DNA from: a virus
Strand: one strand, 5' to 3'
Length of the DNA stretch: 64,000 nt
Virus record (IMG/VR): IMGVR_UViG_3300025887_000010
Span: 62,863 to 126,862 of that record
Shown here: positions 1 to 64,000 of the stretch, piece after piece
Numbering within the stretch: the first letter of the stretch is position 1
How the letters are laid out: every line of letters begins with the position of its first letter
The notes under the pieces: model-generated
The model's database searches: none
Told to the model about the DNA's origin: nothing
What the model saw: only the letters and a program-made list of their open reading frames with translations
Program-made: the position numbers and the translations under genes

Positions 1-1395
1 GTTATTCGGTCCAAGTTCAAGATCATCGAAAATGTCGTAGATGTCTACAGAGTCCTTATCTTCAGAGACTCTCAGATATCGACCGACTGTTTGGATGACA
101 GTAATCTTCGATTTGACAGGTGATGCCAGAACTCCAACGTTGAGATTGTCGATGCTCACACCTGTTGAGAGTGTCGCATATGTCGCAAAGAGCTTGACAC
201 CTTTGCCTTCGTTTGCTCGTTTCTTTGCAAACTCGCGATCTGCACCCTTGATCCCGCCATGAATGACGTAGACCTCTTCGTCAGGGTACAGCTTACGATA
301 GAGATCGACAAGTCGTTTACCATGCTTCTTGAAGCGGAAGAGAATGAGAACGTTCTCATCCTTGTCGCGATTCTGAATGATGTCAAAAATTGCTCTATCT
401 CGTGCCTTGATGGCAAGAAGAAACTTGATCTCATCCATATACTCAAGACGATTCTCGAAAAGATCAGGACGATCAGCGCGAATACGATCATAACCAAATC
501 GAGAAGAGATGACCTTAAGCTTCGCACTTCTTCCTCGATCGATCAGCTCCTTTGTAGTAGTCGTCTTGATGATTGGACCGAAGAGTCCACGAAGAACGAG
601 TTCAGCTGTCTTTGAATCACGGAGTGATCCTGAAAGACCATTTCGATGATGAGCATTCTGACACTTCTCCATGATTCCACGAATGGACGCAGATTCGGCA
701 AGGTGGACTTCGTCAACGACGACAGAATCGAAGCACTGAAACCATTCAGGCTCCAGCTTGAAGATCGATTGCCATGTCGTGATGGTAATCTTCGCAGAGT
801 TGTCCTTAGAACCGCGCAGTTTGTGAATGTCTTCTTCATCAATGCCGAATTCAATCAGGTCTTCGTACGTCTGATTGAGAAGCATAATTGAAGGAACGAC
901 CACAAGGATGTTGTTGTCGAATATGCGAGCATGAAGACAATATGCGACGTAGAGATAGATGATGAACGTCTTGCCAGAATTGGTAGGCGATTCGATCAAG
1001 CGTCTCTTTCCGCAGATCATCTGGATGGCAGCTTCTATCTGATATTCGTCAGGTTCGAAGGGGAAAGTTTGTTTCTCGAACCATTCCATGAAGTCAGAGC
1101 GAAGGTTTTCTGGTCCATTGAAATTGTGGATGTATACTTCTCCAAAATCCTCCGATTTGAGTTTGTCGTAGATGTCCTTAACGAGACCAGTGTAGATTTT
1201 CTTCGAACGACGATCGAACATTCGAATTTTTCCATCCCACTTGCCTTTCTTGTATCTCGGCTGGAATTGTGCTCCAGGCACATTGAATGTGAACTCATCG
1301 GAGAGAGCCATCTCAACCGCATGGTTGTTCGTGACCACTTCTATGTGGACGGGATTCGAACAGTCGAGGATTGTCTGGAATTCGGAGCTTTTCAT
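1..1395 (-). CDS. uvsW: UvsW-type SF2 DNA helicase (3' end runs off the window)
   Basis: Manual minus-strand translation from ATG 1395 is open to position 1: MKSSEFQ...EFTFNVPGAQFQPRYKKGKWDGKIRMF (UvsW N-terminal signature), Walker A SPTNSGKT, DEVH, LSGS, QTVGR. It is absent from the ORF track because there is no stop in the window. Confidence 0.95.
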   Translation of the reverse strand, partial: MKSSEFQTILDCSNPVHIEVVTNNHAVEMALSDEFTFNVPGAQFQPRYKKGKWDGKIRMFDRRSKKIYTGLVKDIYDKLKSEDFGEVYIHNFNGPENLRSDFMEWFEKQTFPFEPDEYQIEAAIQMICGKRRLIESPTNSGKTFIIYLYVAYCLHARIFDNNILVVVPSIMLLNQTYEDLIEFGIDEEDIHKLRGSKDNSAKITITTWQSIFKLEPEWFQCFDSVVVDEVHLAESASIRGIMEKCQNAHHRNGLSGSLRDSKTAELVLRGLFGPIIKTTTTKELIDRGRSAKLKVISSRFGYDRIRADRPDLFENRLEYMDEIKFLLAIKARDRAIFDIIQNRDKDENVLILFRFKKHGKRLVDLYRKLYPDEEVYVIHGGIKGADREFAKKRANEGKGVKLFATYATLSTGVSIDNLNVGVLASPVKSKITVIQTVGRYLRVSEDKDSVDIYDIFDDLELGPNN

Positions 1396-1627
1396 ATATA
1401 TTTTACCACTCACGCCGAGTTAAAATCTACGATGAAGATTGCACTCAAAAATGCTCTACCATACTTGATATGTCCGCCATTTATAGTGAACGACGAATTC
1501 GCAGAGTATTGCAAAATTCTCGAGAGTGATGGAGAGATCGAGCATCAGATCATTCCGAGATGGTGCTTTCACGAGAGATTCGACGACGTGTCATTCGAAC
1601 AGTGGAACATTGTTCTTATCTCAGCAG

Positions 1628-1657
1628 AAAAGGAGCAAATAGCGAGATTGCTCCTTT
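1628..1657. terminator. Intrinsic terminator-like hairpin, potentially bidirectional
   Basis: AAAGGAGCAA-N9-TTGCTCCTTT, a perfect 10 bp stem with A/T tracts on both sides. Confidence 0.6.
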
Positions 1658-1712
1658 CCAGATGTCTGATAGCCACTCATGCGTGGCGATTCAAGATCAC
1701 ATGACGATTAAT

Positions 1713-1869
1713 TCACTGATCAATTGAGACGGTATTCGTCGTATCCCAGTAGACGCGGAACACATATTGATCGATGTCGAACCAGAATTGGCGTCGGTCG
1801 CCCAATCCTCGATCAGCAAATCATCTGATGCGCCAAGACTTCGTCGAAGGTATTGTTTAGAATCTTCAC
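1713..1869 (-). pseudogene. Small ORF apparently broken by a +1 frameshift
   Basis: GTG at 1869 overlaps an upstream TGA. It reads VKILNNTFDEVLAHQM, then continues in another frame as FADRGLGDRRQFWFDIDQYVFRVYWDTTNTVSIDQ*. Length is 3n+1. Confidence 0.4.
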
Positions 1870-1943
1870 GAAGTCTTGATCTTATTCGTGTATTTCTGAA
1901 GAACGGCCGTGACCTTCTTCAGGTCGGCTTTCGAAATCGTCGA

Positions 1944-2183
1944 CTATGAGAACGTAGACATAACGGACACGATTGCCTCGAAAACGCTCTCCTTCTTTGA
2001 CTCGTCAAACTTGAGGTGGGAGTACGCAGCAAATGAAGATGCTGGTGCTGATCCCCACTGAATACTGACACCAAAGGGATTCACTTTCAGGACCTTTCCT
2101 TTGGCTCCATCTTTCTGGAATTCCCCTCCGTCCGAGACCAGAATGTCCCCGACCTTTACGCTGTCTTTGCTAGGTTTCTTCAT
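1944..2183 (-). CDS. Hypothetical protein (possibly truncated by a premature TAG)
   Basis: 79 aa ORF; the frame stays open for 25 more codons after the TAG, to a TGA at 1866-1868. Confidence 0.6.
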   Translation of the reverse strand: MKKPSKDSVKVGDILVSDGGEFQKDGAKGKVLKVNPFGVSIQWGSAPASSFAAYSHLKFDESKKESVFEAIVSVMSTFS

Positions 2184-2186
2184 TTC

Positions 2187-2582
2187 TCATCTTCCTATAA
2201 TTTCCTCGACAGCGATTTTCGCCTTTCGTGCTCTTCTTATCATATCTGCAGTTCCCGGACCACCCGGAAACGCAATCACCAAATCTGGCTTTTCTTCATC
2301 CAACATTTGTTGGTTTCGTATAGAACCAGCACGATTTCCGTACTTGCCCCAATCAGCAGGGTAAGGACGAACGGTTACCCAATTGGTTACTGCCCATTCA
2401 TCCGCAGCTCTATCAACACATTTAGCATCGCCATGGATGATGACGAGATCAGGTCGTGGAAGCCATGAAGGGTTCGAAATATCTCCAAACGACTTTCCAC
2501 CTAACTGATCGAGTGTGGAATAGACCAAATCGTGATCTACGTGAGTGTGCGAACCAGTAATGAGAACTCGAAATTCCTTCAT
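2187..2582 (-). CDS. SLOG-superfamily (DUF2493/YspA-like) protein
   Basis: RVLITGS...IIHGDAKCVDRAADEWA...YPADWGKYGNRAGSIRNQQML...PDLVIAFPGGPGTADMIRRA. Confidence 0.85.
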   Translation of the reverse strand: MKEFRVLITGSHTHVDHDLVYSTLDQLGGKSFGDISNPSWLPRPDLVIIHGDAKCVDRAADEWAVTNWVTVRPYPADWGKYGNRAGSIRNQQMLDEEKPDLVIAFPGGPGTADMIRRARKAKIAVEEIIGR

Positions 2583-2806
2583 GATGTTTCAACAACCTCG
2601 AAGTCACCAAACTCACCACCGAGTAGTGAGCCAGGAAGGTGGACAACTACTTTAATCTCTTCACCATTCATGTCGACATTTACCAACCAAATAAATCGGA
2701 TTGACGGATCTGGGTTGGCACTGAGGAACTCATGGCTAATCATGTTGTCCTTAAGGAACGATGCTGCTCCTTGGGATGTGTCAGGATATGTTGCTGCAGT
2801 TATCAT
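2579..2806 (-). CDS. Hypothetical protein
   Basis: 75 aa; AAAGGA RBS; first gene after an early promoter; overlaps the next gene by ATGA. Confidence 0.75.
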   Translation of the reverse strand: MITAATYPDTSQGAASFLKDNMISHEFLSANPDPSIRFIWLVNVDMNGEEIKVVVHLPGSLLGGEFGDFEVVETS

Positions 2807-2830
2807 GATGATTTCCTTTGTTATAGATCA

Positions 2831-2860
2831 AATATAACAAATTCTATGCTAAATGTACAA
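2831..2860 (-). promoter_or_regulatory. Early promoter
   Basis: TTGTAC-N18-TATATT followed by an ATAACAAAGGA leader. Confidence 0.75.
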
Positions 2861-2862
2861 TA

Positions 2863-3237
2863 CTATTTTGGGTCCCAAAGACGTGTGTCGATTACACGAG
2901 TCAGCACGCCGAATGAGTTGTAGTTCTGCTCGTATCCAAATGCGAGTTCTTCATCGTTTCGTGCGAGCAACACACAAACGGGAATCTTCCCAGTCTCTTG
3001 CGCGTAGATCAGCGCCTGTCCGATGCACTCGTAGTGTTTGGGTCGATACGCCCAGTCGAACTCCATGACGACGAATTCTGTTGCACAGTCGGGAAACAGT
3101 CGGGGTCCTGACAGATACGGTTCAGTCCCATGGTAGAGTTCGGCACAAATCAGGGTCGAATAGTAGGTCTCGCGTTCAGCGGCGTAGACTGGGTGACACG
3201 TCGACAGGAAGGTCAACATGACGAGTAGCTTCTTCAT
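2863..3237 (-). CDS. Hypothetical protein with a signal-peptide-like N-terminus
   Basis: MKKLLVMLTFLSTCHPVYA; coupled to the upstream ORF by an ATGA overlap. Confidence 0.75.
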   Translation of the reverse strand: MKKLLVMLTFLSTCHPVYAAERETYYSTLICAELYHGTEPYLSGPRLFPDCATEFVVMEFDWAYRPKHYECIGQALIYAQETGKIPVCVLLARNDEELAFGYEQNYNSFGVLTRVIDTRLWDPK

Positions 3238-3482
3238 TTCACAGCTCCAACTGCTTGCGCAACTACGTTTAACACCTGTGTGTTGTTTATCAACTTTCGA
3301 TACTGAGAAGGCAAACGTCCCAATTGGTCGTTAAGCTCGTCAGCAACTATGTCAACCAAAGTTTCTATCTCATTACGTGTCAGACCACCACCATCAGAAA
3401 GTCTGGTCTTCATAGAACGATTGACGTCCATCATGTGGTCGACAGCATCGACAAAGGCTCGAAAAAGTTCACGATTATTCAT
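3234..3482 (-). CDS. Hypothetical protein
   Basis: 82 aa, part of a translationally coupled run. Confidence 0.7.
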   Translation of the reverse strand: MNNRELFRAFVDAVDHMMDVNRSMKTRLSDGGGLTRNEIETLVDIVADELNDQLGRLPSQYRKLINNTQVLNVVAQAVGAVK

Positions 3483-3622
3483 GAAGGAAAGAGCTGACTC
3501 TGATTCACTCCGGCAGATTTTCCATTCATGTCAGCAAGGTCCTTTATGTCCTTGTAGTTCTCCATCTTCGGGTTCAGGACCGCTTGGATGGCTTCGTTCA
3601 GTATCTTTGCGTAATTTGTCAT
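3479..3622 (-). CDS. Hypothetical small protein (start revised to MTNYAK)
   Basis: ATGA overlap with the stop of the 3619-4191 gene. Confidence 0.6.
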   Translation of the reverse strand: MTNYAKILNEAIQAVLNPKMENYKDIKDLADMNGKSAGVNQSQLFPS

Positions 3623-4191
3623 TTCATATCTCCTGGGTTGATGACATCGAAAACATAGCACTTCTTTCGAAAGAAGCCCCTTTCGAGCGCTTTATTCATT
3701 CTGTGATGTCCGTCGAGTATGATGAGTTCTCCATTCCAGCGAACGAGAACAGGTCGTTTTTCGAGCTCGACCATGAAGCGGGAGCTCTTGAGCAGTGTGT
3801 CACCACCACCCATCTTAGAGAGCCAAGTTTGGCTCCCTTTCACATTTTTGAGATTGACGTATCTGACGTAGTCCCTTTCGAGTGTTTGAACAAATGACTC
3901 TCGATCTGCAGCAGCTTCTTCGATTTCGCTCATGCACTTTGAGACACAAGCGAATCCGTAAGAAATCAGGCCGTTGTCCTGATTGATGTGAGAGACAGGG
4001 AACTTCTGCTCCATATCTTCGAGCTTCTCTTCGATTTCATCGTCATCATCGTCTTTCGAACGTTTCTTCTTCCTAAACAGAGGCTTGGTTTTGCCTGCTA
4101 CTCCATCAGCTGAGTTCGTTGGTGCGGAAGCTCCTTCGCCCCCTTCCAAAACCATCTTGATGAGGTGGCTGAGAAGGCTTTCTTGTGTCAT
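3619..4191 (-). CDS. Protein with a C-terminal ParB/sulfiredoxin-like domain
   Basis: PVLVRWNGELIILDGHHRMNKALERG motif; N-terminal EGGEGASAPTNSADGVAG and an acidic linker. Confidence 0.65.
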   Translation of the reverse strand: MTQESLLSHLIKMVLEGGEGASAPTNSADGVAGKTKPLFRKKKRSKDDDDDEIEEKLEDMEQKFPVSHINQDNGLISYGFACVSKCMSEIEEAAADRESFVQTLERDYVRYVNLKNVKGSQTWLSKMGGGDTLLKSSRFMVELEKRPVLVRWNGELIILDGHHRMNKALERGFFRKKCYVFDVINPGDMK

Positions 4192-4220
4192 TCAGTTCGT
4201 CCAATCCGTTATTCGAAGAG

Positions 4221-4715
4221 TCAGACGACGGTCAAATTCCGATAGCGGATGTTGAGGTCGATCAGATTATCTTCGGTGCATACAAGTCTACTGCCTACAG
4301 GCAATTGCAAATCTTCATGATATTTTACCACTTCGAGACTTTGCCCAATTTTGATGATCGGGCATTTCGCAGTCTGATTGATCACACCATAGAGAAGAAT
4401 GCTTCGAACTTCGATGCATGACGCAAAATCGAAAAGATTCGGTGAATCCAAGGAAGCGTCATCCGCATTGACATACTGGTCAATGATACACGCGGTCTTC
4501 ATCAGCTCGAGACGTTCGAGATCAGCTTTCTCCTTTTCGTCATCTTCCATCCAACTTGATCGCTTCTGGATGCAGACGAAGCCTGTCGAATCAAGGTCCA
4601 TTGTTTCCACGAGAGCTTCAATGGCATCATGAAGATTGGTGAAACCACCTTCGTGAATGCCGTCGACTGAGACGCAGAAAATGTTTCCGTCCATGTCAGA
4701 TGTTTCCAATTTCAT
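4221..4715 (-). CDS. Hypothetical protein
   Basis: 164 aa ORF in the operon. Confidence 0.75.
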   Translation of the reverse strand: MKLETSDMDGNIFCVSVDGIHEGGFTNLHDAIEALVETMDLDSTGFVCIQKRSSWMEDDEKEKADLERLELMKTACIIDQYVNADDASLDSPNLFDFASCIEVRSILLYGVINQTAKCPIIKIGQSLEVVKYHEDLQLPVGSRLVCTEDNLIDLNIRYRNLTVV

Positions 4716-5023
4716 CAGAACAACCTCGGCTGATCTTCGAGAGCGTTGATGTGTTGTGTGGACGGCGTCGACTTGGTTGGTTTGAAGAGTCTGAGATTGA
4801 GACTCTTCATGCTGTTGCGCATTTTGCGATCATTGCGAAGATAGAGAAACTCAGCAAGTTTGTCTGGAGTCGTACGAATAATGAGATCGAACGACGAGTC
4901 GTACATTGGCGATCGTATGCTCCAAACATCACTGAGAAGCTTTGACATTCCCCCAGATTGGAGATCGTAACGAGTGATAGTGATCTCCACTTCCATTCCT
5001 TCGTCATTCGTTTTCGTACCCAT
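4715..5023 (-). CDS. Hypothetical protein (start revised to MGTKTN)
   Basis: AAAAGGA RBS before ATG 5023; the listed longer start lies inside the promoter. Confidence 0.75.
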   Translation of the reverse strand: MGTKTNDEGMEVEITITRYDLQSGGMSKLLSDVWSIRSPMYDSSFDLIIRTTPDKLAEFLYLRNDRKMRNSMKSLNLRLFKPTKSTPSTQHINALEDQPRLF

Positions 5024-5057
5024 GATCGTGATCCTTTTGTGTTTAGCTTGTAGGTTC

Positions 5058-5087
5058 AGAATATCACAATCACAACTCAATGTACAC
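5058..5087 (-). promoter_or_regulatory. Early promoter (leftward)
   Basis: GTGTAC-N18-TATTCT with TGTGA just before the -10. Confidence 0.85.
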
Positions 5088-5101
5088 AACTGATTGTGTT
5101 G

Positions 5102-5129
5102 GCTTTCGCGTGCGAAAGCATCGCGATGC
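5102..5129. repeat. Overlapping inverted repeats
   Basis: GCTTTCGC-GT-GCGAAAGC overlapping the 12 bp palindrome GCATCGCGATGC. Confidence 0.8.
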
Positions 5130-5265
5130 GCAAGCGCCTCACGAAGTCTTCAAGATTTTGGGTTTGATGCTGCTCTAGTGCGAATCGATTCAACACTCCC
5201 GCCCGCAGCTGCGCTGCTCCCACCTTCTCAATACAAATCAAGTCAGACCTAGACTATACTTGAAC

Positions 5266-5296
5266 TTGATTGATTGATTGATTGATTGGATTGGAT
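5266..5296. repeat. (TTGA)5 microsatellite plus two TTGG(A) degenerate units
   Basis: Read directly from the sequence. Confidence 0.95.
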
Positions 5297-5471
5297 AAAG
5301 AAGATATAAAACACTCCAAAACTAATGTACATATACAAAATGCATTCTTACAAAAGAATTTATCGTGTGTGATCCACTTGTCCTGATCATCAGCATTTCA
5401 ACCAAGCTCGCTGGGTCTCATCATCGTGTTTGATTATGATACATATATTAGGATTGCACGTGTGTACCTGT

Positions 5472-5501
5472 GTGTACGGGTGTATACGGGTGTGATATTC
5501 T
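5472..5501 (+). promoter_or_regulatory. Early promoter
   Basis: GTGTAC-N18-TATTCT; extra GTGTA copies at 5462 and 5480. Confidence 0.75.
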
Positions 5502-5554
5502 ATAGTCATTTTATAGTCGTAACATACATGACAAGAAAAGTACACAAATGAGTT

Positions 5555-5584
5555 GTGTACATGTAACAAAGAATTTGATATAAA
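5555..5584 (+). promoter_or_regulatory. Early promoter for the topoisomerase gene
   Basis: GTGTAC-N18-TATAAA followed by an AAAGGA RBS. Confidence 0.8.
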
Positions 5585-5608
5585 AAACCATAAGCAAAGG
5601 ATAACTAA

Positions 5609-7558
5609 ATGGCACGAAGAAAAAAGACACCGATCAAAGACGACGAGATCATCGCTCTCACTCAATTCCAACATGCTCGGATGAGAACGACCATGTATCT
5701 CGGTTCAACAGTTTCCGAGAAGCTTCGCTTTCCAATCATCAACGATTCGAAAGTCATCGAGTTTCGCGAATTCGAATATGTCCCAGCGATTCTCGTTTCG
5801 TTTCGTGAAGCAATCGACAATGCTCTCGACGAACTGACAAAATGCGGCGGAGGCGATCTGAAGGTTGACTACGACCACAAGTCTCTTATCTTCAAAATCT
5901 CCGACAACGGTCGCGGTATTCCAATCGAATTCTCTAAAGAGCTCGGCACCTATAAAGCGACAGCAGCACTCAGCGAAACACGCACAGGTCGAAACTTCAT
6001 GGAGCGTGAAGGAACGGCCGGCATGAATGGTCTCGGCATCTCAATTGTCAACATGTGTTCGAACTGGTTCCAAACCTACATCGAACGCGACGGAAAGTCG
6101 TTCTTCCAACGATTCGATCCTGGTGAAATTGATCTCATCATCTCCGAGCCAGTCATCGGTGAAAGCAAGAGCCGCAAAACCGGCACTACAATCGAATTCC
6201 AACTCTCGAAGAACATCTTCAAAGGCACACTCCCTGAAGAAATCGTCGAATCGTTGCTCTACCAAATCTCGGTGAGCCAACCTGACATCAACGTCTACTT
6301 CAACGGTTCGAAGATTGCTCATAAGGTTGATCCCAAGATGGCTCTCTTCGGAAAGTCGGAAGATGTTCACCATCTCAAACTTGGTGACAGCGGAAAGATC
6401 AACCTCTTCATTGCTCCATCAGATACATTCGAGCACTTCTCATTGGTCAACAACATTCCGACCATCAATGGTGGATCACATATTGACGCTCTGAAGTTCA
6501 AGTTCGGCAAGTACGTTCTCGAGTATCTGAAGAAAGAGAGCCGCAAGCGCAAGCTCAATCCAAACAGTCAAGACGTTTTGAACTGCTGCTTCTTCTATAT
6601 GACGATCTTCATGAACTCACCCGAATTCGATGGTCAAACAAAGTCGCGACTCCTCAATCCTGAGCTCGCAAAGCAAATCCACGACTATCTCGACCCATCC
6701 GACATGTCTCGCTACAATCTTCCGTCAAAGATCGTCGAAATGATCTACGATCGTTGCTCTGCTCGTACAGGTCGTAAGGATAAAGCTGAAATTGACAAGA
6801 AGGAAAAGGAGCTGAAGAAGAAGAAAGTTCCATCACTTTCAGATGCGACTGCGAAGGATCGCACAAAATGCACTCTCGCACTCTTCGAAGGTTTCTCAGC
6901 TTCATCATCATATCTCTCGGTTCGCAATGTCGAAACTCAAGCTTCCATGCCTCTTCGCGGTAAGATTCGCAACACGTGGGGTCTTCGTCCTAAGTCTGCT
7001 CTGAAGTCGGAAACGATCGATCAAATCTGTGCAGCCATCGGAATCGTTCCTGGCAAATCTGCCGATCCTGCGAATCTTCGCTATTCGCAAATCCAAATCT
7101 ACACCGACGCAGATCATGATGGTTCGAACATCACAGGACTGATCATCGCGCTCTTCTACAACTTCTGGCCGGAGCTCTTTGATCGCGAATGGTTGGAAGA
7201 GAACAACAAGGGCAAGCCTTTCATCGTCATGTCCCTGACACCGCTCTTCGCTGTTCAGAAAGGCAAAGAACGTCGCTACTTCTACGTTGGCGAACATTTC
7301 GACATGGATGAATTGAAGAAGCAAGGATGGAAGTTCGTATCTCGTTTCAAAGGTCTTGGTGCTCTCGACAACGAAGAATGGGTCGCTCACGTCAATGACA
7401 AGAAGTCGAAAATACCTGTCTTAGACGATGGTCGCCTCGAAGCTGTCCTGAACACAAACTTTGGTGATCGATCTTCTCTTCGCAAGAAAATGCTCCAAGG
7501 AGAACTCACCGTTGAGAACGCAAATGATCACAATGACTTTTCAAATGAGGGCGACTAA
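5609..7558 (+). CDS. gp39/60: Type II DNA topoisomerase large subunit (GyrB/ParE-like, fused gp39+gp60)
   Basis: EAIDNALDE, ISDNGRGIP, GMNGLGISIVN (GHKL ATPase); TOPRIM motifs LFEGFSA, PLRGK, TDADHDG, RFKGLG. Confidence 0.95.
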   Translation: MARRKKTPIKDDEIIALTQFQHARMRTTMYLGSTVSEKLRFPIINDSKVIEFREFEYVPAILVSFREAIDNALDELTKCGGGDLKVDYDHKSLIFKISDNGRGIPIEFSKELGTYKATAALSETRTGRNFMEREGTAGMNGLGISIVNMCSNWFQTYIERDGKSFFQRFDPGEIDLIISEPVIGESKSRKTGTTIEFQLSKNIFKGTLPEEIVESLLYQISVSQPDINVYFNGSKIAHKVDPKMALFGKSEDVHHLKLGDSGKINLFIAPSDTFEHFSLVNNIPTINGGSHIDALKFKFGKYVLEYLKKESRKRKLNPNSQDVLNCCFFYMTIFMNSPEFDGQTKSRLLNPELAKQIHDYLDPSDMSRYNLPSKIVEMIYDRCSARTGRKDKAEIDKKEKELKKKKVPSLSDATAKDRTKCTLALFEGFSASSSYLSVRNVETQASMPLRGKIRNTWGLRPKSALKSETIDQICAAIGIVPGKSADPANLRYSQIQIYTDADHDGSNITGLIIALFYNFWPELFDREWLEENNKGKPFIVMSLTPLFAVQKGKERRYFYVGEHFDMDELKKQGWKFVSRFKGLGALDNEEWVAHVNDKKSKIPVLDDGRLEAVLNTNFGDRSSLRKKMLQGELTVENANDHNDFSNEGD

Positions 7559-7776
7559 TGACTACTAAGACAATCACTAAGACAATCCCCAAATCGGAGA
7601 CAAAAATCGATAAGCCGATCAAGCGTTGCGTCGACTGCGACTCCGATTGTTGGGATGTCGCTCCTCACTACTTATCATGTTGGCTTGGAGTGTGCAGTAC
7701 AGGAAACAACATTGGCATCGCTGATGGTCTATGCCCTTTCTTGACGGATGAAGTTCCACTTCCTCCAAAAGAGTAG
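7558..7776 (+). CDS. Small Cys-rich hypothetical protein
   Basis: CVDCDSDC...CWLGVC...CPF; TAATG overlap. Confidence 0.65.
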   Translation: MTTKTITKTIPKSETKIDKPIKRCVDCDSDCWDVAPHYLSCWLGVCSTGNNIGIADGLCPFLTDEVPLPPKE

Positions 7777-7805
7777 TTTACTTCTAGCACATATTGTGTT
7801 ATGAT
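7776..7805 (+). promoter_or_regulatory. Early promoter with the exact T4 -35 hexamer
   Basis: GTTTAC-N18-TATGAT followed by an ATAAACCAAAACAAAGGA leader. Confidence 0.8.
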
Positions 7806-7835
7806 GAATTATAAACCAAAACAAAGGAAGCATAA

Positions 7836-8075
7836 ATGAAACTTTTTACTAAGATTGACAGTGAAGTTGAAATCTCAAAAATTCGGGATGCTGTCAAAAT
7901 AACTGATGTCGCAAATGTTATTTCGACATTTTCAAAAATCACAAAGAGTTTCAGTGATGAAAGCCAAATCAAAGCTCTTCACTATGCAATGGTCATCGAA
8001 GTTGGAAAGTCAAATGAATTACTCGGAGGTCATCCAATCATCTCCGTCAACGATCTCAACGAGGCCTTGAAGTAA
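7836..8075 (+). CDS. Hypothetical protein
   Basis: 79 aa with RBS, behind an early promoter. Confidence 0.75.
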   Translation: MKLFTKIDSEVEISKIRDAVKITDVANVISTFSKITKSFSDESQIKALHYAMVIEVGKSNELLGGHPIISVNDLNEALK

Positions 8076-8251
8076 TGGAAGAAAAAACGTTACCTCATTA
8101 TGTGAATGCTATCGATCCTTCTGACGAAGAAATCGCTGTAGCATTGTATTATCCTGATCATTTTGGCAAAGGTCATGGAGCCATTCGTTTTGACGGCTTC
8201 AATATGCCCTTTCACAGTGAACACACGATTGAATTTGAGGAATACTCATGA
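8075..8251 (+). CDS. Hypothetical 58 aa protein (not in the ORF track)
   Basis: MEEKTLPHYV...EFEEYS*; TAATG and ATGA overlaps at its two ends. Confidence 0.65.
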   Translation: MEEKTLPHYVNAIDPSDEEIAVALYYPDHFGKGHGAIRFDGFNMPFHSEHTIEFEEYS

Positions 8252-9606
8252 ACGACATACTCGAAAAAGTTCTCGCAGATTATGCTGCAGTCAACTCTTC
8301 TGAACACCTTTTCGAAATCTCGAAGGAATACGCTCACTACGTCGTTGAAGAACGTGCGATCCCATCGATAAAGGACGGTCTCAAATCTTCTCAGCGCATC
8401 GCATTGTGGACGATGAAGCGCTATGTTTCTGGCAACAAGATCAAAACGATTGGTCTTTCAGGCACAGCAACCGCCGTCAACCTCTACAACCACTCCGATC
8501 TCTCGGGAACGATCTCAATGATGACCGGTCCATACGTCAACAATGAGCCATTCTTCAAAGGATATGGTGCGTTCGGTACGATCGTTCGTCCTCGCTCATT
8601 CGGTGCACCACGTTACACATCCGTTGGTATGTCCGACTTCGCTAACAAGGTGATGTTCAAGGACAGCGACATCTACACCATCGTTCCATCCGAGGACGGC
8701 GACTCCGAAATCTGCGAATCGTTTCTGCCATTGCTTCCGACTGTTCTCCTGAACGGCAGCTCCGGTATGGCAATCGGTTATTCGACCGACATTCTTCCAC
8801 ACTCCGCAGAGGATTTGCAACGAGGTGTACTCGACATCCTGAAAGGGAAGAAGATCGCAGACATCGATCCTAAGTTCAAGAAGTATGATGTCAACATCAA
8901 GCGCATCGGCGAATCGTTGAGCTACCTATTCTCGGGCAAGGTCAAAATCCACAACACCACGACCGTCGAAATCCTTTCGATCCCACCTGGTATGACGCTT
9001 ACATCACTCAAAGAACGCCTCGATGATCTAGAAGTACGTGGTCTCATCACACGATACGAAGACCAAGTGTCCGAGCGATTCAGTGTCATCGTCAAGATGC
9101 CTCGCAAAGAACTTGATAGCCGCCAAACTGAAGAAGCATTGAACATGCTCTTCAAAACTCGCTCGAAAATGACCGAACGTCTCATCGTAGTAGGTTTTGA
9201 CGGGCATGTCAAAATATACAAGAACCATCACGATTTGATCTCTGAATGGTGCGATTGGAGATTTTCATTCTATGTGAAGCGCTACGAACGTCTACTTCGC
9301 CTGAACAATGATCGACTCGATTTCCTTCGTGATGTCATGAAATGCTTCGATGCAAATCTACCGAAGGAAATCACACAACACAAAACACGTCAGTCACTCA
9401 CTGATCGGGTTGAAGAAATCTGTGGTCGGCAACGTCCACAGATTGTTGAGTTCGCTACGTACAAGTGGACAGAAGAGTATCGCGACAAAGTGATCGAGGA
9501 GATCGAAGAGCTTGTCACGAAAGGTGAAGAGTTTACTCATCTCGTCAATGATGAGAATGCTCGTCGCAAAGTATTTGCCGAGGAGGTGAAGCAATGTCTA
9601 AAATAG
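8248..9606 (+). CDS. gp52: Type II DNA topoisomerase medium subunit (GyrA/ParC-like)
   Basis: ERAIPSIKDGLKSSQR, YNHSD, GAPRYT (catalytic Tyr), PTVLLNGSSGMAIGYSTDILPH. Confidence 0.95.
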   Translation: MNDILEKVLADYAAVNSSEHLFEISKEYAHYVVEERAIPSIKDGLKSSQRIALWTMKRYVSGNKIKTIGLSGTATAVNLYNHSDLSGTISMMTGPYVNNEPFFKGYGAFGTIVRPRSFGAPRYTSVGMSDFANKVMFKDSDIYTIVPSEDGDSEICESFLPLLPTVLLNGSSGMAIGYSTDILPHSAEDLQRGVLDILKGKKIADIDPKFKKYDVNIKRIGESLSYLFSGKVKIHNTTTVEILSIPPGMTLTSLKERLDDLEVRGLITRYEDQVSERFSVIVKMPRKELDSRQTEEALNMLFKTRSKMTERLIVVGFDGHVKIYKNHHDLISEWCDWRFSFYVKRYERLLRLNNDRLDFLRDVMKCFDANLPKEITQHKTRQSLTDRVEEICGRQRPQIVEFATYKWTEEYRDKVIEEIEELVTKGEEFTHLVNDENARRKVFAEEVKQCLK

Positions 9607-9830
9607 AAAAGAGTGCAATCGATGAATTTCATACATTATCTGTCAACGCTCAAAGTGAGCTCGTTAAATATCGCAGAGAAATTGCTGAGTTTCGGAAAAA
9701 ACCAAACCGAGCTGACTGGTACCACCAAGAAACCAAACTCCAATCCCTCGTCCTCTCTGCAAAAAACCTTGCCGATGAATGCCGCAAACGGTTCGTCATT
9801 CACAATTCTGAAGGAGCGCAAAATGGGTGA
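9594..9830 (+). CDS. Hypothetical protein
   Basis: 78 aa, overlapping the neighbouring genes at both ends. Confidence 0.65.
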   Translation: MSKIEKSAIDEFHTLSVNAQSELVKYRREIAEFRKKPNRADWYHQETKLQSLVLSAKNLADECRKRFVIHNSEGAQNG

Positions 9831-10617
9831 ATTCAAACATCCCATCATTTCTGAATACCACAAGACGACGAAGAAGTCACGTGGTGTCAACACTAAACGA
9901 TTTGGTGTAATCCACTACACAGCAGGTTCGAGATTCAGGCGTGATGTTGAGCTCCTCAGTGTCGATGCCGCACAGGTTTCTTGCCATTACGTGATTTCAC
10001 CAGCTGGCGATGTCGCGAAGATTGGTTCGGACGATGACATCTTGTGGCATGCCGGCAAATCCACATGGAAAGGTTTCAACGGCCTGAACGCTCACTCAAT
10101 TGGTTTTGAGTTGACGAACCCCGGTGAAATGGCCATCTCTGGTAACGAAGCAATTGCATGGTTCGGTGATCGCTATCCGCTGTCTGAGTGTGTCATCAAT
10201 GGCAATAAGGCATATCTTCCGTATGGCTTTCGTCAGATTGATGCTCTTCGCACTTTGAGTGAGGCACTCATTGACTACCACGGTACATTCATTGAGTTTG
10301 TCGGTCATCAGGATATCTCTCCAGATCGAAAGATCGATCCCGGCAATGGCATCATCTTTCCTTACGGCTTCTACGACAAAATGAACGAGTTCATCAACAC
10401 ACGGAAACCAAATACGAAAGTTGACTCTGAGTATATGGACCCAATCAAAATGCGTGTTGATGTGAGTTCAGTTCTAAATGTTCGTTCAGGTCCAGGCACG
10501 ACTTACGAACGAATCGATGCCAAGACGAATGGGGAGAAGATCACAATCGCTCGGAAGAGCGGTGATTGGCTCAAGATCGAGGGCGGTGGTTGGGTCCACC
10601 GGGCGTATGTGAAATGA
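9823..10617 (+). CDS. N-acetylmuramoyl-L-alanine amidase with C-terminal SH3b (endolysin); start revised
   Basis: VIHYTA, SCHYVI, WHAGKS, NAHSIGFE, VGHQDISPDRKIDPG; SH3b-like LNVRSGPGTTY...W....GWV; AAGGAG RBS before ATG 9823. Confidence 0.9.
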   Translation: MGEFKHPIISEYHKTTKKSRGVNTKRFGVIHYTAGSRFRRDVELLSVDAAQVSCHYVISPAGDVAKIGSDDDILWHAGKSTWKGFNGLNAHSIGFELTNPGEMAISGNEAIAWFGDRYPLSECVINGNKAYLPYGFRQIDALRTLSEALIDYHGTFIEFVGHQDISPDRKIDPGNGIIFPYGFYDKMNEFINTRKPNTKVDSEYMDPIKMRVDVSSVLNVRSGPGTTYERIDAKTNGEKITIARKSGDWLKIEGGGWVHRAYVK

Positions 10618-10823
10618 AGAACATGAAAATGCACGATCACATGTCTTCATTCCAGATTCACAAAACACGAAATCTCCCTAACGGGGGTTTCGTTGATCTC
10701 TTCTCACTCGAAGGCGAACTCAAAACTCAGCATATGGAGTTCTCTCACAGGGATGCAGATGGCGTCAACGTGTTCAATCAGACGAAGGTTGTCGCCGGGG
10801 ATTCATTCGACTCGATCGTGTAA
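10614..10823 (+). CDS. Hypothetical protein
   Basis: ATGA overlap with the endolysin stop. Confidence 0.55.
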   Translation: MKNMKMHDHMSSFQIHKTRNLPNGGFVDLFSLEGELKTQHMEFSHRDADGVNVFNQTKVVAGDSFDSIV

Positions 10824-10827
10824 AATA
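10821..10827 (+). promoter_or_regulatory. Candidate late promoter TAAAATA
   Basis: Immediately upstream of the gp48-gp53-gp4 run; the same heptamer precedes other virion genes. Confidence 0.5.
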
Positions 10828-10857
10828 ACCAACAGAGCTTGAAAAGGACACACTCTG

Positions 10858-11013
10858 ATGAAGCAGTGGATCATCAAACTTAGGATGTCCGATCAGTCGG
10901 TCGTCCGAACTGTCGTTTTCGCTGAAAATACGACAAACGCCGTACGTGTAGCGACTGCTCAGTTTTCCGGAGCAGAGATCACGTCACAACCTGAGGAAAT
11001 GAGAACAGAGTGA
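10858..11013 (+). CDS. Hypothetical 51 aa protein (not in the ORF track)
   Basis: AAAAGGA RBS; MKQWIIKLRM...; GTGA overlap with gp48. Confidence 0.6.
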   Translation: MKQWIIKLRMSDQSVVRTVVFAENTTNAVRVATAQFSGAEITSQPEEMRTE

Positions 11014-11741
11014 AGTCTTTCGACCTATCCCAATCCGAAAACCTACCATCGGTGACAATCGAGAGTTTGGCGTTTCAGTCATTCGCCACAACTGGTGAGC
11101 GTCAATCACAGGTTCAGTTGACACTCGGTGAACGTCAATCTCTTGGTACCAACCTTATCGCGACTCTTCCCATTCCAGATCAGATGCAGTTTTCATCAGA
11201 CTGGAATTGGTCAGTTGAAGACCGATCGATCGTGCAGAACCTCGTCTCTAATGTCGGTGACCTTCGTGGTTCCTCGTTCGAAGACTTTCAGAAGGCAATC
11301 ACGAACATTGCTGGACGAACCGCGATTCGAGCTGGTGATCTGTTTGGTACAAGATCAGCTGGTCAAAATCTTGGGGTCGCACAAAACACACTGAAAGAAA
11401 TCTTCTTCGATGGTGTGCAGAATCGGACGTTCACCTGGGAATGGAAGTTTGCTCCTCGGTCACCACAGGAATACGTTCGAACGAAAGAGTTTATCGCACT
11501 GACAAAGCGTGCAGCCTCACCTGAAAAGACAGCAGGCGCACTTTTCCGAATTCCTGACTCGTTTCGCATTTCGTTCAATGACATTGACCTTCCTGTGATC
11601 AAGGAATGTGCATGCACCAATATTTCCGACAACTACAGCGACTCAGGCAAGATTCGCATTCACAGTGATGGTAATCCAGCGTTCATCAATCTCGCGATGA
11701 CCTTCACTGAAATCGACATCAATGACAGGAACGACTTCTGA
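11010..11741 (+). CDS. gp48: Baseplate tail-tube cap
   Basis: FDGVQNRTFTWEWKFAPRS, C-terminal LAMTFTEID. Confidence 0.8.
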   Translation: MKSFDLSQSENLPSVTIESLAFQSFATTGERQSQVQLTLGERQSLGTNLIATLPIPDQMQFSSDWNWSVEDRSIVQNLVSNVGDLRGSSFEDFQKAITNIAGRTAIRAGDLFGTRSAGQNLGVAQNTLKEIFFDGVQNRTFTWEWKFAPRSPQEYVRTKEFIALTKRAASPEKTAGALFRIPDSFRISFNDIDLPVIKECACTNISDNYSDSGKIRIHSDGNPAFINLAMTFTEIDINDRNDF

Positions 11742-12313
11742 TGGCATTCTTCAGCGACTTTGGAACGAAGCAATTTTCGATCAACGGGGTCGAGTACGAA
11801 GTTGAGGACATCACTAAACGAGTCAGCAACTTCCCGAACAACTGGTACAATCTCACCTACATCGAGGACTTCTATATCCAATCTGGTGTGCGTCCTGACC
11901 AGCTTGCGAACCAGCTCTATGGTGACGTCAATCTGTGGTGGACATTCTACATTCTGAATGGTCTCACTGATGCTGATTGGCCACTTGACGATTCCGTCAT
12001 AAACGACGAAATCCTCTCGATGTACAACAACTACCAGATCAATTCACCAGTGAAGTCCACTCGTTTCGAATCAAGCTTCGCAGCGGATGGCAAAGCCATA
12101 TCTCACCAATCAGCTCTCGCGATGTATGCATCTCCTACCCGAATGGCAGTGATGAGATCAAAGCAGGTTGGCAAATTCTACGAATGGGAACAGAAGAACT
12201 CTCTCCGCGACAAGATGCTCGCAGACAACGAGTCGAAGCGAAGCATCAAGATCGTATCGACCGATTTTATCTACGATTTTGCGAGAGATTTCAAATTCAA
12301 GATCAAAAGTTGA
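11741..12313 (+). CDS. gp53: Baseplate wedge subunit
   Basis: MAFFSDF...IQSGVRPDQLANQLYGDVNLWW (LysM-like). Confidence 0.85.
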   Translation: MAFFSDFGTKQFSINGVEYEVEDITKRVSNFPNNWYNLTYIEDFYIQSGVRPDQLANQLYGDVNLWWTFYILNGLTDADWPLDDSVINDEILSMYNNYQINSPVKSTRFESSFAADGKAISHQSALAMYASPTRMAVMRSKQVGKFYEWEQKNSLRDKMLADNESKRSIKIVSTDFIYDFARDFKFKIKS

Positions 12314-12314
12314 A

Positions 12315-12767
12315 ATGACCCGACCTCGCAAAACACAATTCTTTCCGAAGAATCCAGACAAGTATGTTGGTGATCCGACGAACATCATCTGTCGCTCGTC
12401 CTGGGAGAGGTTTTTCTGCCACTATGTTGATGTCAACAAAAATGTGAGGAAGTGGCACTCAGAAGAGACCATCATCAAATACATTTCACCACTAGATGAG
12501 GATTGGCATCGCTACTATGTGGACTTCACTCTCGAAATGACAGACGGTCGTCATGTGTTGGTTGAAGTCAAACCCTATAAGGAGACTGTCCCACCACCTC
12601 TACCGAAGAAGAAAACTCGAAAGGCCATTGACCGTCATCAACATGAGCTAAAAACCTATGCCGTCAATCAGGCAAAGTGGATGTATGCTCGTGCTGCAGC
12701 AAAGAAAGGTGGAGCAGAATTCGTTGTCTTTACTGAGAACGAGCTTCGCAAATTTGGTATGCCCTGA
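12315..12767 (+). CDS. gp4: Head completion nuclease (start revised)
   Basis: PKNPDKYVGDPTNIICRSSWE, WHSEE, HRYYVDF, LVEVKP. Confidence 0.92.
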   Translation: MTRPRKTQFFPKNPDKYVGDPTNIICRSSWERFFCHYVDVNKNVRKWHSEETIIKYISPLDEDWHRYYVDFTLEMTDGRHVLVEVKPYKETVPPPLPKKKTRKAIDRHQHELKTYAVNQAKWMYARAAAKKGGAEFVVFTENELRKFGMP

Positions 12768-12834
12768 AAACGAATATCAACTTTGAGCAAAATATACGAA
12801 ATACACGAACACATATGGATGAAAGGAATTCAGG

Positions 12835-15309
12835 ATGACGAGAGTAAATCGCGTCTCGCCGGGTATCACGACTCGGGAGATCAATCTCACTCAGACTGTC
12901 AGCGCCAATAGCGGACTGCAATCTGCCGTTTGCGGGCTTTATGGATGGGGACCTGTCGATGTTCCTACATTGCTTGACAGTGAAAACGAACAAGTGCAAA
13001 TTTTCGGCGAACCAAATGACGCTAACTTCGCCACATGGTTTCTGTCCGCAGAGTTTCTCGCAGAGAATGCCGGTTGTTTCGTCACTCGAATCGTACCAGC
13101 TGATGCATACAACGCATCTCTCGGTGGAGTCGGCATCGCCGGCACAGTCGATTCGAATGTAGTAAATGGCGAAGTCGCTTCTGTTGCAATCAACACTGCA
13201 GGCTCTGGCTACACAGTCGGCGATATTGTGACAATCACTGGTGGATCAGTCAGTCTTGCTGAAGCTCAGATCACAGCGATCGACGGTGCTGGTGGGATCA
13301 CTGGAATCGATCTGAAATCGAACGGCTCCGGTTATGCAGCTGCAGGAACTGGTGTTGCACTCATCTCGAAGAACGACTTTGTCGTGAAGAACTTCGACGA
13401 ATACAACGACGGCAACCTCACATTGCCTGAAGTCATCGCTTCCTATCCCGGTGAACTCGGCAACAACATCGGTGTGACAGTCGTTCGTGCTTCCGAATTC
13501 TACGGAAACCAATTCGAAACTTCGTTCAGCAAAGCTCCCACGGCTGTTGAGCAATTCTTCGATGGCGACGGCATCACCGAAACATTCACACTCGGCGCAT
13601 CCTTCTTGACTGCAACAGATGTTGAAGTCACCGTCAATGGTGTCACAATTGCTGAAGGTGTCAATCCTGGCGAATGGCAGAAAACTGCATCGGTTCTTTC
13701 GATCACTCCTGACATCGAGAACTTCAATGGCGACGGAATCACTAGCGAATTCGTCATCCTGAACGTGAATGAACTCGACCTCTTCACATCTCACGTGGTT
13801 GTCGACGGCGTCACATTGATCGCTGACTTCAACAAGACTGGTCACATTCCAATCGGATACTTTGACATCGATCCTTCAACCGGACTGTTGACTGTCGGTA
13901 CGAATCTTGAAACATTGTCTGGCGACGGCACGACAACTGTTCGCTCGATCACCACGACAGATTCGATCACTGCAGCGAACGTTCGCGTATATGTTGACGG
14001 CGTCGAGCTTTCACCTGTCGCGATCGCACCTGCTGCTGGTGAAGTTCAAGTTGAATCTGCTGTTGGCGGATATGACTTCACCTTCTTCACAGCTCCTGGA
14101 AGCGGTATTGGCAACATCGAGATCGAATGGGGTTTCCCAATCATCGGTGTCGACAACGTTGCAGTCACCTACGGTCTACCACTTGGTGACGAATCGCTGA
14201 AAGTGTTCCACACTCAAACTGGTGTTCACGTTGTCGTATACGATCGCGAAACAAACAAAGTCCTTGAGCGCTACACGAATCTCTCGACTGAATCCACTTC
14301 GAAGTTCGCCAACGGCATCAGCAACTACTACCCTGAGTATGTCTCACGTGTTTCGAGCTACATCCGCATCACTGGCGATATGACGAACTTCGGCGACAGC
14401 ATCCTCACAGGTGGTGCCAACGGTTCTGCATTGACAGATGCTGACTATCAGAATGCTTTCGCTCGCATGTCCAACAAAGAGGACTTCGACATACAGTATC
14501 TGATCGATCCATGTGTGAGTGCGAACGTTTCGCAATATCTGATCAACATCGCGGAAACCCGTGAAGATGCAGTTGCATTCGTCGGATCAACTCAAGATGT
14601 CACAGTCGCAAATCCTGGCCGAGAACTGAACAGCATTCTCGATTTTGCTGCACTTCTGCCGACTTCTTCGTATGGTATCTTCAACCCAACGTGGATTCGC
14701 ATCTATGATCGCTACAATGCGAAGGAACGCTGGATTCCGTCAACCGGTACTGACGCTGGTCTTTACGCTCGAACACATCGGGACAACAATTTGTGGACGG
14801 CTACTGCTGGTTACACACGCGGCAGCTATCGTCGGGCGCGTCAAGTTTCATTCTTGCCATCAGAAGCTCAACAGAACACTCTCTACGCGAATGACATCAA
14901 CTACGTCAAACGCAACAAGGGTGTTGGCTTCTTCCTGTTTGGTCAGAAGACTCTCGCTCGCACAGAGGATGCATTCAACCGCGCGAATGTTCGATTCTTG
15001 TCGATTCACATCAAGCGCGGAGTGTCTGATGCTCTGAAGTTTGCTATCGGTGAAATCAATGACGAGATCACTCGTGCATCTGTTCGCAATCTACTGAATC
15101 CGTTCATGCGCGACATCTTCGCACAACGAGGCGTTTACGAATACGACGTCCGTTGTGATGGCGACAACAACCCAGCCGAAGTGATCGATGCGAACGAACT
15201 GATCGTTCAAATCTATCTGCAGCCTACACGAACCGTCGAGTTCATCGGTCTCGAACTGATCTACACGCAAACCGGAATTTCATTCCAAGAGGTTCGTCTT
15301 ACGAACTAA
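12835..15309 (+). CDS. gp18: Tail sheath protein with inserted repeat domains
   Basis: SPGITTREINLT, WGPVD, C-terminal GQKTL...AFNRANVRFL, EINDEITR, DGDNNPAEVIDANEL, PTRTVEFI. Confidence 0.95.
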   Translation: MTRVNRVSPGITTREINLTQTVSANSGLQSAVCGLYGWGPVDVPTLLDSENEQVQIFGEPNDANFATWFLSAEFLAENAGCFVTRIVPADAYNASLGGVGIAGTVDSNVVNGEVASVAINTAGSGYTVGDIVTITGGSVSLAEAQITAIDGAGGITGIDLKSNGSGYAAAGTGVALISKNDFVVKNFDEYNDGNLTLPEVIASYPGELGNNIGVTVVRASEFYGNQFETSFSKAPTAVEQFFDGDGITETFTLGASFLTATDVEVTVNGVTIAEGVNPGEWQKTASVLSITPDIENFNGDGITSEFVILNVNELDLFTSHVVVDGVTLIADFNKTGHIPIGYFDIDPSTGLLTVGTNLETLSGDGTTTVRSITTTDSITAANVRVYVDGVELSPVAIAPAAGEVQVESAVGGYDFTFFTAPGSGIGNIEIEWGFPIIGVDNVAVTYGLPLGDESLKVFHTQTGVHVVVYDRETNKVLERYTNLSTESTSKFANGISNYYPEYVSRVSSYIRITGDMTNFGDSILTGGANGSALTDADYQNAFARMSNKEDFDIQYLIDPCVSANVSQYLINIAETREDAVAFVGSTQDVTVANPGRELNSILDFAALLPTSSYGIFNPTWIRIYDRYNAKERWIPSTGTDAGLYARTHRDNNLWTATAGYTRGSYRRARQVSFLPSEAQQNTLYANDINYVKRNKGVGFFLFGQKTLARTEDAFNRANVRFLSIHIKRGVSDALKFAIGEINDEITRASVRNLLNPFMRDIFAQRGVYEYDVRCDGDNNPAEVIDANELIVQIYLQPTRTVEFIGLELIYTQTGISFQEVRLTN

Positions 15310-15311
15310 GT

Positions 15312-15331
15312 GAGGAGCCTTCGGGCTCTTC
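15312..15331 (+). terminator. UUCG-loop hairpin between gp18 and gp19
   Basis: GAGGAGCC-TTCG-GGCTCTTC; U-tail is weak. Confidence 0.6.
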
Positions 15332-15362
15332 ATCACACGTTTGACAATTGGAGAACAAGAGA

Positions 15363-15986
15363 ATGTCAGAATCACGAATCACGAACTTTAACCGGTTGAA
15401 CTTTGCCGCTGGTGTCGGTAACGTTGCAAACCAAAACGAATTCTACGCGAACGTCACACTTCCGATCGACCTTGAAGGGCTTTTTCCAGAAGCTGAAGCG
15501 TTCAAGCAGAAGATAGGCTTTGCCTGTCAGTCTTCCGGTGTTCCCGACATGACTGTTGGCGAAATCGCCATTCCGTTCCGATCTCAAATGGTCCGCCTTC
15601 CTGGCGACCGTGACCGATCAGGTGTATTGACGATGACGGTTCGAACAGACGTCGACTACAAACTTCGCGACGTTTTTGAACGTTGGTCGGATGCATTGGG
15701 TGGCACCGTCAATGGTGACGTCATCAATGATCTCGATCTCGATGTCATGAAGCTCTTGGGTCAAGGCGAATTGCATCAGCTTTCCCGCAATGGCAAGATT
15801 TTGAAGAGCTGGTCATTCGACGGAATCTGGCCTCAGACCGTAAGTGGTATCACCTTTGATTGGGGATCAGCCAACTCGGTCGTGACACATGACGTCACAT
15901 TCGCATTCCAACATATGGAGTCTCGCACGACTCGCAACAACGTCATCTCGGCAGCTGATGGGCTTTCGGGTAGCATCATCTTTTAA
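15363..15986 (+). CDS. gp19: Tail tube protein
   Basis: GEIAIPFRSQMVRLPGDR, TMTVRTD, FDGIWPQTVSGITFDW; directly after the sheath gene. Confidence 0.88.
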   Translation: MSESRITNFNRLNFAAGVGNVANQNEFYANVTLPIDLEGLFPEAEAFKQKIGFACQSSGVPDMTVGEIAIPFRSQMVRLPGDRDRSGVLTMTVRTDVDYKLRDVFERWSDALGGTVNGDVINDLDLDVMKLLGQGELHQLSRNGKILKSWSFDGIWPQTVSGITFDWGSANSVVTHDVTFAFQHMESRTTRNNVISAADGLSGSIIF

Positions 15987-15995
15987 GGAAGCATC

Positions 15996-16484
15996 ATGAA
16001 GAATATTTTTGAAGCCATCACGGCCACACTTTCACAAAAAAACGAAGACGAAACTCTTCACCAGGTCAATGAAGACGATCTGGTGAAGGTCAGCGACTAC
16101 GATCTCGCAAACGCTTTTACAACCATGATGGTCAATCTCTATGGTGGAGAAAGGGTCAAACCAGCGTCTATCAAGCGAATCTCACCCAAACAGATTGAGT
16201 TCTTTCTCGAAATCCCAGGCGGCCTTCTTGGAGCACTATACGAAAAGATGTCAGTTCGGGTGAATCTTGAAGAAGCATATGCCACCGACGGAAGTGGTGT
16301 TGCTACTCTTGCGATGTTTAACTTCGACTACAAGTGGACTCACACGACCGGCGGTCGCAATGGATTGCTTGTTCGAAACATGGGTTTCTTCAGTATCGAC
16401 AGTCGTGGAATGCTCAATCATCTGAAGTCTTATCGAACAGACAGTGAAGCATCTCGCGATCTGCGAAAGTACGGATTCGCATAG
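15996..16484 (+). CDS. Hypothetical protein, possibly virion-associated
   Basis: RBS AAGGA; MKNIFEAI...NEDE N-terminus; lies inside the structural cluster. Confidence 0.75.
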   Translation: MKNIFEAITATLSQKNEDETLHQVNEDDLVKVSDYDLANAFTTMMVNLYGGERVKPASIKRISPKQIEFFLEIPGGLLGALYEKMSVRVNLEEAYATDGSGVATLAMFNFDYKWTHTTGGRNGLLVRNMGFFSIDSRGMLNHLKSYRTDSEASRDLRKYGFA

Positions 16485-16529
16485 AGTTTATTTTGAACTC
16501 TTCATCGCTAAATCGATCTCCAATTGACA

Positions 16530-16617
16530 TCAGAGGTTCCCAGTGTTTCGCTGGGAACCTTTGTTGTTCGTGACTGTGTAATATATTTGAGGTTATTCAT
16601 TGAACTCAGTGAACTCC
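16530..16617 (+). repeat. Conserved ~88 bp intergenic element, copy 1 (most divergent)
   Basis: TCAGAGG-hairpin(AGGTTCCCAGTG/CGCTGGGAACCT)-ATATATT-ACTCAGTGAACTC. Confidence 0.6.
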
Positions 16618-16639
16618 TGGTTAACCCGAAGGAAATTCC

Positions 16640-17161
16640 ATGTCTCATGCCGAAATCAGAGAGCTCGTAAAGCAATCTCAGTCATTCGTCCGCACTAACC
16701 AGTTTCGAGTAGAGTTTACGCTGCCATCAGGTCTCAAGGAATTTGACATTCGGCGATTGTCTCTGAACTGTCACACGGCCAAGATTCCTGGTTACTCGAT
16801 CGAGAACTACACCCATGCGATTTCGGGTGCTCCTGAGACTCAGCATGCTGCAACGACAAAATATGTAGAAGCGAGTTTCGGTTTCTACCAATCGAAAGAC
16901 TTCCATGAATTCGACGTTTTCGATGAATGGAGAAAGATCATTGTCGACACTGAGACTGGAAAGCTTGGCTACTTCAATGACTACACGACCTCAATTTATG
17001 TCATCCCCCTTCTTTCGAACGATCGAAGGCTACGAACGATCGAGCTTCTCGATTGCAAACCAACGACGATGGGTGAAACTGATCTGAGCTTCAAATCTCA
17101 AAACGAGATTGCCGAGCTCACTGTCTCGATGAGCTACACTCGTTATAGAACTGTCACTTAA
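16640..17161 (+). CDS. gp54: Baseplate tail-tube initiator
   Basis: RTNQFRVEF, LNCHTAKIPG, FDEWRKII, LTVSMSYTRY (tube-like paralog). Confidence 0.8.
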   Translation: MSHAEIRELVKQSQSFVRTNQFRVEFTLPSGLKEFDIRRLSLNCHTAKIPGYSIENYTHAISGAPETQHAATTKYVEASFGFYQSKDFHEFDVFDEWRKIIVDTETGKLGYFNDYTTSIYVIPLLSNDRRLRTIELLDCKPTTMGETDLSFKSQNEIAELTVSMSYTRYRTVT

Positions 17162-17175
17162 CTGGAGAGAACACA

Positions 17176-17874
17176 ATGGGTCTTCCTAAGATTACACAAA
17201 CCAAAACGTCTGTCACACTTCCTTCTGGGAAGAAGATTCGAATTCGACCATTTGTCGGATCCGAAGAAAAGGCACTGCTCATGTCAAAGCAATCGACTCA
17301 GAAGGGTGATCGAATCAATGCAGCGATGGATGTGCTTTCGAGCTGTTCCGACTATGATGTCTCGAAGTTTCCAATGACAGATTTCGAATTCCTCTTCATG
17401 AAGGCCTACGAAATCTCTGTCAGTCAGACGATAGACATCGGTCTTCGTTGTCGAGCCAAGGATTGCGAAGAAGTCCTTTCCGCTTCCATCCCACTTGATC
17501 AGATCGAAGTTCCGAAGCTCGAGAAGAAACGCTGTAAGATCGACGTCGGCCTTGATGAAAATGGCGATCCTGTCAAGCTCTTCATTCGAATTCCTACCGT
17601 TGGTGAAGCTCTTAAAGTTCAGGATGATGAAAATGCAGACGTTCGACTCATCTTCGAGTGCCTTGAGGGTGTGTATGTCAAGGATGAAAAGGCTGAAATC
17701 GACGACTTCGCAGAGTTCGAAGATTGGTTCATGAGTCAACAGGACCTGTATCGAAAATGCACAGTCTTTCTCAACTCCATTCCTCGGATCGAGTTCGTTC
17801 GTGATTGGGAATGTCCTTCATGCAAGCACCAAAATCACACCGTCATGAGGGGATTCGACTCTTTTTTCTCCTAA
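17176..17874 (+). CDS. gp26: Baseplate hub subunit
   Basis: MGLPKI...LPSGKKIRIRPFVGSEEKALL, DFEFLF, C-terminal CPSC and GFDSFF. Confidence 0.9.
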   Translation: MGLPKITQTKTSVTLPSGKKIRIRPFVGSEEKALLMSKQSTQKGDRINAAMDVLSSCSDYDVSKFPMTDFEFLFMKAYEISVSQTIDIGLRCRAKDCEEVLSASIPLDQIEVPKLEKKRCKIDVGLDENGDPVKLFIRIPTVGEALKVQDDENADVRLIFECLEGVYVKDEKAEIDDFAEFEDWFMSQQDLYRKCTVFLNSIPRIEFVRDWECPSCKHQNHTVMRGFDSFFS

Positions 17875-17876
17875 TC

Positions 17877-18056
17877 ATGGCGTATTCTAACATAGGTGTG
17901 TTCTACAACACGGTCTCGACCATGAAGATGGCGCAGGCTGGAACCTGGACGATTGGAGAGATTGAAGCTCTCACACCAATGGAACGATCAATGCACATCG
18001 AACTCATGACGACCTATCTAAAAGAGCTTGCTCGACGGGATAAAATAGTCAAATAG
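17877..18056 (+). CDS. gp51: Baseplate hub assembly catalyst-like protein
   Basis: WTIGEIEALTPMERSMHI; follows gp26 as in T4-likes. Confidence 0.75.
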   Translation: MAYSNIGVFYNTVSTMKMAQAGTWTIGEIEALTPMERSMHIELMTTYLKELARRDKIVK

Positions 18057-18089
18057 TCATCAAATAGATGAAAATGAGTTGGATACCCC

Positions 18090-18377
18090 ATGACTGACAA
18101 AACCTTTGAAGAATTTCTAAAGGCCCGATGGACGTACCGCCGTCGGGTCATGTTCACGACACTCTGCTTCTACTTCTCTTCGATCGCCTTCATTCTCTAC
18201 AAGGCCGATCCTGCAGATATCGGACACTACAACGGGATGCTGGTTCAGCTGACGATCTCGTTCTCCACAGTTTCAGTTGCCTACTTCGGCGCATCCTCTT
18301 ACGAGAGAGTGAACCAAGATGTTCAGAAGGACTTGGCGAATTTCAACGAGACGATGCGAGACAAGCTCGACAAGTAA
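18090..18377 (+). CDS. Two-TM membrane protein, holin candidate
   Basis: WTYRRRVMF followed by two hydrophobic segments and a charged tail. Confidence 0.5.
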   Translation: MTDKTFEEFLKARWTYRRRVMFTTLCFYFSSIAFILYKADPADIGHYNGMLVQLTISFSTVSVAYFGASSYERVNQDVQKDLANFNETMRDKLDK

Positions 18378-18386
18378 GGAAAAACG

Positions 18387-21035
18387 ATGATCACAGTCAA
18401 ACTCAACGCAAGCAAGGACGGTTCACGGATCGTCCTTGACAAACCTGTTCGCTTTGAGCCTGGAGTTCGATACGTCATCAATTCAGATTTCGACATCTTC
18501 CTGACATGGAAAAATCGCGAAACTCATCTCGATGAGACCTTCGAAAGTGGATTGAACTTTCCCGTTCCAAACTTCACCACTCAGGAACACTATGGTCGGT
18601 TCAACGACAATCTTCTCTACTGGATTTACAACGATCCAATGGCGAATCTGACAGGAATTCCTCTCGGACTGGCAAACAGCATCATACAAGAGACCACACT
18701 GGACGAATATTGGGACAGCCCCCTGAGCGAGCTGTACAATTCACTGGTCGGAAACCAAGTGATCGCGAATCGCACAATCGCAGAGGTGTTTCAGAACCTC
18801 ACAGATGACAACAATATCCGAAGCTTCGAACCTGTTCAATCTGGTGACAATTCGGGTCGAATCTTCGAAAACAGCATTCCATACTTCGCAGTTGCGACTG
18901 CATCAGGTCGTGTCGATCCATCGTCATATCGTCTGTCTTTCGAAGATGGTGAATTCATGGTCTACCTGGAAACGGCAGTTGCAGACGCTGTCGTCAAGAC
19001 TGATCTCTACCATTACGCCTCGTCAAACGGTTCTACGTCTGTTGAGTTTGTAATTCAGCCTGGAGAAACTAGATCGTTCTTTATCAACGATCTGAATCGA
19101 TCTCTCGATGACTTCGAAATTGAGCCGAAAGAGTCGAGAGATAATCTCGTCAATGTGAACGGTCGGTTCAGTGAGTACATCCTTGCGACATATCCTCGAC
19201 TATATGATTTCGTCAACACCTACATCCAATCTCAGAACCTTTACGAGACTCCTCAGTCGTACCTCACCAACCTCATCGACGACACGATTCCCGAAAGGAT
19301 GGGGGATGACCTGAGGCGATCGAAGAACCAGCAGTCTTTCAGCTTCAAATCCCACATGATCGATGACAACGACCTTCTGTTGAGCACCGCAGATTTCGCG
19401 AAGAATAAAGGCACCAAGAAATCGATCGAGTGGCTGGCGGAAGCTGTGTATGGTAATTCAGTCGAGACCACAAACTACCAGGAACAAATCATGCGACTGA
19501 GCGGATCGAAATGGTTTGAGCGCTATTCGATTTACTTTACGAGAGACTCACTTCCTTTTGCTATCGACGATCTTCAAGGTCGAAAGATCAGGGGTTCAAA
19601 CTCGAAATGTGAAGGCATCATCGAGAGTGCGAAAGTCTCATTCATCTCGAGCTTGAAGGAGATTGTCGAACTCGTAGTTCGAATGGACTTCGGCGAGTTC
19701 AATGAAGACGACATCTTTTCGATCTCTTCAAAAGAGGTCAGTGATGACTCTATGAATCTCGGCATTGTGGACATCGAAGTAGTCAATGGAGGATTTGGCA
19801 ACAAGGTTGGCGACAAAATCAATCTGAAGTCCTCAACTGGTTCGAAATTCGAAGGTGTCATCTCAGAAGTCGGAAGCCTAGGACAAGTTGAGTCCGTTCA
19901 GATCAACCAGATCGGTTGGAACTTCAGGAGTTTCCAAACCCCGTCTGTAGTGCGCAAAGGACTGAATGACTTTGTCCCTGAAGCGAGGTTCATTCAGGTC
20001 AGTGAGAAGTCGAACGACTTCTCGTTCAAGATGGAATTTCGTAATGTCATCTATGAAGCATCGATCGACTTTTTGAGCCAGACACTTTCCGTTCTGGATC
20101 GGACATTTTCCCACCCGTCACTCCGATTCCCGTCACAGGTAATGGGTCTTGCCCTTCTTGATGGCGTTATCTCAGTTGTGTCCTTCGATGAAACCTCAAT
20201 CTGGATCATTGATGAGATCGGAGGAATCTATAGTACTGAGGTTCCCTACAACTTCTTGGCAACTTCGAACGGTTTGAATGGTGTCATACTCGACACAGAC
20301 ACAAACACCGTAAGAACATTCGACATCCAGAGACTTAAGGAATCTGGAGAGCTTTCGATCTTGACAGAATTTGGTGTCGGTGCGAATTCGTACTTCTCGA
20401 TCTCTGCTTCCGCCCGATCAATCTTCATCACATCCGACATCGTGGACATGTACGAATATGAAGGAAATTCTCAAGATGGTGATTTGAACCCTTTCCGAAT
20501 TCTCGAAGTTCTGGTTGACGCTGATGATGAAGTCATTATCGACGATCTCACTGAAGAAGCTCTCATCATCTTCAGGAACTTTCGATCGAACACCTACATC
20601 CCGTTCGTTTTCGAAGATGGAGTTTTCGAAGATGATGTGTTTGAAGGTGACGAATTCAAGCTCTTTAACATCTCTGTCGTTTCGAAAAACGGAATCGAAT
20701 TCATCACTGCGGAAAGCTCATTCAACCTTTACTCACTCCAGATCACCCTGTCGAACGAAGTCGTTCCAAAAATCAAAGTGAAGACTGGTCGTATTATCAA
20801 GAAACAAGGTTCATACATCAACAGTGATGGACATCTCAGCTCGAATCAGAAGATGATCGGAACAACGTATCAGCCGTTCTCAGTTGGGTTCGAAACGGAA
20901 ACTCTCTCTCGGAACATGAAGGAATTGCTTGAAGGTGATGCTCTCATGCCAGGAATGATATATAAAGGTCTTGTCCCTGTTGTCGCTGAGAGTGAATCTG
21001 TTCTCCTCATTGGCACTGCGGAAGTCCTGGAATAA
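18387..21035 (+). CDS. Baseplate wedge protein (gp7-like)
   Basis: YPRLYDFV...FAKNKGTKKSIEWL...IMRLSGSKW, GFG/VESVQI repeats, DGHLSSNQK, YQPFS. Confidence 0.65.
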   Translation: MITVKLNASKDGSRIVLDKPVRFEPGVRYVINSDFDIFLTWKNRETHLDETFESGLNFPVPNFTTQEHYGRFNDNLLYWIYNDPMANLTGIPLGLANSIIQETTLDEYWDSPLSELYNSLVGNQVIANRTIAEVFQNLTDDNNIRSFEPVQSGDNSGRIFENSIPYFAVATASGRVDPSSYRLSFEDGEFMVYLETAVADAVVKTDLYHYASSNGSTSVEFVIQPGETRSFFINDLNRSLDDFEIEPKESRDNLVNVNGRFSEYILATYPRLYDFVNTYIQSQNLYETPQSYLTNLIDDTIPERMGDDLRRSKNQQSFSFKSHMIDDNDLLLSTADFAKNKGTKKSIEWLAEAVYGNSVETTNYQEQIMRLSGSKWFERYSIYFTRDSLPFAIDDLQGRKIRGSNSKCEGIIESAKVSFISSLKEIVELVVRMDFGEFNEDDIFSISSKEVSDDSMNLGIVDIEVVNGGFGNKVGDKINLKSSTGSKFEGVISEVGSLGQVESVQINQIGWNFRSFQTPSVVRKGLNDFVPEARFIQVSEKSNDFSFKMEFRNVIYEASIDFLSQTLSVLDRTFSHPSLRFPSQVMGLALLDGVISVVSFDETSIWIIDEIGGIYSTEVPYNFLATSNGLNGVILDTDTNTVRTFDIQRLKESGELSILTEFGVGANSYFSISASARSIFITSDIVDMYEYEGNSQDGDLNPFRILEVLVDADDEVIIDDLTEEALIIFRNFRSNTYIPFVFEDGVFEDDVFEGDEFKLFNISVVSKNGIEFITAESSFNLYSLQITLSNEVVPKIKVKTGRIIKKQGSYINSDGHLSSNQKMIGTTYQPFSVGFETETLSRNMKELLEGDALMPGMIYKGLVPVVAESESVLLIGTAEVLE

Positions 21036-21083
21036 AATAAACCACTGCTCGATGATAAAATAATATGAAATGGAGACTTAAGA

Positions 21084-22058
21084 ATGGCTGATAGAGTCCT
21101 AAACAGCTTTCCGATTAATGCGAAGTTCGGAAACCAATATCTTGCTGATGGTGAAGCACTCACTATTCGCTCAGAAGTGGCACGAGATGCATCTCTGTTG
21201 TCTGAAAATAACTCAGCATCGAGTGAGGCTGCTGCGAACACTTCTGCAATTACTGCTTCAGATTCTGCTTTAAGTGCATCCGCATCCGCCACAATCGCTA
21301 CGGCTGCAGCAACTGATTTAGAAACTACTCTTGGACTTGCTATAGTCTATAAAAATGATGCACAAACATCGTCTGTCTCAGCTTCTGCTGCTAGCGCTTC
21401 GGCTTCTGCTTCTTCTTCTTCCTCGTCAGCATCAGCTTCAGCAGCTCTCGCGAGTGAGAATTCTGCGGAGAAATGGGCTGTAGAGGCAGAGGATGTTGAA
21501 GTTTCCACAGGCGAATTTTCCGCAAAGCATTGGGCCGCAAAGGCTTCAACTTTCAACCCTGAATTGATTATAGCCTCCTCAAATAACTACCGCACAGGGC
21601 TTATACGTCAGTCAGGGTTCTACGCCAGCCAATCACAAAACAGTGGTACTGCGACGTCAACACTCCCGCCCGCAGTGACGCTCCCCGCAGGGGACTATCT
21701 GCTCGATTACAGCTTCGAGGCCAAGCCTTACGACGCGGGAACAAGTGGTGCTGTTATCGTAGTGCAAGTGGAGATGTACGCGTACATACCGGGTCCTGGC
21801 GTCGGGACAGTGCACCCTCTTGCGGACGTCGACTTCTATGGCAACCACTCGATACGGCCGTACCTGGTTATACGTGACGCAAGTGATCTGGACTACGTTG
21901 TACGCGACAGTGGGCAGCGAACATTCACCTTAGCAGCAGAGACACTTGTTAGCTTCAAGATACAAACGCAAGTATTTAACTCAACCGACCAGGCGCAGTC
22001 TGTGGCCATCACGATGATACGAGCAGCTCGCATAACTCGGATACAAGAACTGACATAG
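21084..22058 (+). CDS. Tail fibre/spike-like protein with an Ala/Ser-rich stalk
   Basis: SASAASASASASSSSS stretch, EKWA...SAKHWAAKA motif, globular C-terminal domain. Confidence 0.65.
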   Translation: MADRVLNSFPINAKFGNQYLADGEALTIRSEVARDASLLSENNSASSEAAANTSAITASDSALSASASATIATAAATDLETTLGLAIVYKNDAQTSSVSASAASASASASSSSSSASASAALASENSAEKWAVEAEDVEVSTGEFSAKHWAAKASTFNPELIIASSNNYRTGLIRQSGFYASQSQNSGTATSTLPPAVTLPAGDYLLDYSFEAKPYDAGTSGAVIVVQVEMYAYIPGPGVGTVHPLADVDFYGNHSIRPYLVIRDASDLDYVVRDSGQRTFTLAAETLVSFKIQTQVFNSTDQAQSVAITMIRAARITRIQELT

Positions 22059-22128
22059 TAAGAATAACGTGACAGTTTACATGAGAGACATGCAATATTC
22101 CATAATGACAAAAAGGTAAGCGAATCAA

Positions 22129-23538
22129 ATGATACAGGCTTTACAACTCAATATCCCGATCCTTCAGGCGCTGAAGTCATCTGCTCAGTTGAGTCTTGGA
22201 GTAACATCTTCTGATGAATGGGACTTAACTTTCGAAATATCATCTTCCACGGCTGGAAACCCTACAATTTTGACACTTCCCGTTTCGACAAGTTTCATCA
22301 CCGCTTATGGCATCACAAAGGCCATTATTCGCGACGCGTCTAATGTCATTGAATTCCAAAACCTTGAAGTCGACATCTTGAGCGTTTCAGGAAATGATGT
22401 GACACTCGATTTCGATTCGACACTTCTGGCCGATGCTACAAATGGTGTGATCTCTTTTGTTTCTTCTTATTGGGAGTTTGGTATTAGCGAAATCGAGATT
22501 CAAAACCGTTTGACCTTCTTACAACGGATCAAATCCGATGAGATGCAGTTGCTAGCAAGACGTAAACTGTGGGTGGCAGGCACAACCTATCGTTCACTGT
22601 TCGAAACGTCCCTCAGGAATGACTTCTATGCTGTGTCGAATGGTTACGTATACATCAACATCACGAACAAGTTCAACCCTTCACTCATTGCTCCATCCCA
22701 GACCGTTTTGAACGAAGTTGAAGTCAATGCCGTGGACGGATACTCATGGATGAACGTCGGAAAAATCGACGAATTCCTTGACTCTCGCTTCGGCGATACT
22801 GCAAAATTCCCTGTCACAAGCTTCGAAGAACCGAATTCGTTCGGTCGTGTTCTTGGCTGTCAGGTCTACAACACCGGCAGCAATTTCAAATTCACCGATC
22901 AACCAGTGATTGTCGGGGATGGTGTTGGTGCAACTGCTCGAATCAGTCGGTTCAACACACAAAAGGGAGCCTGGGTGATCGAGATCACAAACCCAGGCCG
23001 AGACTACACATGGGCTAACATCAAAATACCGTCGACTTCAGGCACTGGATTTATATCCACGGTGTTCCTCGACCCTGGTAACATTGGCACAAATTTGCAA
23101 ACGATCATCGAAGGAACAACTCTCGGATTTCGAGTCGAAACTGATCCCCAGCGAAGCCAATTTGGTGACATTAACTCGTTCGTTCTTTACCACTCGCTGT
23201 TCACTGAGGACCAAGAAGACCTTCGCGGGACATTGAGATTCGTCGAGAACCACGAATTCCAACAAGATGACTGGATCATCGGTCAGATTTCCGGAACGAT
23301 CACGAAGGTACTTGATTCAACTTCGACCAGAGAAGTAAAATATCAGAGAATGATTGGTCCCGGTTTTATCGTCGGCGAATCGATCTCAACGAATGCGTTC
23401 ACAACGTCCATCGAGTCAGTTGTGAACCCTTCAAAACCACCTATTGGAGAAATCGTTCTCCACGAAAACCGCGCAACACCGATCGTCCACGCCCTCGATC
23501 AGGTTAACGTATACAAGTTTAGATTGGAACTGACATGA
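22129..23538 (+). CDS. gp8: Baseplate wedge subunit
   Basis: RRKLWVAGTTY, DFYAVS..YVY, DGYSWM, NPGRDYT, C-terminal LHENRATPI. Confidence 0.8.
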   Translation: MIQALQLNIPILQALKSSAQLSLGVTSSDEWDLTFEISSSTAGNPTILTLPVSTSFITAYGITKAIIRDASNVIEFQNLEVDILSVSGNDVTLDFDSTLLADATNGVISFVSSYWEFGISEIEIQNRLTFLQRIKSDEMQLLARRKLWVAGTTYRSLFETSLRNDFYAVSNGYVYINITNKFNPSLIAPSQTVLNEVEVNAVDGYSWMNVGKIDEFLDSRFGDTAKFPVTSFEEPNSFGRVLGCQVYNTGSNFKFTDQPVIVGDGVGATARISRFNTQKGAWVIEITNPGRDYTWANIKIPSTSGTGFISTVFLDPGNIGTNLQTIIEGTTLGFRVETDPQRSQFGDINSFVLYHSLFTEDQEDLRGTLRFVENHEFQQDDWIIGQISGTITKVLDSTSTREVKYQRMIGPGFIVGESISTNAFTTSIESVVNPSKPPIGEIVLHENRATPIVHALDQVNVYKFRLELT

Positions 23539-26500
23539 GCATTTACCATAATGACACAAAGAAGTTTCTGAAGGTCCTGTTCCGCTCAGATTTCGGAATT
23601 CAGTCGAGAGAGCTGAATGCCGCCCAGCAGCACCTTCAGAGCCAGATTGCGTCTATTGGAAAACACCTTTTCAAAAATGGCTCCTCTGTCATTGGTGGTA
23701 AGCCATCGATCATTCAGAGTCGAGTCATTCGAATCGAAAAGGACTTTAGCGGCGTACCTGTCCAGATCAGTGAGATCATCGAAAAGGACCTTGTCGAATC
23801 TGTTGACGGAAACCCTATCTCTCGCTTCACTGTGACCAACTACTCAGAAACCGAAACACATTTCAACCTCCACGGCAACTTCGTCCTGGGTGAAAATGTG
23901 CAGATCAACTCGATTCTACAGACTGATGGTACTTCCTATCGTGTTCGAGTTTCCCAGTTGAACATCGACGATCGCTTCGGTCTGATTGCTCGAATCGAGA
24001 ATGGCGTCTACTTCTACAATGATTACTTCTTCGAAATCGAAGACACATCGATTGTTGTAAGTGACAACTCTTCGGACTTCACAGGTACGATCGGTCTTCA
24101 AGTTGAAGAATCATTCATCACGCCTTTACAGGACAAAGAGCTTCTCGATCCTTCGAATGGTTCGCCAAACTCGAATGCTCCAGGCGCACATCGCTTCACA
24201 TATGAGTATGAGCTGAAAGCATATCAGTTCTTCGAAGAGACTCCGGTGAACTTCATCACAGTTGCTGACATCTCTGCTGGCGCACTTCGCAATATCGTCG
24301 AAGACCCAAGGCTCAATGAGATTGGTCGAATCCTTGCATCTCGAACATATGACCAATCTGGAAATTTCGTTGTTGACGAATTCGAGATCGAAACGACGAA
24401 TTCAGTTCAGCGATCAGTTCGCTCTGTGACTCCAACGAATATCCCATTCCGAGTAAGGGTCTCGCTCAATGGCGAACACACTTATCTCCCTGACGAAACT
24501 GTGTCTCTCTTCACCCCAAACATCGAGGGTGACTTTGTGATCGAAAGTGTTGGAGCATCTGACTTCGTTATCATCACGAACAGTGCAAGCATCGAAACTG
24601 AAAATTCCGGCACAGTCATCAACCTCGATCGCTTCGGTGTCACTCTTTCGAAAGGCCTCGCATACGTCAATGGCTTCAAAGTGGAGAACATCGGTTCGAC
24701 CCTTCTTGAGGTCAAACGGACAATCGACTCATCCGAGCTAAATCCAGGTATCTTCTCTACCTCTTACGGAAACTACATCGAGATCGAAAATATGGCTGGC
24801 GCTGATGCGTTCATCGGTCAACGGCAAACGATTGAGATTTTGGATGTCGGCCTTGATGTAATAGGAGAATGCGTCGTCGATTCATTCCAACGAGTTAGCG
24901 CGACGGTTTTCCGTGCCTACATCTCGAATGTGATCGCAACTGGTGACTTGACGACAGCAACCTCCATCCAAGGAGCTTCACCAACCTTTACAGCCGATCT
25001 GGTTGGTGCAGGCTTCACCATTCAATCGACCGAAAATGCACCACTCGTTTTCCAACTCTCGTCTGAGAACATCTCGTCTGTTTCCGAAACAGCTATAGTG
25101 CAGAAAACGTCGTATCTTGCTGGTTCGGTTGCTGGCGGAACGGTTGCATTCAGCCTTCCTGGTGCAGAGCTCTTCGTCGGAACGCGAAATGTCAACTTGG
25201 TTGAAACGAACGAAGAATTCAACTTCATATCTGTCCAAGGTGGAGTCTACACCAACCCTACGAGCATTCTCATTTCGAATGATGGCAAAACGTTGACTGT
25301 CGCAAGTGCTACTGCTGGTGCAATTGACCTTATCACCAAGACGACCAACGTCATCACTCCAGCTTCCAAGACTCTTGTCGCAGAACAAGTCATTGTCACT
25401 TCTGACACCGTCAACGCAGGTGCTCGAAAGTACGCGCTGCCTCATGTTGATATTGTGAACGTTCGTGTATACGACAATACGACAGACGTTGAGATCAGCT
25501 CGAAGTTCACATTCGATAATGGTCAGCGTGATCGCTTCTACGACTTAGGATCTATTGAGTTGAACCCAGGTCAGAATGTGATCGGTGTCACACTTCGTGT
25601 GGAGTACACTCGTTACAGTCGTTCAGGTAACTTCTTCTATGTCGCGAATTCTTACGAAAGCACGAAGGACAGTCCAACATACGACACTGACTCTGGAGTG
25701 AAGCTCAATCTGTTGAACTGCATCGACTTTCGACCAGACGTCATAACTGCTGGTTTGACTGCTTTGACTTCGAACACCGTTCCTGCTCCACTCAGCAATG
25801 TACAAGTCTCGACTTCATCATATCTGCCTCGCAAAGACCTTGTCACCGTTGACATCAACGGTGCGATTCAATATGTGCTCGGAAAGCCAGATGCCAACTC
25901 TGTCTATCCGAAAACTCCTGAGAACTCGATGGGTCTTTATCGACTGGACATTCGTTCGAACATGCAGAATCTGGATGACATCGACTTCACCAGTGACCAG
26001 ATTCGTCGTTACACGATGGAAGATATTGGTCGCCTCGACAAGCGACTCGATCGTGTCGAAGAAGAAGTTCTGTTGACTCTTCTCGAATCCGAAGCGAAGA
26101 ACTCGAGGATTTACGACACTGACGGAACGATCCGTTTCAACACTGGCTTCATTGTCGACAACTTCTCTGATCACGGGATCGGTGAAGTCGAAGATAACGA
26201 CTATTCAGTTTCTGTCGATCCTGAATTGAAGCTCATTCGTCCAGAGTTTGCTGTCGACACGGTGAAGATGGCTGTCTCTACTGATCGTGCAAATGTTCGC
26301 ATTGGTGAGAACGAAGACTACGGCACGTTCTTTACTCGTAACTTCGATTCTGAGAACCTATTCCAAAACAACAATGCTACCAAATCGGTCAGGGTCACCC
26401 CTTACACTGTTCGAAGCTTCATTGGTCAATCACTTTACAATCCTCCACTTGACTCTGATTCGGAATATCTGCACATCAGTCGCAGACGCACAGGCTTCAT

Positions 26501-28517
26501 CTTCCGTCGAACTCGGTGGTCATCATGGGTTTCCGATAAGCCTCAGCAAGTGCTTTCGAAGAGCAGAGGGTTCTTCCTCTGGCGTCGCCGAACGAACACT
26601 CGCATCATTCCATTCATGAAGCCAAAGAGGGTTCGTTTCAGTGTCACTGGTCTGAAGCCTTTCGAGAAGTTCTACTTCTTCATCGACAAGAAGCGTTCTG
26701 ACAGCATTGTCAACAAGGACGGAAACTGGTGGGGAGCAGCAGCTGCGAATTCCGAATCTCTGTGGAGGTACAACGAACCAGGCTCAACTGTTCGTTTCGA
26801 TGAAGAAGTTCATGACATCTTGCTCGACAGGACACTTAATCCAGTCGACGGTCTTACAGCTGACATCACCGGTACGATCACTGGGTTTGTTGACATTCCA
26901 CGTCTCGCAATCCCTGCTGGCAAGCGAGAGTTCAGTTTCTCTGTCGATCCAAACAACCCAAAGAGTGCAGTGTCTCACTCGACATACGACTTCTACGGAA
27001 CTGAGAACTACGACCTTCAACAACAGAACACTGTCGATAATCGCTATGACGAAATCGCGGACTCGAAGCGTCCATTGATTGCTCAGACGTTCATTGTCAC
27101 GAAGAATGCTTTCCCGAATGGTGTGTTCATCGAATCACTCGATCTGTTCTTCTCGAAAATCCCTGTCGAGTCGAATGTACCCGTGACAATCGATATTCGC
27201 TATGTCGAGAATGGTTCGCCGAAATCGTCTGAGATCATTCGCCGATCGAGTGTTCAGTTGAATCGTGATGACATCAATCTTCCGAGAGACCTGTCATCGA
27301 TTTCTTCGATTCTTGCTGCTCCAACACGAGTGACATTCCCTATTCCGATATACCTTCAGCCTGATGAAGAGTATGCGATCACGCTTCGCACTTCTTCGAT
27401 CGACTACGAAATCTACACGTCGGAAGTCGGATCGATCAACACTGGATCAGGAAATGCGTCGACCAACTCTGTCATTCAGGGCGCGACATTCAGAACTGCA
27501 GATGGAGCCTCATGGAACCGTTACCAGAACGAAGACTTGACTATGGGTGTCAACATCTGTCGATTCAACACGATTGAAGACTCGTACTTCACCCTTGTGA
27601 ATGAACCAACTGATGTTGATCAAGTGTTTGACGAGCTCAACTCACAGCTGATCTTCAACGATTTCAAAGACACTTCCACGACATTGGTCGCAACCGGTGT
27701 GACTGATCAATCACGATCTACCAAGTCGATAGATATTCGTGGGTCTCAGCTCGCCAACTTCGATGAGCGCATGATCATTCGCACCGGTCTTGAAGACCTA
27801 GTCATTCGAGTCGATCTCGAAACGGCCGATCCATACGTGTCTCCAATCTTCTTCAATCAGTACCATCAGTCGAAGGTTATCAAGAACCTGATTAACCTCT
27901 ATGCATTGATTGAAGGCGGATTCGAAGTTACCAATCAAGGCAGTGTTCCTCTCGTCAACCCAGTCGTTACGATCGACAGTGATGAAGGTTCTGGCGCAAT
28001 CGCTGAAGCTGTATTGGACGGATCAGGGTATCTCACTGGCATAAACTTGATCAATGGTGGTTCTGGCTACTTCAGTCTGAATCCATCTATCACTATCACT
28101 GATGACAATACATCAGGAGCTACTGTCGCATACGACAATCTCGAGAACTCTGCATCAGGAGGCAATGCACTTTCTCGCTATGTCACCAAACCGATCGGAC
28201 TCAAAGAAGGCTTCAGCACTGACAAAGTGTCTGTCTTCTTCGACGCTGCTCTTCCGAATGATGCTCAGATTGATGTGTATGTCAGAGCTCTTTCGAACGA
28301 TGACAACGACGTGATCACCAACAAACCTTGGACATACATCGGAAGATCAAACCCGTCGACGAACCCATCAATCTTCAGTCCTCAGCGGGTTGACGGACCT
28401 GTCATCTACGATACATTCGATCGAGTTCACTTCGTTCAGACGAAGCTGGTTCTTCTTTCGAATGACTCCGTCAATATCCCCAAGGTGAAGAACTTCAGAA
28501 TGATCACGAGTATTTAA
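23535..28517 (+). CDS. Large virion structural protein (VrlC/DUF4815-like)
   Basis: KVLFR...QSRELN..Q..LQ.QI..IG.HLFKNGS.VIGG; APGAHRF; RTYDQSGNF; RYTMEDIGRLDKRL; GFIVDNF; IAQTF. Confidence 0.85.
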   Translation: MSIYHNDTKKFLKVLFRSDFGIQSRELNAAQQHLQSQIASIGKHLFKNGSSVIGGKPSIIQSRVIRIEKDFSGVPVQISEIIEKDLVESVDGNPISRFTVTNYSETETHFNLHGNFVLGENVQINSILQTDGTSYRVRVSQLNIDDRFGLIARIENGVYFYNDYFFEIEDTSIVVSDNSSDFTGTIGLQVEESFITPLQDKELLDPSNGSPNSNAPGAHRFTYEYELKAYQFFEETPVNFITVADISAGALRNIVEDPRLNEIGRILASRTYDQSGNFVVDEFEIETTNSVQRSVRSVTPTNIPFRVRVSLNGEHTYLPDETVSLFTPNIEGDFVIESVGASDFVIITNSASIETENSGTVINLDRFGVTLSKGLAYVNGFKVENIGSTLLEVKRTIDSSELNPGIFSTSYGNYIEIENMAGADAFIGQRQTIEILDVGLDVIGECVVDSFQRVSATVFRAYISNVIATGDLTTATSIQGASPTFTADLVGAGFTIQSTENAPLVFQLSSENISSVSETAIVQKTSYLAGSVAGGTVAFSLPGAELFVGTRNVNLVETNEEFNFISVQGGVYTNPTSILISNDGKTLTVASATAGAIDLITKTTNVITPASKTLVAEQVIVTSDTVNAGARKYALPHVDIVNVRVYDNTTDVEISSKFTFDNGQRDRFYDLGSIELNPGQNVIGVTLRVEYTRYSRSGNFFYVANSYESTKDSPTYDTDSGVKLNLLNCIDFRPDVITAGLTALTSNTVPAPLSNVQVSTSSYLPRKDLVTVDINGAIQYVLGKPDANSVYPKTPENSMGLYRLDIRSNMQNLDDIDFTSDQIRRYTMEDIGRLDKRLDRVEEEVLLTLLESEAKNSRIYDTDGTIRFNTGFIVDNFSDHGIGEVEDNDYSVSVDPELKLIRPEFAVDTVKMAVSTDRANVRIGENEDYGTFFTRNFDSENLFQNNNATKSVRVTPYTVRSFIGQSLYNPPLDSDSEYLHISRRRTGFIFRRTRWSSWVSDKPQQVLSKSRGFFLWRRRTNTRIIPFMKPKRVRFSVTGLKPFEKFYFFIDKKRSDSIVNKDGNWWGAAAANSESLWRYNEPGSTVRFDEEVHDILLDRTLNPVDGLTADITGTITGFVDIPRLAIPAGKREFSFSVDPNNPKSAVSHSTYDFYGTENYDLQQQNTVDNRYDEIADSKRPLIAQTFIVTKNAFPNGVFIESLDLFFSKIPVESNVPVTIDIRYVENGSPKSSEIIRRSSVQLNRDDINLPRDLSSISSILAAPTRVTFPIPIYLQPDEEYAITLRTSSIDYEIYTSEVGSINTGSGNASTNSVIQGATFRTADGASWNRYQNEDLTMGVNICRFNTIEDSYFTLVNEPTDVDQVFDELNSQLIFNDFKDTSTTLVATGVTDQSRSTKSIDIRGSQLANFDERMIIRTGLEDLVIRVDLETADPYVSPIFFNQYHQSKVIKNLINLYALIEGGFEVTNQGSVPLVNPVVTIDSDEGSGAIAEAVLDGSGYLTGINLINGGSGYFSLNPSITITDDNTSGATVAYDNLENSASGGNALSRYVTKPIGLKEGFSTDKVSVFFDAALPNDAQIDVYVRALSNDDNDVITNKPWTYIGRSNPSTNPSIFSPQRVDGPVIYDTFDRVHFVQTKLVLLSNDSVNIPKVKNFRMITSI

Positions 28518-28518
28518 C

Positions 28519-28704
28519 ATGACTCACTTGGTTAAAATATCTGGAGAACCAAATCTACTTCGCGACAAAACGACCAATGCGACTTTGAGCTCCGACCTAG
28601 AAGGATTTCAAAGTCGCATCAAGTTCCTTCAAAACAGAAGGTCTCTTGAGAGTCGCATCGAACGTCTTGAAGGCATTATCGAAAGGCTAGCGTTAGACAC
28701 ATGA
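28519..28704 (+). CDS. Small hypothetical protein with a coiled-coil tail
   Basis: 61 aa, coupled to the next gene. Confidence 0.7.
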   Translation: MTHLVKISGEPNLLRDKTTNATLSSDLEGFQSRIKFLQNRRSLESRIERLEGIIERLALDT

Positions 28705-29801
28705 CAATTCAGCAGGAAAACTTCGCGCCCCTAAGCAGGGACTCACTTTATCGACAGCTTGTTGAAAGCATTAACGCTGGCAATCTGAAAACCATCGAGG
28801 TAGTTGATGTCGTAAACAGCATTCTGGTCGATGTCGGGGAGCTTTCTACTCTTCAGACCACTGTCAAGACCTCAATTGTTAACGCCATCAACGAACTCGT
28901 GCAGGACTATACGATACCATCCGAGTTTCAGACCAATCTGGGAGTCATTTCACTTCTTGACACCATCAACAAGGAGAGTCTCGTAAGTGCGGTCAACGAG
29001 GTCCATGCTGATCTTGGAGACATTTCGCAGCTACAGACTAGTTCTCGAGATTCAGTTGTCGAATCACTTAATGAGGTTCTTTCGACATTCGCATCGATCG
29101 GCAATCTCGAATCTCTGCAGACAAACTCACGAGACAACGTTGTAAGCGCTATCAACGAGCTTCAGACAAAGCAAGGTGGAACAGCTCTGTCAACGACTGC
29201 AAAGAATGTCAGTGGAGCCATCAACGAGCTGAAGGGAAGAGCAGACAGTACCTTCAATGGATCGTTCGCAAATCTCTCTGGTAAGCCAACAACAATTACA
29301 GGTTACGGAATCACTGACAGTTCTGTAGCACGAAGCCAATTAGGTCTCGGAACGATTGCTACACAGAATGCAACAAATCTATCGGTTGAGAACCTTACCG
29401 TGAGTGTTGCAGCAACTTTGAATTCGTTGACCATCACAGGCACATTGAGCATCAACAACCTCACAGCACAAGGTCTTCTGTCTGGTGGCATCATCTCGAC
29501 AACCTCTGCTGCACAAGAAGGAACTGTGAACAACAAGATCATGACTCCGGTTAGAACGGCCGAGGCCATCGCTGCTCAAGTTCCATCAATTGTGACAACA
29601 GTAAGTTCACAATTGACGAATGGGTCTATTGGATCGATTGTTGTACGAGTAGGAAGTATTGCTTGGATACCTAGTGATGTGAATGGACCAACTATTGAAT
29701 CAAATCTCACAGGTATCTACCGAGCTCTTCAGACACCTTCTGAGGCTGTAATTGGTGGAAACTCTATCTTTGTAGGTACGTATGTCAAAATATCATCATA
29801 A
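28701..29801 (+). CDS. Whisker/fibre-like protein
   Basis: Five L.T..K.S.V.AINE(L)-type repeats and ISGKPTTITGYGITD. Confidence 0.65.
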   Translation: MTIQQENFAPLSRDSLYRQLVESINAGNLKTIEVVDVVNSILVDVGELSTLQTTVKTSIVNAINELVQDYTIPSEFQTNLGVISLLDTINKESLVSAVNEVHADLGDISQLQTSSRDSVVESLNEVLSTFASIGNLESLQTNSRDNVVSAINELQTKQGGTALSTTAKNVSGAINELKGRADSTFNGSFANLSGKPTTITGYGITDSSVARSQLGLGTIATQNATNLSVENLTVSVAATLNSLTITGTLSINNLTAQGLLSGGIISTTSAAQEGTVNNKIMTPVRTAEAIAAQVPSIVTTVSSQLTNGSIGSIVVRVGSIAWIPSDVNGPTIESNLTGIYRALQTPSEAVIGGNSIFVGTYVKISS

Positions 29802-29810
29802 GGATAAAGC

Positions 29811-30383
29811 ATGACCATCCCAACCAACCAAATCCCATCAGTCGCCATGTCGAACGACGTTGAGAGTCTCGTCGTGTCTCTAAACTCGATCATCGCGAGA
29901 ACTCAACAGATCGCTGAAGAGTACAATGTGACGGCAAGTGCAGTCGCTGGCACAGGCGAACTAACTGATCTAGAAACTACCGCGAAGACCAACGTTGTTT
30001 CGGCAATCAATTCTCTTCGTACTGAGCTTCTGACCACCTATCAGCAAGGTCTTCTTCTCATTCCACCATCTGAAAAGACAGTCTCTGCGACTTCGTATAC
30101 AGTTCTCGATGAAGACTTTAACGGTGATGTTCTTATCACACTTGATTGCAGTGCCAATTCCATCGAGGTTATGTTCCCAGAAGGTCTTCTGAAGAATCGA
30201 CCACTTAAGTTCACCAAAATTGGAGCATTTGGTGCCACGTTGGTTATTGATCCACTCGGTACAGGCACACTGCGATCTCGTAGTGGTGCAAACACAATCA
30301 ATGGAAATTACGGTGTGGTCACAGCAGTTCGCTACACCGAAGACTCCGTGGATTCGTTCCTGATCTATGGTGATCTCGTCTAA
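29811..30383 (+). CDS. Fibre-associated protein
   Basis: One LETTAKTNVVSAIN repeat plus a beta-rich C-terminus. Confidence 0.6.
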   Translation: MTIPTNQIPSVAMSNDVESLVVSLNSIIARTQQIAEEYNVTASAVAGTGELTDLETTAKTNVVSAINSLRTELLTTYQQGLLLIPPSEKTVSATSYTVLDEDFNGDVLITLDCSANSIEVMFPEGLLKNRPLKFTKIGAFGATLVIDPLGTGTLRSRSGANTINGNYGVVTAVRYTEDSVDSFLIYGDLV

Positions 30384-30399
30384 CTTTCTGAAAAGAGTG

Positions 30400-30429
30400 T
30401 TGTACAATTGAAGTTTAGTGTGATATAAC
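30400..30429 (+). promoter_or_regulatory. Early promoter
   Basis: TTGTAC-N18-TATAAC. Confidence 0.7.
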
Positions 30430-30454
30430 TGAACTATCAAATAAGGATTTCCTC

Positions 30455-31345
30455 ATGATTTTAGTCGATTATCTCAACGTGGCCACCGCGTCGATTTTCA
30501 AAGCGATGCATACCGGCCATATGGATGAACTTTCGACCACATTCCTTCTCGGAAAGATTCGCACATATAACGCAGAGTTCCGAAGCGAATTTGGTGAATT
30601 GGTCATATGCTCGGATCATCGATCCTGGCGCAAAGACGAGTTCGAACACTACAAAGCACGTCGTGTTCATTCGGAAACTCCATCCCAGGAAACACAGGAC
30701 CTCTTCCGCATTCGTGACGAAGTGTATGACGCCTTGGTGGCTCATTCGCCTTATCGATGTGTAAAAGTTCCAGGTGCTGAGGGTGACGATGTCATGTACC
30801 AGCTATCTCGACATCCTGGGAAGCACATGATCGTGTCGAAAGACAAGGATATGTCTCAGCTTGTTTCGAAGCGTGTTCGTCAATGGGACCCAATCAAGAA
30901 GCAGGAGATCGACAATGGTCCTGGCTTCCTGAAACGACTTATCATGCATGGCGATGGTGGAGATGATATTCCGAACTTCATTTCTGATGATGACACATTC
31001 GTAAATCCAAGCAAGCGTCAACGTCCTATCACTGGTCGAATTCGAAAGTTCATTGCCGAGACAATCGATCCCATGGTGGAATTCGATTATCTCAAAGTCA
31101 AGGGTGTCACATCCGAACAGATGCGTGCCAACTGGAAACGCAACGAAGTTCTGATCGATCTCAAGCGGACTCCGCGTTCAATCCTTGATTCCATCAGTGA
31201 CGAATTCCACCGCCAACAAAATAAGAAAGGTGATCTCATATCACTTTTCACCGAACTTCGTGCTGGCAACTTTCTGTCGAAGTCTAACGATTTCGTTCCG
31301 AACAAAACCGGCGTTGAAGCAACTCATACGCAACTAGACCTGTAA
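30455..31345 (+). CDS. rnh: T4-type RNase H / 5'-3' exonuclease
   Basis: ILVDY, DHRSWRK..F.HYKARR, GAEGDD, SKDKDMSQL, GDGGDDIPN. Confidence 0.92.
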   Translation: MILVDYLNVATASIFKAMHTGHMDELSTTFLLGKIRTYNAEFRSEFGELVICSDHRSWRKDEFEHYKARRVHSETPSQETQDLFRIRDEVYDALVAHSPYRCVKVPGAEGDDVMYQLSRHPGKHMIVSKDKDMSQLVSKRVRQWDPIKKQEIDNGPGFLKRLIMHGDGGDDIPNFISDDDTFVNPSKRQRPITGRIRKFIAETIDPMVEFDYLKVKGVTSEQMRANWKRNEVLIDLKRTPRSILDSISDEFHRQQNKKGDLISLFTELRAGNFLSKSNDFVPNKTGVEATHTQLDL

Positions 31346-31356
31346 AGGAAAAACAC

Positions 31357-32148
31357 ATGTCACGAGACCCAAGTCCATATCACGAATTGATGACCGATTC
31401 GAAGAATCACGCAGAACTTGCAAAGACTGAACCAACAAAGACTCTCGACAAGCTTGTTTGGCTTGCAATGGGTGGATCAGAGACTGCGCTCTCTGGAGGC
31501 TTCGACTCGAAATACTTCCAACCATCTAACCGTCCGAATTCGACTATCGAGCGATTTTGTGAAGACGTTCTCGATAAGTTTTTCGATGTGCGATTCCGTA
31601 AGGAAGAAGCACCTCGAGTGTTCATGCAGAACTTCAATCGCATGCCTCAGCCTGATCGCGATCTGATGAATCGACTTTTCAAAGGAAAGGTCACTATTCC
31701 TGACGAGATTGCTGCTGAATATGCTGGAGATCGTACTGTCATCATCAATGGTGTCGAATTGCCGATTTTTGAATTCAAGGCACCTGAGAAGAAGCCTGAA
31801 AAGGTATCTCCAGAGAAGCCTACAAAGGCACCACCAAAGAATGCGAAGAACGCGAAGAATGCGAAGAACGCGAAGAACGAGGAAAAATCTGATGGAAATG
31901 TCCAAAAACCAGCAGACGAAAAATCAACCACCAAAGTTGATGACGAAAAACCTGTCGAAGAGGTAGTCGTGTCGACCGACGAAAAACCTGTCGAAGAGGC
32001 AGTCGTCAATGATGCTAAAGAAAATGATGGAAAGACATCATCAGAAAACGATGAAAAGGCAATAGGCGAAGTTGATCAAATGGTAAGTGATGATCACGTC
32101 GAAGAAAATCATGACGATGAGAAACTCGAGGAACCCAAGGACTCCTAA
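31357..32148 (+). CDS. Hypothetical protein with a disordered K/E/D-rich tail
   Basis: Helical N-terminal domain loosely resembling the conserved ORF that follows rnh in marine T4-likes (DUF6433-like, tentative); low-complexity tail. Confidence 0.7.
   Translation: MSRDPSPYHELMTDSKNHAELAKTEPTKTLDKLVWLAMGGSETALSGGFDSKYFQPSNRPNSTIERFCEDVLDKFFDVRFRKEEAPRVFMQNFNRMPQPDRDLMNRLFKGKVTIPDEIAAEYAGDRTVIINGVELPIFEFKAPEKKPEKVSPEKPTKAPPKNAKNAKNAKNAKNEEKSDGNVQKPADEKSTTKVDDEKPVEEVVVSTDEKPVEEAVVNDAKENDGKTSSENDEKAIGEVDQMVSDDHVEENHDDEKLEEPKDS
31837..31878 (+). repeat. 9 bp coding tandem repeat (AAGAAYGCG)n = KNA
   Basis: Four full units plus one partial unit. Confidence 0.95.
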
Positions 32149-32166
32149 TCGTCATCGATAATACAG

Positions 32167-32192
32167 AATGGCGGAACGTAAGTTTCGTCATT
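32167..32192 (+). terminator. Intrinsic terminator
   Basis: AATGGCGGAAC-GTAA-GTTTCGTCATT (G-U pairs) followed by TGTTGT. Confidence 0.7.
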
Positions 32193-32237
32193 TGTTGTCT
32201 CAGTATCAGAATACAAACCGAAGAAAGTGATGCATGA

Positions 32238-34574
32238 ATGCAGAATGAAAGCTACTTTACGATGCCCATTTCCAATCAAATCTGGGGAATGAAGTACCAA
32301 CTCAAAAATTTCGATGAAACTCCTATTGATCTTGACGTAAGAGACACCTGGAATAGAATCGCAGATGCATTATCTCAAAACGAAGAAGATAGCGCAAAAA
32401 GGAAAATGGAATTCTACGATTCTCTCGAGAACTTCAAATTCCTTCCTGCTGGTCGAATTACTGCAGGTGCAGGAACTGATCGAAATGTGACTCTCTTCAA
32501 TTGTTTCGTCATGGGCACTATCCCCGATAGTATGAATGGGATTTTCGACATGTTGAAGGAAGCTGCTTTGACAATGCAACAAGGTGGCGGGATCGGCTAT
32601 GACTTTAGCACAATACGACCAAAAGGCACAGAAGTCAAAGGTGTTGCCGCTGATGCATCTGGTCCATTGTCCTTCATGGATGTCTGGGACGCAATGTGTC
32701 GTACAGTCATGTCTGCTGGTTCACGTCGAGGAGCAATGATGGCGACAATGCGTTGTGATCACCCTGACATCGAGGACTACATAGTTGCGAAACACGATGC
32801 CGCACGTCTTCGCATGTTCAATATGTCCGTCCTGATCACTGACTCGTTTATGGATGCTGTAAAAAGTGACAGTATGTGGGACCTTGTCTGGCAAGGCAAA
32901 GTCCATAAGAGCATGAAAGCACGTGATCTGTGGAATGCAATCATGAAATCAACATATGATGCTGCCGAACCCGGCGTGATTTTTATCGACCGCATCAACC
33001 AGATGAACAATCTGAACTATTGCGAAACGATTGCCGCAACGAACCCCTGCGGTGAACAGCCACTGCCGCCCTATGGCGCCTGTCTTCTTGGCTCTATCAA
33101 TCTTGCGCAGTTGGTTGTCGATCCATTCACTGACGATGCCAAAATTGATTACTACTTGCTGGAAAAGACAGTCATGAATGCCATTCGAATGCTTGACAAC
33201 GTCATCGATGTAAGCAAGTTCCCACTTCCTGAACAAGAAGCTGAAGCGAAAGCGAAGCGTCGTATCGGTCTTGGCGTGACTGGTGTTGCAGATATGCTTA
33301 TGATGGTTGGTCTTCGATATGGAACATCCGAAGCAGAATCTTACTTCGATTCTGTAATGGAAGAGTTTACATGCTGTGCATATATGGCTTCTATTGAACT
33401 TGCGAAAGAAAAGGGACCATTCCCATTGTATGATGAGGAAGAGTTCCTGAAATCTGGCTTCATCAATGCTTATCACTTTCCTGAGCAACTTCGAAATCTC
33501 ATAAAGGAGCATGGCATTCGAAATGCATTGGTGACATCGATTGCTCCAACAGGAACGATCAGTTTGTATGCCAACAATGTCAGCTCTGGAATCGAACCTG
33601 TTTTCGCATATTCGTATATGAGGAAAGTCTTGCAGAAAGACGGATCAAAGACTGAAGACCTCGTTGAAGACTTTGCAGTTGCGAAGTTTCGGGATTTCTG
33701 GAAAAAGAACATTTTCATTCCTTCTCATGGGGGAATGGACGAAGAATTCTCTGATCGGTGTCTTCCCGACTATTTCGTGAATGCTCAGACATTGGATCCA
33801 TCTGATCATATTCGAATGCAGGCAGTAGCTCAGAAATGGATTGACTCTTCAATCTCGAAGACAGTTAACTGCCCTGAAGACATCACCTTCGAAGACTTCA
33901 AACAGATCTACATGGATGCCTATGATCTTGGTTGCAAAGGATGTACAACTTACCGTCCGAATGATATCACTGGCAGTGTCTTGACAGTGGTCGAAAAACC
34001 AAAGGAAAAACCTGATGTTGTTGCTAAAGAGCCTGTCATCAAGAAAACCATTCCTGAATTGCCTGAACGTCCATCATCTCTTCATGGAACAACGTATAAG
34101 TTGAAGTGGCCTACCTCTGATCACGCTCTCTACATCACGATCAATGACAAAATCGTTGATAATGTCTCGAGTCCTTTCGAAATCTTCATCAATTCGAAGA
34201 ATACAGAGCATTTCGCATGGATGGTTGCACTCACACGAATGGTATCTGCGGTCTTCCGTCGTGGTGGTGATGTGTCATTCGTTGCTGAAGAGCTTCGTGC
34301 AGTCTTCGACCCGAATGGTGGAGCATGGGTAAAAGGCAAGTACTATCCATCGATGATTGCTTCGATTGGTGATGTCATTCAACAACACCTTCAGGTTTTG
34401 TCTGGCGCAAATCCCGACACTTTGGTCACTAATGATGCTGTTGAGTCCATCTCAATTCAAGACAACAAGCATCCTTCTCCTCCATCTCAGTGCCCAACAT
34501 GTAGTGAATTCGCGATGATCGTACAGAGTGGATGCCCGACATGCACAAACTGTGGTTATTCGAAGTGCGGATGA
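32238..34574 (+). CDS. nrdJ: Class II (adenosylcobalamin-dependent) ribonucleotide reductase
   Basis: FLPAGRI, LFNCFV, QQGGGIGYDFS, RRGAMM, ATNPCGEQPL, SIAPTGTIS, SISKT, KGCTTYR, TSCPD-like region and C-terminal CPTC..CPTCTNCGYSKC. Confidence 0.95.
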   Translation: MQNESYFTMPISNQIWGMKYQLKNFDETPIDLDVRDTWNRIADALSQNEEDSAKRKMEFYDSLENFKFLPAGRITAGAGTDRNVTLFNCFVMGTIPDSMNGIFDMLKEAALTMQQGGGIGYDFSTIRPKGTEVKGVAADASGPLSFMDVWDAMCRTVMSAGSRRGAMMATMRCDHPDIEDYIVAKHDAARLRMFNMSVLITDSFMDAVKSDSMWDLVWQGKVHKSMKARDLWNAIMKSTYDAAEPGVIFIDRINQMNNLNYCETIAATNPCGEQPLPPYGACLLGSINLAQLVVDPFTDDAKIDYYLLEKTVMNAIRMLDNVIDVSKFPLPEQEAEAKAKRRIGLGVTGVADMLMMVGLRYGTSEAESYFDSVMEEFTCCAYMASIELAKEKGPFPLYDEEEFLKSGFINAYHFPEQLRNLIKEHGIRNALVTSIAPTGTISLYANNVSSGIEPVFAYSYMRKVLQKDGSKTEDLVEDFAVAKFRDFWKKNIFIPSHGGMDEEFSDRCLPDYFVNAQTLDPSDHIRMQAVAQKWIDSSISKTVNCPEDITFEDFKQIYMDAYDLGCKGCTTYRPNDITGSVLTVVEKPKEKPDVVAKEPVIKKTIPELPERPSSLHGTTYKLKWPTSDHALYITINDKIVDNVSSPFEIFINSKNTEHFAWMVALTRMVSAVFRRGGDVSFVAEELRAVFDPNGGAWVKGKYYPSMIASIGDVIQQHLQVLSGANPDTLVTNDAVESISIQDNKHPSPPSQCPTCSEFAMIVQSGCPTCTNCGYSKCG

Positions 34575-34598
34575 TCATTATCCTTTAGATGAAAGTAG

Positions 34599-34626
34599 AA
34601 TGGGCCATACCGAATGGCCCATTTTT
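34599..34626 (+). terminator. Intrinsic terminator after nrdJ
   Basis: AATGGGCCAT-ACCGA-ATGGCCCATT followed by TTT. Confidence 0.8.
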
Positions 34627-34648
34627 GTCAAACTACGCACATTTAGTT

Positions 34649-34678
34649 GTGTACAATGGAATTCCAATGTGATACTTT
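34649..34678 (+). promoter_or_regulatory. Early promoter
   Basis: GTGTAC-N18-TACTTT. Confidence 0.8.
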
Positions 34679-34713
34679 GAATTATCAAATCAAACAAACA
34701 AAGGAAATCAATC

Positions 34714-35157
34714 ATGGTCAAGAGAGAAACATTTACAGTCGATGAACTCGTTAATGAAGTTAGTCTCTTTGCAAAAACCCCATACGGTGTCAAGCGTGAA
34801 TGGGAAGCACGTCTTTCTATCTACTCCAAAGAATCAATGAAGGAAATTATCGGGAATACCAAAACTCGCCCAGGTGCAATCAACAAATTCAAGATTCATT
34901 TCAAGACAACACCTGCACCTCTTCTCGATATCAAAATGACCGAAAATGAAATCGACATTCTGATGTCCCTTTCATGCAAGGACGATCCATCGAGTCTTGA
35001 TTTTCTTGCAGAAAACACCAATCGCTCTATCGCAAGTGTTCGTGGAATTGTCCGCTCCATGCTGAAGAAAGGACTCGTAGCTGAAGATGATGAATCTGCT
35101 CTCATCTGGTTGACTGTGATCGGTATGGCTGAACAAAATCGCAAAAGTGATTATTAG
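34714..35157 (+). CDS. Protein with a C-terminal winged helix-turn-helix (MarR-like)
   Basis: TENEIDILMSL...LAENTNRSIASVRGIVRSMLKKGLV...IWLT..G. Confidence 0.7.
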   Translation: MVKRETFTVDELVNEVSLFAKTPYGVKREWEARLSIYSKESMKEIIGNTKTRPGAINKFKIHFKTTPAPLLDIKMTENEIDILMSLSCKDDPSSLDFLAENTNRSIASVRGIVRSMLKKGLVAEDDESALIWLTVIGMAEQNRKSDY

Positions 35158-35171
35158 ATGCCAGTCACTAT

Positions 35172-35258
35172 TCAGAGGAACTCAGGGATTCACTGGGTTC
35201 CTCCCTGCCGTTTGATGTATATTATATTGTCAATTTCTGAATAGACTCAGTGAGCTTC
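35172..35258 (+). repeat. Conserved ~88 bp intergenic element, copy 2
   Basis: TCAGAGGAACTCAGGGATTCACTGGGTTCCTC...TTGATG..ATATTGTCAA...GACTCAGTGAGCTTC. Confidence 0.85.
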
Positions 35259-35288
35259 AGGTTTATTGAGTGAATCAGTCACTTTAGT

Positions 35289-35318
35289 ATGTACATGTCT
35301 AGTGGAATGTGATATCAT
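35289..35318 (+). promoter_or_regulatory. Early promoter
   Basis: ATGTAC-N18-TATCAT. Confidence 0.7.
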
Positions 35319-35332
35319 AAAACTATAAACAA

Positions 35333-35536
35333 ATGATAGCAAACATGTCAATCAAAATTAACGTAACCTCCTCAAACTCAGTGAGCTCTATCACGATGGC
35401 TCACTTCATTGCAGAAGTTCTTGAAGAACGTGGATTCGATGTTATTCCTTCTGCTGATGGAAAACCTTTTACTCAACTCGAAATGCAAGAGCAAATGGTG
35501 GACATTTCACAGAGTGTAGAAGTTAATCACACGTGA
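35333..35536 (+). CDS. Hypothetical protein
   Basis: 67 aa, first ORF after the promoter; start uncertain. Confidence 0.6.
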   Translation: MIANMSIKINVTSSNSVSSITMAHFIAEVLEERGFDVIPSADGKPFTQLEMQEQMVDISQSVEVNHT

Positions 35537-35700
35537 TGCTCAGTATCGCTGGAAAAATCCTCTGCAGACTCGGATTTCATTCCGAGCTTTTCGGAGACAT
35601 TCATCCTACTCACCCACAAGGACAAGGATGGGGATGGTACAACAAGTGCAAACGATGTGAATGGAAATCAGAACCTTTCGTTATCACGAATGAAGAATAG
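35536..35700 (+). CDS. Small Cys/His protein (DUF1660-like; not in the ORF track)
   Basis: KILCRLGFH...KCKRC; TGATG overlap. Confidence 0.6.
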   Translation: MLSIAGKILCRLGFHSELFGDIHPTHPQGQGWGWYNKCKRCEWKSEPFVITNEE

Positions 35701-35715
35701 GAAAATTCTAGTCGA

Positions 35716-37317
35716 ATGAATGAAGAACTCAAAGAAAGGCTATATAAGGCCTTCAAACAGGTTGCGCCTGATTACGAGCCGCGTCCAGGACAGATAGAAG
35801 CCTGTGTCGAAATCGTTGAAAGTTTCAATAGTGGCTCTCGTCATGTAGTTCTTGAAGCTCCAACTGGTTCTGGTAAATCGTTGATTGCAGCAACAATCAT
35901 GACGTACCTTGCGAAAGAGTTTGAACTTCGCTCTGTTTTGACGACTGTGACAAAATCTCTCCAGAATCAGTATCTTCGTGACTTCAGATGGATCAGTGAT
36001 ATTCGTAGTTCGTCGAATGACGTTTATCGGTGCAATATAGGATTCGTTCGCTCTGATCTCGAATGCAAATCTCAACGCAAAGAGCTTGAATGTGACAATG
36101 CACGCCAATGTCCATATAAGCGTGCAATCAAGGAGTTCTTTGCTTCAAGGAGAGCAATGTCAAATCTGCAGTTCCTTTGCAACGTTCCTCATCTCGGTGA
36201 TACTGATCTGCTTGTCATGGACGAAGCCCATGAAACTGAGTCAGTTGTGATTGGTCAAACCGAAATTGGTCTCCCTATTGTAAATATGGAGCTCATTCGA
36301 CTTCTCATTCCGAAGTCTGAAGACTATCAGATGTTCTCGAATCTGTGGAATAATGCTGAAAAGGCTTTGTTCATGTACGAGCAAGACGTCGTTTTCGAAA
36401 TGCCATTAATCGATGAGTTCGTCAACATGTCGAACATTCTCGAAGGGGTCGTTGCCAAGCTAGAATCTAAACTCGGCGCCTATATGGAGCAACCCCTGTT
36501 TAAGCGTGCATACCGTCATGCGAACTCTCTCATCCGTGCAATTTCACCGATCATAAATGGAGCAGGGTTTCGCTTCGTTCAAACTGGTGACCGTGAGTTC
36601 AAGCCGATTTATGCGTCAGAGTTCACAAGGTCAAAAATCTACTCGAAAGCAAATCGTTTTCTCCATATGTCGGCAACAATCTGTGGTTTTGATGCTTATT
36701 GTGAAGAAGTTGGTATTCCTCAAGATGAAGCAAGCTTTGTGGAAATGTCACACCCGATTGATGTTGAACGTCGTATCGTCAATTTCAAGCCTGCCGCGTG
36801 GATGAGCTTCAAGAACTACTCATCTGACATTGAAAAGACTGCAAATGCTATTGACATTCTGATTGAAGAGCATGGAAACAAGAACACTGTCATCCATACT
36901 GCCTCATATAAGAGAGCAGATGACATCAAGGCTAAATCTCGCCATAAGATCGAGGTGTTCAAGAGTCACCCAGACGTGATAAAATACCTGTCTTCTTCTG
37001 ATAGTGAGAAATTCGTCGCATCTCCTTCAATTCATGCTGGTCTTGACGCAAAGGATGATATGTGCCGTCTCAACATTATCTGTAAGCTTCCTTTTCCGTC
37101 ACTGGGTGATCCTCGTATGAGATATTTGATGAAAGCTGATCCACGTATCTACAACCTTCAAGTTGCTCGAAATGTTGTTCAGGCTTGCGGTCGAGGAACA
37201 CGAGGAATAGATGACCATTCTGTCACATACATTCTTGACGGAAACTTCAAGCGTCTTTTGGATCAATATCGACACCTGATGCCATTATGGTTCAGAGAAT
37301 CGATTCGAGGAATGTGA
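35716..37317 (+). CDS. DinG/XPD-family SF2 helicase with a probable Fe-S cluster
   Basis: Q motif PRPGQ, APTGSGKS, four Cys (C.....C....C.....CPY), DEAH, MSAT, GLD, KLPFP, QACGRGTR. Confidence 0.9.
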   Translation: MNEELKERLYKAFKQVAPDYEPRPGQIEACVEIVESFNSGSRHVVLEAPTGSGKSLIAATIMTYLAKEFELRSVLTTVTKSLQNQYLRDFRWISDIRSSSNDVYRCNIGFVRSDLECKSQRKELECDNARQCPYKRAIKEFFASRRAMSNLQFLCNVPHLGDTDLLVMDEAHETESVVIGQTEIGLPIVNMELIRLLIPKSEDYQMFSNLWNNAEKALFMYEQDVVFEMPLIDEFVNMSNILEGVVAKLESKLGAYMEQPLFKRAYRHANSLIRAISPIINGAGFRFVQTGDREFKPIYASEFTRSKIYSKANRFLHMSATICGFDAYCEEVGIPQDEASFVEMSHPIDVERRIVNFKPAAWMSFKNYSSDIEKTANAIDILIEEHGNKNTVIHTASYKRADDIKAKSRHKIEVFKSHPDVIKYLSSSDSEKFVASPSIHAGLDAKDDMCRLNIICKLPFPSLGDPRMRYLMKADPRIYNLQVARNVVQACGRGTRGIDDHSVTYILDGNFKRLLDQYRHLMPLWFRESIRGM

Positions 37318-37382
37318 GCCTTTCGCATGCGTGGTGTGACGACACGTCTATTTCGTCACTTTCTCTGAATGGGAGATCAGGA

Positions 37383-37727
37383 ATGATCAACAACCAAAAC
37401 CGACCCACCCGCTTTTTCCTTGAACGCAACAATGGAACAGAGCGAATCTATATTGGTCATTCACACATGCCCAATTATGGCTTTTGCTTTGCGTTCATCG
37501 GCAACATCAATACGTTCGTCGAATGGAAAGCTCATGTGAAGAAGAAGATCGGTCAGAAATGGAATTTGCGCGACAGTGAATTCAACATTCTTGAGTTCGA
37601 CGATATCGTGAACTTCGCTATCTACTGCAACTCGATCACCCCATCGGGCTTCTTCGAACGTCACCGTGATAAGTCCGGTTTTCGTTTCGCACAGGTCCGT
37701 GACAACCGAAAGGAACCTGCCCAATGA
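37383..37727 (+). CDS. Hypothetical protein (start revised)
   Basis: AGGA RBS before ATG 37383; ATGA overlap with uvsX. Confidence 0.65.
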   Translation: MINNQNRPTRFFLERNNGTERIYIGHSHMPNYGFCFAFIGNINTFVEWKAHVKKKIGQKWNLRDSEFNILEFDDIVNFAIYCNSITPSGFFERHRDKSGFRFAQVRDNRKEPAQ

Positions 37728-38776
37728 GCAAACTTCTCGAGAAGATGAAAAAAGCAAGTGCCAAGCGAGTCGACTCGCACACAATGGACAACACGGACTT
37801 TGCTGATCCGAAACACGTTGCTCCATGCCACCAAAACATCCTGAGCTTCCTCTACTCTGGTAAGATTCGTGGACCAGGTGCTGGCATTCCACCAGGACTT
37901 CACATGCTCGCAGGTCAATCGAAATCGGGTAAGACTCAGCTTGCACTGAACGCTGTGAAGGACTATCTCGACTTTTATCCTGATGCGATCTGCATCTTCT
38001 ATGACACCGAGTTCGGTGGCGGACACTCATGGGAGAAGATGGGAATCGACACTTCACGTGTCATTCACGTTCCGATCATGGATGTGGAAGCGTGGAAGTT
38101 CGACTTCATGCAGAAATTCAAGGAAATCACACGAGGAGATCGCATCATCTTTATGGTCGACAGCCTTGGGATGATGGGTTCGAAGAAGGAAACCGACGAT
38201 GCTGAGAACGAAAGTTCGAAAGCTGACATGTCTCGTGCGAAGGCGATTGCTTCGGCTCTTCGTCTGATCACTCCTCGTCTCTCGTACTACAACTGCCCGA
38301 TGGTATGCATCAACCACACCGGAAAGACACTCGAATTGTTCTCGAAAGAGATCATGACAGGTGGTCAGAAAGCAACTCTCGCTCCGAACACGATTGTCTT
38401 CTTCGCCAAGTCGAAGATCATCAACGACAAGGACGAGAACGCAATCGATTATGGTCAGGTTGGCTTCACCTTCAAGCTGAAGATCAACAAGTCTCGCATT
38501 CTCAAAGAAGGCGCTGTTCTCGAAATGCCTTGGAAGTATGGTCAATCACGTCCTTGGAAGTACACTGGAATGTGGAACATGGCCGAATCGCTAGGTGTTA
38601 TCTTCAGTCCATCGAAAGGTTGGCGAGCTCTAAAGCTCTTCGATCCGGAAACCGGTGAAGAGACCAACTCGGATAACTTCCGTGAGATGGATGTGAAGTG
38701 GACAGAGGAGTTCTACGATCGGCTCTTCGACGAGACCCGCTTCATTGAGTTGGCTGAAAAGAAATACCAGCTATAA
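37724..38776 (+). CDS. uvsX: RecA-like recombinase
   Basis: AGQSKSGKT, FYDTEFG, RVIHVPI, VDSLG, ADMSRAK, INHT, GG. Confidence 0.93.
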   Translation: MSKLLEKMKKASAKRVDSHTMDNTDFADPKHVAPCHQNILSFLYSGKIRGPGAGIPPGLHMLAGQSKSGKTQLALNAVKDYLDFYPDAICIFYDTEFGGGHSWEKMGIDTSRVIHVPIMDVEAWKFDFMQKFKEITRGDRIIFMVDSLGMMGSKKETDDAENESSKADMSRAKAIASALRLITPRLSYYNCPMVCINHTGKTLELFSKEIMTGGQKATLAPNTIVFFAKSKIINDKDENAIDYGQVGFTFKLKINKSRILKEGAVLEMPWKYGQSRPWKYTGMWNMAESLGVIFSPSKGWRALKLFDPETGEETNSDNFREMDVKWTEEFYDRLFDETRFIELAEKKYQL

Positions 38777-38788
38777 GGCTATAAGGTT

Positions 38789-38818
38789 GTGTACTTTCGT
38801 TCTCCTTTGTTCTATAAT
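38789..38818 (+). promoter_or_regulatory. Early promoter
   Basis: GTGTAC-N18-TATAAT; leader identical to that of the 62283 promoter. Confidence 0.9.
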
Positions 38819-38843
38819 CGAACTATAAACAAAGGAGAACGTT

Positions 38844-39089
38844 ATGACATATCCAGAAAACCATCGCCGCGCAAATCACAATGTCCATGTAAGTCCTATG
38901 GGTTATTGCGTCAAGTTTACTCACAAGGACTTCGAAATATCACTTGCTATTGACGGTGAGAAAACAGTAGTTTTCAAGCCTGATAGTGACCAACTGAGTT
39001 TTGATGAGTCTGTCATCTTCACGACAGATGGAACCAATGCAGCGCAAATCGTGGAAGCTGTTGCTTTCATTGATCAACTGACGGCTTAA
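38844..39089 (+). CDS. Hypothetical protein
   Basis: 81 aa, AAAGGAG RBS. Confidence 0.75.
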   Translation: MTYPENHRRANHNVHVSPMGYCVKFTHKDFEISLAIDGEKTVVFKPDSDQLSFDESVIFTTDGTNAAQIVEAVAFIDQLTA

Positions 39090-39105
39090 GGTGACTCAGA
39101 AATTT

Positions 39106-39133
39106 GACAGACGATTCTATCGAGTCGTCTGTC
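39106..39133. terminator. Hairpin (terminator or processing site) upstream of gp41
   Basis: GACAGACGATTC-TATC-GAGTCGTCTGTC. Confidence 0.55.
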
Positions 39134-39153
39134 TGTGTGAATTAAGGTAGATA

Positions 39154-40554
39154 ATGACAACTGCACTCAATACTGAGCATCTCATATTGCACGGACTTCT
39201 CCGTGACTCGGACTTCGCAGCGAAAACGGTTGACTCGATTCAGCCAGACTTCTTCAAGAATGAAGTTGCGAGATCAACGTTTATCGAAATCCAAAACCAT
39301 TTCTTCGCACACTCGAAGACTCCGTCCTCGGATGAGATCAACGTTCTCATTCAGACGATGAACATTCCTGACGAAACGAAGATGGAAGCTCTCGAATATC
39401 TTGAGCCTCTTGGCGAAATCAGCACTGATTTCCTTATGCAGCAAGCAGAAGCATACTGCAAAGAGCGAGCAACAATGAACGCTCTATTCGCAGCTCTCGA
39501 AATTGCTGAAGACCCGAAGAAGACATTCGATGCAATTCCTGAGTTGATGTCGACTGCAATCAACTTCTCGTTCGATCACGACATTGGTCTCAACTACTAT
39601 GACGACGTCGAAGAGCGTGTCTCTTCGTACAACGAGAACTCGACGAAAATTCCCTACAAGCTGGCGATGATGAACAAGATCACCAATGGTGGTGTGGAGC
39701 CTGGCACGCTGAACGTCGAAACTGCACCAACTGGTTTCGGTAAGACGATTCGAATGGCTGATGAAGCCAAATTCCAATCCGAACGAGGTCTCACAGTCAT
39801 CTACTACACCTTCGAGATGAGTGATCTTCGAATTGCTCGAAGACTCGATGCGAACTATCTCGACATGGAGATGTCAGCAGTTCCGAAATTCGCGAAGAAC
39901 GTCGACAACATTCGAAAACGTTTCGGTCTTCAGCGTAAGGCTGCACGAGGCGAGCTTATCTTCAAGGACTATGCTCCTGACACGATCACAGCTCAGCATC
40001 TCTCCAACCATATTCGTCAAGTTCAACAGAAGCTCGGCAAGAAGGTTGACATCGTCTACATCGACTATCTCAATTTGATGAAGGCTGCTCATGCTGCTCA
40101 CAACTCAGGCACTCACAAACAGATCGAAACGATCTGCAAAGAGATCATCGCACACATTGCGAAGAAGTACAAAATCCCGGTCATCTCAGCCACACAGCTT
40201 CAGCGTCAAGCACAGGACTCTAGTGATGTGAAGATCGGCAACATCGCTGAATCGCAAGGTCTCTCGAACACTGTCGACTTCTTGATCGCATGGTACGGAA
40301 ACGATGATCTCGCTCGCAATGGTTGGGTCAGAGGAAAGCAATTGAAGAATCGCTACGGTGACACGAACTACTACAACGCCTTTATTGTCGGATGCGATCG
40401 ATCGAGGATGCGATTCTACGATGTCGAAGAGGGCAAATCTGATGAACTTCTCGAAAATCTCATTCGAGCTGATGAGAAGACGAAGCTATCGTCAAAAGAT
40501 GAACCGGTCGAAGAAAAGAAGCCTCAGCCAAAATTTGCGAAATTTGGCATTTAA
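39154..40554 (+). CDS. gp41: Replicative DNA helicase (DnaB-like)
   Basis: DHDIGLNY, KITNGG, APTGFGKT, FEMS..RIARRLDAN, IDYLNL, SATQL, IAESQGL..TVDF, QLKNRY. Confidence 0.93.
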   Translation: MTTALNTEHLILHGLLRDSDFAAKTVDSIQPDFFKNEVARSTFIEIQNHFFAHSKTPSSDEINVLIQTMNIPDETKMEALEYLEPLGEISTDFLMQQAEAYCKERATMNALFAALEIAEDPKKTFDAIPELMSTAINFSFDHDIGLNYYDDVEERVSSYNENSTKIPYKLAMMNKITNGGVEPGTLNVETAPTGFGKTIRMADEAKFQSERGLTVIYYTFEMSDLRIARRLDANYLDMEMSAVPKFAKNVDNIRKRFGLQRKAARGELIFKDYAPDTITAQHLSNHIRQVQQKLGKKVDIVYIDYLNLMKAAHAAHNSGTHKQIETICKEIIAHIAKKYKIPVISATQLQRQAQDSSDVKIGNIAESQGLSNTVDFLIAWYGNDDLARNGWVRGKQLKNRYGDTNYYNAFIVGCDRSRMRFYDVEEGKSDELLENLIRADEKTKLSSKDEPVEEKKPQPKFAKFGI

Positions 40555-40556
40555 GT

Positions 40557-40586
40557 GTGTACTTGTAGCATAGAATGTGATATTCT
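40557..40586 (+). promoter_or_regulatory. Early promoter
   Basis: GTGTAC-N18-TATTCT. Confidence 0.85.
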
Positions 40587-40615
40587 AAAATTACAGAAAC
40601 AAAGGAAACCATCAA

Positions 40616-40957
40616 ATGCCTAAGATCACAATCAAGCACACAGCAACATTCGATTCCGCTGATAAATCGATGACTGAAATCTTCGCTGCAGCCTCGGAAA
40701 ACTTCATCCTCGAAGGCACCAAGCGCAAGCAACTGACAGTCAATCAAGTCGGTCCATCAATGATGAGGGTTCACTCCGAATTCCTCGCTGAGTATGAAAA
40801 GGATCAATCAGGTGATGAAGTCAAGCTCCACACCAAGAACAATTCGCATCAATTCTTCGTTATCGAAGGATGCACCAAGCTTGATGAAAAGCTTGCAATG
40901 CGCCGTAAAAGCGAAATCCGCCGGCGCAAAAAGAAGAAAGTTGCAAAGGTCTCCTAG
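40616..40957 (+). CDS. Hypothetical protein with a highly basic tail
   Basis: RRKSEIRRRKKKKVAKVS. Confidence 0.75.
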   Translation: MPKITIKHTATFDSADKSMTEIFAAASENFILEGTKRKQLTVNQVGPSMMRVHSEFLAEYEKDQSGDEVKLHTKNNSHQFFVIEGCTKLDEKLAMRRKSEIRRRKKKKVAKVS

Positions 40958-40961
40958 ACCA

Positions 40962-41045
40962 ATGCGACTATTCACCATCGTCATGGTCATCGCTTACATC
41001 AATGCAATCGTATGGTCAATCGTAATCTTCATGAAAGGGATATAG
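40962..41045 (+). CDS. 27 aa single-TM peptide
   Basis: MRLFTIVMVIAYINAIVWSIVIFMKGI. Confidence 0.45.
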   Translation: MRLFTIVMVIAYINAIVWSIVIFMKGI

Positions 41046-41047
41046 TC

Positions 41048-41209
41048 ATGGAAATCATCATCTTCATCGTGATCGCGTTTTTCGTTGCAGGAGTCATCAA
41101 TGAACGTCGTGCCATTCGGGAAATTCCTGGCCGACGCAAGGTCTGGAAGGGCATATTCTGGTTTGTCCTCTTCGCCGTCGTCTTCTTCATTTATGCAGCC
41201 ATGATCTGA
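41048..41209 (+). CDS. Two-TM microprotein
   Basis: MEIIIFIVIAFFVAGV...GIFWFVLFAVVFFIYAAMI; AAAGGGA RBS. Confidence 0.65.
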   Translation: MEIIIFIVIAFFVAGVINERRAIREIPGRRKVWKGIFWFVLFAVVFFIYAAMI

Positions 41210-41222
41210 AAGGTCCACAACA

Positions 41223-42164
41223 ATGAGTGATCCACGCCAAACTCAATGGTATTTGAAATACCGCCCTGCAACTCTCGACGAGATGGTTCTCGAAGACCAT
41301 CACATCGCATTCTTCAAGAAGATGATCGAGTCGCAGGAACCAATGTCGATTCTGCTTTCCGGTACTGCTGGTATCGGCAAAACCACACTTGCGAAAGCAC
41401 TTGTGAACGAACTCGATGCCGAATTCCTTTTCCTCAACTGCTCAGGTCGTGATCGTGGCATCGATACCGTCAAAAACAAGATCACCAACTTCGCTACGAC
41501 GATGAGCATGGATGGCAAACGCAAGGTCATCATCGCCGATGAGGCTGACAATCTCACACAAGATGCTCAGATGGCTCTTCGTTCCGTTATCGAAGATGTT
41601 GGTCGTTCGACCACATTCATTCTGACATGCAACTTCCCTGGGAAGCTCATCGATGCTCTGATTTCACGATGTCATCCGGTCAAGCTGGAAGTAACCGAGA
41701 AGAACGACATCATGGTGAAGATGGCCCGTCGACTTGTCAAAATCCTCAATGAGGAGAAGATCGAGTTCACGAAGCCTGCTTTGTCGAAGATCGTCAAGTC
41801 CAACTTTCCCGACTTCCGGAAGACACTCAACGATCTTCAGCGCCAGTCGTACATTGGTCCGATCGATGAAGAAGCTGCGAAGCGCATTCAGCTCACATCG
41901 AATGATGAGCTCATTAACATCCTGAAACAGAAGTCGTACGAACGTCTCTATCAGTGGTTGATGCTGAATGCTGTTGATCCCGAGTCGACTGTTCTGAACT
42001 TCTGGCCACGCATTGCTGAAACGTTCACTGCCGAGACCCAGCCGTATGCTGTCGTTCATATGAACGAAGCTCAATTCCACATGTCGATGGTTGCTGACAA
42101 GCACCTAACGATGGTCGCAGCCTTCACGAAGATGATGGCAGATTGTGAAGTGAAAGATGTATAG
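41223..42164 (+). CDS. gp44: Clamp loader large subunit (AAA+)
   Basis: WYLKYRP, GTAGIGKTT, DEAD, AQMALR, SRC, FPDFRKTLN. Confidence 0.95.
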   Translation: MSDPRQTQWYLKYRPATLDEMVLEDHHIAFFKKMIESQEPMSILLSGTAGIGKTTLAKALVNELDAEFLFLNCSGRDRGIDTVKNKITNFATTMSMDGKRKVIIADEADNLTQDAQMALRSVIEDVGRSTTFILTCNFPGKLIDALISRCHPVKLEVTEKNDIMVKMARRLVKILNEEKIEFTKPALSKIVKSNFPDFRKTLNDLQRQSYIGPIDEEAAKRIQLTSNDELINILKQKSYERLYQWLMLNAVDPESTVLNFWPRIAETFTAETQPYAVVHMNEAQFHMSMVADKHLTMVAAFTKMMADCEVKDV

Positions 42165-42318
42165 GAAAGAGAAAAAGTTCGAATTGACGCTGAATCACCT
42201 GAAGGCAGCCCTTTTTGTCGTTATCTGGATCATTATCGTCGGTGTGCTTGAGTATACAGATATGTCAAATCAGCTACTTCATATCGGTGGATGTGAGGTG
42301 TCGCATGTGGAACTTTGA
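42157..42318 (+). CDS. Single-TM microprotein (not in the ORF track)
   Basis: MYRKEKK...ALFVVIWIIIVGVLEY. Confidence 0.5.
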   Translation: MYRKEKKFELTLNHLKAALFVVIWIIIVGVLEYTDMSNQLLHIGGCEVSHVEL

Positions 42319-42418
42319 TGCAACCATCGCCTTGATCGGCACCATTATCGTCCTTATCGCCTGCGCAATTCTGCTCGGATCCGTGATGTTCGATACTGTT
42401 CGCAACATGGGAGTTTGA
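42305..42418 (+). CDS. Single-TM microprotein
   Basis: GAGG RBS; MWNFDATIALIGTIIVLIACAILLGSVMF. Confidence 0.55.
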   Translation: MWNFDATIALIGTIIVLIACAILLGSVMFDTVRNMGV

Positions 42419-42421
42419 TCA

Positions 42422-42817
42422 ATGGCAGCTGAAAAGAAGAAAGCTCCCGCGAAGAAGAAAGGTCCATCTCCTTTCGACTATGCAAATTCGATCAATTCTG
42501 ACATCGAATGTCGTATTGGCACTGAAGCTCTTCCGCTGAGGAGTATGAATCGCTTCATGCTCACGCGATCAATGATGACTCATGTCGACACGGTTCTCCT
42601 CGGAGAGCATGCGAACATGCTTGTCTACGCGCCAGACGAATACGTATTTCGTTTCTTGCATTCGATGGTTCATCCTAAGAAGCGTCGTTTCGGCAAGTTT
42701 CCGAAGCTCTTCAAAGACCTCGATCGCGACAAGATCGATGATCTGTGCTCACGCTACTGCATCTCGAGTAAGGATGCACGTCTTATTCTCGAGAACGAGG
42801 AGTTGGATTCGGCATGA
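42422..42817 (+). CDS. gp62: Clamp loader small subunit
   Basis: PFDYANSIN, FMLTRSM..HVDTV, FRFL...KRRFGK. Confidence 0.85.
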   Translation: MAAEKKKAPAKKKGPSPFDYANSINSDIECRIGTEALPLRSMNRFMLTRSMMTHVDTVLLGEHANMLVYAPDEYVFRFLHSMVHPKKRRFGKFPKLFKDLDRDKIDDLCSRYCISSKDARLILENEELDSA

Positions 42818-43002
42818 AGAATGATCGCACATACTCAGTCAAGCCGCATGGCAAGAAGTTCATGACAATTTGCCGAACTGATGGCTTCGCAGTCATGAGA
42901 CTTCTTTCTAAGAATACTCGTCTTGCCAGCAAAAAGGGCAAAGAGTTTGTCGACGGTGTTCGAAAGTCACCAAGAATCGTCTTTTACTTCAAACGTCCAT
43001 AG
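42814..43002 (+). CDS. Hypothetical protein
   Basis: 62 aa, ATGA overlap. Confidence 0.6.
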   Translation: MKNDRTYSVKPHGKKFMTICRTDGFAVMRLLSKNTRLASKKGKEFVDGVRKSPRIVFYFKRP

Positions 43003-43011
43003 GAGAATAAA

Positions 43012-43506
43012 ATGAGCATCGCCGGAATCATACGATCAGCACTCTGGACTGAAATTCAAGACGCCCTCGTGCATGATTTTCCAGAACTGAAAGTTCCTAC
43101 AACCGCACCAAAACATCTCGAAGCAGTTGTGAAATCGAATGCTGACTACATCAGCGAACTGGTCTCAAATCAGAAGACTAAGGTCTCTAAAGGGTCTTTC
43201 GAGTCATCATACGACACAAATCCTCCTCCAATGAAAGGTGTGGACTTGGTAATGAACGAAGGTTGGACAGGTCACATTGTGACAAAAATCGACGATAATC
43301 GCGAGAGAGTCTATGCCTCAAGCGAAGAATCAACTCATACTCTCCGCGGTAATGCATTAACCACTTGGACGCGCAACATTCACGATGCATCACTATACTC
43401 CAGCTACGGAGCAATGTTGACAGTGAAAGCTAATCCTGGGGCAGAATCGAAAACGGCTTCTAGGACCATCACGATTGTCAATCCAGAGGATTTTCACGGT
43501 GTGTAG
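43012..43506 (+). CDS. Hypothetical protein
   Basis: 164 aa, AGGAG RBS. Confidence 0.75.
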   Translation: MSIAGIIRSALWTEIQDALVHDFPELKVPTTAPKHLEAVVKSNADYISELVSNQKTKVSKGSFESSYDTNPPPMKGVDLVMNEGWTGHIVTKIDDNRERVYASSEESTHTLRGNALTTWTRNIHDASLYSSYGAMLTVKANPGAESKTASRTITIVNPEDFHGV

Positions 43507-43509
43507 CGA

Positions 43510-43756
43510 ATGCTTTTTCGTACTGATTCTCGTTATCTTTTTTCTCTTCCTTCCTCGCAAGATCGATCCAGCGATCCGACTGAAAGAGTGGCTAGAAGAG
43601 AAACAGAAACGCAACGAAGCCGATCGTCCTCACTACAGCCACGACATTCGGTACATCATCGTCTATGACCATTATGAGTTTACATGTGACAATTGTGGAA
43701 GCTCTGAAACAGGTGTCCATGGATGGGGATCGCTTGGAAAACCTTGCGAAATTTGA
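43510..43756 (+). pseudogene. Membrane/zinc-ribbon ORF with an apparent +1 frameshift in a T5 run
   Basis: ATG 43510, then T5 at 43514-43518. Removing one T gives MLFVLILVIFFLFLPRK...CDNC. Length is 3n+1. Confidence 0.4.
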
Positions 43757-43764
43757 ACTCTCTT

Positions 43765-43794
43765 GTGTACATGACTGCAGCTTTGTGTTATATT
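43765..43794 (+). promoter_or_regulatory. Early promoter
   Basis: GTGTAC-N18-TATATT followed by ATAAACAAAGGA. Confidence 0.8.
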
Positions 43795-43819
43795 CGAATT
43801 ATAAACAAAGGATAAAATC

Positions 43820-43993
43820 ATGCATGCAGTCGACCCATACACCAAATCATTAGATTTTGCAAATCACAAAACTCGTAAAGAGTTCGACACAAATTCGACT
43901 CCTACTACACCCAACACTCCAGAGAATGTTTACGCTTTCTGGTTGCAACACTTCGAAACTCAGTTGAAGGAACTTCTCAGTGAAACTCGCTAA
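43820..43993 (+). CDS. Hypothetical 57 aa protein (not in the ORF track)
   Basis: First ORF after the promoter/RBS; MHAVDPYTK...ELLSETR*. Confidence 0.6.
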   Translation: MHAVDPYTKSLDFANHKTRKEFDTNSTPTTPNTPENVYAFWLQHFETQLKELLSETR

Positions 43994-44345
43994 TCTTCAA
44001 GAAGCCGTTTTGATGGACACAACGACCCCAGTGTTCGACAAAATTCGGAATGATATTCGTGAATTCTTCCGCAAAGGTCGTGGAATGGATATTCGTATTG
44101 AAGAGGACCCATCCAACTTCGGTAGAAAATGTGTTCTTGCCATGTCATGCCGCTATTGGGGTCAATGGGAAATTCCTGATGGTGAAGAAGACGATGGCGA
44201 CTACGACTGGGAAGTCCTGACTTCGAAATCCCGCAAAGAATTGTACGACTTCACTCAGTCGATGAGCAAGAAGCACAAGAACCTTCTTTTCGAAGCTGGT
44301 GCCGAAGAAAAGAACTGGCTGAATGTGATCGTAATGGTGAAATAG
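43980..44345 (+). CDS. Hypothetical protein
   Basis: GTG start with GAAGGA RBS; MKLANLQEA N-terminus. Confidence 0.7.
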   Translation: MKLANLQEAVLMDTTTPVFDKIRNDIREFFRKGRGMDIRIEEDPSNFGRKCVLAMSCRYWGQWEIPDGEEDDGDYDWEVLTSKSRKELYDFTQSMSKKHKNLLFEAGAEEKNWLNVIVMVK

Positions 44346-44388
44346 TTTTTGCCCATTCTAACGAAATATGTATAAGAAGGATAATCAC

Positions 44389-44814
44389 ATGAAAGTTTGG
44401 CATTCTACGGGTTTTGAGACTCCGCATCTTCTCGATCAACCGATTTGGTTTGCAACGAAACTTGAGACCTCGATTGATGTTTGGTCTACAAACATTCGAA
44501 TCCACTCAGGCGAGTCCTTTGTGTATGAAGCTGAGATTGAGTTCGAATTCGATAACGATGATCTTGTTTATCACCTTCTCGGCAAAAACAACGCTGACAC
44601 ATACTTCAACCAGCTGGTTGCAAATGCATCATCTAAGGACATAATCGATCTCGAATCCACAAAGATTTTGACCAAGTATGGTGTGAATGCTTTACGCGTT
44701 CAGGATTATGATCCAGTCAACTTCGACAAAAACGAAGATTCGATTATCGTTCTTAAACCTCTCTATATCATCAAATCCTGGAATTTGATTGAGCACAAAA
44801 AAGGAAAGCAATGA
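44389..44814 (+). CDS. Putative ADP-ribosyltransferase-fold protein (ART-PolyVal-like)
   Basis: KVWHST...PIWFAT...VYEAEI...YGVNALRVQD...IIVLKP pattern; AAGGA RBS. Confidence 0.5.
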   Translation: MKVWHSTGFETPHLLDQPIWFATKLETSIDVWSTNIRIHSGESFVYEAEIEFEFDNDDLVYHLLGKNNADTYFNQLVANASSKDIIDLESTKILTKYGVNALRVQDYDPVNFDKNEDSIIVLKPLYIIKSWNLIEHKKGKQ

Positions 44815-44999
44815 TGCCCCACGCTAAAGATGCCCACACCCCTCAAGACCAACAGAAAATTCGCATTGCTCACGAGAAAGCACAAGCTGCGATTATCAGC
44901 AAGTTCGGAGTTGTCGCTCCGTACAACAAGAAGAGCCGTGCTCTCTATGACAAAGTTTACGAATCAACACTGAATGGACTGCATCAGTTCAACGGTTGA
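44811..44999 (+). CDS. Hypothetical protein
   Basis: 62 aa, coupled to the upstream gene. Confidence 0.65.
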   Translation: MMPHAKDAHTPQDQQKIRIAHEKAQAAIISKFGVVAPYNKKSRALYDKVYESTLNGLHQFNG

Positions 45000-45009
45000 T
45001 TCACAGTTC

Positions 45010-45079
45010 CTCGAGCCTTTTTCCTTTGTTTTGAGAGCTCGAGTGCCGGTGGGGTCGCCAACAGACCCGCGACCGGTGC
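45010..45079 (+). ncRNA. Candidate structured RNA (two hairpins), family not recognised
   Basis: CTCGAGC/GCTCGAG stem; then GTGCCGGT/ACCGGTGC enclosing GGGTC-GCCAACA-GACCC. Confidence 0.4.
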
Positions 45080-45113
45080 GTATTCTTTCCCTCCCACAAA
45101 CACAGGCCTCATT

Positions 45114-45419
45114 ATGAAAAAGCAAAAGAAGTTCGACGAGATCGTCACCACTGAGGAGATGATCACAGCATTTGCCAACTCCAATTTCGGAAATGAAACA
45201 CGACGTGAAACCCTCGCAAAAGGGATTTTGTTGCACGCACTGGGCTATGAGTCTGGCAACACCATGTTCACAATCCTACTTGAGCTTGGACTCATTCGAC
45301 GTCCAGGTGACATCATGACACTGAAATCCTCGCTGACTCCGAAGGGAAAAGCCTATATGCGTGATGCTGTAGATGTTTCAACTCTTATACAAAGTTGTGG
45401 ATTCGCTGTAAAACAGTGA
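45114..45419 (+). CDS. Hypothetical protein, possibly winged-helix
   Basis: LLELGLI...LTPKGKAY. Confidence 0.65.
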   Translation: MKKQKKFDEIVTTEEMITAFANSNFGNETRRETLAKGILLHALGYESGNTMFTILLELGLIRRPGDIMTLKSSLTPKGKAYMRDAVDVSTLIQSCGFAVKQ

Positions 45420-45448
45420 TGTATATTCGTACACAAATGTGATACAAT
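45419..45448 (+). promoter_or_regulatory. Early-type promoter for the polymerase gene
   Basis: ATGTAT-N18-TACAAT with TGTGA extension. Confidence 0.65.
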
Positions 45449-45476
45449 CGAATTAAGAACAACAAATGGAGTCTGC

Positions 45477-48056
45477 ATGAAATACATCAGCTATTTCGAG
45501 AACAAGGGTGTGGTTCACATCAAGACGACCGACGATGACGGAAAGCGGAGATGGTTACACGAAAAGAAGCCTGCTCCGTTCTACCGAAAGACGGAAGAAG
45601 AAACGCCGTACAGGTCCATCTACGGTGACTATCTCGAGAAGTTCGAGTTCGATACACTTTCCGACGCCAAGAAGTTCCTTTACGAATTTCCTGAAACAAA
45701 GCGCAGTCTTTTTGGCACATCTCGTTTGCCTTTCGGCATCGTATCTGGGATGGAATGGGAAGAAGCTTTCATTGATGACTTCAACGTTTGCGTCTTAGAC
45801 ATCGAGACTGAGGTCGATCAAAGTACCGGCGTACCTGACCCAATCCTCGCAATCGAACCCGTCAACATGATCACATTAAAGGTCATGACTGCCGAAAAGT
45901 TCACTGTAATGACGACATGTAAGGTGGACATTGAAGAAGTTTCACAGCGTTGCAGAGTCCCTGTTGATCTTATCAATCTTCGTTTCTTCGAATCTGAAGA
46001 TGACATGCTTAACGCCTTTGTAGACTACTTCTCGAAGAACGACATCGACATCTACGGTGGTTGGAACTCAGAAGACTTCGACATGACGTACATGGGATCA
46101 CGCATTGAAAAGCGTCTTGGCTTTGACGTTTTGCTACGCATGTCTCCATTCGGACAGATCGATAAGCGATCATTCAAGACCTCTTACGGAAACGATGCCG
46201 TCGAGTACAAAATCCGTGGAATGTATCACATCGACTTCATGAAGCTCTACAAAACTCGTGTCAGCAAGTTCGAAGCACGTGAACGCCATTCTCTCGACTA
46301 CATTGCGAATTTCGAACTGGGTGAAGGCAAGCTCGTTCACGAATCCGGCATTCCAGGTCACCTGCTCTACAAAACGTACCCATCTGCTGGTCTCGCATAC
46401 AACGTCGTCGACGTCAAGAGAGTCGAAGAGATCATCAAATCTCGTCGTATCCTCGACCTCAACATCTCACTTGCTCAAATGTGTCGCATGAATCTTGACG
46501 ACATTGAGTTCGTCACTCGAATCGTGATGAGCTACACATACAACTATCTCAAGAAGGTCGACGAGTTCATGCCTCTTGAGACTCCTACAATCATGCCTCG
46601 CAAATACGAAGGTGGATTCGTCTATCCGACCATTAAAGGTCGTCACAAGTACATGTTCACATGTGACATCGCAGCATCGTATCCGTCTTCTATGCGAGCC
46701 ATCAACATCTCTCCAGAATCGAAGACTCGAAAGCTCACAACAAACGTTCGCGAGATGATCGATGGTGTCTCTCCTGAGTTTGATCGCGAAAACGAAACGA
46801 TGGCTCCGAATGGTCAATGCTTCGATCGACATAATCGAGGCATGTTCCCTCGAATCCTCGATGAGTTGGCTGCTCACAGACAGAAGTTCAAGGACGAAAA
46901 GAATCGTCTGACAGCTCTCTACTCTGCTGAGTACGACGAGGAAAAGAAAGCTCTCCTGAAGAAGCAGATGGAAGTCTACAAATCCTCGGACAAAGCTGTG
47001 AAGGAGATCAACAACTCCGTTTACGGTTCTACCGGTTCGTCAACTTTCATCTTCTACGATCCAGACATTGCTGAGGCCATCACTATGACAGGTCAAATCA
47101 TTCAGCGATGGATGTGTGAGGCAATTACCGAATTCGTCAACAATCCGAAGAACCAACTGAACGCCATTCGCATGTATGAGAAGAAGTTCCTCAAGCGAAA
47201 GTCCATTGACACTCTCAAGCCAGCAAAGTGTCGACTGGTCGCAGGTGACACAGACTCTGTTATGTTCGAAATCGAACAGATCGTGTCTCAACTCGACATG
47301 TCCGAATACGAACGTCTCTGCTTCATTCGCTGGTTCGCTGACACCATCGTTCAGAAGGTGATCAACATCGCAATGGAGAAAGTCGGCAAGGCAACCAACG
47401 CTGTTGACTCTTCAGTCCTCAAAGCTGACCGTGAAATCGTTTCACCTGCTGCCATCTTCACTGCGAAGAAGAAGTACAGCATGCTCAAATTCGATGAGGA
47501 AGGTGCTGAGTATCATGAGCCATACCCTCAGAAAACTCAGGGTCTTACGATCATTCAGAAATCGACACCAAAGGTCGTCAAGGATAAACTTGTCGAATTC
47601 ATGACGAAGATTTTCTACTCCGATGAGGAAGCATACGATTTCGAATGTTCGTTCAGAGCTGACTTCGACTTGATGCCACCTGACAGCATTGCTCGTAATA
47701 CTGGTGTCTCAGATGTCTCCAAATACGAAGTCCAAGAAGGCTTCATGAAAGGAACACCTCTTCACGTTCGTGGTTCGATCGCACACAATCGTCTTGCTTT
47801 GGAGACTAAAGCCGATGTTTCACTCATCAAGAATGGCAGTTCGATCAAGTACGTCTATCTCTCGAAACCAAATCCTGTCGGTTCTAACGTCATATCATGG
47901 TGCGATGAATGGCCTTCGTTCTTTGACGAGGTTGATCTGTCAAAGTTCATCGATCATAAACGTCAATTTGAAGCCGTTTTCTCTGGTCAGACTCACATTC
48001 TCTTTAGTGCGACTGGCTACAACTTCACACAGAAAGAGCAGCTTGATCTGTTCTGA
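45477..48056 (+). CDS. gp43: Family B DNA polymerase with 3'-5' exonuclease
   Basis: DIETE, GWNSEDFD, YNVVD; YEGGFV, DIAASYPS, K...NSVYG, GDTDS, KKKY, PLHVRG. Confidence 0.95.
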   Translation: MKYISYFENKGVVHIKTTDDDGKRRWLHEKKPAPFYRKTEEETPYRSIYGDYLEKFEFDTLSDAKKFLYEFPETKRSLFGTSRLPFGIVSGMEWEEAFIDDFNVCVLDIETEVDQSTGVPDPILAIEPVNMITLKVMTAEKFTVMTTCKVDIEEVSQRCRVPVDLINLRFFESEDDMLNAFVDYFSKNDIDIYGGWNSEDFDMTYMGSRIEKRLGFDVLLRMSPFGQIDKRSFKTSYGNDAVEYKIRGMYHIDFMKLYKTRVSKFEARERHSLDYIANFELGEGKLVHESGIPGHLLYKTYPSAGLAYNVVDVKRVEEIIKSRRILDLNISLAQMCRMNLDDIEFVTRIVMSYTYNYLKKVDEFMPLETPTIMPRKYEGGFVYPTIKGRHKYMFTCDIAASYPSSMRAINISPESKTRKLTTNVREMIDGVSPEFDRENETMAPNGQCFDRHNRGMFPRILDELAAHRQKFKDEKNRLTALYSAEYDEEKKALLKKQMEVYKSSDKAVKEINNSVYGSTGSSTFIFYDPDIAEAITMTGQIIQRWMCEAITEFVNNPKNQLNAIRMYEKKFLKRKSIDTLKPAKCRLVAGDTDSVMFEIEQIVSQLDMSEYERLCFIRWFADTIVQKVINIAMEKVGKATNAVDSSVLKADREIVSPAAIFTAKKKYSMLKFDEEGAEYHEPYPQKTQGLTIIQKSTPKVVKDKLVEFMTKIFYSDEEAYDFECSFRADFDLMPPDSIARNTGVSDVSKYEVQEGFMKGTPLHVRGSIAHNRLALETKADVSLIKNGSSIKYVYLSKPNPVGSNVISWCDEWPSFFDEVDLSKFIDHKRQFEAVFSGQTHILFSATGYNFTQKEQLDLF

Positions 48057-48066
48057 AAGGAAATCC

Positions 48067-48519
48067 ATGAAAAATCCATCAAAGAATGCCGACGAGATCA
48101 ATCGCTATCGCATTAATTTCGATATGATGCTTCATGTCTTCGAGAATGGGAGCAGAAAATCAGGTCGAACCTATCGAACGATTCACAATCTTCAACCGAA
48201 TGATGTGCTCGTTGTTCCGACACATTCATGTGCTCGTCACTACTCATATGAAATCTCCAAGCTTGTGAAACCTATCGACCATGTCCATATCTTGGTGCAC
48301 GACGTTAATAAGGATGGTCGATTGATTGATTACGTTCACAGTGAGTTTCGTGGAAAAGAGAAAATTGGAGAACTGGTTTTGTCCCACGATTGGATACACA
48401 CGTACTACGATTTTCGTCTGCGTAACCTCGCATATGAACTCGACGACATCACTAGCCTTTACCCAGAATTTACGCCAAAAGAAAGTTGCCTGTTTGAGCA
48501 AAAAGTAGTGTACATTTAG
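48067..48519 (+). CDS. Hypothetical protein (start revised)
   Basis: AAAGGA RBS before ATG 48067. Confidence 0.7.
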   Translation: MKNPSKNADEINRYRINFDMMLHVFENGSRKSGRTYRTIHNLQPNDVLVVPTHSCARHYSYEISKLVKPIDHVHILVHDVNKDGRLIDYVHSEFRGKEKIGELVLSHDWIHTYYDFRLRNLAYELDDITSLYPEFTPKESCLFEQKVVYI

Positions 48520-48537
48520 CACAAAATTTGATATTCT
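48508..48537 (+). promoter_or_regulatory. Early promoter
   Basis: GTGTAC-N18-TATTCT; spacer similar to that of the 2831 promoter. Confidence 0.85.
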
Positions 48538-48564
48538 AAAACTACAAAACAAAGGATATCAAAC

Positions 48565-48804
48565 ATGCAAACACTCTCGCTAATCAAGACCATGACTGCA
48601 GAAGAAGCCATTTCCGATGGTTGCAATCTTCATTCTGAAACCTTTCGTGTTCATGTGTACTTGCATGACAATATCGTAATTCTTGAAGAAGGCCACAGCG
48701 GTTTCTCTGTAACCACTCACATCGGTGAAGTTCGCAATGTACCAAAGAAAACCGCGATTAATTTTGTCCTTGGCTCCTCGAATGCCAAACTGGAGATGAA
48801 CTAA
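48565..48804 (+). CDS. Hypothetical protein
   Basis: 79 aa with RBS. Confidence 0.7.
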   Translation: MQTLSLIKTMTAEEAISDGCNLHSETFRVHVYLHDNIVILEEGHSGFSVTTHIGEVRNVPKKTAINFVLGSSNAKLEMN

Positions 48805-49136
48805 TGTCGAAGATGATTGATCGCCCGTCAGTTGGAGAGACAGATGGTCTCACTGATGGAATTGCATACCATCAAGCTCGTGGAAAGATCACGCGTCGTG
48901 TTGATTGGACCACACCTGGTCTGAAGCTCACACGTTTGCGTCTTCTGTCAGACCCTGGCTATCCTCGCTGGGATGTATCGTACTGCCACGGCATTCTCGA
49001 TGGTGAAGATGTCAACGTGCTTCTCCCATTCTCCGATCTTCCGAAGAAGGGCATGCGCACATACCTCATTCAGGAAGCGAAGAATACCAATTGCTACGTC
49101 GATGGTCTCATGTCCTGCATATCCACCCTCTGCTGA
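48804..49136 (+). CDS. Hypothetical protein
   Basis: 110 aa, TAATG overlap. Confidence 0.75.
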   Translation: MSKMIDRPSVGETDGLTDGIAYHQARGKITRRVDWTTPGLKLTRLRLLSDPGYPRWDVSYCHGILDGEDVNVLLPFSDLPKKGMRTYLIQEAKNTNCYVDGLMSCISTLC

Positions 49137-49166
49137 ACCTTTTTGTCAAACCGTTTGCATTTAGCT

Positions 49167-49196
49167 GTGTACATCGCATCATAGATGTGTTACATT
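49167..49196 (+). promoter_or_regulatory. Early promoter
   Basis: GTGTAC-N18-TACATT. Confidence 0.8.
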
Positions 49197-49232
49197 GAAT
49201 CATAAGCTAAATCAAAACAAACGGAGAATATC

Positions 49233-49480
49233 ATGCCGAAGAAAGTTTTTGCAATCCGTGGATCAGAAGATGGACTAATCGCTGTTTCTGTTCAGTCACA
49301 AAGGCAGTACAGAGAGCAAAATGATATCTCGGTCAGTCATCAGAAGGTTACGACTTCTCCCCTGAAGACAAAGCAGAGATCAAGAAGCTTCGCGCTGGAA
49401 AGACAATGTTCGTTTCGTTCTTCAGTGACAACACCACATCATGCGACATCGAAGCATTTACCTGCTCTAAGGAGACACTA
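49233..49480 (+). pseudogene. Disrupted accessory gene (frameshift near 49285 plus in-frame TGA at 49322)
   Basis: MPKKVFAIRGSEDGLIAV continues naturally in the shifted frame as (F)CSVTKAVQRAK*YLGQSSEGYDFSPEDKAEIKKLRAGK... Confidence 0.5.
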
Positions 49481-50002
49481 ATGACCAGACCCACTGAAGG
49501 AAAATTAATGCCTGACCGAATCAATTTCGGACAGCATCAATCCATGTCCATGAGTGAACTGACCTTTCGCTATGAGCAAGATCGCGAAAAACCTCGTGCG
49601 AATCCTTATGGCTACAGGAAGGTTCTGCATTTCTTTCTCCCTGAATGGCAGCGTGGATTCGTTTGGACTGAAGATCAGAGTATTTCGTTCATCGAGAGTG
49701 CATGGAAAGGAATGAACCTTGGGACATATACGATCAATTCGGACATCAGCTTCACAGGTCCTCTTCACAACCTCGTGATTGATGGTCAGCAGCGGCTTAA
49801 AGCTGTCCAGGACTACCTTGACGACAAATTCCCTGTTTTCGGTTATCGCTATTCCGAGATCACCGAGATTGATGAAAGGTCTTTCGACAACCGCACATTT
49901 GCCCGTTTCAAGACTGAAACGAGAGACGAAGACTATCTTCGCATGTACTACAATCTCACCAACTTCGCAGGCACAGCACACAATGAAGGAGAACAAGCAT
50001 GA
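49481..50002 (+). CDS. Stand-alone DUF262 (GmrS/ParB-like) protein
   Basis: LPEWQRGFVWT..Q...FIES, VIDGQQRL, LYYN.TNFAGT; TAAGGAG RBS. Confidence 0.85.
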   Translation: MTRPTEGKLMPDRINFGQHQSMSMSELTFRYEQDREKPRANPYGYRKVLHFFLPEWQRGFVWTEDQSISFIESAWKGMNLGTYTINSDISFTGPLHNLVIDGQQRLKAVQDYLDDKFPVFGYRYSEITEIDERSFDNRTFARFKTETRDEDYLRMYYNLTNFAGTAHNEGEQA

Positions 50003-50835
50003 GAACAGCACTCTTGGATGGACAACACGAGGTCTTCCCGATCGCTGACTTCAAAGAGCATGAAGAATACTTCGAATGGCAGCAACAACTGGTCGACGAC
50101 GATGTTAAGCGTCTGATTCGCAATGCAATTCCATCAGATAGATGGAATCACTATTATGGGAAGTGTGCAAAAGCTATTCATAGCATGGCATTGTTGAAGA
50201 TGCAGTTCAATAAGGCAGCACCTTTGATTGCGCACACGTTGGCTATCAATGAGTACCATTCACTAACGCTGATGAATGTCGCTAAATGCATCAAAGGTGG
50301 CAATGAAAAGGTCACAATCATCAACAAGAACGGTGGATTCCATGAAGTCTCTCATGATCGTCTTTCATACTTCAAGCTGTTTCATCGAGACTCAATCAAC
50401 AATGTCACAATCATCGAAGGCTCTTCGGTTCTCGTCCTCGAAAACGATCCTGAGCTCGACGAGTGGACGAAGAAGAACCTCGAAGTTCCACACTCTTCGA
50501 TCACGAGTCTTCGAAAGCTCAGTAATGAACAGCTTCGTGACGCGATGGCTGAATTCTGCAACCAGGTGCCTGATCGCACTAGCGCAACACTGTTTGTCTA
50601 CACGACAGGCCTCGACCAAGACCAAATGCACGAGTACGTCGAAGCTGCACTCTTGAAAGGCATCAACAAGTTCGTGTTCGTGAAGCCCTTCGTCGACGAC
50701 TACAATCCATCATTCAAGCACATCAAGGAGTTCATTCTCAAGCCTGGAAGTCTTCTTCGAATCTGCAAGATTTTCGACGATCCATCAGCGAAGAAGGATA
50801 TCAACACCTTTCTGAGGAGTCTTCTTATATCGTGA
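49999..50835 (+). CDS. Hypothetical protein
   Basis: 278 aa; the C-terminal half begins with a receiver-like VLVLEND. Confidence 0.8.
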   Translation: MRTALLDGQHEVFPIADFKEHEEYFEWQQQLVDDDVKRLIRNAIPSDRWNHYYGKCAKAIHSMALLKMQFNKAAPLIAHTLAINEYHSLTLMNVAKCIKGGNEKVTIINKNGGFHEVSHDRLSYFKLFHRDSINNVTIIEGSSVLVLENDPELDEWTKKNLEVPHSSITSLRKLSNEQLRDAMAEFCNQVPDRTSATLFVYTTGLDQDQMHEYVEAALLKGINKFVFVKPFVDDYNPSFKHIKEFILKPGSLLRICKIFDDPSAKKDINTFLRSLLIS

Positions 50836-51242
50836 CGAAGTTGAAAGTCGGAGACAAGAGCTACACTGCGGTCTATGGAGCACATGCGAAGATCGAATTC
50901 TGGGAGTACGAACTTCGCACCATACGAACTCACCGTGGATTTCGATACGGCTACTGGTGGAACAAGCTCAAGGGTGTTACGTGGGGAAAGGTTTCCAAAC
51001 GACATTTTGATTATGGGTGGCTTCCAGGATCATGGGTTGGGTGGAGAGTGCAACACCCTATTGATGCAGGTAGACCATACTCTGCATCAAAAATCGGTGC
51101 TGTTGCTGTAGAGTTGGCAGATGTTAGGAGATTGATCAGCGAATACGGAGAAAATTGTGACTTCAATGAAGAAGGCTACACTCTCCGAGATCAATTGAAT
51201 TCCCTTATTCGAGTGCAAAAGAGACTGCGTTCTTCAAAATGA
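50832..51242 (+). CDS. Hypothetical protein
   Basis: GTGA overlap, GAGGAG RBS. Confidence 0.75.
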   Translation: MTKLKVGDKSYTAVYGAHAKIEFWEYELRTIRTHRGFRYGYWWNKLKGVTWGKVSKRHFDYGWLPGSWVGWRVQHPIDAGRPYSASKIGAVAVELADVRRLISEYGENCDFNEEGYTLRDQLNSLIRVQKRLRSSK

Positions 51243-51244
51243 CT

Positions 51245-51274
51245 GTGTACAATCTGTCCCATCTGTGATATGAT
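51245..51274 (+). promoter_or_regulatory. Early promoter
   Basis: GTGTAC-N18-TATGAT. Confidence 0.85.
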
Positions 51275-51300
51275 GGATTTATCAAACAAAGGACTCAATC

Positions 51301-51951
51301 ATGGTGAACATTTTCGCTGTCGACAGTGACCCAGTCGCTGCTGCTCAAGCTCTATACGACAAACATGTCGTCAAAATGCCTATCGAATCCCTTCAAATGC
51401 TCAGTGCGATTCATCGTGTCTGTGATGGTACTGAATGTGAAGTTGACTCCGTTTACTTCGCATGGAAAGACACTTCGAAGGTCTACAAAAAGCCTCGAAA
51501 GTTCATGATGCTTCCAAGTTTCGGCGAATCTGTTATGGAGGTTCGTGGTGACTCAGGAGTTTCAAGCCGTAAACGTGTGGTTGCTCAAGTCTACCTCATG
51601 GCACATCGAAATCACCCATGCACTCTCTGGGCACGTGAAACAACTACGAATTACGAATGGCTAAGCAAGCACACTGAGGCATTGTTCGCAGAATACACTT
51701 ATAGATACGGAAAGCATCACACATCGTTCAAAGTGTACGATCAATTCCTAAGAAACCCACCGAGTAACATACCTCATGGCGACCTTACTCCATTCGCTCT
51801 CGCCATGAAAAGCTATCCACAATGCGTCGTTGAAGGAAATCCAATTCAGTCGTACATCAACTACTACAATCTCAAGCCGAGTCTTCTCAAGCATCCAATG
51901 TGCTGGAAGAACCGCGTACCTCCAATCTGGTTCGAAGGAAACAACAAATGA
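51301..51951 (+). CDS. denV-like: Pyrimidine-dimer DNA glycosylase / endonuclease V-family protein
   Basis: MVNIF..D.DP..AAQ...DKHVVKMPIESLQML, HRNHPCTLWARE...NY.WL, EYTYRYGKHH, YINYY. Confidence 0.85.
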   Translation: MVNIFAVDSDPVAAAQALYDKHVVKMPIESLQMLSAIHRVCDGTECEVDSVYFAWKDTSKVYKKPRKFMMLPSFGESVMEVRGDSGVSSRKRVVAQVYLMAHRNHPCTLWARETTTNYEWLSKHTEALFAEYTYRYGKHHTSFKVYDQFLRNPPSNIPHGDLTPFALAMKSYPQCVVEGNPIQSYINYYNLKPSLLKHPMCWKNRVPPIWFEGNNK

Positions 51952-53258
51952 TTGAAATCGACAACCCATCAAAAGTCACCATCTGCGTCATCGGACTCGG
52001 CTACGTAGGTCTTCCACTTGCAATCGCATTTGCGGAAGCAGGATTTGTCGTCCACGGATACGACACCAATAAGGCGAGAGTACATGACCTCTGCATCGGG
52101 ACTGACAAGACGAACGAAGTCACGAGCACCCAATTGAAAGACCTCGACATCCACTTCACAAGTTTCGAGTCGTCTGTTCCATGCGACGCCGACTTTTACA
52201 TCATTGCAGTTCCGACAGGTGTTACTTCTGACAATCTTCCTGATTTCACACCTCTCATCTCTGCTTCCGAAATGGTTGGTCGATGTCTTGGTGTCCGCTC
52301 ATGTGAAGATCAGCCGATCGTCATCTACGAATCGACCGTCTACCCTGGTGCAACTGAAGAAATTTGCATCACTGCGATCGAAGACACATCTGGCTGGTTT
52401 CGTGATTCAGACTTCGGATTTGGCTACAGTCCTGAACGGCTGAAACCCAACGAAATGGGCAAAGGCATGAAGGATCGCATCAAGCTCACATCGGGCTCAA
52501 ACGAGTATGTAGCCGAACTTGTCGACCAACTCTATAAGACGATCATCACAGCTGGCACATACAAGTGCCCATCCATCCAAGTGGCTGAATCATCGAAGCT
52601 CATTGAAAACACTCAGCGTGACATCAACATTGCGTTCATGAACGAATTGTCCCGTTTTTTCAACGCAACTGGCATCGACACCGCTGAAGTGCTTCAAGCT
52701 GCACGAACGAAAGACGACTTCATCGATCTCAAACCTGGACTGGTTGGTGGTCATTGCATCAGCATTGATCCGTTCTACCTGATCAATCGTGCTTCTCAGT
52801 ACGGCGTCAAGATGAACATGACGAAGCTTGCACGACAGATCAACAACGACGAGATTGTGGAGGATATCTTCAACGCATACATTGGTCTGAAGTCCGTCCG
52901 TGAAATTGACGAAGCGAAGACACTCATCCTTGGTTTCGCATTCAAAGAGAACTGCGCTGACTATCGTGACACTCGTGTAGCACAGATCGCCGAAATGATC
53001 CAATCATGTGGAGATCACGTCGACATCTTTGACCCGGTGATTGATCGTGAAAGAGTGGAAGCCGACTACCCACAACTCAACTTCATATGGGGTGAAGGCA
53101 TCAAATCTGATGATGCGTATGACGCAGTCATTCTCGCAGTTCCTCATGAACTTTTTGTAGATTATGGTACTGATTCCCATATTGTCGATTCCGAGAACAG
53201 AATCTTCATCGACATCAAGGGTGTGCTGCCGAAAGAAATGTCTGATTTTCGACTTTGA
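51948..53258 (+). CDS. UDP-N-acetylhexosamine/UDP-glucose 6-dehydrogenase (TviB/WbpO/WecC family)
   Basis: VIGLGYVGLPLA, IIAVPT, YESTVYPGATEE, GYSPER, AESSKLIENTQRDINIAFMNE, PGLVGGHCISIDP (catalytic Cys), LGFAFKENC.D.R. Confidence 0.93.
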   Translation: MIEIDNPSKVTICVIGLGYVGLPLAIAFAEAGFVVHGYDTNKARVHDLCIGTDKTNEVTSTQLKDLDIHFTSFESSVPCDADFYIIAVPTGVTSDNLPDFTPLISASEMVGRCLGVRSCEDQPIVIYESTVYPGATEEICITAIEDTSGWFRDSDFGFGYSPERLKPNEMGKGMKDRIKLTSGSNEYVAELVDQLYKTIITAGTYKCPSIQVAESSKLIENTQRDINIAFMNELSRFFNATGIDTAEVLQAARTKDDFIDLKPGLVGGHCISIDPFYLINRASQYGVKMNMTKLARQINNDEIVEDIFNAYIGLKSVREIDEAKTLILGFAFKENCADYRDTRVAQIAEMIQSCGDHVDIFDPVIDRERVEADYPQLNFIWGEGIKSDDAYDAVILAVPHELFVDYGTDSHIVDSENRIFIDIKGVLPKEMSDFRL

Positions 53259-53260
53259 TT

Positions 53261-53290
53261 GTGTACAAATAGTTCGTAGTGTGTTAGAAT
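53261..53290 (+). promoter_or_regulatory. Early promoter with no ORF before the next promoter
   Basis: GTGTAC-N18-TAGAAT; transcribes into the repeated element. Confidence 0.8.
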
Positions 53291-53304
53291 GGTTTGTTCT
53301 GAAC

Positions 53305-53424
53305 ATTACGAGACAAAACTGACACACAGATGCTTATCAGGAGTACTCAGTGATTCGCTGGGTACTCCGTTCGTATTTGATGAATGATATATTGTCAATC
53401 TGCTCAAGAGACTCAGCGAGCTTC
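53305..53424 (+). repeat. Conserved intergenic element, copy 3 (with extended left flank)
   Basis: ATTACGAGACAAAACTGAC...TCAGGAGTACTCAGTGATTCGCTGGGTACTCC...TTGATGAATGATATATTGTCAA...GACTCAGCGAGCTTC. Confidence 0.9.
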
Positions 53425-53452
53425 ATTTAATTTGTGTTTCTGCAAATGAGTT

Positions 53453-53482
53453 GTGTACATTTATCAACCTTTATGATATTCT
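53453..53482 (+). promoter_or_regulatory. Early promoter
   Basis: GTGTAC-N18-TATTCT; leader shared with the 40557 promoter. Confidence 0.85.
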
Positions 53483-53521
53483 ATAATTACAGAAACAATA
53501 AAACAAACCAAAGGAATTCGA

Positions 53522-53761
53522 ATGTCAAGAGAGTCACTCTACAGTTCAAATGTCAAACGTCGCGAACGTCCTACTGAAGGAAAAGTTATGCGGGGAGTTG
53601 GTAACATGATCCAACGCCACAATGAAAATGATGCTGAAGAGCGTAAAGCTGCTGAAAAAGCCCGTATGGAAAAGGCCAAAGCAAAGGTTGAAGCACGCCG
53701 CAAAGCTGGAAGCTCTCTTGCACACCTCAACAAGTTGCGTTATGGAGAGGACCTCGGCTAA
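53522..53761 (+). CDS. Hypothetical basic/helical protein
   Basis: 79 aa with RBS. Confidence 0.7.
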   Translation: MSRESLYSSNVKRRERPTEGKVMRGVGNMIQRHNENDAEERKAAEKARMEKAKAKVEARRKAGSSLAHLNKLRYGEDLG

Positions 53762-53804
53762 ACGATCTCCCATTGATGGAAATCTAATCAACAGGAATTT
53801 GAAT

Positions 53805-53960
53805 ATGACTTATCGCAATCGCATTTCCAAGTCCCGCAGACTCTCAACAAAGGCGAAAAGATTGAAATCTCTCTGGGAGACTACAAAGCAGAACATCAGC
53901 TTCAGTACGAGAAGTCCTACAAATCTGATACCATCAATCCTCATACTGGAGCATATATGA
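53805..53960 (+). CDS. Hypothetical basic protein
   Basis: AGGA RBS; ATGA overlap with the next gene. Confidence 0.45.
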   Translation: MTYRNRISKSRRLSTKAKRLKSLWETTKQNISFSTRSPTNLIPSILILEHI

Positions 53961-54235
53961 GTAGTGGAGCTGGAGTAGAGCTTAAAGCCTTGAAGAAGTT
54001 TCACCGTTCATACGGAAAGAAACTTATCCAAGAGTGTCTGCTCGAAATTGAAGATGCACGCTGCAAGGATACATGCTTCGAATATATGGAATACGACGAA
54101 GATCACCATGAATATTTCCCAACGTATGCTTCTCCATATCCCACATACCGCGGCACGTTTTCAGAGTTAACTGCTAACAGCATCATAAGCCACAGATTTC
54201 TTGAAGCTATCAACGAAGCTAAAAAGGATCTGTGA
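53957..54235 (+). CDS. Hypothetical protein
   Basis: 92 aa. Confidence 0.65.
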   Translation: MSSGAGVELKALKKFHRSYGKKLIQECLLEIEDARCKDTCFEYMEYDEDHHEYFPTYASPYPTYRGTFSELTANSIISHRFLEAINEAKKDL

Positions 54236-54254
54236 ATTCACAGGAGGAATCATC

Positions 54255-54683
54255 ATGAACCATCTTCACGAAAAAGCATTCATTGGTCTTCAAGATATGA
54301 ATGGAACGGACATACATGAAGGTGACATAGTCGTCTATCACCTTCAAGGTAACCATACGATGAAGGAATATTGGAACCCTGTCTATAAAGTGGTCTTTAT
54401 TCCTCCTTCATTCACACTTGAGCATATTGGAGGTGGTAAATGTAGTGGAAGCCTGGAATTTAAGCTTAAGAGCGGCGGAAAGAACACAGTTCTGGAAATT
54501 CTCAAAAACTGGGAGAAAACTGTTGATGACCCATCCACGCTCGAAGAAATTGTTGATTATCTCATTCCATCACTCGAGCAAATCATCTCAGGTAAAATGC
54601 CGCCAAACACATTCGCTCCAGACGTTTTAGCGCTCAAGAAAGCTCTCAGAAAACGTGCAGAGCAACCAATTCCTGCAGACTAA
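54255..54683 (+). CDS. YopX-like protein
   Basis: IGLQDMNGTDIHEGDIV motif; AGGAGG RBS. Confidence 0.65.
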   Translation: MNHLHEKAFIGLQDMNGTDIHEGDIVVYHLQGNHTMKEYWNPVYKVVFIPPSFTLEHIGGGKCSGSLEFKLKSGGKNTVLEILKNWEKTVDDPSTLEEIVDYLIPSLEQIISGKMPPNTFAPDVLALKKALRKRAEQPIPAD

Positions 54684-54774
54684 AGCAGGATAGAAGAGAA
54701 TTCAATCTCTTCGATTTCGCACCTGATGGAATTTCCCTTTAGGTTAACCTCAACTCATCGAAAGTGAGAAACAA

Positions 54775-55593
54775 ATGAAAACCATTATCAAACTCGCAGC
54801 GGCCTTCATGATGTGTGGATCTGCTTTATCCGCCGGAGGATTGGCACCACCAATCACAAACACTCTGCAAACGTCTGTAGACCTCGGATGGTCTGGTGCA
54901 TATGGTGGTGCAATCATGCGTCATTCAGAACAAACCCGTTCTTACAGTGAAGATTTTGACATCCTTGAAGAACGCAGCATCTATACATTCGAGTGTTTGT
55001 CCGGAGAAGAGCACGGCACTCGCAAGTGTTTGACTCCTGATGAGCATCTCGACAGTTCTGAGATCGCAGCGCTTCCACGTGGAGATCAGCCATGGAAGCA
55101 TGAGCAGCTCGATCCAGGACCGATTGCATACACCGCAGGATACGGTGATGGTATCTGGATGCAGCCTGATTCGTCGTTCGTGTACACAACAGGGTCGAAC
55201 TTTGTTCCTGATCCTGTGGGTAATCGTGCCGAATTGCGCCAAGGTGGGACAGTTACATTCTTTGATGTCGTTGACACCGTGACAAACACATGGACTGAAA
55301 CATCGACCGAACAAACTGCTGGCTTCTATACTGGATATCGCATTGAAGTGGGCTATGACTTCCTGATCGGTTTTGAAGGTCAGCTCGTCAAAGATCAAAA
55401 TGCTGGACTTTTGACCATTGCCTACGATGCTGGTCGTTTCCTTCCGCAATTTGGTGTCGGATCAGGCGATGACGGTAAAATGTATCAAATCAGCACCGAC
55501 TTCAAGATCGTGGAAAAAGTGTCTGTGGGTGTCGCAGCAAGCAAAACAGACCACAACGAAAACGTTGATATTCGCTTCGGCTTCCTATTCTAG
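54775..55593 (+). CDS. Outer-membrane beta-barrel protein (Omp25/RopB-like) with a large inserted loop
   Basis: Signal peptide, AGGLAPP, GWSGAYGG, AYDAGRFLP, terminal IRFGFLF (C-terminal Phe). Confidence 0.7.
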   Translation: MKTIIKLAAAFMMCGSALSAGGLAPPITNTLQTSVDLGWSGAYGGAIMRHSEQTRSYSEDFDILEERSIYTFECLSGEEHGTRKCLTPDEHLDSSEIAALPRGDQPWKHEQLDPGPIAYTAGYGDGIWMQPDSSFVYTTGSNFVPDPVGNRAELRQGGTVTFFDVVDTVTNTWTETSTEQTAGFYTGYRIEVGYDFLIGFEGQLVKDQNAGLLTIAYDAGRFLPQFGVGSGDDGKMYQISTDFKIVEKVSVGVAASKTDHNENVDIRFGFLF

Positions 55594-55619
55594 GTCGATC
55601 TGAACATCACAAATCAATC

Positions 55620-55649
55620 ATGGCAGCAAGTCTTTCGATTTGTTGCCAT
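55620..55649. terminator. Terminator between convergent genes
   Basis: ATGGCAGCAAGTC-TTTC-GATTTGTTGCCAT. Confidence 0.75.
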
Positions 55650-55834
55650 TGTTGTCAAAAGCGATATCCGAATTTGTCGATTTCCCACGAAAAATGCTTC
55701 CTTACGTGGTTAGCCAGCTTATGGTCTAAGTATTCTCTGTAGTGCTTGTCGACCTTTGATTGGCATTGAGGTGCGGCAACTCTCCCATCTTGAAAATTTG
55801 CCATTCCTTTTGCAGGATTTCGCCGCCATTATGG

Positions 55835-57295
55835 CTACAAGATCACACCAAAATTGAAAACGAGAAACCGGCGCTGCGCGAGCGTGCCGACCGGCTGGAC
55901 ATAGACGACCAGTGCGCCGGGGCGATCCGATGTGTAATTGATGGTCTCATCAAACGTTTGCCATGCGAATTTAGAGACTGGAAAATTGGTCAACTGCGCC
56001 AGTAGCACGCGGTTTTCGACACCCGTGCCACTACCCCAATCACCGCCGGGTTCGGCGCGCAGTAAATAGAGCCGCAGATTGACAGCCGTCAACTCATTGT
56101 CCGACGGGGTGATCCGACCAAAAAAGGATTTTATCTGCGACCCGGCCCGCACATATGGCCCGCTCTGCGCCCAGTCATAGGTTGGGTCGACGCCCGTCCC
56201 GGCATCGTCCAACTGGTTCGTCGTCGAAATGCCTAAATCCTTGTTGAATGTCACCCAGCGGTTGTTTGTCTCCATATAAAACCGCCCGCTGACCTCGACC
56301 AAAACGCCATCGTTTTCGGCTGCTAGACTCAGAAGCCATGCAGCTTCAGTTCCGACGAATCCATTCGTGACAGCAACATCGTATGCGGAAGGACCGTCAG
56401 ACCCGTTGAGACCATCAGCACCAGGGAGACCGTCAGCACCAGTTGCACCAGGAGCACCATCAGCACCTTCGAGACTCAGCAACCACTCAGCTTCAGTTCC
56501 GGCGAATCCACCATTGACTGCGATCTGATATGCAGACAAACCGTCAGCGCCAGTTGCACCATCGAGACCATCTGCACCAGGAGCACCGTCAGCACCTTCG
56601 AGACTCAGAAGCCATGCAGCTTCAGTTCCTACGAAACCCCCATTGACCGCTACTTGATAAGCAGACAAACCGTCAGAACCGTTGACACCATCAGCACCTT
56701 CGAGACTCAGCAACCATGCAGCTTCAGTTCCGACGAAACCACTATTGACTGCGATCTGATATGCGGAAGGACCATCAATGCCGTCAGCACCAGGAGCACC
56801 AGCTGCTCCATCGAGACCGTCAGCACCAGGAGCACCGTCAGTGCCTTTGAGACTCAGCAACCATGCAGCTTCAGTTCCGACGAATCCATTCGTGACAGCA
56901 ACATCGTATGCGGAAGGACCGTCAGCACCAGGGAGACCGTCAGCGCCAGGAGTGCCAGTTGCACCATCGGCTCCTCGAATACTGAAGAGCCATGCGGCTT
57001 CAGTTCCGACGAATCCATTCGCGACAGCAACATCATAGGCTGATAGCCCATCGGCACCGTCGGCACCATTGAGACCGTCGGCACCATCAGCGCCAGGTAA
57101 ACCGTCAGCGCCATCGGCACCATCAGCACCAGCGAGACTGGCGACCCATTCGGCTTGTGTTCCGACGAACCCTTCATCAACTGCTGATTCGTACGCGGTC
57201 AAGCCACCCTGCATGTTTACGATACTTGCGTTTGCGACTCGCACCCTTGCTGGGGCTGAAGTCGTGATTTTGAGTGTAGTTGTGTTAGTCGGCAT
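55835..57295 (-). CDS. Collagen-like repeat tail fibre/adhesin (start revised to MPTNTT)
   Basis: G-X-Y (GAD-rich) runs between seven G.SAY..AV..GF.GTEA.WL.SL units; globular C-terminal domain. Confidence 0.85.
   Translation of the reverse strand: MPTNTTTLKITTSAPARVRVANASIVNMQGGLTAYESAVDEGFVGTQAEWVASLAGADGADGADGLPGADGADGLNGADGADGLSAYDVAVANGFVGTEAAWLFSIRGADGATGTPGADGLPGADGPSAYDVAVTNGFVGTEAAWLLSLKGTDGAPGADGLDGAAGAPGADGIDGPSAYQIAVNSGFVGTEAAWLLSLEGADGVNGSDGLSAYQVAVNGGFVGTEAAWLLSLEGADGAPGADGLDGATGADGLSAYQIAVNGGFAGTEAEWLLSLEGADGAPGATGADGLPGADGLNGSDGPSAYDVAVTNGFVGTEAAWLLSLAAENDGVLVEVSGRFYMETNNRWVTFNKDLGISTTNQLDDAGTGVDPTYDWAQSGPYVRAGSQIKSFFGRITPSDNELTAVNLRLYLLRAEPGGDWGSGTGVENRVLLAQLTNFPVSKFAWQTFDETINYTSDRPGALVVYVQPVGTLAQRRFLVFNFGVIL
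56325..57215 (-). repeat. Coding repeat array of the collagen-like gene
   Basis: Near-identical DNA units such as GACTCAGCAACCATGCAGCTTCAGTTCCGACGAA recur seven times in variants. Confidence 0.9.
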
Positions 57296-57584
57296 AGATG
57301 GTGATCTCCACAATTTCCGCAAAGTTGCTGTCGTTTATGGCTTGAATCCTCATTTGATAAGTTCCTTTCGGCAAAAAAGGTGCAGTCTTCCCATCGATCA
57401 TCACCTGAACGATCCCGTTCGTTCCAACAAACAGTGTGGCTCGATCCGCGATTTCAGTTGATGTAAGGCTACCGACACCAATAAGAGATGCAGATGAGAT
57501 GACCATTAATGTGTCGTCTGGTGTCATGAACTCCAAGGCAACGATGTGGTCCCCACCTGACTTCATGTTGATGCGTGATGACAT
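57285..57584 (-). CDS. Hypothetical beta-rich protein, likely a fibre partner (start revised to MSSRIN)
   Basis: AGGAG RBS; TAAAATA 34 nt upstream. Confidence 0.7.
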   Translation of the reverse strand: MSSRINMKSGGDHIVALEFMTPDDTLMVISSASLIGVGSLTSTEIADRATLFVGTNGIVQVMIDGKTAPFLPKGTYQMRIQAINDSNFAEIVEITIYAD

Positions 57585-57617
57585 GGTTGCTCCTGAGTTC
57601 GTTTGAATTAATTCGAC

Positions 57618-57716
57618 TATTTTACACCCCCCCATCATATTCTTTTCAACAGATCGAAAGACTCAAACGATATTCCCATGAATCGCATTCATTCCCGTCA
57701 GCAATCGAGTAAAATA
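57618..57716. promoter_or_regulatory. Divergent pair of candidate late promoters
   Basis: GTAAAATA on minus (57618-57624) and GTAAAATA on plus (57710-57716), each ahead of a virion/packaging gene. Confidence 0.55.
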
Positions 57717-57726
57717 TGAATGAATA

Positions 57727-59445
57727 ATGCCTACCGAAAAGGACAGTCCTTTGCTTGAGCAATACACCAACCCACGCTGGCTTGAATCAGCACGAGGCAT
57801 CGACGTGGAGCCGCGATTCGACCTCAAAATTCCGAGTATCATCGATCCAAACGAGTACGGTCGTCGCGCCTTCTACATGAACAACAGAAAGATTCGTCGA
57901 GCCTACTTTCCGATCATGTACACTCAGGAGATGCTCGACGAGATTCAGCGTTGTCGTGAGGACGTCATCTACTTCGCTGCTCGATACTTCTACATTCGAA
58001 CGCTTGACTACGGTCGCATCATCATTGATCTGTACGACTATCAGAAAGAGTTCCTTCGCTGTATGGAGTTGCCTGGAGTTCGGAACGCCATCTATTTGGC
58101 TGGTCGTCAGACAGCGAAGTCGACAATCATGACACTCCGCATTCTACACAAAATCCTCTTCAATGAAGACTATCAGATCGCCATCCTCGCGAACAAGGGT
58201 GGCACAGCCCGTGAAATCTTCTCTCGTGTCCGTCTTGCCTACGAGGAGCTCCCATTGTGGATGCAGCCTGGTGTCATCGACTGGAACAAAGGCTCAACCA
58301 CTCTAGAGAATGGTTCGAAAGCGTTCGCTGCATCCACAGCTGATGACTCTGTACGTGGCTTCACACTGAACGAAGTGCTGCTCGACGAATTCGCGTTTGT
58401 GAAGAACGACGTAGACTTCTACAAGTCGACCCTTCCTGTGATCTCATCAGGTACTGATTCGCGACTCACCATGACCTCAACGCCTGACGGCAAGAAGGGC
58501 ATCTTCTACAAAACATGGGAGAAGGCCATCGGAGGCAACAGCAACTTCTTCAGCTTTGGCGTACCCTGGAACCTCGTTCCTGGTCGTGACGAAGAGTGGA
58601 AGATCGCAACGATCGAAGACTCATCACTCCTCGAGTTCCGCATCGAGCACAACATTGAGTTCCTCTCAGGCAAGACCAACCTGATCGACACAGAGGTGCT
58701 CGAAGACATAGAGCTCCACACTCTTCAAAACCCTGAAGACGAATTCGAAGGTGTCCGCATCTACGAGAACCCTGAAGAGGGGCAATCGTATGTAACCATC
58801 GTCGACACAGCTGAGGGCAAAGGACAGGACTATTCGACCTTCTCCGTCATCAACGTGACCGAACAGCCGTATCGACAGGTTGCTGCATACCAGAACAACG
58901 ACATCTCACCACTCCTCTTCGCAGCATTCGTCGACACATGGGCAAAGCACTACAACGAATCCCAACTGGTCGTAGAGAACAACAACGCTTCGGGCTCACT
59001 CGTCGCTGTGTCTCTTCGCAACGACTATGACTACGACAACCTCTATTGCATGAACGCCAAGGATGAGATGGGGATCGGCATCCGCACCACAACCAAAGTC
59101 AAGTCGATCGGGTGCTCCACACTACGGGGTCTCCTACGTTCGAAGAAGCTGACAGTGCGGGACCGTGAGACATACAACGAACTCTGCACCTTTGAATCGA
59201 AAGGCACCTCATACGAAGCCTCCAAGGGATGCACAGACGATCTCGTACAGAACCTCTGGCTCTTTGCCTGGTACACGACACAGGTCGAATTCGAAGAGCA
59301 CCTCGAAGGTGAGTCCATTGCTGACGACATCTTTGGTGCTGAGATCGAAGCCATACAGGGGATCGCACTTCCTGGTGGCTCCAACGAGGGCCCAACACAA
59401 AGCAACCACCAGAGCGGCTACGGTTCTGTAAACGACATCTGGTAA
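57727..59445 (+). CDS. gp17: Terminase large subunit
   Basis: LYDYQKE, GRQTAKST, ILANKG..AREI, QPGVIDWNKGS..LENGS, LDEFAFV, STPDG, VDTAEGKGQDYS, VENN, DDLV. Confidence 0.96.
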   Translation: MPTEKDSPLLEQYTNPRWLESARGIDVEPRFDLKIPSIIDPNEYGRRAFYMNNRKIRRAYFPIMYTQEMLDEIQRCREDVIYFAARYFYIRTLDYGRIIIDLYDYQKEFLRCMELPGVRNAIYLAGRQTAKSTIMTLRILHKILFNEDYQIAILANKGGTAREIFSRVRLAYEELPLWMQPGVIDWNKGSTTLENGSKAFAASTADDSVRGFTLNEVLLDEFAFVKNDVDFYKSTLPVISSGTDSRLTMTSTPDGKKGIFYKTWEKAIGGNSNFFSFGVPWNLVPGRDEEWKIATIEDSSLLEFRIEHNIEFLSGKTNLIDTEVLEDIELHTLQNPEDEFEGVRIYENPEEGQSYVTIVDTAEGKGQDYSTFSVINVTEQPYRQVAAYQNNDISPLLFAAFVDTWAKHYNESQLVVENNNASGSLVAVSLRNDYDYDNLYCMNAKDEMGIGIRTTTKVKSIGCSTLRGLLRSKKLTVRDRETYNELCTFESKGTSYEASKGCTDDLVQNLWLFAWYTTQVEFEEHLEGESIADDIFGAEIEAIQGIALPGGSNEGPTQSNHQSGYGSVNDIW

Positions 59446-59464
59446 TAGATAGGACACCGACATC

Positions 59465-61903
59465 ATGACCTTCACCAACTTCATCCGAACCACTGTACAA
59501 AAGCAGACTTCTTCTCTCTCCTCTATAGTAAAGGAGTACGATAGCTTCTCCAACAACGTCACCTCGTTCCTTTCTACTAGGCTACGTTCACCTCAACCTC
59601 CAACCAACCTCGTCTTCAAATCAGGTCGAGTCTCTTTCTCTGAATATGAGAAGAGCATGCAGCCTTCTATCTCCAACCTCTCTAGTGATGGACCTTCATC
59701 CACAGGCATCACCAGCTATCTACCGAGTAGCCAGGATGTACTCAGCGTACTCAGTGCATCCCAGGAGCAAGAATTCACGTCCCTCCGAGTGCAGATTCAA
59801 CAACTTCTCCTTAGTACAAGGGATTTGTTCGAATCCTCTGCATCTGTTCCCATTCTCTTGTCCCAGAATCATAGTGGAGAAAAGGGTACCAGCGCGATTT
59901 TAACAGCGTTCGAGAACTGGGACACTCGTAAGGATGCAGACGTCTCTATACGAGATCAGCTGCTGACCATCGCTACTACACTGCTATCTACGCGATCCTC
60001 ACTCACTCAGTTGCGTCTACGGTTCTCTCTGCCATCTCCTGTGGTCACCTTCGAACTGCGACTCACCCAGATCATTCAGAGGTTCGAACGGTTGCTTGAA
60101 CAGTACTCAGAACCGTTCGAACAGATGACAGAGAGTGCACTCGAAATCGAGCAGTCTATCGACGTACCCCATAGAGTCTCACTGAATAGGACTGTTGGGA
60201 TCGCATCTACCCTACGCAACAGGTTCTTTCGGTTCGTTCGTGCTGAATACGTGCGAGGTCAGCTGTCATCGATACCTGCCCAGTCGTCATCATTCGCAGG
60301 GAATGCAAGAGACCCTGGTTCTGAGAAGGACGTCATCACAGGTATCGCAAGTCCCAATGCCCGTATGGCAGTATCAAGAGTTGGTGTGCTTGACGATGAT
60401 GCTGTATCCTTCGGACCTCTGACTGAAGATGAGTTCGTTCAGTTTGCAAACAACATCGTATCGTATCTCGGAACCTCTGCCTCTACAGTGAATGCGACAG
60501 GCTTTCTCGGATCCTATCAGTTTGGTGCGAATGAACTGATTCGACTTGGGTATGTGAAGCCTGGTACAACGAACCTATCACTCAAGGTACCATCGATGTG
60601 GACAGGCAAAGATGGCATCAGTTCGAGAGACTCATTCCTTTCAGCTGATCAGAGACCCATCTTTCTGACTGAATGCAAGTACCTCTACTCACGACTCATT
60701 TCGATGGGTGTGCTTGAGTCTACAGACATGAAGGCTAAGGTCAAAGGATACGTAGCGATCGCATCTATACAGACACTGAGTGCTGCGAATCAGCAGACTC
60801 AAGGCATTTCGTTCCAAACAGCTGGGGGTCGTACGAATTCAGCAATCTTCAGTCAGTTTGCTGATGGACCTATAGAGACGATGAATCGTGAAGAGTCTGA
60901 AGCAAATCAGGTTGCCGCATCAGCAAACTACATGCCTGACTCAATGCCATTTAGCATGCCTTCATCGACAGCAGCACCGGTCTATCCGCACAATCATGTC
61001 GATCATTCGGAGTCTGGGCATTACAGGGAAGTTGACGATACTCCTGGTTCTGAACGCATTGCTGAAAGACATCGTACAGGGACTGGATATGAGATCGATG
61101 AGAATGGGACCCAACGCAATGTGATTCGAAAGGATCGGTACACACTGATCTGTGGTGATGACTTTGTGATGGTGAATGGAAACGTCAACATCTTCGTGGA
61201 AGGTGATGCAGGAATCGTAGCCAACAACGTAACGATCAATACGAAAGAGGACCTCAACATCACATGCGGTTCGTCTCTCAACATCAAGGCTGCAGACATG
61301 AACATTGAGATCGAAGGTCAGAAGGTTGAAACGATTGGTGCTGACTCTGCATTGAGTGTTGGTGGTTTCATGACTGCAGCAATCGAAGGCAATCTTCAAT
61401 TCGACTCTAAGGCATTCGCTGCAGTTGCGCGATCAGGCACTCTCAATCTTGAGGCTTCTGAGTCCATTGGTCTGAGGTCAGATGATGCAATCAATGCAGT
61501 CGCAACCTCAGACATCTCAATCTTCAGTGCAGCATCCACAACAGTGGGTTCGAGTGGTAACGTTTCGATTGCTGGTGGCGGTAATGTTGGAATCAGTGGA
61601 TCAGGGTCAGCAACTCTCTTTGGTTCGAGTGGAACATTCGTCTCATCTGATGGGAATGTTTCGATTGCAGGTTCAGGACCCATTCGACTCTCACATCCTG
61701 TTGAAAAGGCTCTGTATGCTGATACAGCAGGTCTTGCTACTCTTGGAACCCCAGTGCCAATCAGTCCATCAGGTTCATCGAGTGATGGTGGAATCAGTGC
61801 AACTCTTCAGACTACAGACGAATCGACTCAAAACCTTGGAGAGCTCGTCTCACTCTATACACTGTCATCATTCGATTCGAGTGAAGCGTCCTCAAAGGGA
61901 TGA
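59465..61903 (+). CDS. gp5: Baseplate hub / cell-puncturing protein, gp5-like
   Basis: YPHNHV..SESGH..EVDDTPGSERI..RHRTGT.YEI followed by beta-helix repeats; central GSYQFG...WTGKDGI lysozyme-like region. Confidence 0.85.
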   Translation: MTFTNFIRTTVQKQTSSLSSIVKEYDSFSNNVTSFLSTRLRSPQPPTNLVFKSGRVSFSEYEKSMQPSISNLSSDGPSSTGITSYLPSSQDVLSVLSASQEQEFTSLRVQIQQLLLSTRDLFESSASVPILLSQNHSGEKGTSAILTAFENWDTRKDADVSIRDQLLTIATTLLSTRSSLTQLRLRFSLPSPVVTFELRLTQIIQRFERLLEQYSEPFEQMTESALEIEQSIDVPHRVSLNRTVGIASTLRNRFFRFVRAEYVRGQLSSIPAQSSSFAGNARDPGSEKDVITGIASPNARMAVSRVGVLDDDAVSFGPLTEDEFVQFANNIVSYLGTSASTVNATGFLGSYQFGANELIRLGYVKPGTTNLSLKVPSMWTGKDGISSRDSFLSADQRPIFLTECKYLYSRLISMGVLESTDMKAKVKGYVAIASIQTLSAANQQTQGISFQTAGGRTNSAIFSQFADGPIETMNREESEANQVAASANYMPDSMPFSMPSSTAAPVYPHNHVDHSESGHYREVDDTPGSERIAERHRTGTGYEIDENGTQRNVIRKDRYTLICGDDFVMVNGNVNIFVEGDAGIVANNVTINTKEDLNITCGSSLNIKAADMNIEIEGQKVETIGADSALSVGGFMTAAIEGNLQFDSKAFAAVARSGTLNLEASESIGLRSDDAINAVATSDISIFSAASTTVGSSGNVSIAGGGNVGISGSGSATLFGSSGTFVSSDGNVSIAGSGPIRLSHPVEKALYADTAGLATLGTPVPISPSGSSSDGGISATLQTTDESTQNLGELVSLYTLSSFDSSEASSKG

Positions 61904-61961
61904 ACACACAACAATCCCTCACATTCGTGTTGAGTGTGAGGGAGAATCGAATTGGTTTGGC

Positions 61962-62255
61962 TTAAGACATGAACTCATCGAAGTACGATTGATTGAATGC
62001 AACCAATTCTTCGATCGAATCGTAACGATTGAATTTGCCTTCCTTGACGTAGGTCGTTGGGTAGAATTCAGAATCAACTTCATCTGTGTTGCAATCTTGA
62101 ACATCGACGAATTGACCTTGGTCCTTGACGATTGCACATTGTAGGAAACCATCATATGTGAATGAGAAACCGTATTCGGTCTCCTTTACGTTTTCGGACA
62201 TTCCTTTGAATGCTGAGTTCGATTCGAAGAGTGCTTCCAGTTGCTTGACAGTCAT
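61962..62255 (-). CDS. Hypothetical protein (start revised to MTVKQL)
   Basis: AAAGGAG RBS directly after the promoter. Confidence 0.8.
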   Translation of the reverse strand: MTVKQLEALFESNSAFKGMSENVKETEYGFSFTYDGFLQCAIVKDQGQFVDVQDCNTDEVDSEFYPTTYVKEGKFNRYDSIEELVAFNQSYFDEFMS

Positions 62256-62282
62256 GATTGAGTCTCCTTTGTTTATAGTTCG

Positions 62283-62312
62283 ATTATAGACTATCGGAGA
62301 CGCAATGTACAC
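62283..62312 (-). promoter_or_regulatory. Early promoter
   Basis: GTGTAC-N18-TATAAT. Confidence 0.9.
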
Positions 62313-62320
62313 AGCTCGTT

Positions 62321-62362
62321 TTGCATCGCATACACAACCGATTGCATCGCATACACAACCGA
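62321..62362. repeat. Perfect 21 bp tandem duplication
   Basis: TTGCATCGCATACACAACCGA x2. Confidence 0.95.
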
Positions 62363-62396
62363 CTGACGATCCGTCCATTCATTTCTTGTTCCGTAA

Positions 62397-62517
62397 ATTA
62401 CGAGACAATACTGACTTCCGATCAATCTTCAGGAGTAACCAGTGACTCACTGAGTAACGTATGCCAGGTTGATGAATAATATATTGTCGAAGCAGGTGGT
62501 GTGACCCAGAGAGCTTC
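62397..62517 (+). repeat. Conserved intergenic element, copy 4 (with extended left flank)
   Basis: ATTACGAGACAATACTGAC...TCAGGAGTAACCAGTGACTCACTGAGTA...TTGATGAATAATATATTGTCGA...GACCCAGAGAGCTTC. Confidence 0.9.
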
Positions 62518-62709
62518 GTTGTCACCATCTATTATATCACACTTCGAATCAGATGTACACAATTCATTGCAACATTTGTGCAATTTAATGCACTTACCTC
62601 TGTGACCCTTGCATCTAGTGCATACAACATAATTGATTGATCTTGAGACCCCACGACGAGCAAGAACTCCAGTCCCTCCACATCGTCTACAGTATTCAGT
62701 TACGAACAC
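62422..62709 (-). CDS. Small protein with a DnaJ-type zinc finger at the N-terminus; C-terminal part doubtful
   Basis: CRRCGGTG...CTRCKGHRG; the frame then runs through a promoter and the repeat element. Confidence 0.4.
   Translation of the reverse strand: MFVTEYCRRCGGTGVLARRGVSRSINYVVCTRCKGHRGKCIKLHKCCNELCTSDSKCDIIDGDNEALWVTPPASTIYYSSTWHTLLSESLVTPED
62531..62560 (-). promoter_or_regulatory. Early promoter transcribing into element copy 4 from the opposite strand
   Basis: GTGTAC-N18-TATAAT with TGTGA extension. Confidence 0.85.
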
Positions 62710-62823
62710 CTGAGCACTTCATCCCATTTGGGATCATCATGATCGCGAACATTTTCGACAGCTTTTGCAGCTTGAGTTGGTGTCGCATACCATGCATGTG
62801 AAGAGTTGACTGGGTAGCAAAGC

Positions 62824-63030
62824 TTATGAATGGGTGTGGATGCTGTACTTCAGATCAGAGTCATCATGTTCACACTTGACAGTCACATCCCATCTTGCAA
62901 TGTCCAGTTGACGCTCTCCACCTGATGGAGACCATATGCCATCATAGACCCTCTGAAGAGAGATCGATTTGAAGCCTTCAGACTCAAGAGCAGACTTGAC
63001 CTTACGTGCGACCTTTTCTCTTGCATTCAT
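62824..63030 (-). CDS. Hypothetical protein (possibly frameshifted; full length 62700-63030)
   Basis: 68 aa ORF; an alternative frame continues to a TAA that overlaps the next gene's start. Confidence 0.55.
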   Translation of the reverse strand: MNAREKVARKVKSALESEGFKSISLQRVYDGIWSPSGGERQLDIARWDVTVKCEHDDSDLKYSIHTHS

Positions 63031-63072
63031 AACAGAGAATCCTTTCTCATCACTTCTTTGTGGCTTTGCATC

Positions 63073-63363
63073 TCACCGGATTGAATTGACACCCGCTACG
63101 ACGAATGCAAAAATGAGAGCTACGATTGCGGTCAAACCTATGACAAATTCCAGTAATGAAGGCTCTTGAGTAGACTCAAATGGCTCAGGAATGTAGTTGC
63201 GATCAATCTTCTGACCTCCACATACAGAGCAGGTGTAGTCTGGTTCAAATGGAGAAGCATCCGCATTCAAAATCATCGGGACTCCACAGTTTTCGCACGA
63301 TTTCGTTGTCATTTCAGTCTGTTGATCACCATTCAGCTGACGTGGGTATGGGTTGGGTGTCAT
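63073..63363 (-). CDS. Zinc-ribbon protein with a C-terminal TM anchor
   Basis: CENC...CSVC; VIGLTAIVALIFAFVVAGV. Confidence 0.7.
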   Translation of the reverse strand: MTPNPYPRQLNGDQQTEMTTKSCENCGVPMILNADASPFEPDYTCSVCGGQKIDRNYIPEPFESTQEPSLLEFVIGLTAIVALIFAFVVAGVNSIR

Positions 63364-63733
63364 AGGTCCAACCTAGCGATGATCTGCTTGGCGTAGTGGG
63401 CTTGCGCTGCGGCCTTTGCGTCATCTTTTGGGCCGCGCCAAATTACGTCGCTACCAAACTCATGGCATACAATCCCAAACGACACCTCGGCTAGGTCGAA
63501 ATCCGTCTGGTCAATTTGATAGAATGCAGAGAAGTCGCCGGATATGCAGATGCTGACGTAAAAACCACCGTCGCACTCCTCCGGTCCCCACTCCAAAGGC
63601 TTCACGCATTCATGCAGGCGGGCGATGATGGATGCTGCTACAATTTTTGGGTTTAAGACCCCTGCCCGTAGCCTCGATCATCAAAGCATTCAGCCTTGCT
63701 AACGTCTATCGCAATCATCTCACTTAGGTTCAT
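63360..63733 (-). pseudogene. VKPLEW-motif accessory gene with an apparent -1 frameshift in a G run
   Basis: AAGGAG RBS + ATG 63733 reads MNLSEM...GYGQG; adding one G at 63659-63662 joins it to VLNPKIVAASIIARLHECVKPLEW...; length is 3n-1. Confidence 0.55.
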
Positions 63734-63781
63734 TGTCTGTCTCCTTCAACTGTGCCAGCTTGGCCTCGGCGGTGAAATTAC

Positions 63782-63967
63782 TCATGCGGAAATGTCCTCT
63801 GGATCGCGCAATGACGCCAAAAACTCCCATGCGGATACGGAAGCAAGATCGCGCTCATTATTGTCAGAAATGAGAGAAATAGCATCATCAACATCGCTAT
63901 CAGACGCATTTGGGTTTGCGCTCAAGTACTCGAAAAATTCATCAAGAGACATTTGACCTATCCTCAT
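63782..63967 (-). CDS. Hypothetical acidic protein
   Basis: AAGGA upstream; 61 aa. Confidence 0.65.
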   Translation of the reverse strand: MRIGQMSLDEFFEYLSANPNASDSDVDDAISLISDNNERDLASVSAWEFLASLRDPEDISA

Positions 63968-64000
63968 CCTTAAATATCTGCAAAAGAGCAGGGTGTATTC

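Follow-up and report, generated by a model that had tools for sequence, protein, structure and literature searches.

We identified a family of non-coding repeats in the genome of an uncultured T4-like phage. Each copy may be a boundary cassette between transcription units, made up of a terminator, a site for a DNA-binding factor and a point of re-initiation. We hold this reading tentatively, at a probability of about 0.4. The original prediction had described four copies of an 88-bp element defined by a hairpin. We found seven full loci and a marginal eighth, in units of ~150–250 bp, and their constant part is not the hairpin, which is absent from three of the seven copies, but a 68-bp dyad centred on a short AT-rich box (box B).

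The repeat family in the phage genome

The window, that is, the whole stretch of 64,000 nucleotides that was analysed, is half of a circularly permuted genome of ~123.4 kb. The phage is distantly related to phiM9. Its terminase is 49–53% identical to those of phiM9, Atu_ph04 and RHph_N34, which places it in the T4 superfamily, and its baseplate hub, tail tube and VrlC-like protein gave further matches. Homologues of the tail-tube protein with 67–99% identity show that closer relatives exist. Searches of the genome detected no MotA, AsiA, RegA, HU/IHF-type, HTH_3 or sigma region-2 protein. An ECF sigma factor, a lead taken from phiM9, was rejected: the genome has only a sigma region-4-like HTH, without region 2, and this HTH lies at the N-terminus of an Mre11/SbcD-type exonuclease.

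Alignment recovered all four copies first described, on the plus strand of the window, and a degenerate TCAG-plus-hairpin pattern matched exactly these four sites in the window and none in 100 dinucleotide shuffles. Of the layout given for them, TGATGnATnnTATATTGTC is exact in copies 2–4, and GACyCAGnGAGCTTC is exact in copies 2–4 and degenerate in copy 1. A profile HMM (nhmmer) and a covariance model extended the family to seven full loci, four in the window (c1–c4) and three outside it on the minus strand (c5–c7), with E values of 1e-19 to 1e-28 and no other full locus in the 123 kb. The decayed eighth copy, c8, was marginal (nhmmer E=0.0035, covariance model E=0.61). The copies in the window are laid out as follows.

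5388–5452, minus strand: c8, decayed eighth copy, with a good box C at 5403–5417 (1 mismatch) and an AT-rich box B remnant; on reading the sequence, it occupies the principal divergent intergenic region, with a minus-strand early promoter downstream of it
16530–16563, plus strand: c1, TCAG box and 15-bp hairpin with a T-rich tail, terminator-like (scan; fold −37.6 kcal/mol, z=−5.0)
16570–16626, plus strand: c1, degenerate box B and box C (alignments)
35172–35203, plus strand: c2, TCAG box and hairpin, beginning 15 nt past the stop codon of a 147-aa ORF (34714–35157)
35212–35265, plus strand: c2, box B (35212–35233), 10-nt spacer and box C (35244–35265)
35290–35318, plus strand: c2, downstream early promoter Pe2, TGTACA-N17-TATCAT, assigned by consensus, driving small ORFs and the helicase gene
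53262–53336, plus strand: c3, upstream early promoter Pe1 (53262–53290) and a ~40-nt non-coding leader, GTTTGTTCTGAA..AGACAA..TGAC
53337–53368, plus strand: c3, TCAG box and 13-bp hairpin with the tail GTTCGTATTT, terminator-like (scan, fold)
53377–53430, plus strand: c3, box B (53377–53398), spacer and box C (53410–53430)
53454–53482, plus strand: c3, downstream early promoter Pe2 (consensus)
62384–62518, plus strand: c4, segment resembling the leader, hairpin region whose outer stem is broken, box B (62469–62490) and box C (62503–62518)
62531–62559, minus strand: c4, early promoter in the Pe2 position but reversed, TGTACA-N17-TATAAT

Copies 3 and 4 share ATTACGAGACAAwACTGAC upstream, as had been noted. 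The c4 locus recurs at genome positions 1846–1980 because the contig ends overlap. One copy, c1, lies within the operon of late structural genes, ahead of the tail-tube gene (identified via PHROGs); its box segment ends 13 nt short of the ATG at 16640. The c1 hairpin segment lies 3' of a 162-aa ORF. In seven of the eight copies the direction is that of local transcription, and all except c4 face away from the divergence point at ~68.3 kb of the genome, where c8 is found.

A wider search added no copies from other phages. Blastn of c2 against GenBank phages gave no match. A scan of IMG/VR with the exact box B returned 11 chance matches and no relatives, and the only match of a JGI metagenome scan with boxes B and C was at the c4 locus, on a 1.9-kb contig of this phage itself. 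Tail-tube and helicase searches of IMG/VR and GTDB genomes reached only matches of up to 34% identity, and the covariance model, which had yielded further copies within the genome, detected none in those loci or in phiM9 1–50 kb. In agreement with the prediction that the element belongs to no catalogued RNA family, Rfam gave nothing at the gathering threshold across the window; at a permissive threshold around five copies, the matches were at chance level (E 0.9–4.8, well below gathering). No tRNA or tmRNA was detected either.

Block-wise conservation of a 68-bp dyad

The invariant core consists of TCnCTGrGT, 12 nt, the 22-mer TTGATGnATnnTATATTGTCAA (box B), 13 nt and ACyCAGnGA, and as a dyad it is imperfect. 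Among c2–c7, box B is 81–100% and box C 60–88% identical. The spacers are 18–75% identical, about the level of unrelated sequence, and their length is constant within 1 nt. Such drifted spacers of fixed length between conserved boxes indicate that the copies have diverged over a long time while selection maintained the boxes and their spacing, the evidence being a comparison of paralogues within one genome. The non-coding repeat family is genuine, and its copies are, on this comparison, old paralogues under selection. The dyad elements A3, box B and box C are complementary in 88% of cells across all seven copies, compared with 28–59% when the alignment is slid.

Whether the dyad acts as DNA or RNA was approached through its mismatches and folds. 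The non-Watson–Crick cells of the outer arms (4 G·U versus 3 A·C) show no strand bias, as expected of a DNA repeat. Two mismatches are invariant in the box B dyad, and each reads as G·T on the sense strand, which would suit an RNA helix too. In c2, c3 and c5 an alternative fold on the dyad comes to within 4–13 kcal/mol of the hairpin. In c6 it is near the unconstrained minimum (−31.4 versus −35.8 kcal/mol), with the spacers pairing as well. In c1, c4 and c7 the dyad folds only weakly.

No ORF lies behind the conservation, as the original prediction had held. A coding explanation was rejected: the ATG of TTGATG opens ORFs of 4–17 codons, without a Shine–Dalgarno sequence, and the conservation is of nucleotide type. 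The loop and box C contain GANTC (CcrM) sites, but these were set aside, GANTC being common in the genome (752 sites). By eye, the consensus sequences of IHF, FNR/CRP, sigma-70 (−35/−10), Fis, PhoB, CtrA, ECF sigma factors and dif gave partial resemblances that were inconsistent across copies, and box B did not fit the IHF consensus WATCAANNNNTTR. Words resembling box C (CAGnGAGCTy) occur six times outside the family, mostly in coding sequence as Glu-Leu codons. The boxes match nothing described, and we infer their role from the sequence.

The hairpin and the flanking promoters

Intact hairpins occur in c1, c2, c3 and c5, and c4, c6 and c7 lack them; the original prediction had the outer stems pairing in three of its four copies, and our folds agree, with pairing in copies 1–3 and a broken stem in copy 4. 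The intact hairpins contain 44 Watson–Crick, 7 G·U and no A·C pairs, and their antisense folds are 8–18 kcal/mol weaker in all four copies, a sense-strand bias. Fold z-scores for c1–c4 were −5.0, −2.4, −3.2 and +0.7. In c1, c3 and c5 a GC-containing stem of 13–15 bp carries a 3-nt loop and is followed by a T-rich tail, which is thus present in at least three of the four intact copies, and the T-richness of the spacer behind the stem tracks hairpin integrity. The sequence of the upper stem and loop region is conserved across copies. In c6 and c7, which lack this hairpin, another strong hairpin is built on box C.

A terminator scan called c1 and c3, and c5 is terminator-like by eye. The hairpin therefore looks like a sense-strand RNA terminator in these copies; the c2 hairpin has a poor U-tract, making termination there doubtful, and no intrinsic terminator was recognized in c4, c6 or c7. 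An attenuator with box C as antiterminator was rejected, because box C would be transcribed only after the terminator, and no leader segment complementary to the 5' arm of the hairpin was seen. The covariation claimed for the hairpin exists, four pairs having two-sided changes, but with so few sequences it did not rise above that of shuffled controls.

The promoters flanking the copies match the consensus of an early-promoter family with ~30 members in the genome, of which only 7–8 carry the module. An early promoter lies 24–54 bp past five full copies (c2, c3, c5, c6 and c7) and another follows c8; the −35 boxes reported ~30 bp beyond copies 2 and 3 belong here. The promoter after box C is missing in c1 and inverted in c4, and with a backward-facing promoter c4 would be transcribed antisense, as the original prediction had proposed. 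Box B and the −35 are 77–78 bp apart in three copies and 68 and 96 bp apart in two others, and this variability argues that the dyad is an autonomous unit and not a promoter extension. Upstream, c3, c5 and c7 have a further early promoter ~115–123 bp 5' of box B, and no ORF. In c3 and c5 the terminator-like hairpin follows ~45–55 nt past the transcript start predicted from Pe1. The leader is 51–73% identical among copies, near background. The hairpin ends ~90 bp upstream of the Pe2 −35 and ~55–60 bp downstream of the Pe1 −10.

A proposed boundary cassette and its alternatives

Taken as a boundary cassette, a copy would work as follows. In c1, c2, c3 and c5 the sense transcript would fold into the 13–15-bp hairpin, and in c1, c3 and c5 the hairpin with its T-rich spacer would stop or attenuate RNA polymerase. 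The polymerase would arrive from the upstream gene at c1 and c2, and at c3 and c5 from the dedicated early promoter ~115 bp 5' of box B, which otherwise would yield only an ~85-nt non-coding leader. The dyad behind the hairpin would be the docking site for a predicted sequence-specific factor, phage- or host-encoded, that acts on DNA. The early sigma-70-type promoter 24–54 bp onward would then restart transcription of the next genes. Termination, factor binding and an effect on the adjoining promoter are all things we infer from the sequence. The missing downstream early promoter of c1, the antisense direction of c4, the doubtful terminator of c2, the two G·T mismatches in the box B dyad and the negative genome searches for a binding protein speak against this reading. 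The roles first listed for the element (protein binding, recombination, genome organization or a small RNA) still include the likely answer, although the larger terminator and early-promoter cassette had been missed.

The first alternative, which we consider unlikely, is that box B itself acts as a promoter and belongs to a temporal class of its own (middle or variant late), so that each copy would read terminator, class-2 promoter, early promoter, with box C at the transcript start. Tandem promoters of differing classes are common in T4. Box B does contain an invariant −10-like TATATT, with a TG at −15/−14 in c3. Furthermore, c1 box B includes GTGTAAtATA, one mismatch from this phage's late-promoter word GTGTAAAATA, between a good terminator and the tail-tube ATG. 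The ~110 nt upstream of that ATG contain no YAAAATA word, and thus the tail-tube gene seems to need a promoter exactly at c1 box B. However, the region from −30 to −35 is random spacer and offers no −35 or activator box in a conserved position; a sigma-70 −35 hexamer 16–18 bp upstream would fall in that unconserved spacer, and promoter scans did not call box B. TTGATG would lie at −23 to −18, which agrees with the geometry of no promoter known. Across the genome the late word YAAAATA, of the T4 TATAAATA type, has a strong strand bias (19:1), and the box B variants (TAATATA, TGATATA and TATTATA) differ from it. No MotA, AsiA or extra sigma factor was found in the genome, and a promoter would leave unexplained both the conservation that flanks the AT core on either side and the dyad formed with box C.

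The functional product might instead be RNA, which we judge rather unlikely: either a small RNA that starts at the upstream early promoter and ends at the hairpin, or a structured intercistronic RNA in which the 3' arm of the hairpin pairs with its own 5' arm or with box C, serving processing or stability much as the T7 RNase III sites do. The confinement of G·U pairs to the sense strand in the hairpin and the box B stem is consistent with this, as are the dyad folds of c2, c3, c5 and c6 and the consensus early promoters, without an ORF, ahead of c3, c5 and c7, two of which (c3 and c5) lead into a terminator-like hairpin. The small-RNA proposal fits these three copies only; c1 and c2 have no promoter of their own, and boxes B and C, the best conserved, lie behind the terminator. 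The near-background leader, the weak dyad fold in three copies, the A·C cells as frequent as G·U in the outer arms, and the covariation and Rfam results also argue against RNA as the product.

A more ambitious reading, improbable in our view, takes the dyad as the site of a new phage-encoded regulator or as an origin-type nucleoprotein site. The 7–8 copies would then be polar control points around the genome of a T4-like phage whose lineage lacks MotA/AsiA, and would govern either its exit from early transcription or its replication start. If true, this would be a new kind of genome-wide control element in T4-superfamily phages.

The boxes could also lack a function of their own and be PeSL-like or MITE-like sequence, spread and homogenized by the phage's very active homologous recombination. 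The copies are indeed mosaics; c7, for example, joins the box B variant of c2 and c5 to the loop of c4 and the leader of c3, c4 and c5. The c4 promoter is inverted at the palindromic TGTACA, and the tandem duplications immediately upstream of c4 differ between the two strains compared. Gene conversion, however, would homogenize whole tracts, whereas here the spacers are random and the boxes and their spacing fixed. The copies have neither terminal inverted repeats nor target duplications, and the genome encodes no transposase, resolvase or integrase. We consider neutral spread quite improbable, and were the boxes such passengers, the finding would be ordinary. A dedicated recombination site, one of the roles first listed, is likewise weakened, because the genome encodes no recombinase for it: neither PF00589 nor PF00239 (tyrosine and serine types) gave a match there at E≤1.

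The T4 origins oriF and oriG and the primary origin of T7 offer a model for transcription-primed replication origins or another polar DNA signal, in which RNA from the early promoter would enter an AT-rich box where the DNA unwinds, but although c3, c5 and c7 are laid out as promoter, ~85 nt and AT-rich box, and the dispersed copies other than c4 point away from the divergence point where c8 is found, we think this very improbable: a terminator separates promoter and box, the pure A/T core of box B is just ~11 bp, orientation is fully confounded with gene direction, and T4 origins are not known to share a sequence family.

Of these readings we prefer the boundary cassette. To our knowledge, T4-superfamily phages beyond the T-even group have no MotA/AsiA, and strictly built, selected cassettes at unit boundaries would offer a handle on how early, middle and late genes are timed without them. 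Even without a phage culture, the cassettes can be cloned and assayed for their ability to terminate transcription, to drive it and to bind protein.

Comparison with known systems

The early-region RNase III sites of T7 also form a family of related intercistronic hairpins with an internal loop on the sense strand. Here, by contrast, the internal loop would be 12 x 13 nt of unconserved sequence, and the fold is weak in three copies. In the BIME/RIB-RIP elements of Escherichia coli, inverted REP units flank an IHF site, and the elements are dispersed at the 3' ends of transcription units and upstream of the next promoter. The architecture of the phage copies, with inverted repeats around a central AT-rich box, is similar and serves as a lead only: there is no sequence relation, the setting is a phage genome and not a bacterial chromosome, and box B is not IHF-like by eye. 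With intrinsic (Rho-independent) terminators the hairpins of c1, c3 and c5 share stem, loop, T-rich tail and sense-strand-specific pairing. They differ in the conserved sequence of the upper stem and loop; c2 has no U-tract, c4, c6 and c7 are stemless, and such terminators would not explain boxes B and C.

The closest likeness is to the promoter-early stem-loop (PeSL) cassettes known in the T4-type phages RB49/phi1, T4/PST and KVP40/nt-1, which are the precedent for repeats combining a terminator with an early promoter in such phages (Arbiol et al. 2010, PMC2839356; Comeau et al. 2014, PMC4122927). Like those cassettes, the family here is intergenic and repeated, its units measure ~100 bp or more, and its phage belongs to the T4 superfamily. 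In PeSL cassettes a stable stem-loop containing G·T pairs, which is taken to terminate or attenuate transcription from upstream, stands together with a strong sigma-70-type early promoter and the ribosome site of the next gene; the present copies have a comparable hairpin and a putative promoter, recognized by consensus after box C in c2, c3, c5, c6, c7 and c8. Sequence conservation makes PeSL copies substrates for homologous recombination, and the copies described here could likewise double as homology patches. The mosaic copies and the inverted c4 promoter are at most suggestive of PeSL-type recombination.

The two differ in what is constant. In PeSL cassettes the stem-loop lies over or right beside the promoter, with no further conserved part, whereas here the hairpin stands well upstream of the −35 and is dispensable in three of the seven copies, and two extra boxes in a dyad of fixed spacing are best conserved. 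The module is also restricted to a minority of the early promoters, and one copy lies among late structural genes. By analogy, the phage cassette is best read as a more elaborate variant of the PeSL cassettes. It would carry the PeSL concept over to a remote lineage within the superfamily, in which the constant part is the extra boxes and not the hairpin.

Results

The repeated element is a family of seven

The original prediction was of a four-copy intergenic family. Alignment placed the four copies where predicted, the degenerate hairpin pattern matched only these four sites (0 in 100 shuffles), and the two downstream boxes said to be conserved were exact in copies 2-4. Neighbouring promoters were also found at the predicted positions. 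The count of four was too small, however. A profile HMM built from seven copies recovered exactly those seven loci (E 1e-19 to 1e-28) and one marginal match, and the covariance model that had been proposed as a check gave the same picture. The loci are as follows.

Copy 1, from window 16530: upstream gene, a 162-aa late ORF
Copy 2, from window 35172: upstream gene, a 147-aa early ORF
Copy 3, from window 53337: upstream, a denV-like gene and UDP-sugar dehydrogenase pair
Copy 4, from window 62429: 0.5 kb inside the end of a minus-strand block, read antisense from a minus-strand promoter
Copy 5, 22-bp core verified at genome 44,906, minus strand: upstream gene, a 124-aa ORF
Copy 6, core verified at genome 23,836: upstream gene, DHFR
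Copy 7, core verified at genome 11,597: upstream gene, a 63-aa ORF
Copy 8 (marginal), window 5388-5452, minus strand: main divergent intergenic region

Seven of the eight copies are oriented with local transcription. The gene next to copy 4 has its own promoter, which places this copy in non-coding DNA with a promoter on either side. Just upstream of it (window 62321-62375) is a tandem duplication of the ~21-mer GCATCGCATACACAACCGAyT; a near-identical metagenome contig (its positions 440-505) has instead duplicated an overlapping ~23-mer, CAGCTCGTTTTGCATCGCATACA, and the site looks like a tandem-duplication hot spot. Copy 8 keeps a good box C, its box B being reduced to an AT-rich remnant. Its 367-bp intergenic region (window 5241-5609) also holds a (TTGA)5-type microsatellite, GTACAC/GTATAC repeats and promoters both ways. 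Outside the window, three plus-strand ORFs with weak Rz-like spanin matches (genome 22854-23736) form a small late island in the minus-strand early block, converging on copy 6 and the end of the DHFR gene.

The host genome is T4-like

The IMG/VR record is 126,862 bp long, of which the window covers 62863-126862. Its two ends share 3,460 bp at 97.4% identity (window 60541-64000, equal to genome 123403-126862, against genome 1-3460), so that the unit genome would be ~123.4 kb and circularly permuted, and copy 4 is present twice in the record. All 90 differences are confined to overlap bases 128-913, within a gp5-like baseplate hub gene, a pattern that points to a circularly permuted genome whose assembly joined two strain variants, the hub protein having a hypervariable patch.

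Judged by its gene content, the phage is a T4-superfamily myovirus: the terminase is 49-53% identical to those of phiM9, Atu_ph04 and RHph_N34, and the gp5-like hub, tail tube and a VrlC-like protein are present. No close relative was found in IMG/VR, GenBank phages or GTDB genomes, and a single metagenome scan recovered only the same phage; tail-tube homologues (67-99% identity) are present on other contigs. Self-BLAST of a 495-aa ORF (window 55835-57322, minus strand) showed internal tandem repeats at 56325-57172 that are 66-81% identical and spaced by ~150 bp or its multiples (147-665 bp). The stretch holding them is richer in GC (51-53%), and the product may be a repeat-containing protein.

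The minus strand carries the genes between ~68.1 and 1.4 kb, and the plus strand those between 68.4 and 124.7 kb (genome). Early promoters form a family of ~30, TGTACw-N17-TAnnnT, often TGTGATAT, usually with a common leader, AACTATAAACAAAGGAGA (for example, window 34650-34713, 40560-40615, 48500-48565 and 51245-51300); many carry a TTTGCAAA/TTGTCAAA motif 20-30 bp upstream of the -35 box. The late-promoter word is YAAAATA (window 9599, 10821, 18041, 21033, 21056 and 57710, among others) rather than TATAAATA of T4, which occurs once in the whole genome. TAAAATA occurs 19 times in sense and once in antisense.

Conserved boxes lie at fixed spacing

Each cassette comprises a hairpin and two boxes, B and C. 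With the first T of box B as position 0, the parts of the cassette are as follows.

About -115 to -123: upstream early promoter (copies 3, 5 and 7), then the non-coding leader GTTTGTTCyGAA..AGACAA..TGAC
-40: TCAGrrG
About -38 to -12: hairpin 1
12 nt: first spacer, free sequence
0 to 21: box B, TTGATGnATnnTATATTGTCAA
10-14 nt: second spacer, free sequence
From about +33: box C, ACyCAGnGArCTyCAGGTTwA
+77/+78 (copies 2, 3 and 5), +68 (copy 7) or +96 (copy 6): downstream early promoter, TGTACA

At the place of the downstream promoter, copy 4 has a promoter of the same family but in reversed orientation, and copy 1 has the tail-tube ATG.

Identity between copies is 81-100% in box B (copies 2-7), 60-88% in box C and 51-77% in the hairpin region. 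The two spacers are 18-75% identical, about the level of unrelated sequence, but constant in length to within 1 nt. For these paralogues of one genome, conserved boxes between random, fixed-length spacers indicate old copies in which both the boxes and the distances between them are under selection.

The upper part of the hairpin, CAGTGA-n-TCrCTG, is conserved in sequence, and the lower stem varies from copy to copy. Hairpin 1 is intact only in copies 1, 2, 3 and 5; the outer stems proposed earlier do pair in copies 1-3, but that of copy 4 is broken. The predicted covariation was seen as two-sided changes at four pairs, which with seven sequences was not above shuffled controls. A larger, 68-bp dyad is present in all seven full copies. 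The 3' arm of the hairpin (TCnCTGrGT) is an inverted repeat of box C (ACyCAGnGA), the left and right ends of box B, TTGATG and TGTCAA, likewise form an inverted repeat, and both pairs have a common centre. Complementarity holds in 88% of cells across copies, compared with 28-59% when the partner is slid.

The hairpin and the dyad may act at different levels

Of the pairs in the intact hairpins, 44 are Watson-Crick, 7 are G·U and none is A·C; the antisense folds of these four copies are 8-18 kcal/mol weaker. A simple terminator scan called copies 1 and 3, and the spacer 3' of the stem is T-rich in copies with an intact stem but not in those with a broken one; the copy 2 hairpin has a poor U-tract. 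On this evidence we read the hairpin as a putative sense-strand RNA terminator or attenuator.

For the dyad, a DNA-level site fits better than an RNA helix, because its outer arms lack a G·U bias (4 G·U versus 3 A·C), its fold is energetically weak in copies 1, 4 and 7, and boxes B and C come after the putative terminator hairpin. An RNA reading is kept alive by two invariant G·T mismatches inside the box B dyad and by the near-continuous helix of copy 6. Copies 6 and 7 lack hairpin 1, and each has a different strong hairpin using box C as one arm.

Discussion

We tentatively propose, with a probability of about 0.4, that the cassette is a transcription-unit boundary. The hairpin would end or attenuate incoming transcription, the fixed-geometry dyad would serve as a docking site for a putative sequence-specific factor, and the next early promoter would restart transcription. 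The dyad stands 68, 77-78 or 96 bp from the promoter while its internal spacing is constant, indicating that the dyad is an autonomous unit and not an upstream promoter element. No MotA, AsiA, RegA, HU-type, HTH_3 or sigma region-2 protein was found in the genome. The sole sigma-like match was a region-4-like (sigma-70) HTH at the N-terminus of an Mre11/SbcD-type exonuclease (403 aa, phrog_704; genome 14318-15529, minus strand, outside the window).

It is unlikely that box B is instead a promoter of another class; the best support comes from copy 1, where a good terminator and the tail-tube gene enclose no promoter-like sequence other than this box, GTGTAAtATA. Slightly less probable is that the cassette works through an RNA product, as a small RNA or a processing site. 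Neutral sequence spread by recombination is more doubtful still, since random spacers between fixed boxes count against it; a search of the genome for a site-specific recombinase found none. That the cassettes are transcription-primed origins or another polar DNA signal seems improbable.

The closest described system to the proposed boundary cassette is the promoter-early stem-loop (PeSL) cassette of T4-type phages, a composite of stem-loop terminator and strong early promoter with ~50 repeats per genome that serves as a recombination linker (PMC2839356, PMC4122927). The present cassette is similar in spirit, and its host genome is T4-like. However, it lacks one defining feature of PeSLs, a stem-loop that overlaps or abuts the promoter. 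It also has, arranged as a fixed 68-bp dyad, two further conserved boxes that are missing from PeSLs and are kept where the hairpin is lost. Because of these two differences, we file the family, on present sequence comparison, as a variant of PeSL-type cassettes rather than as a PeSL member.
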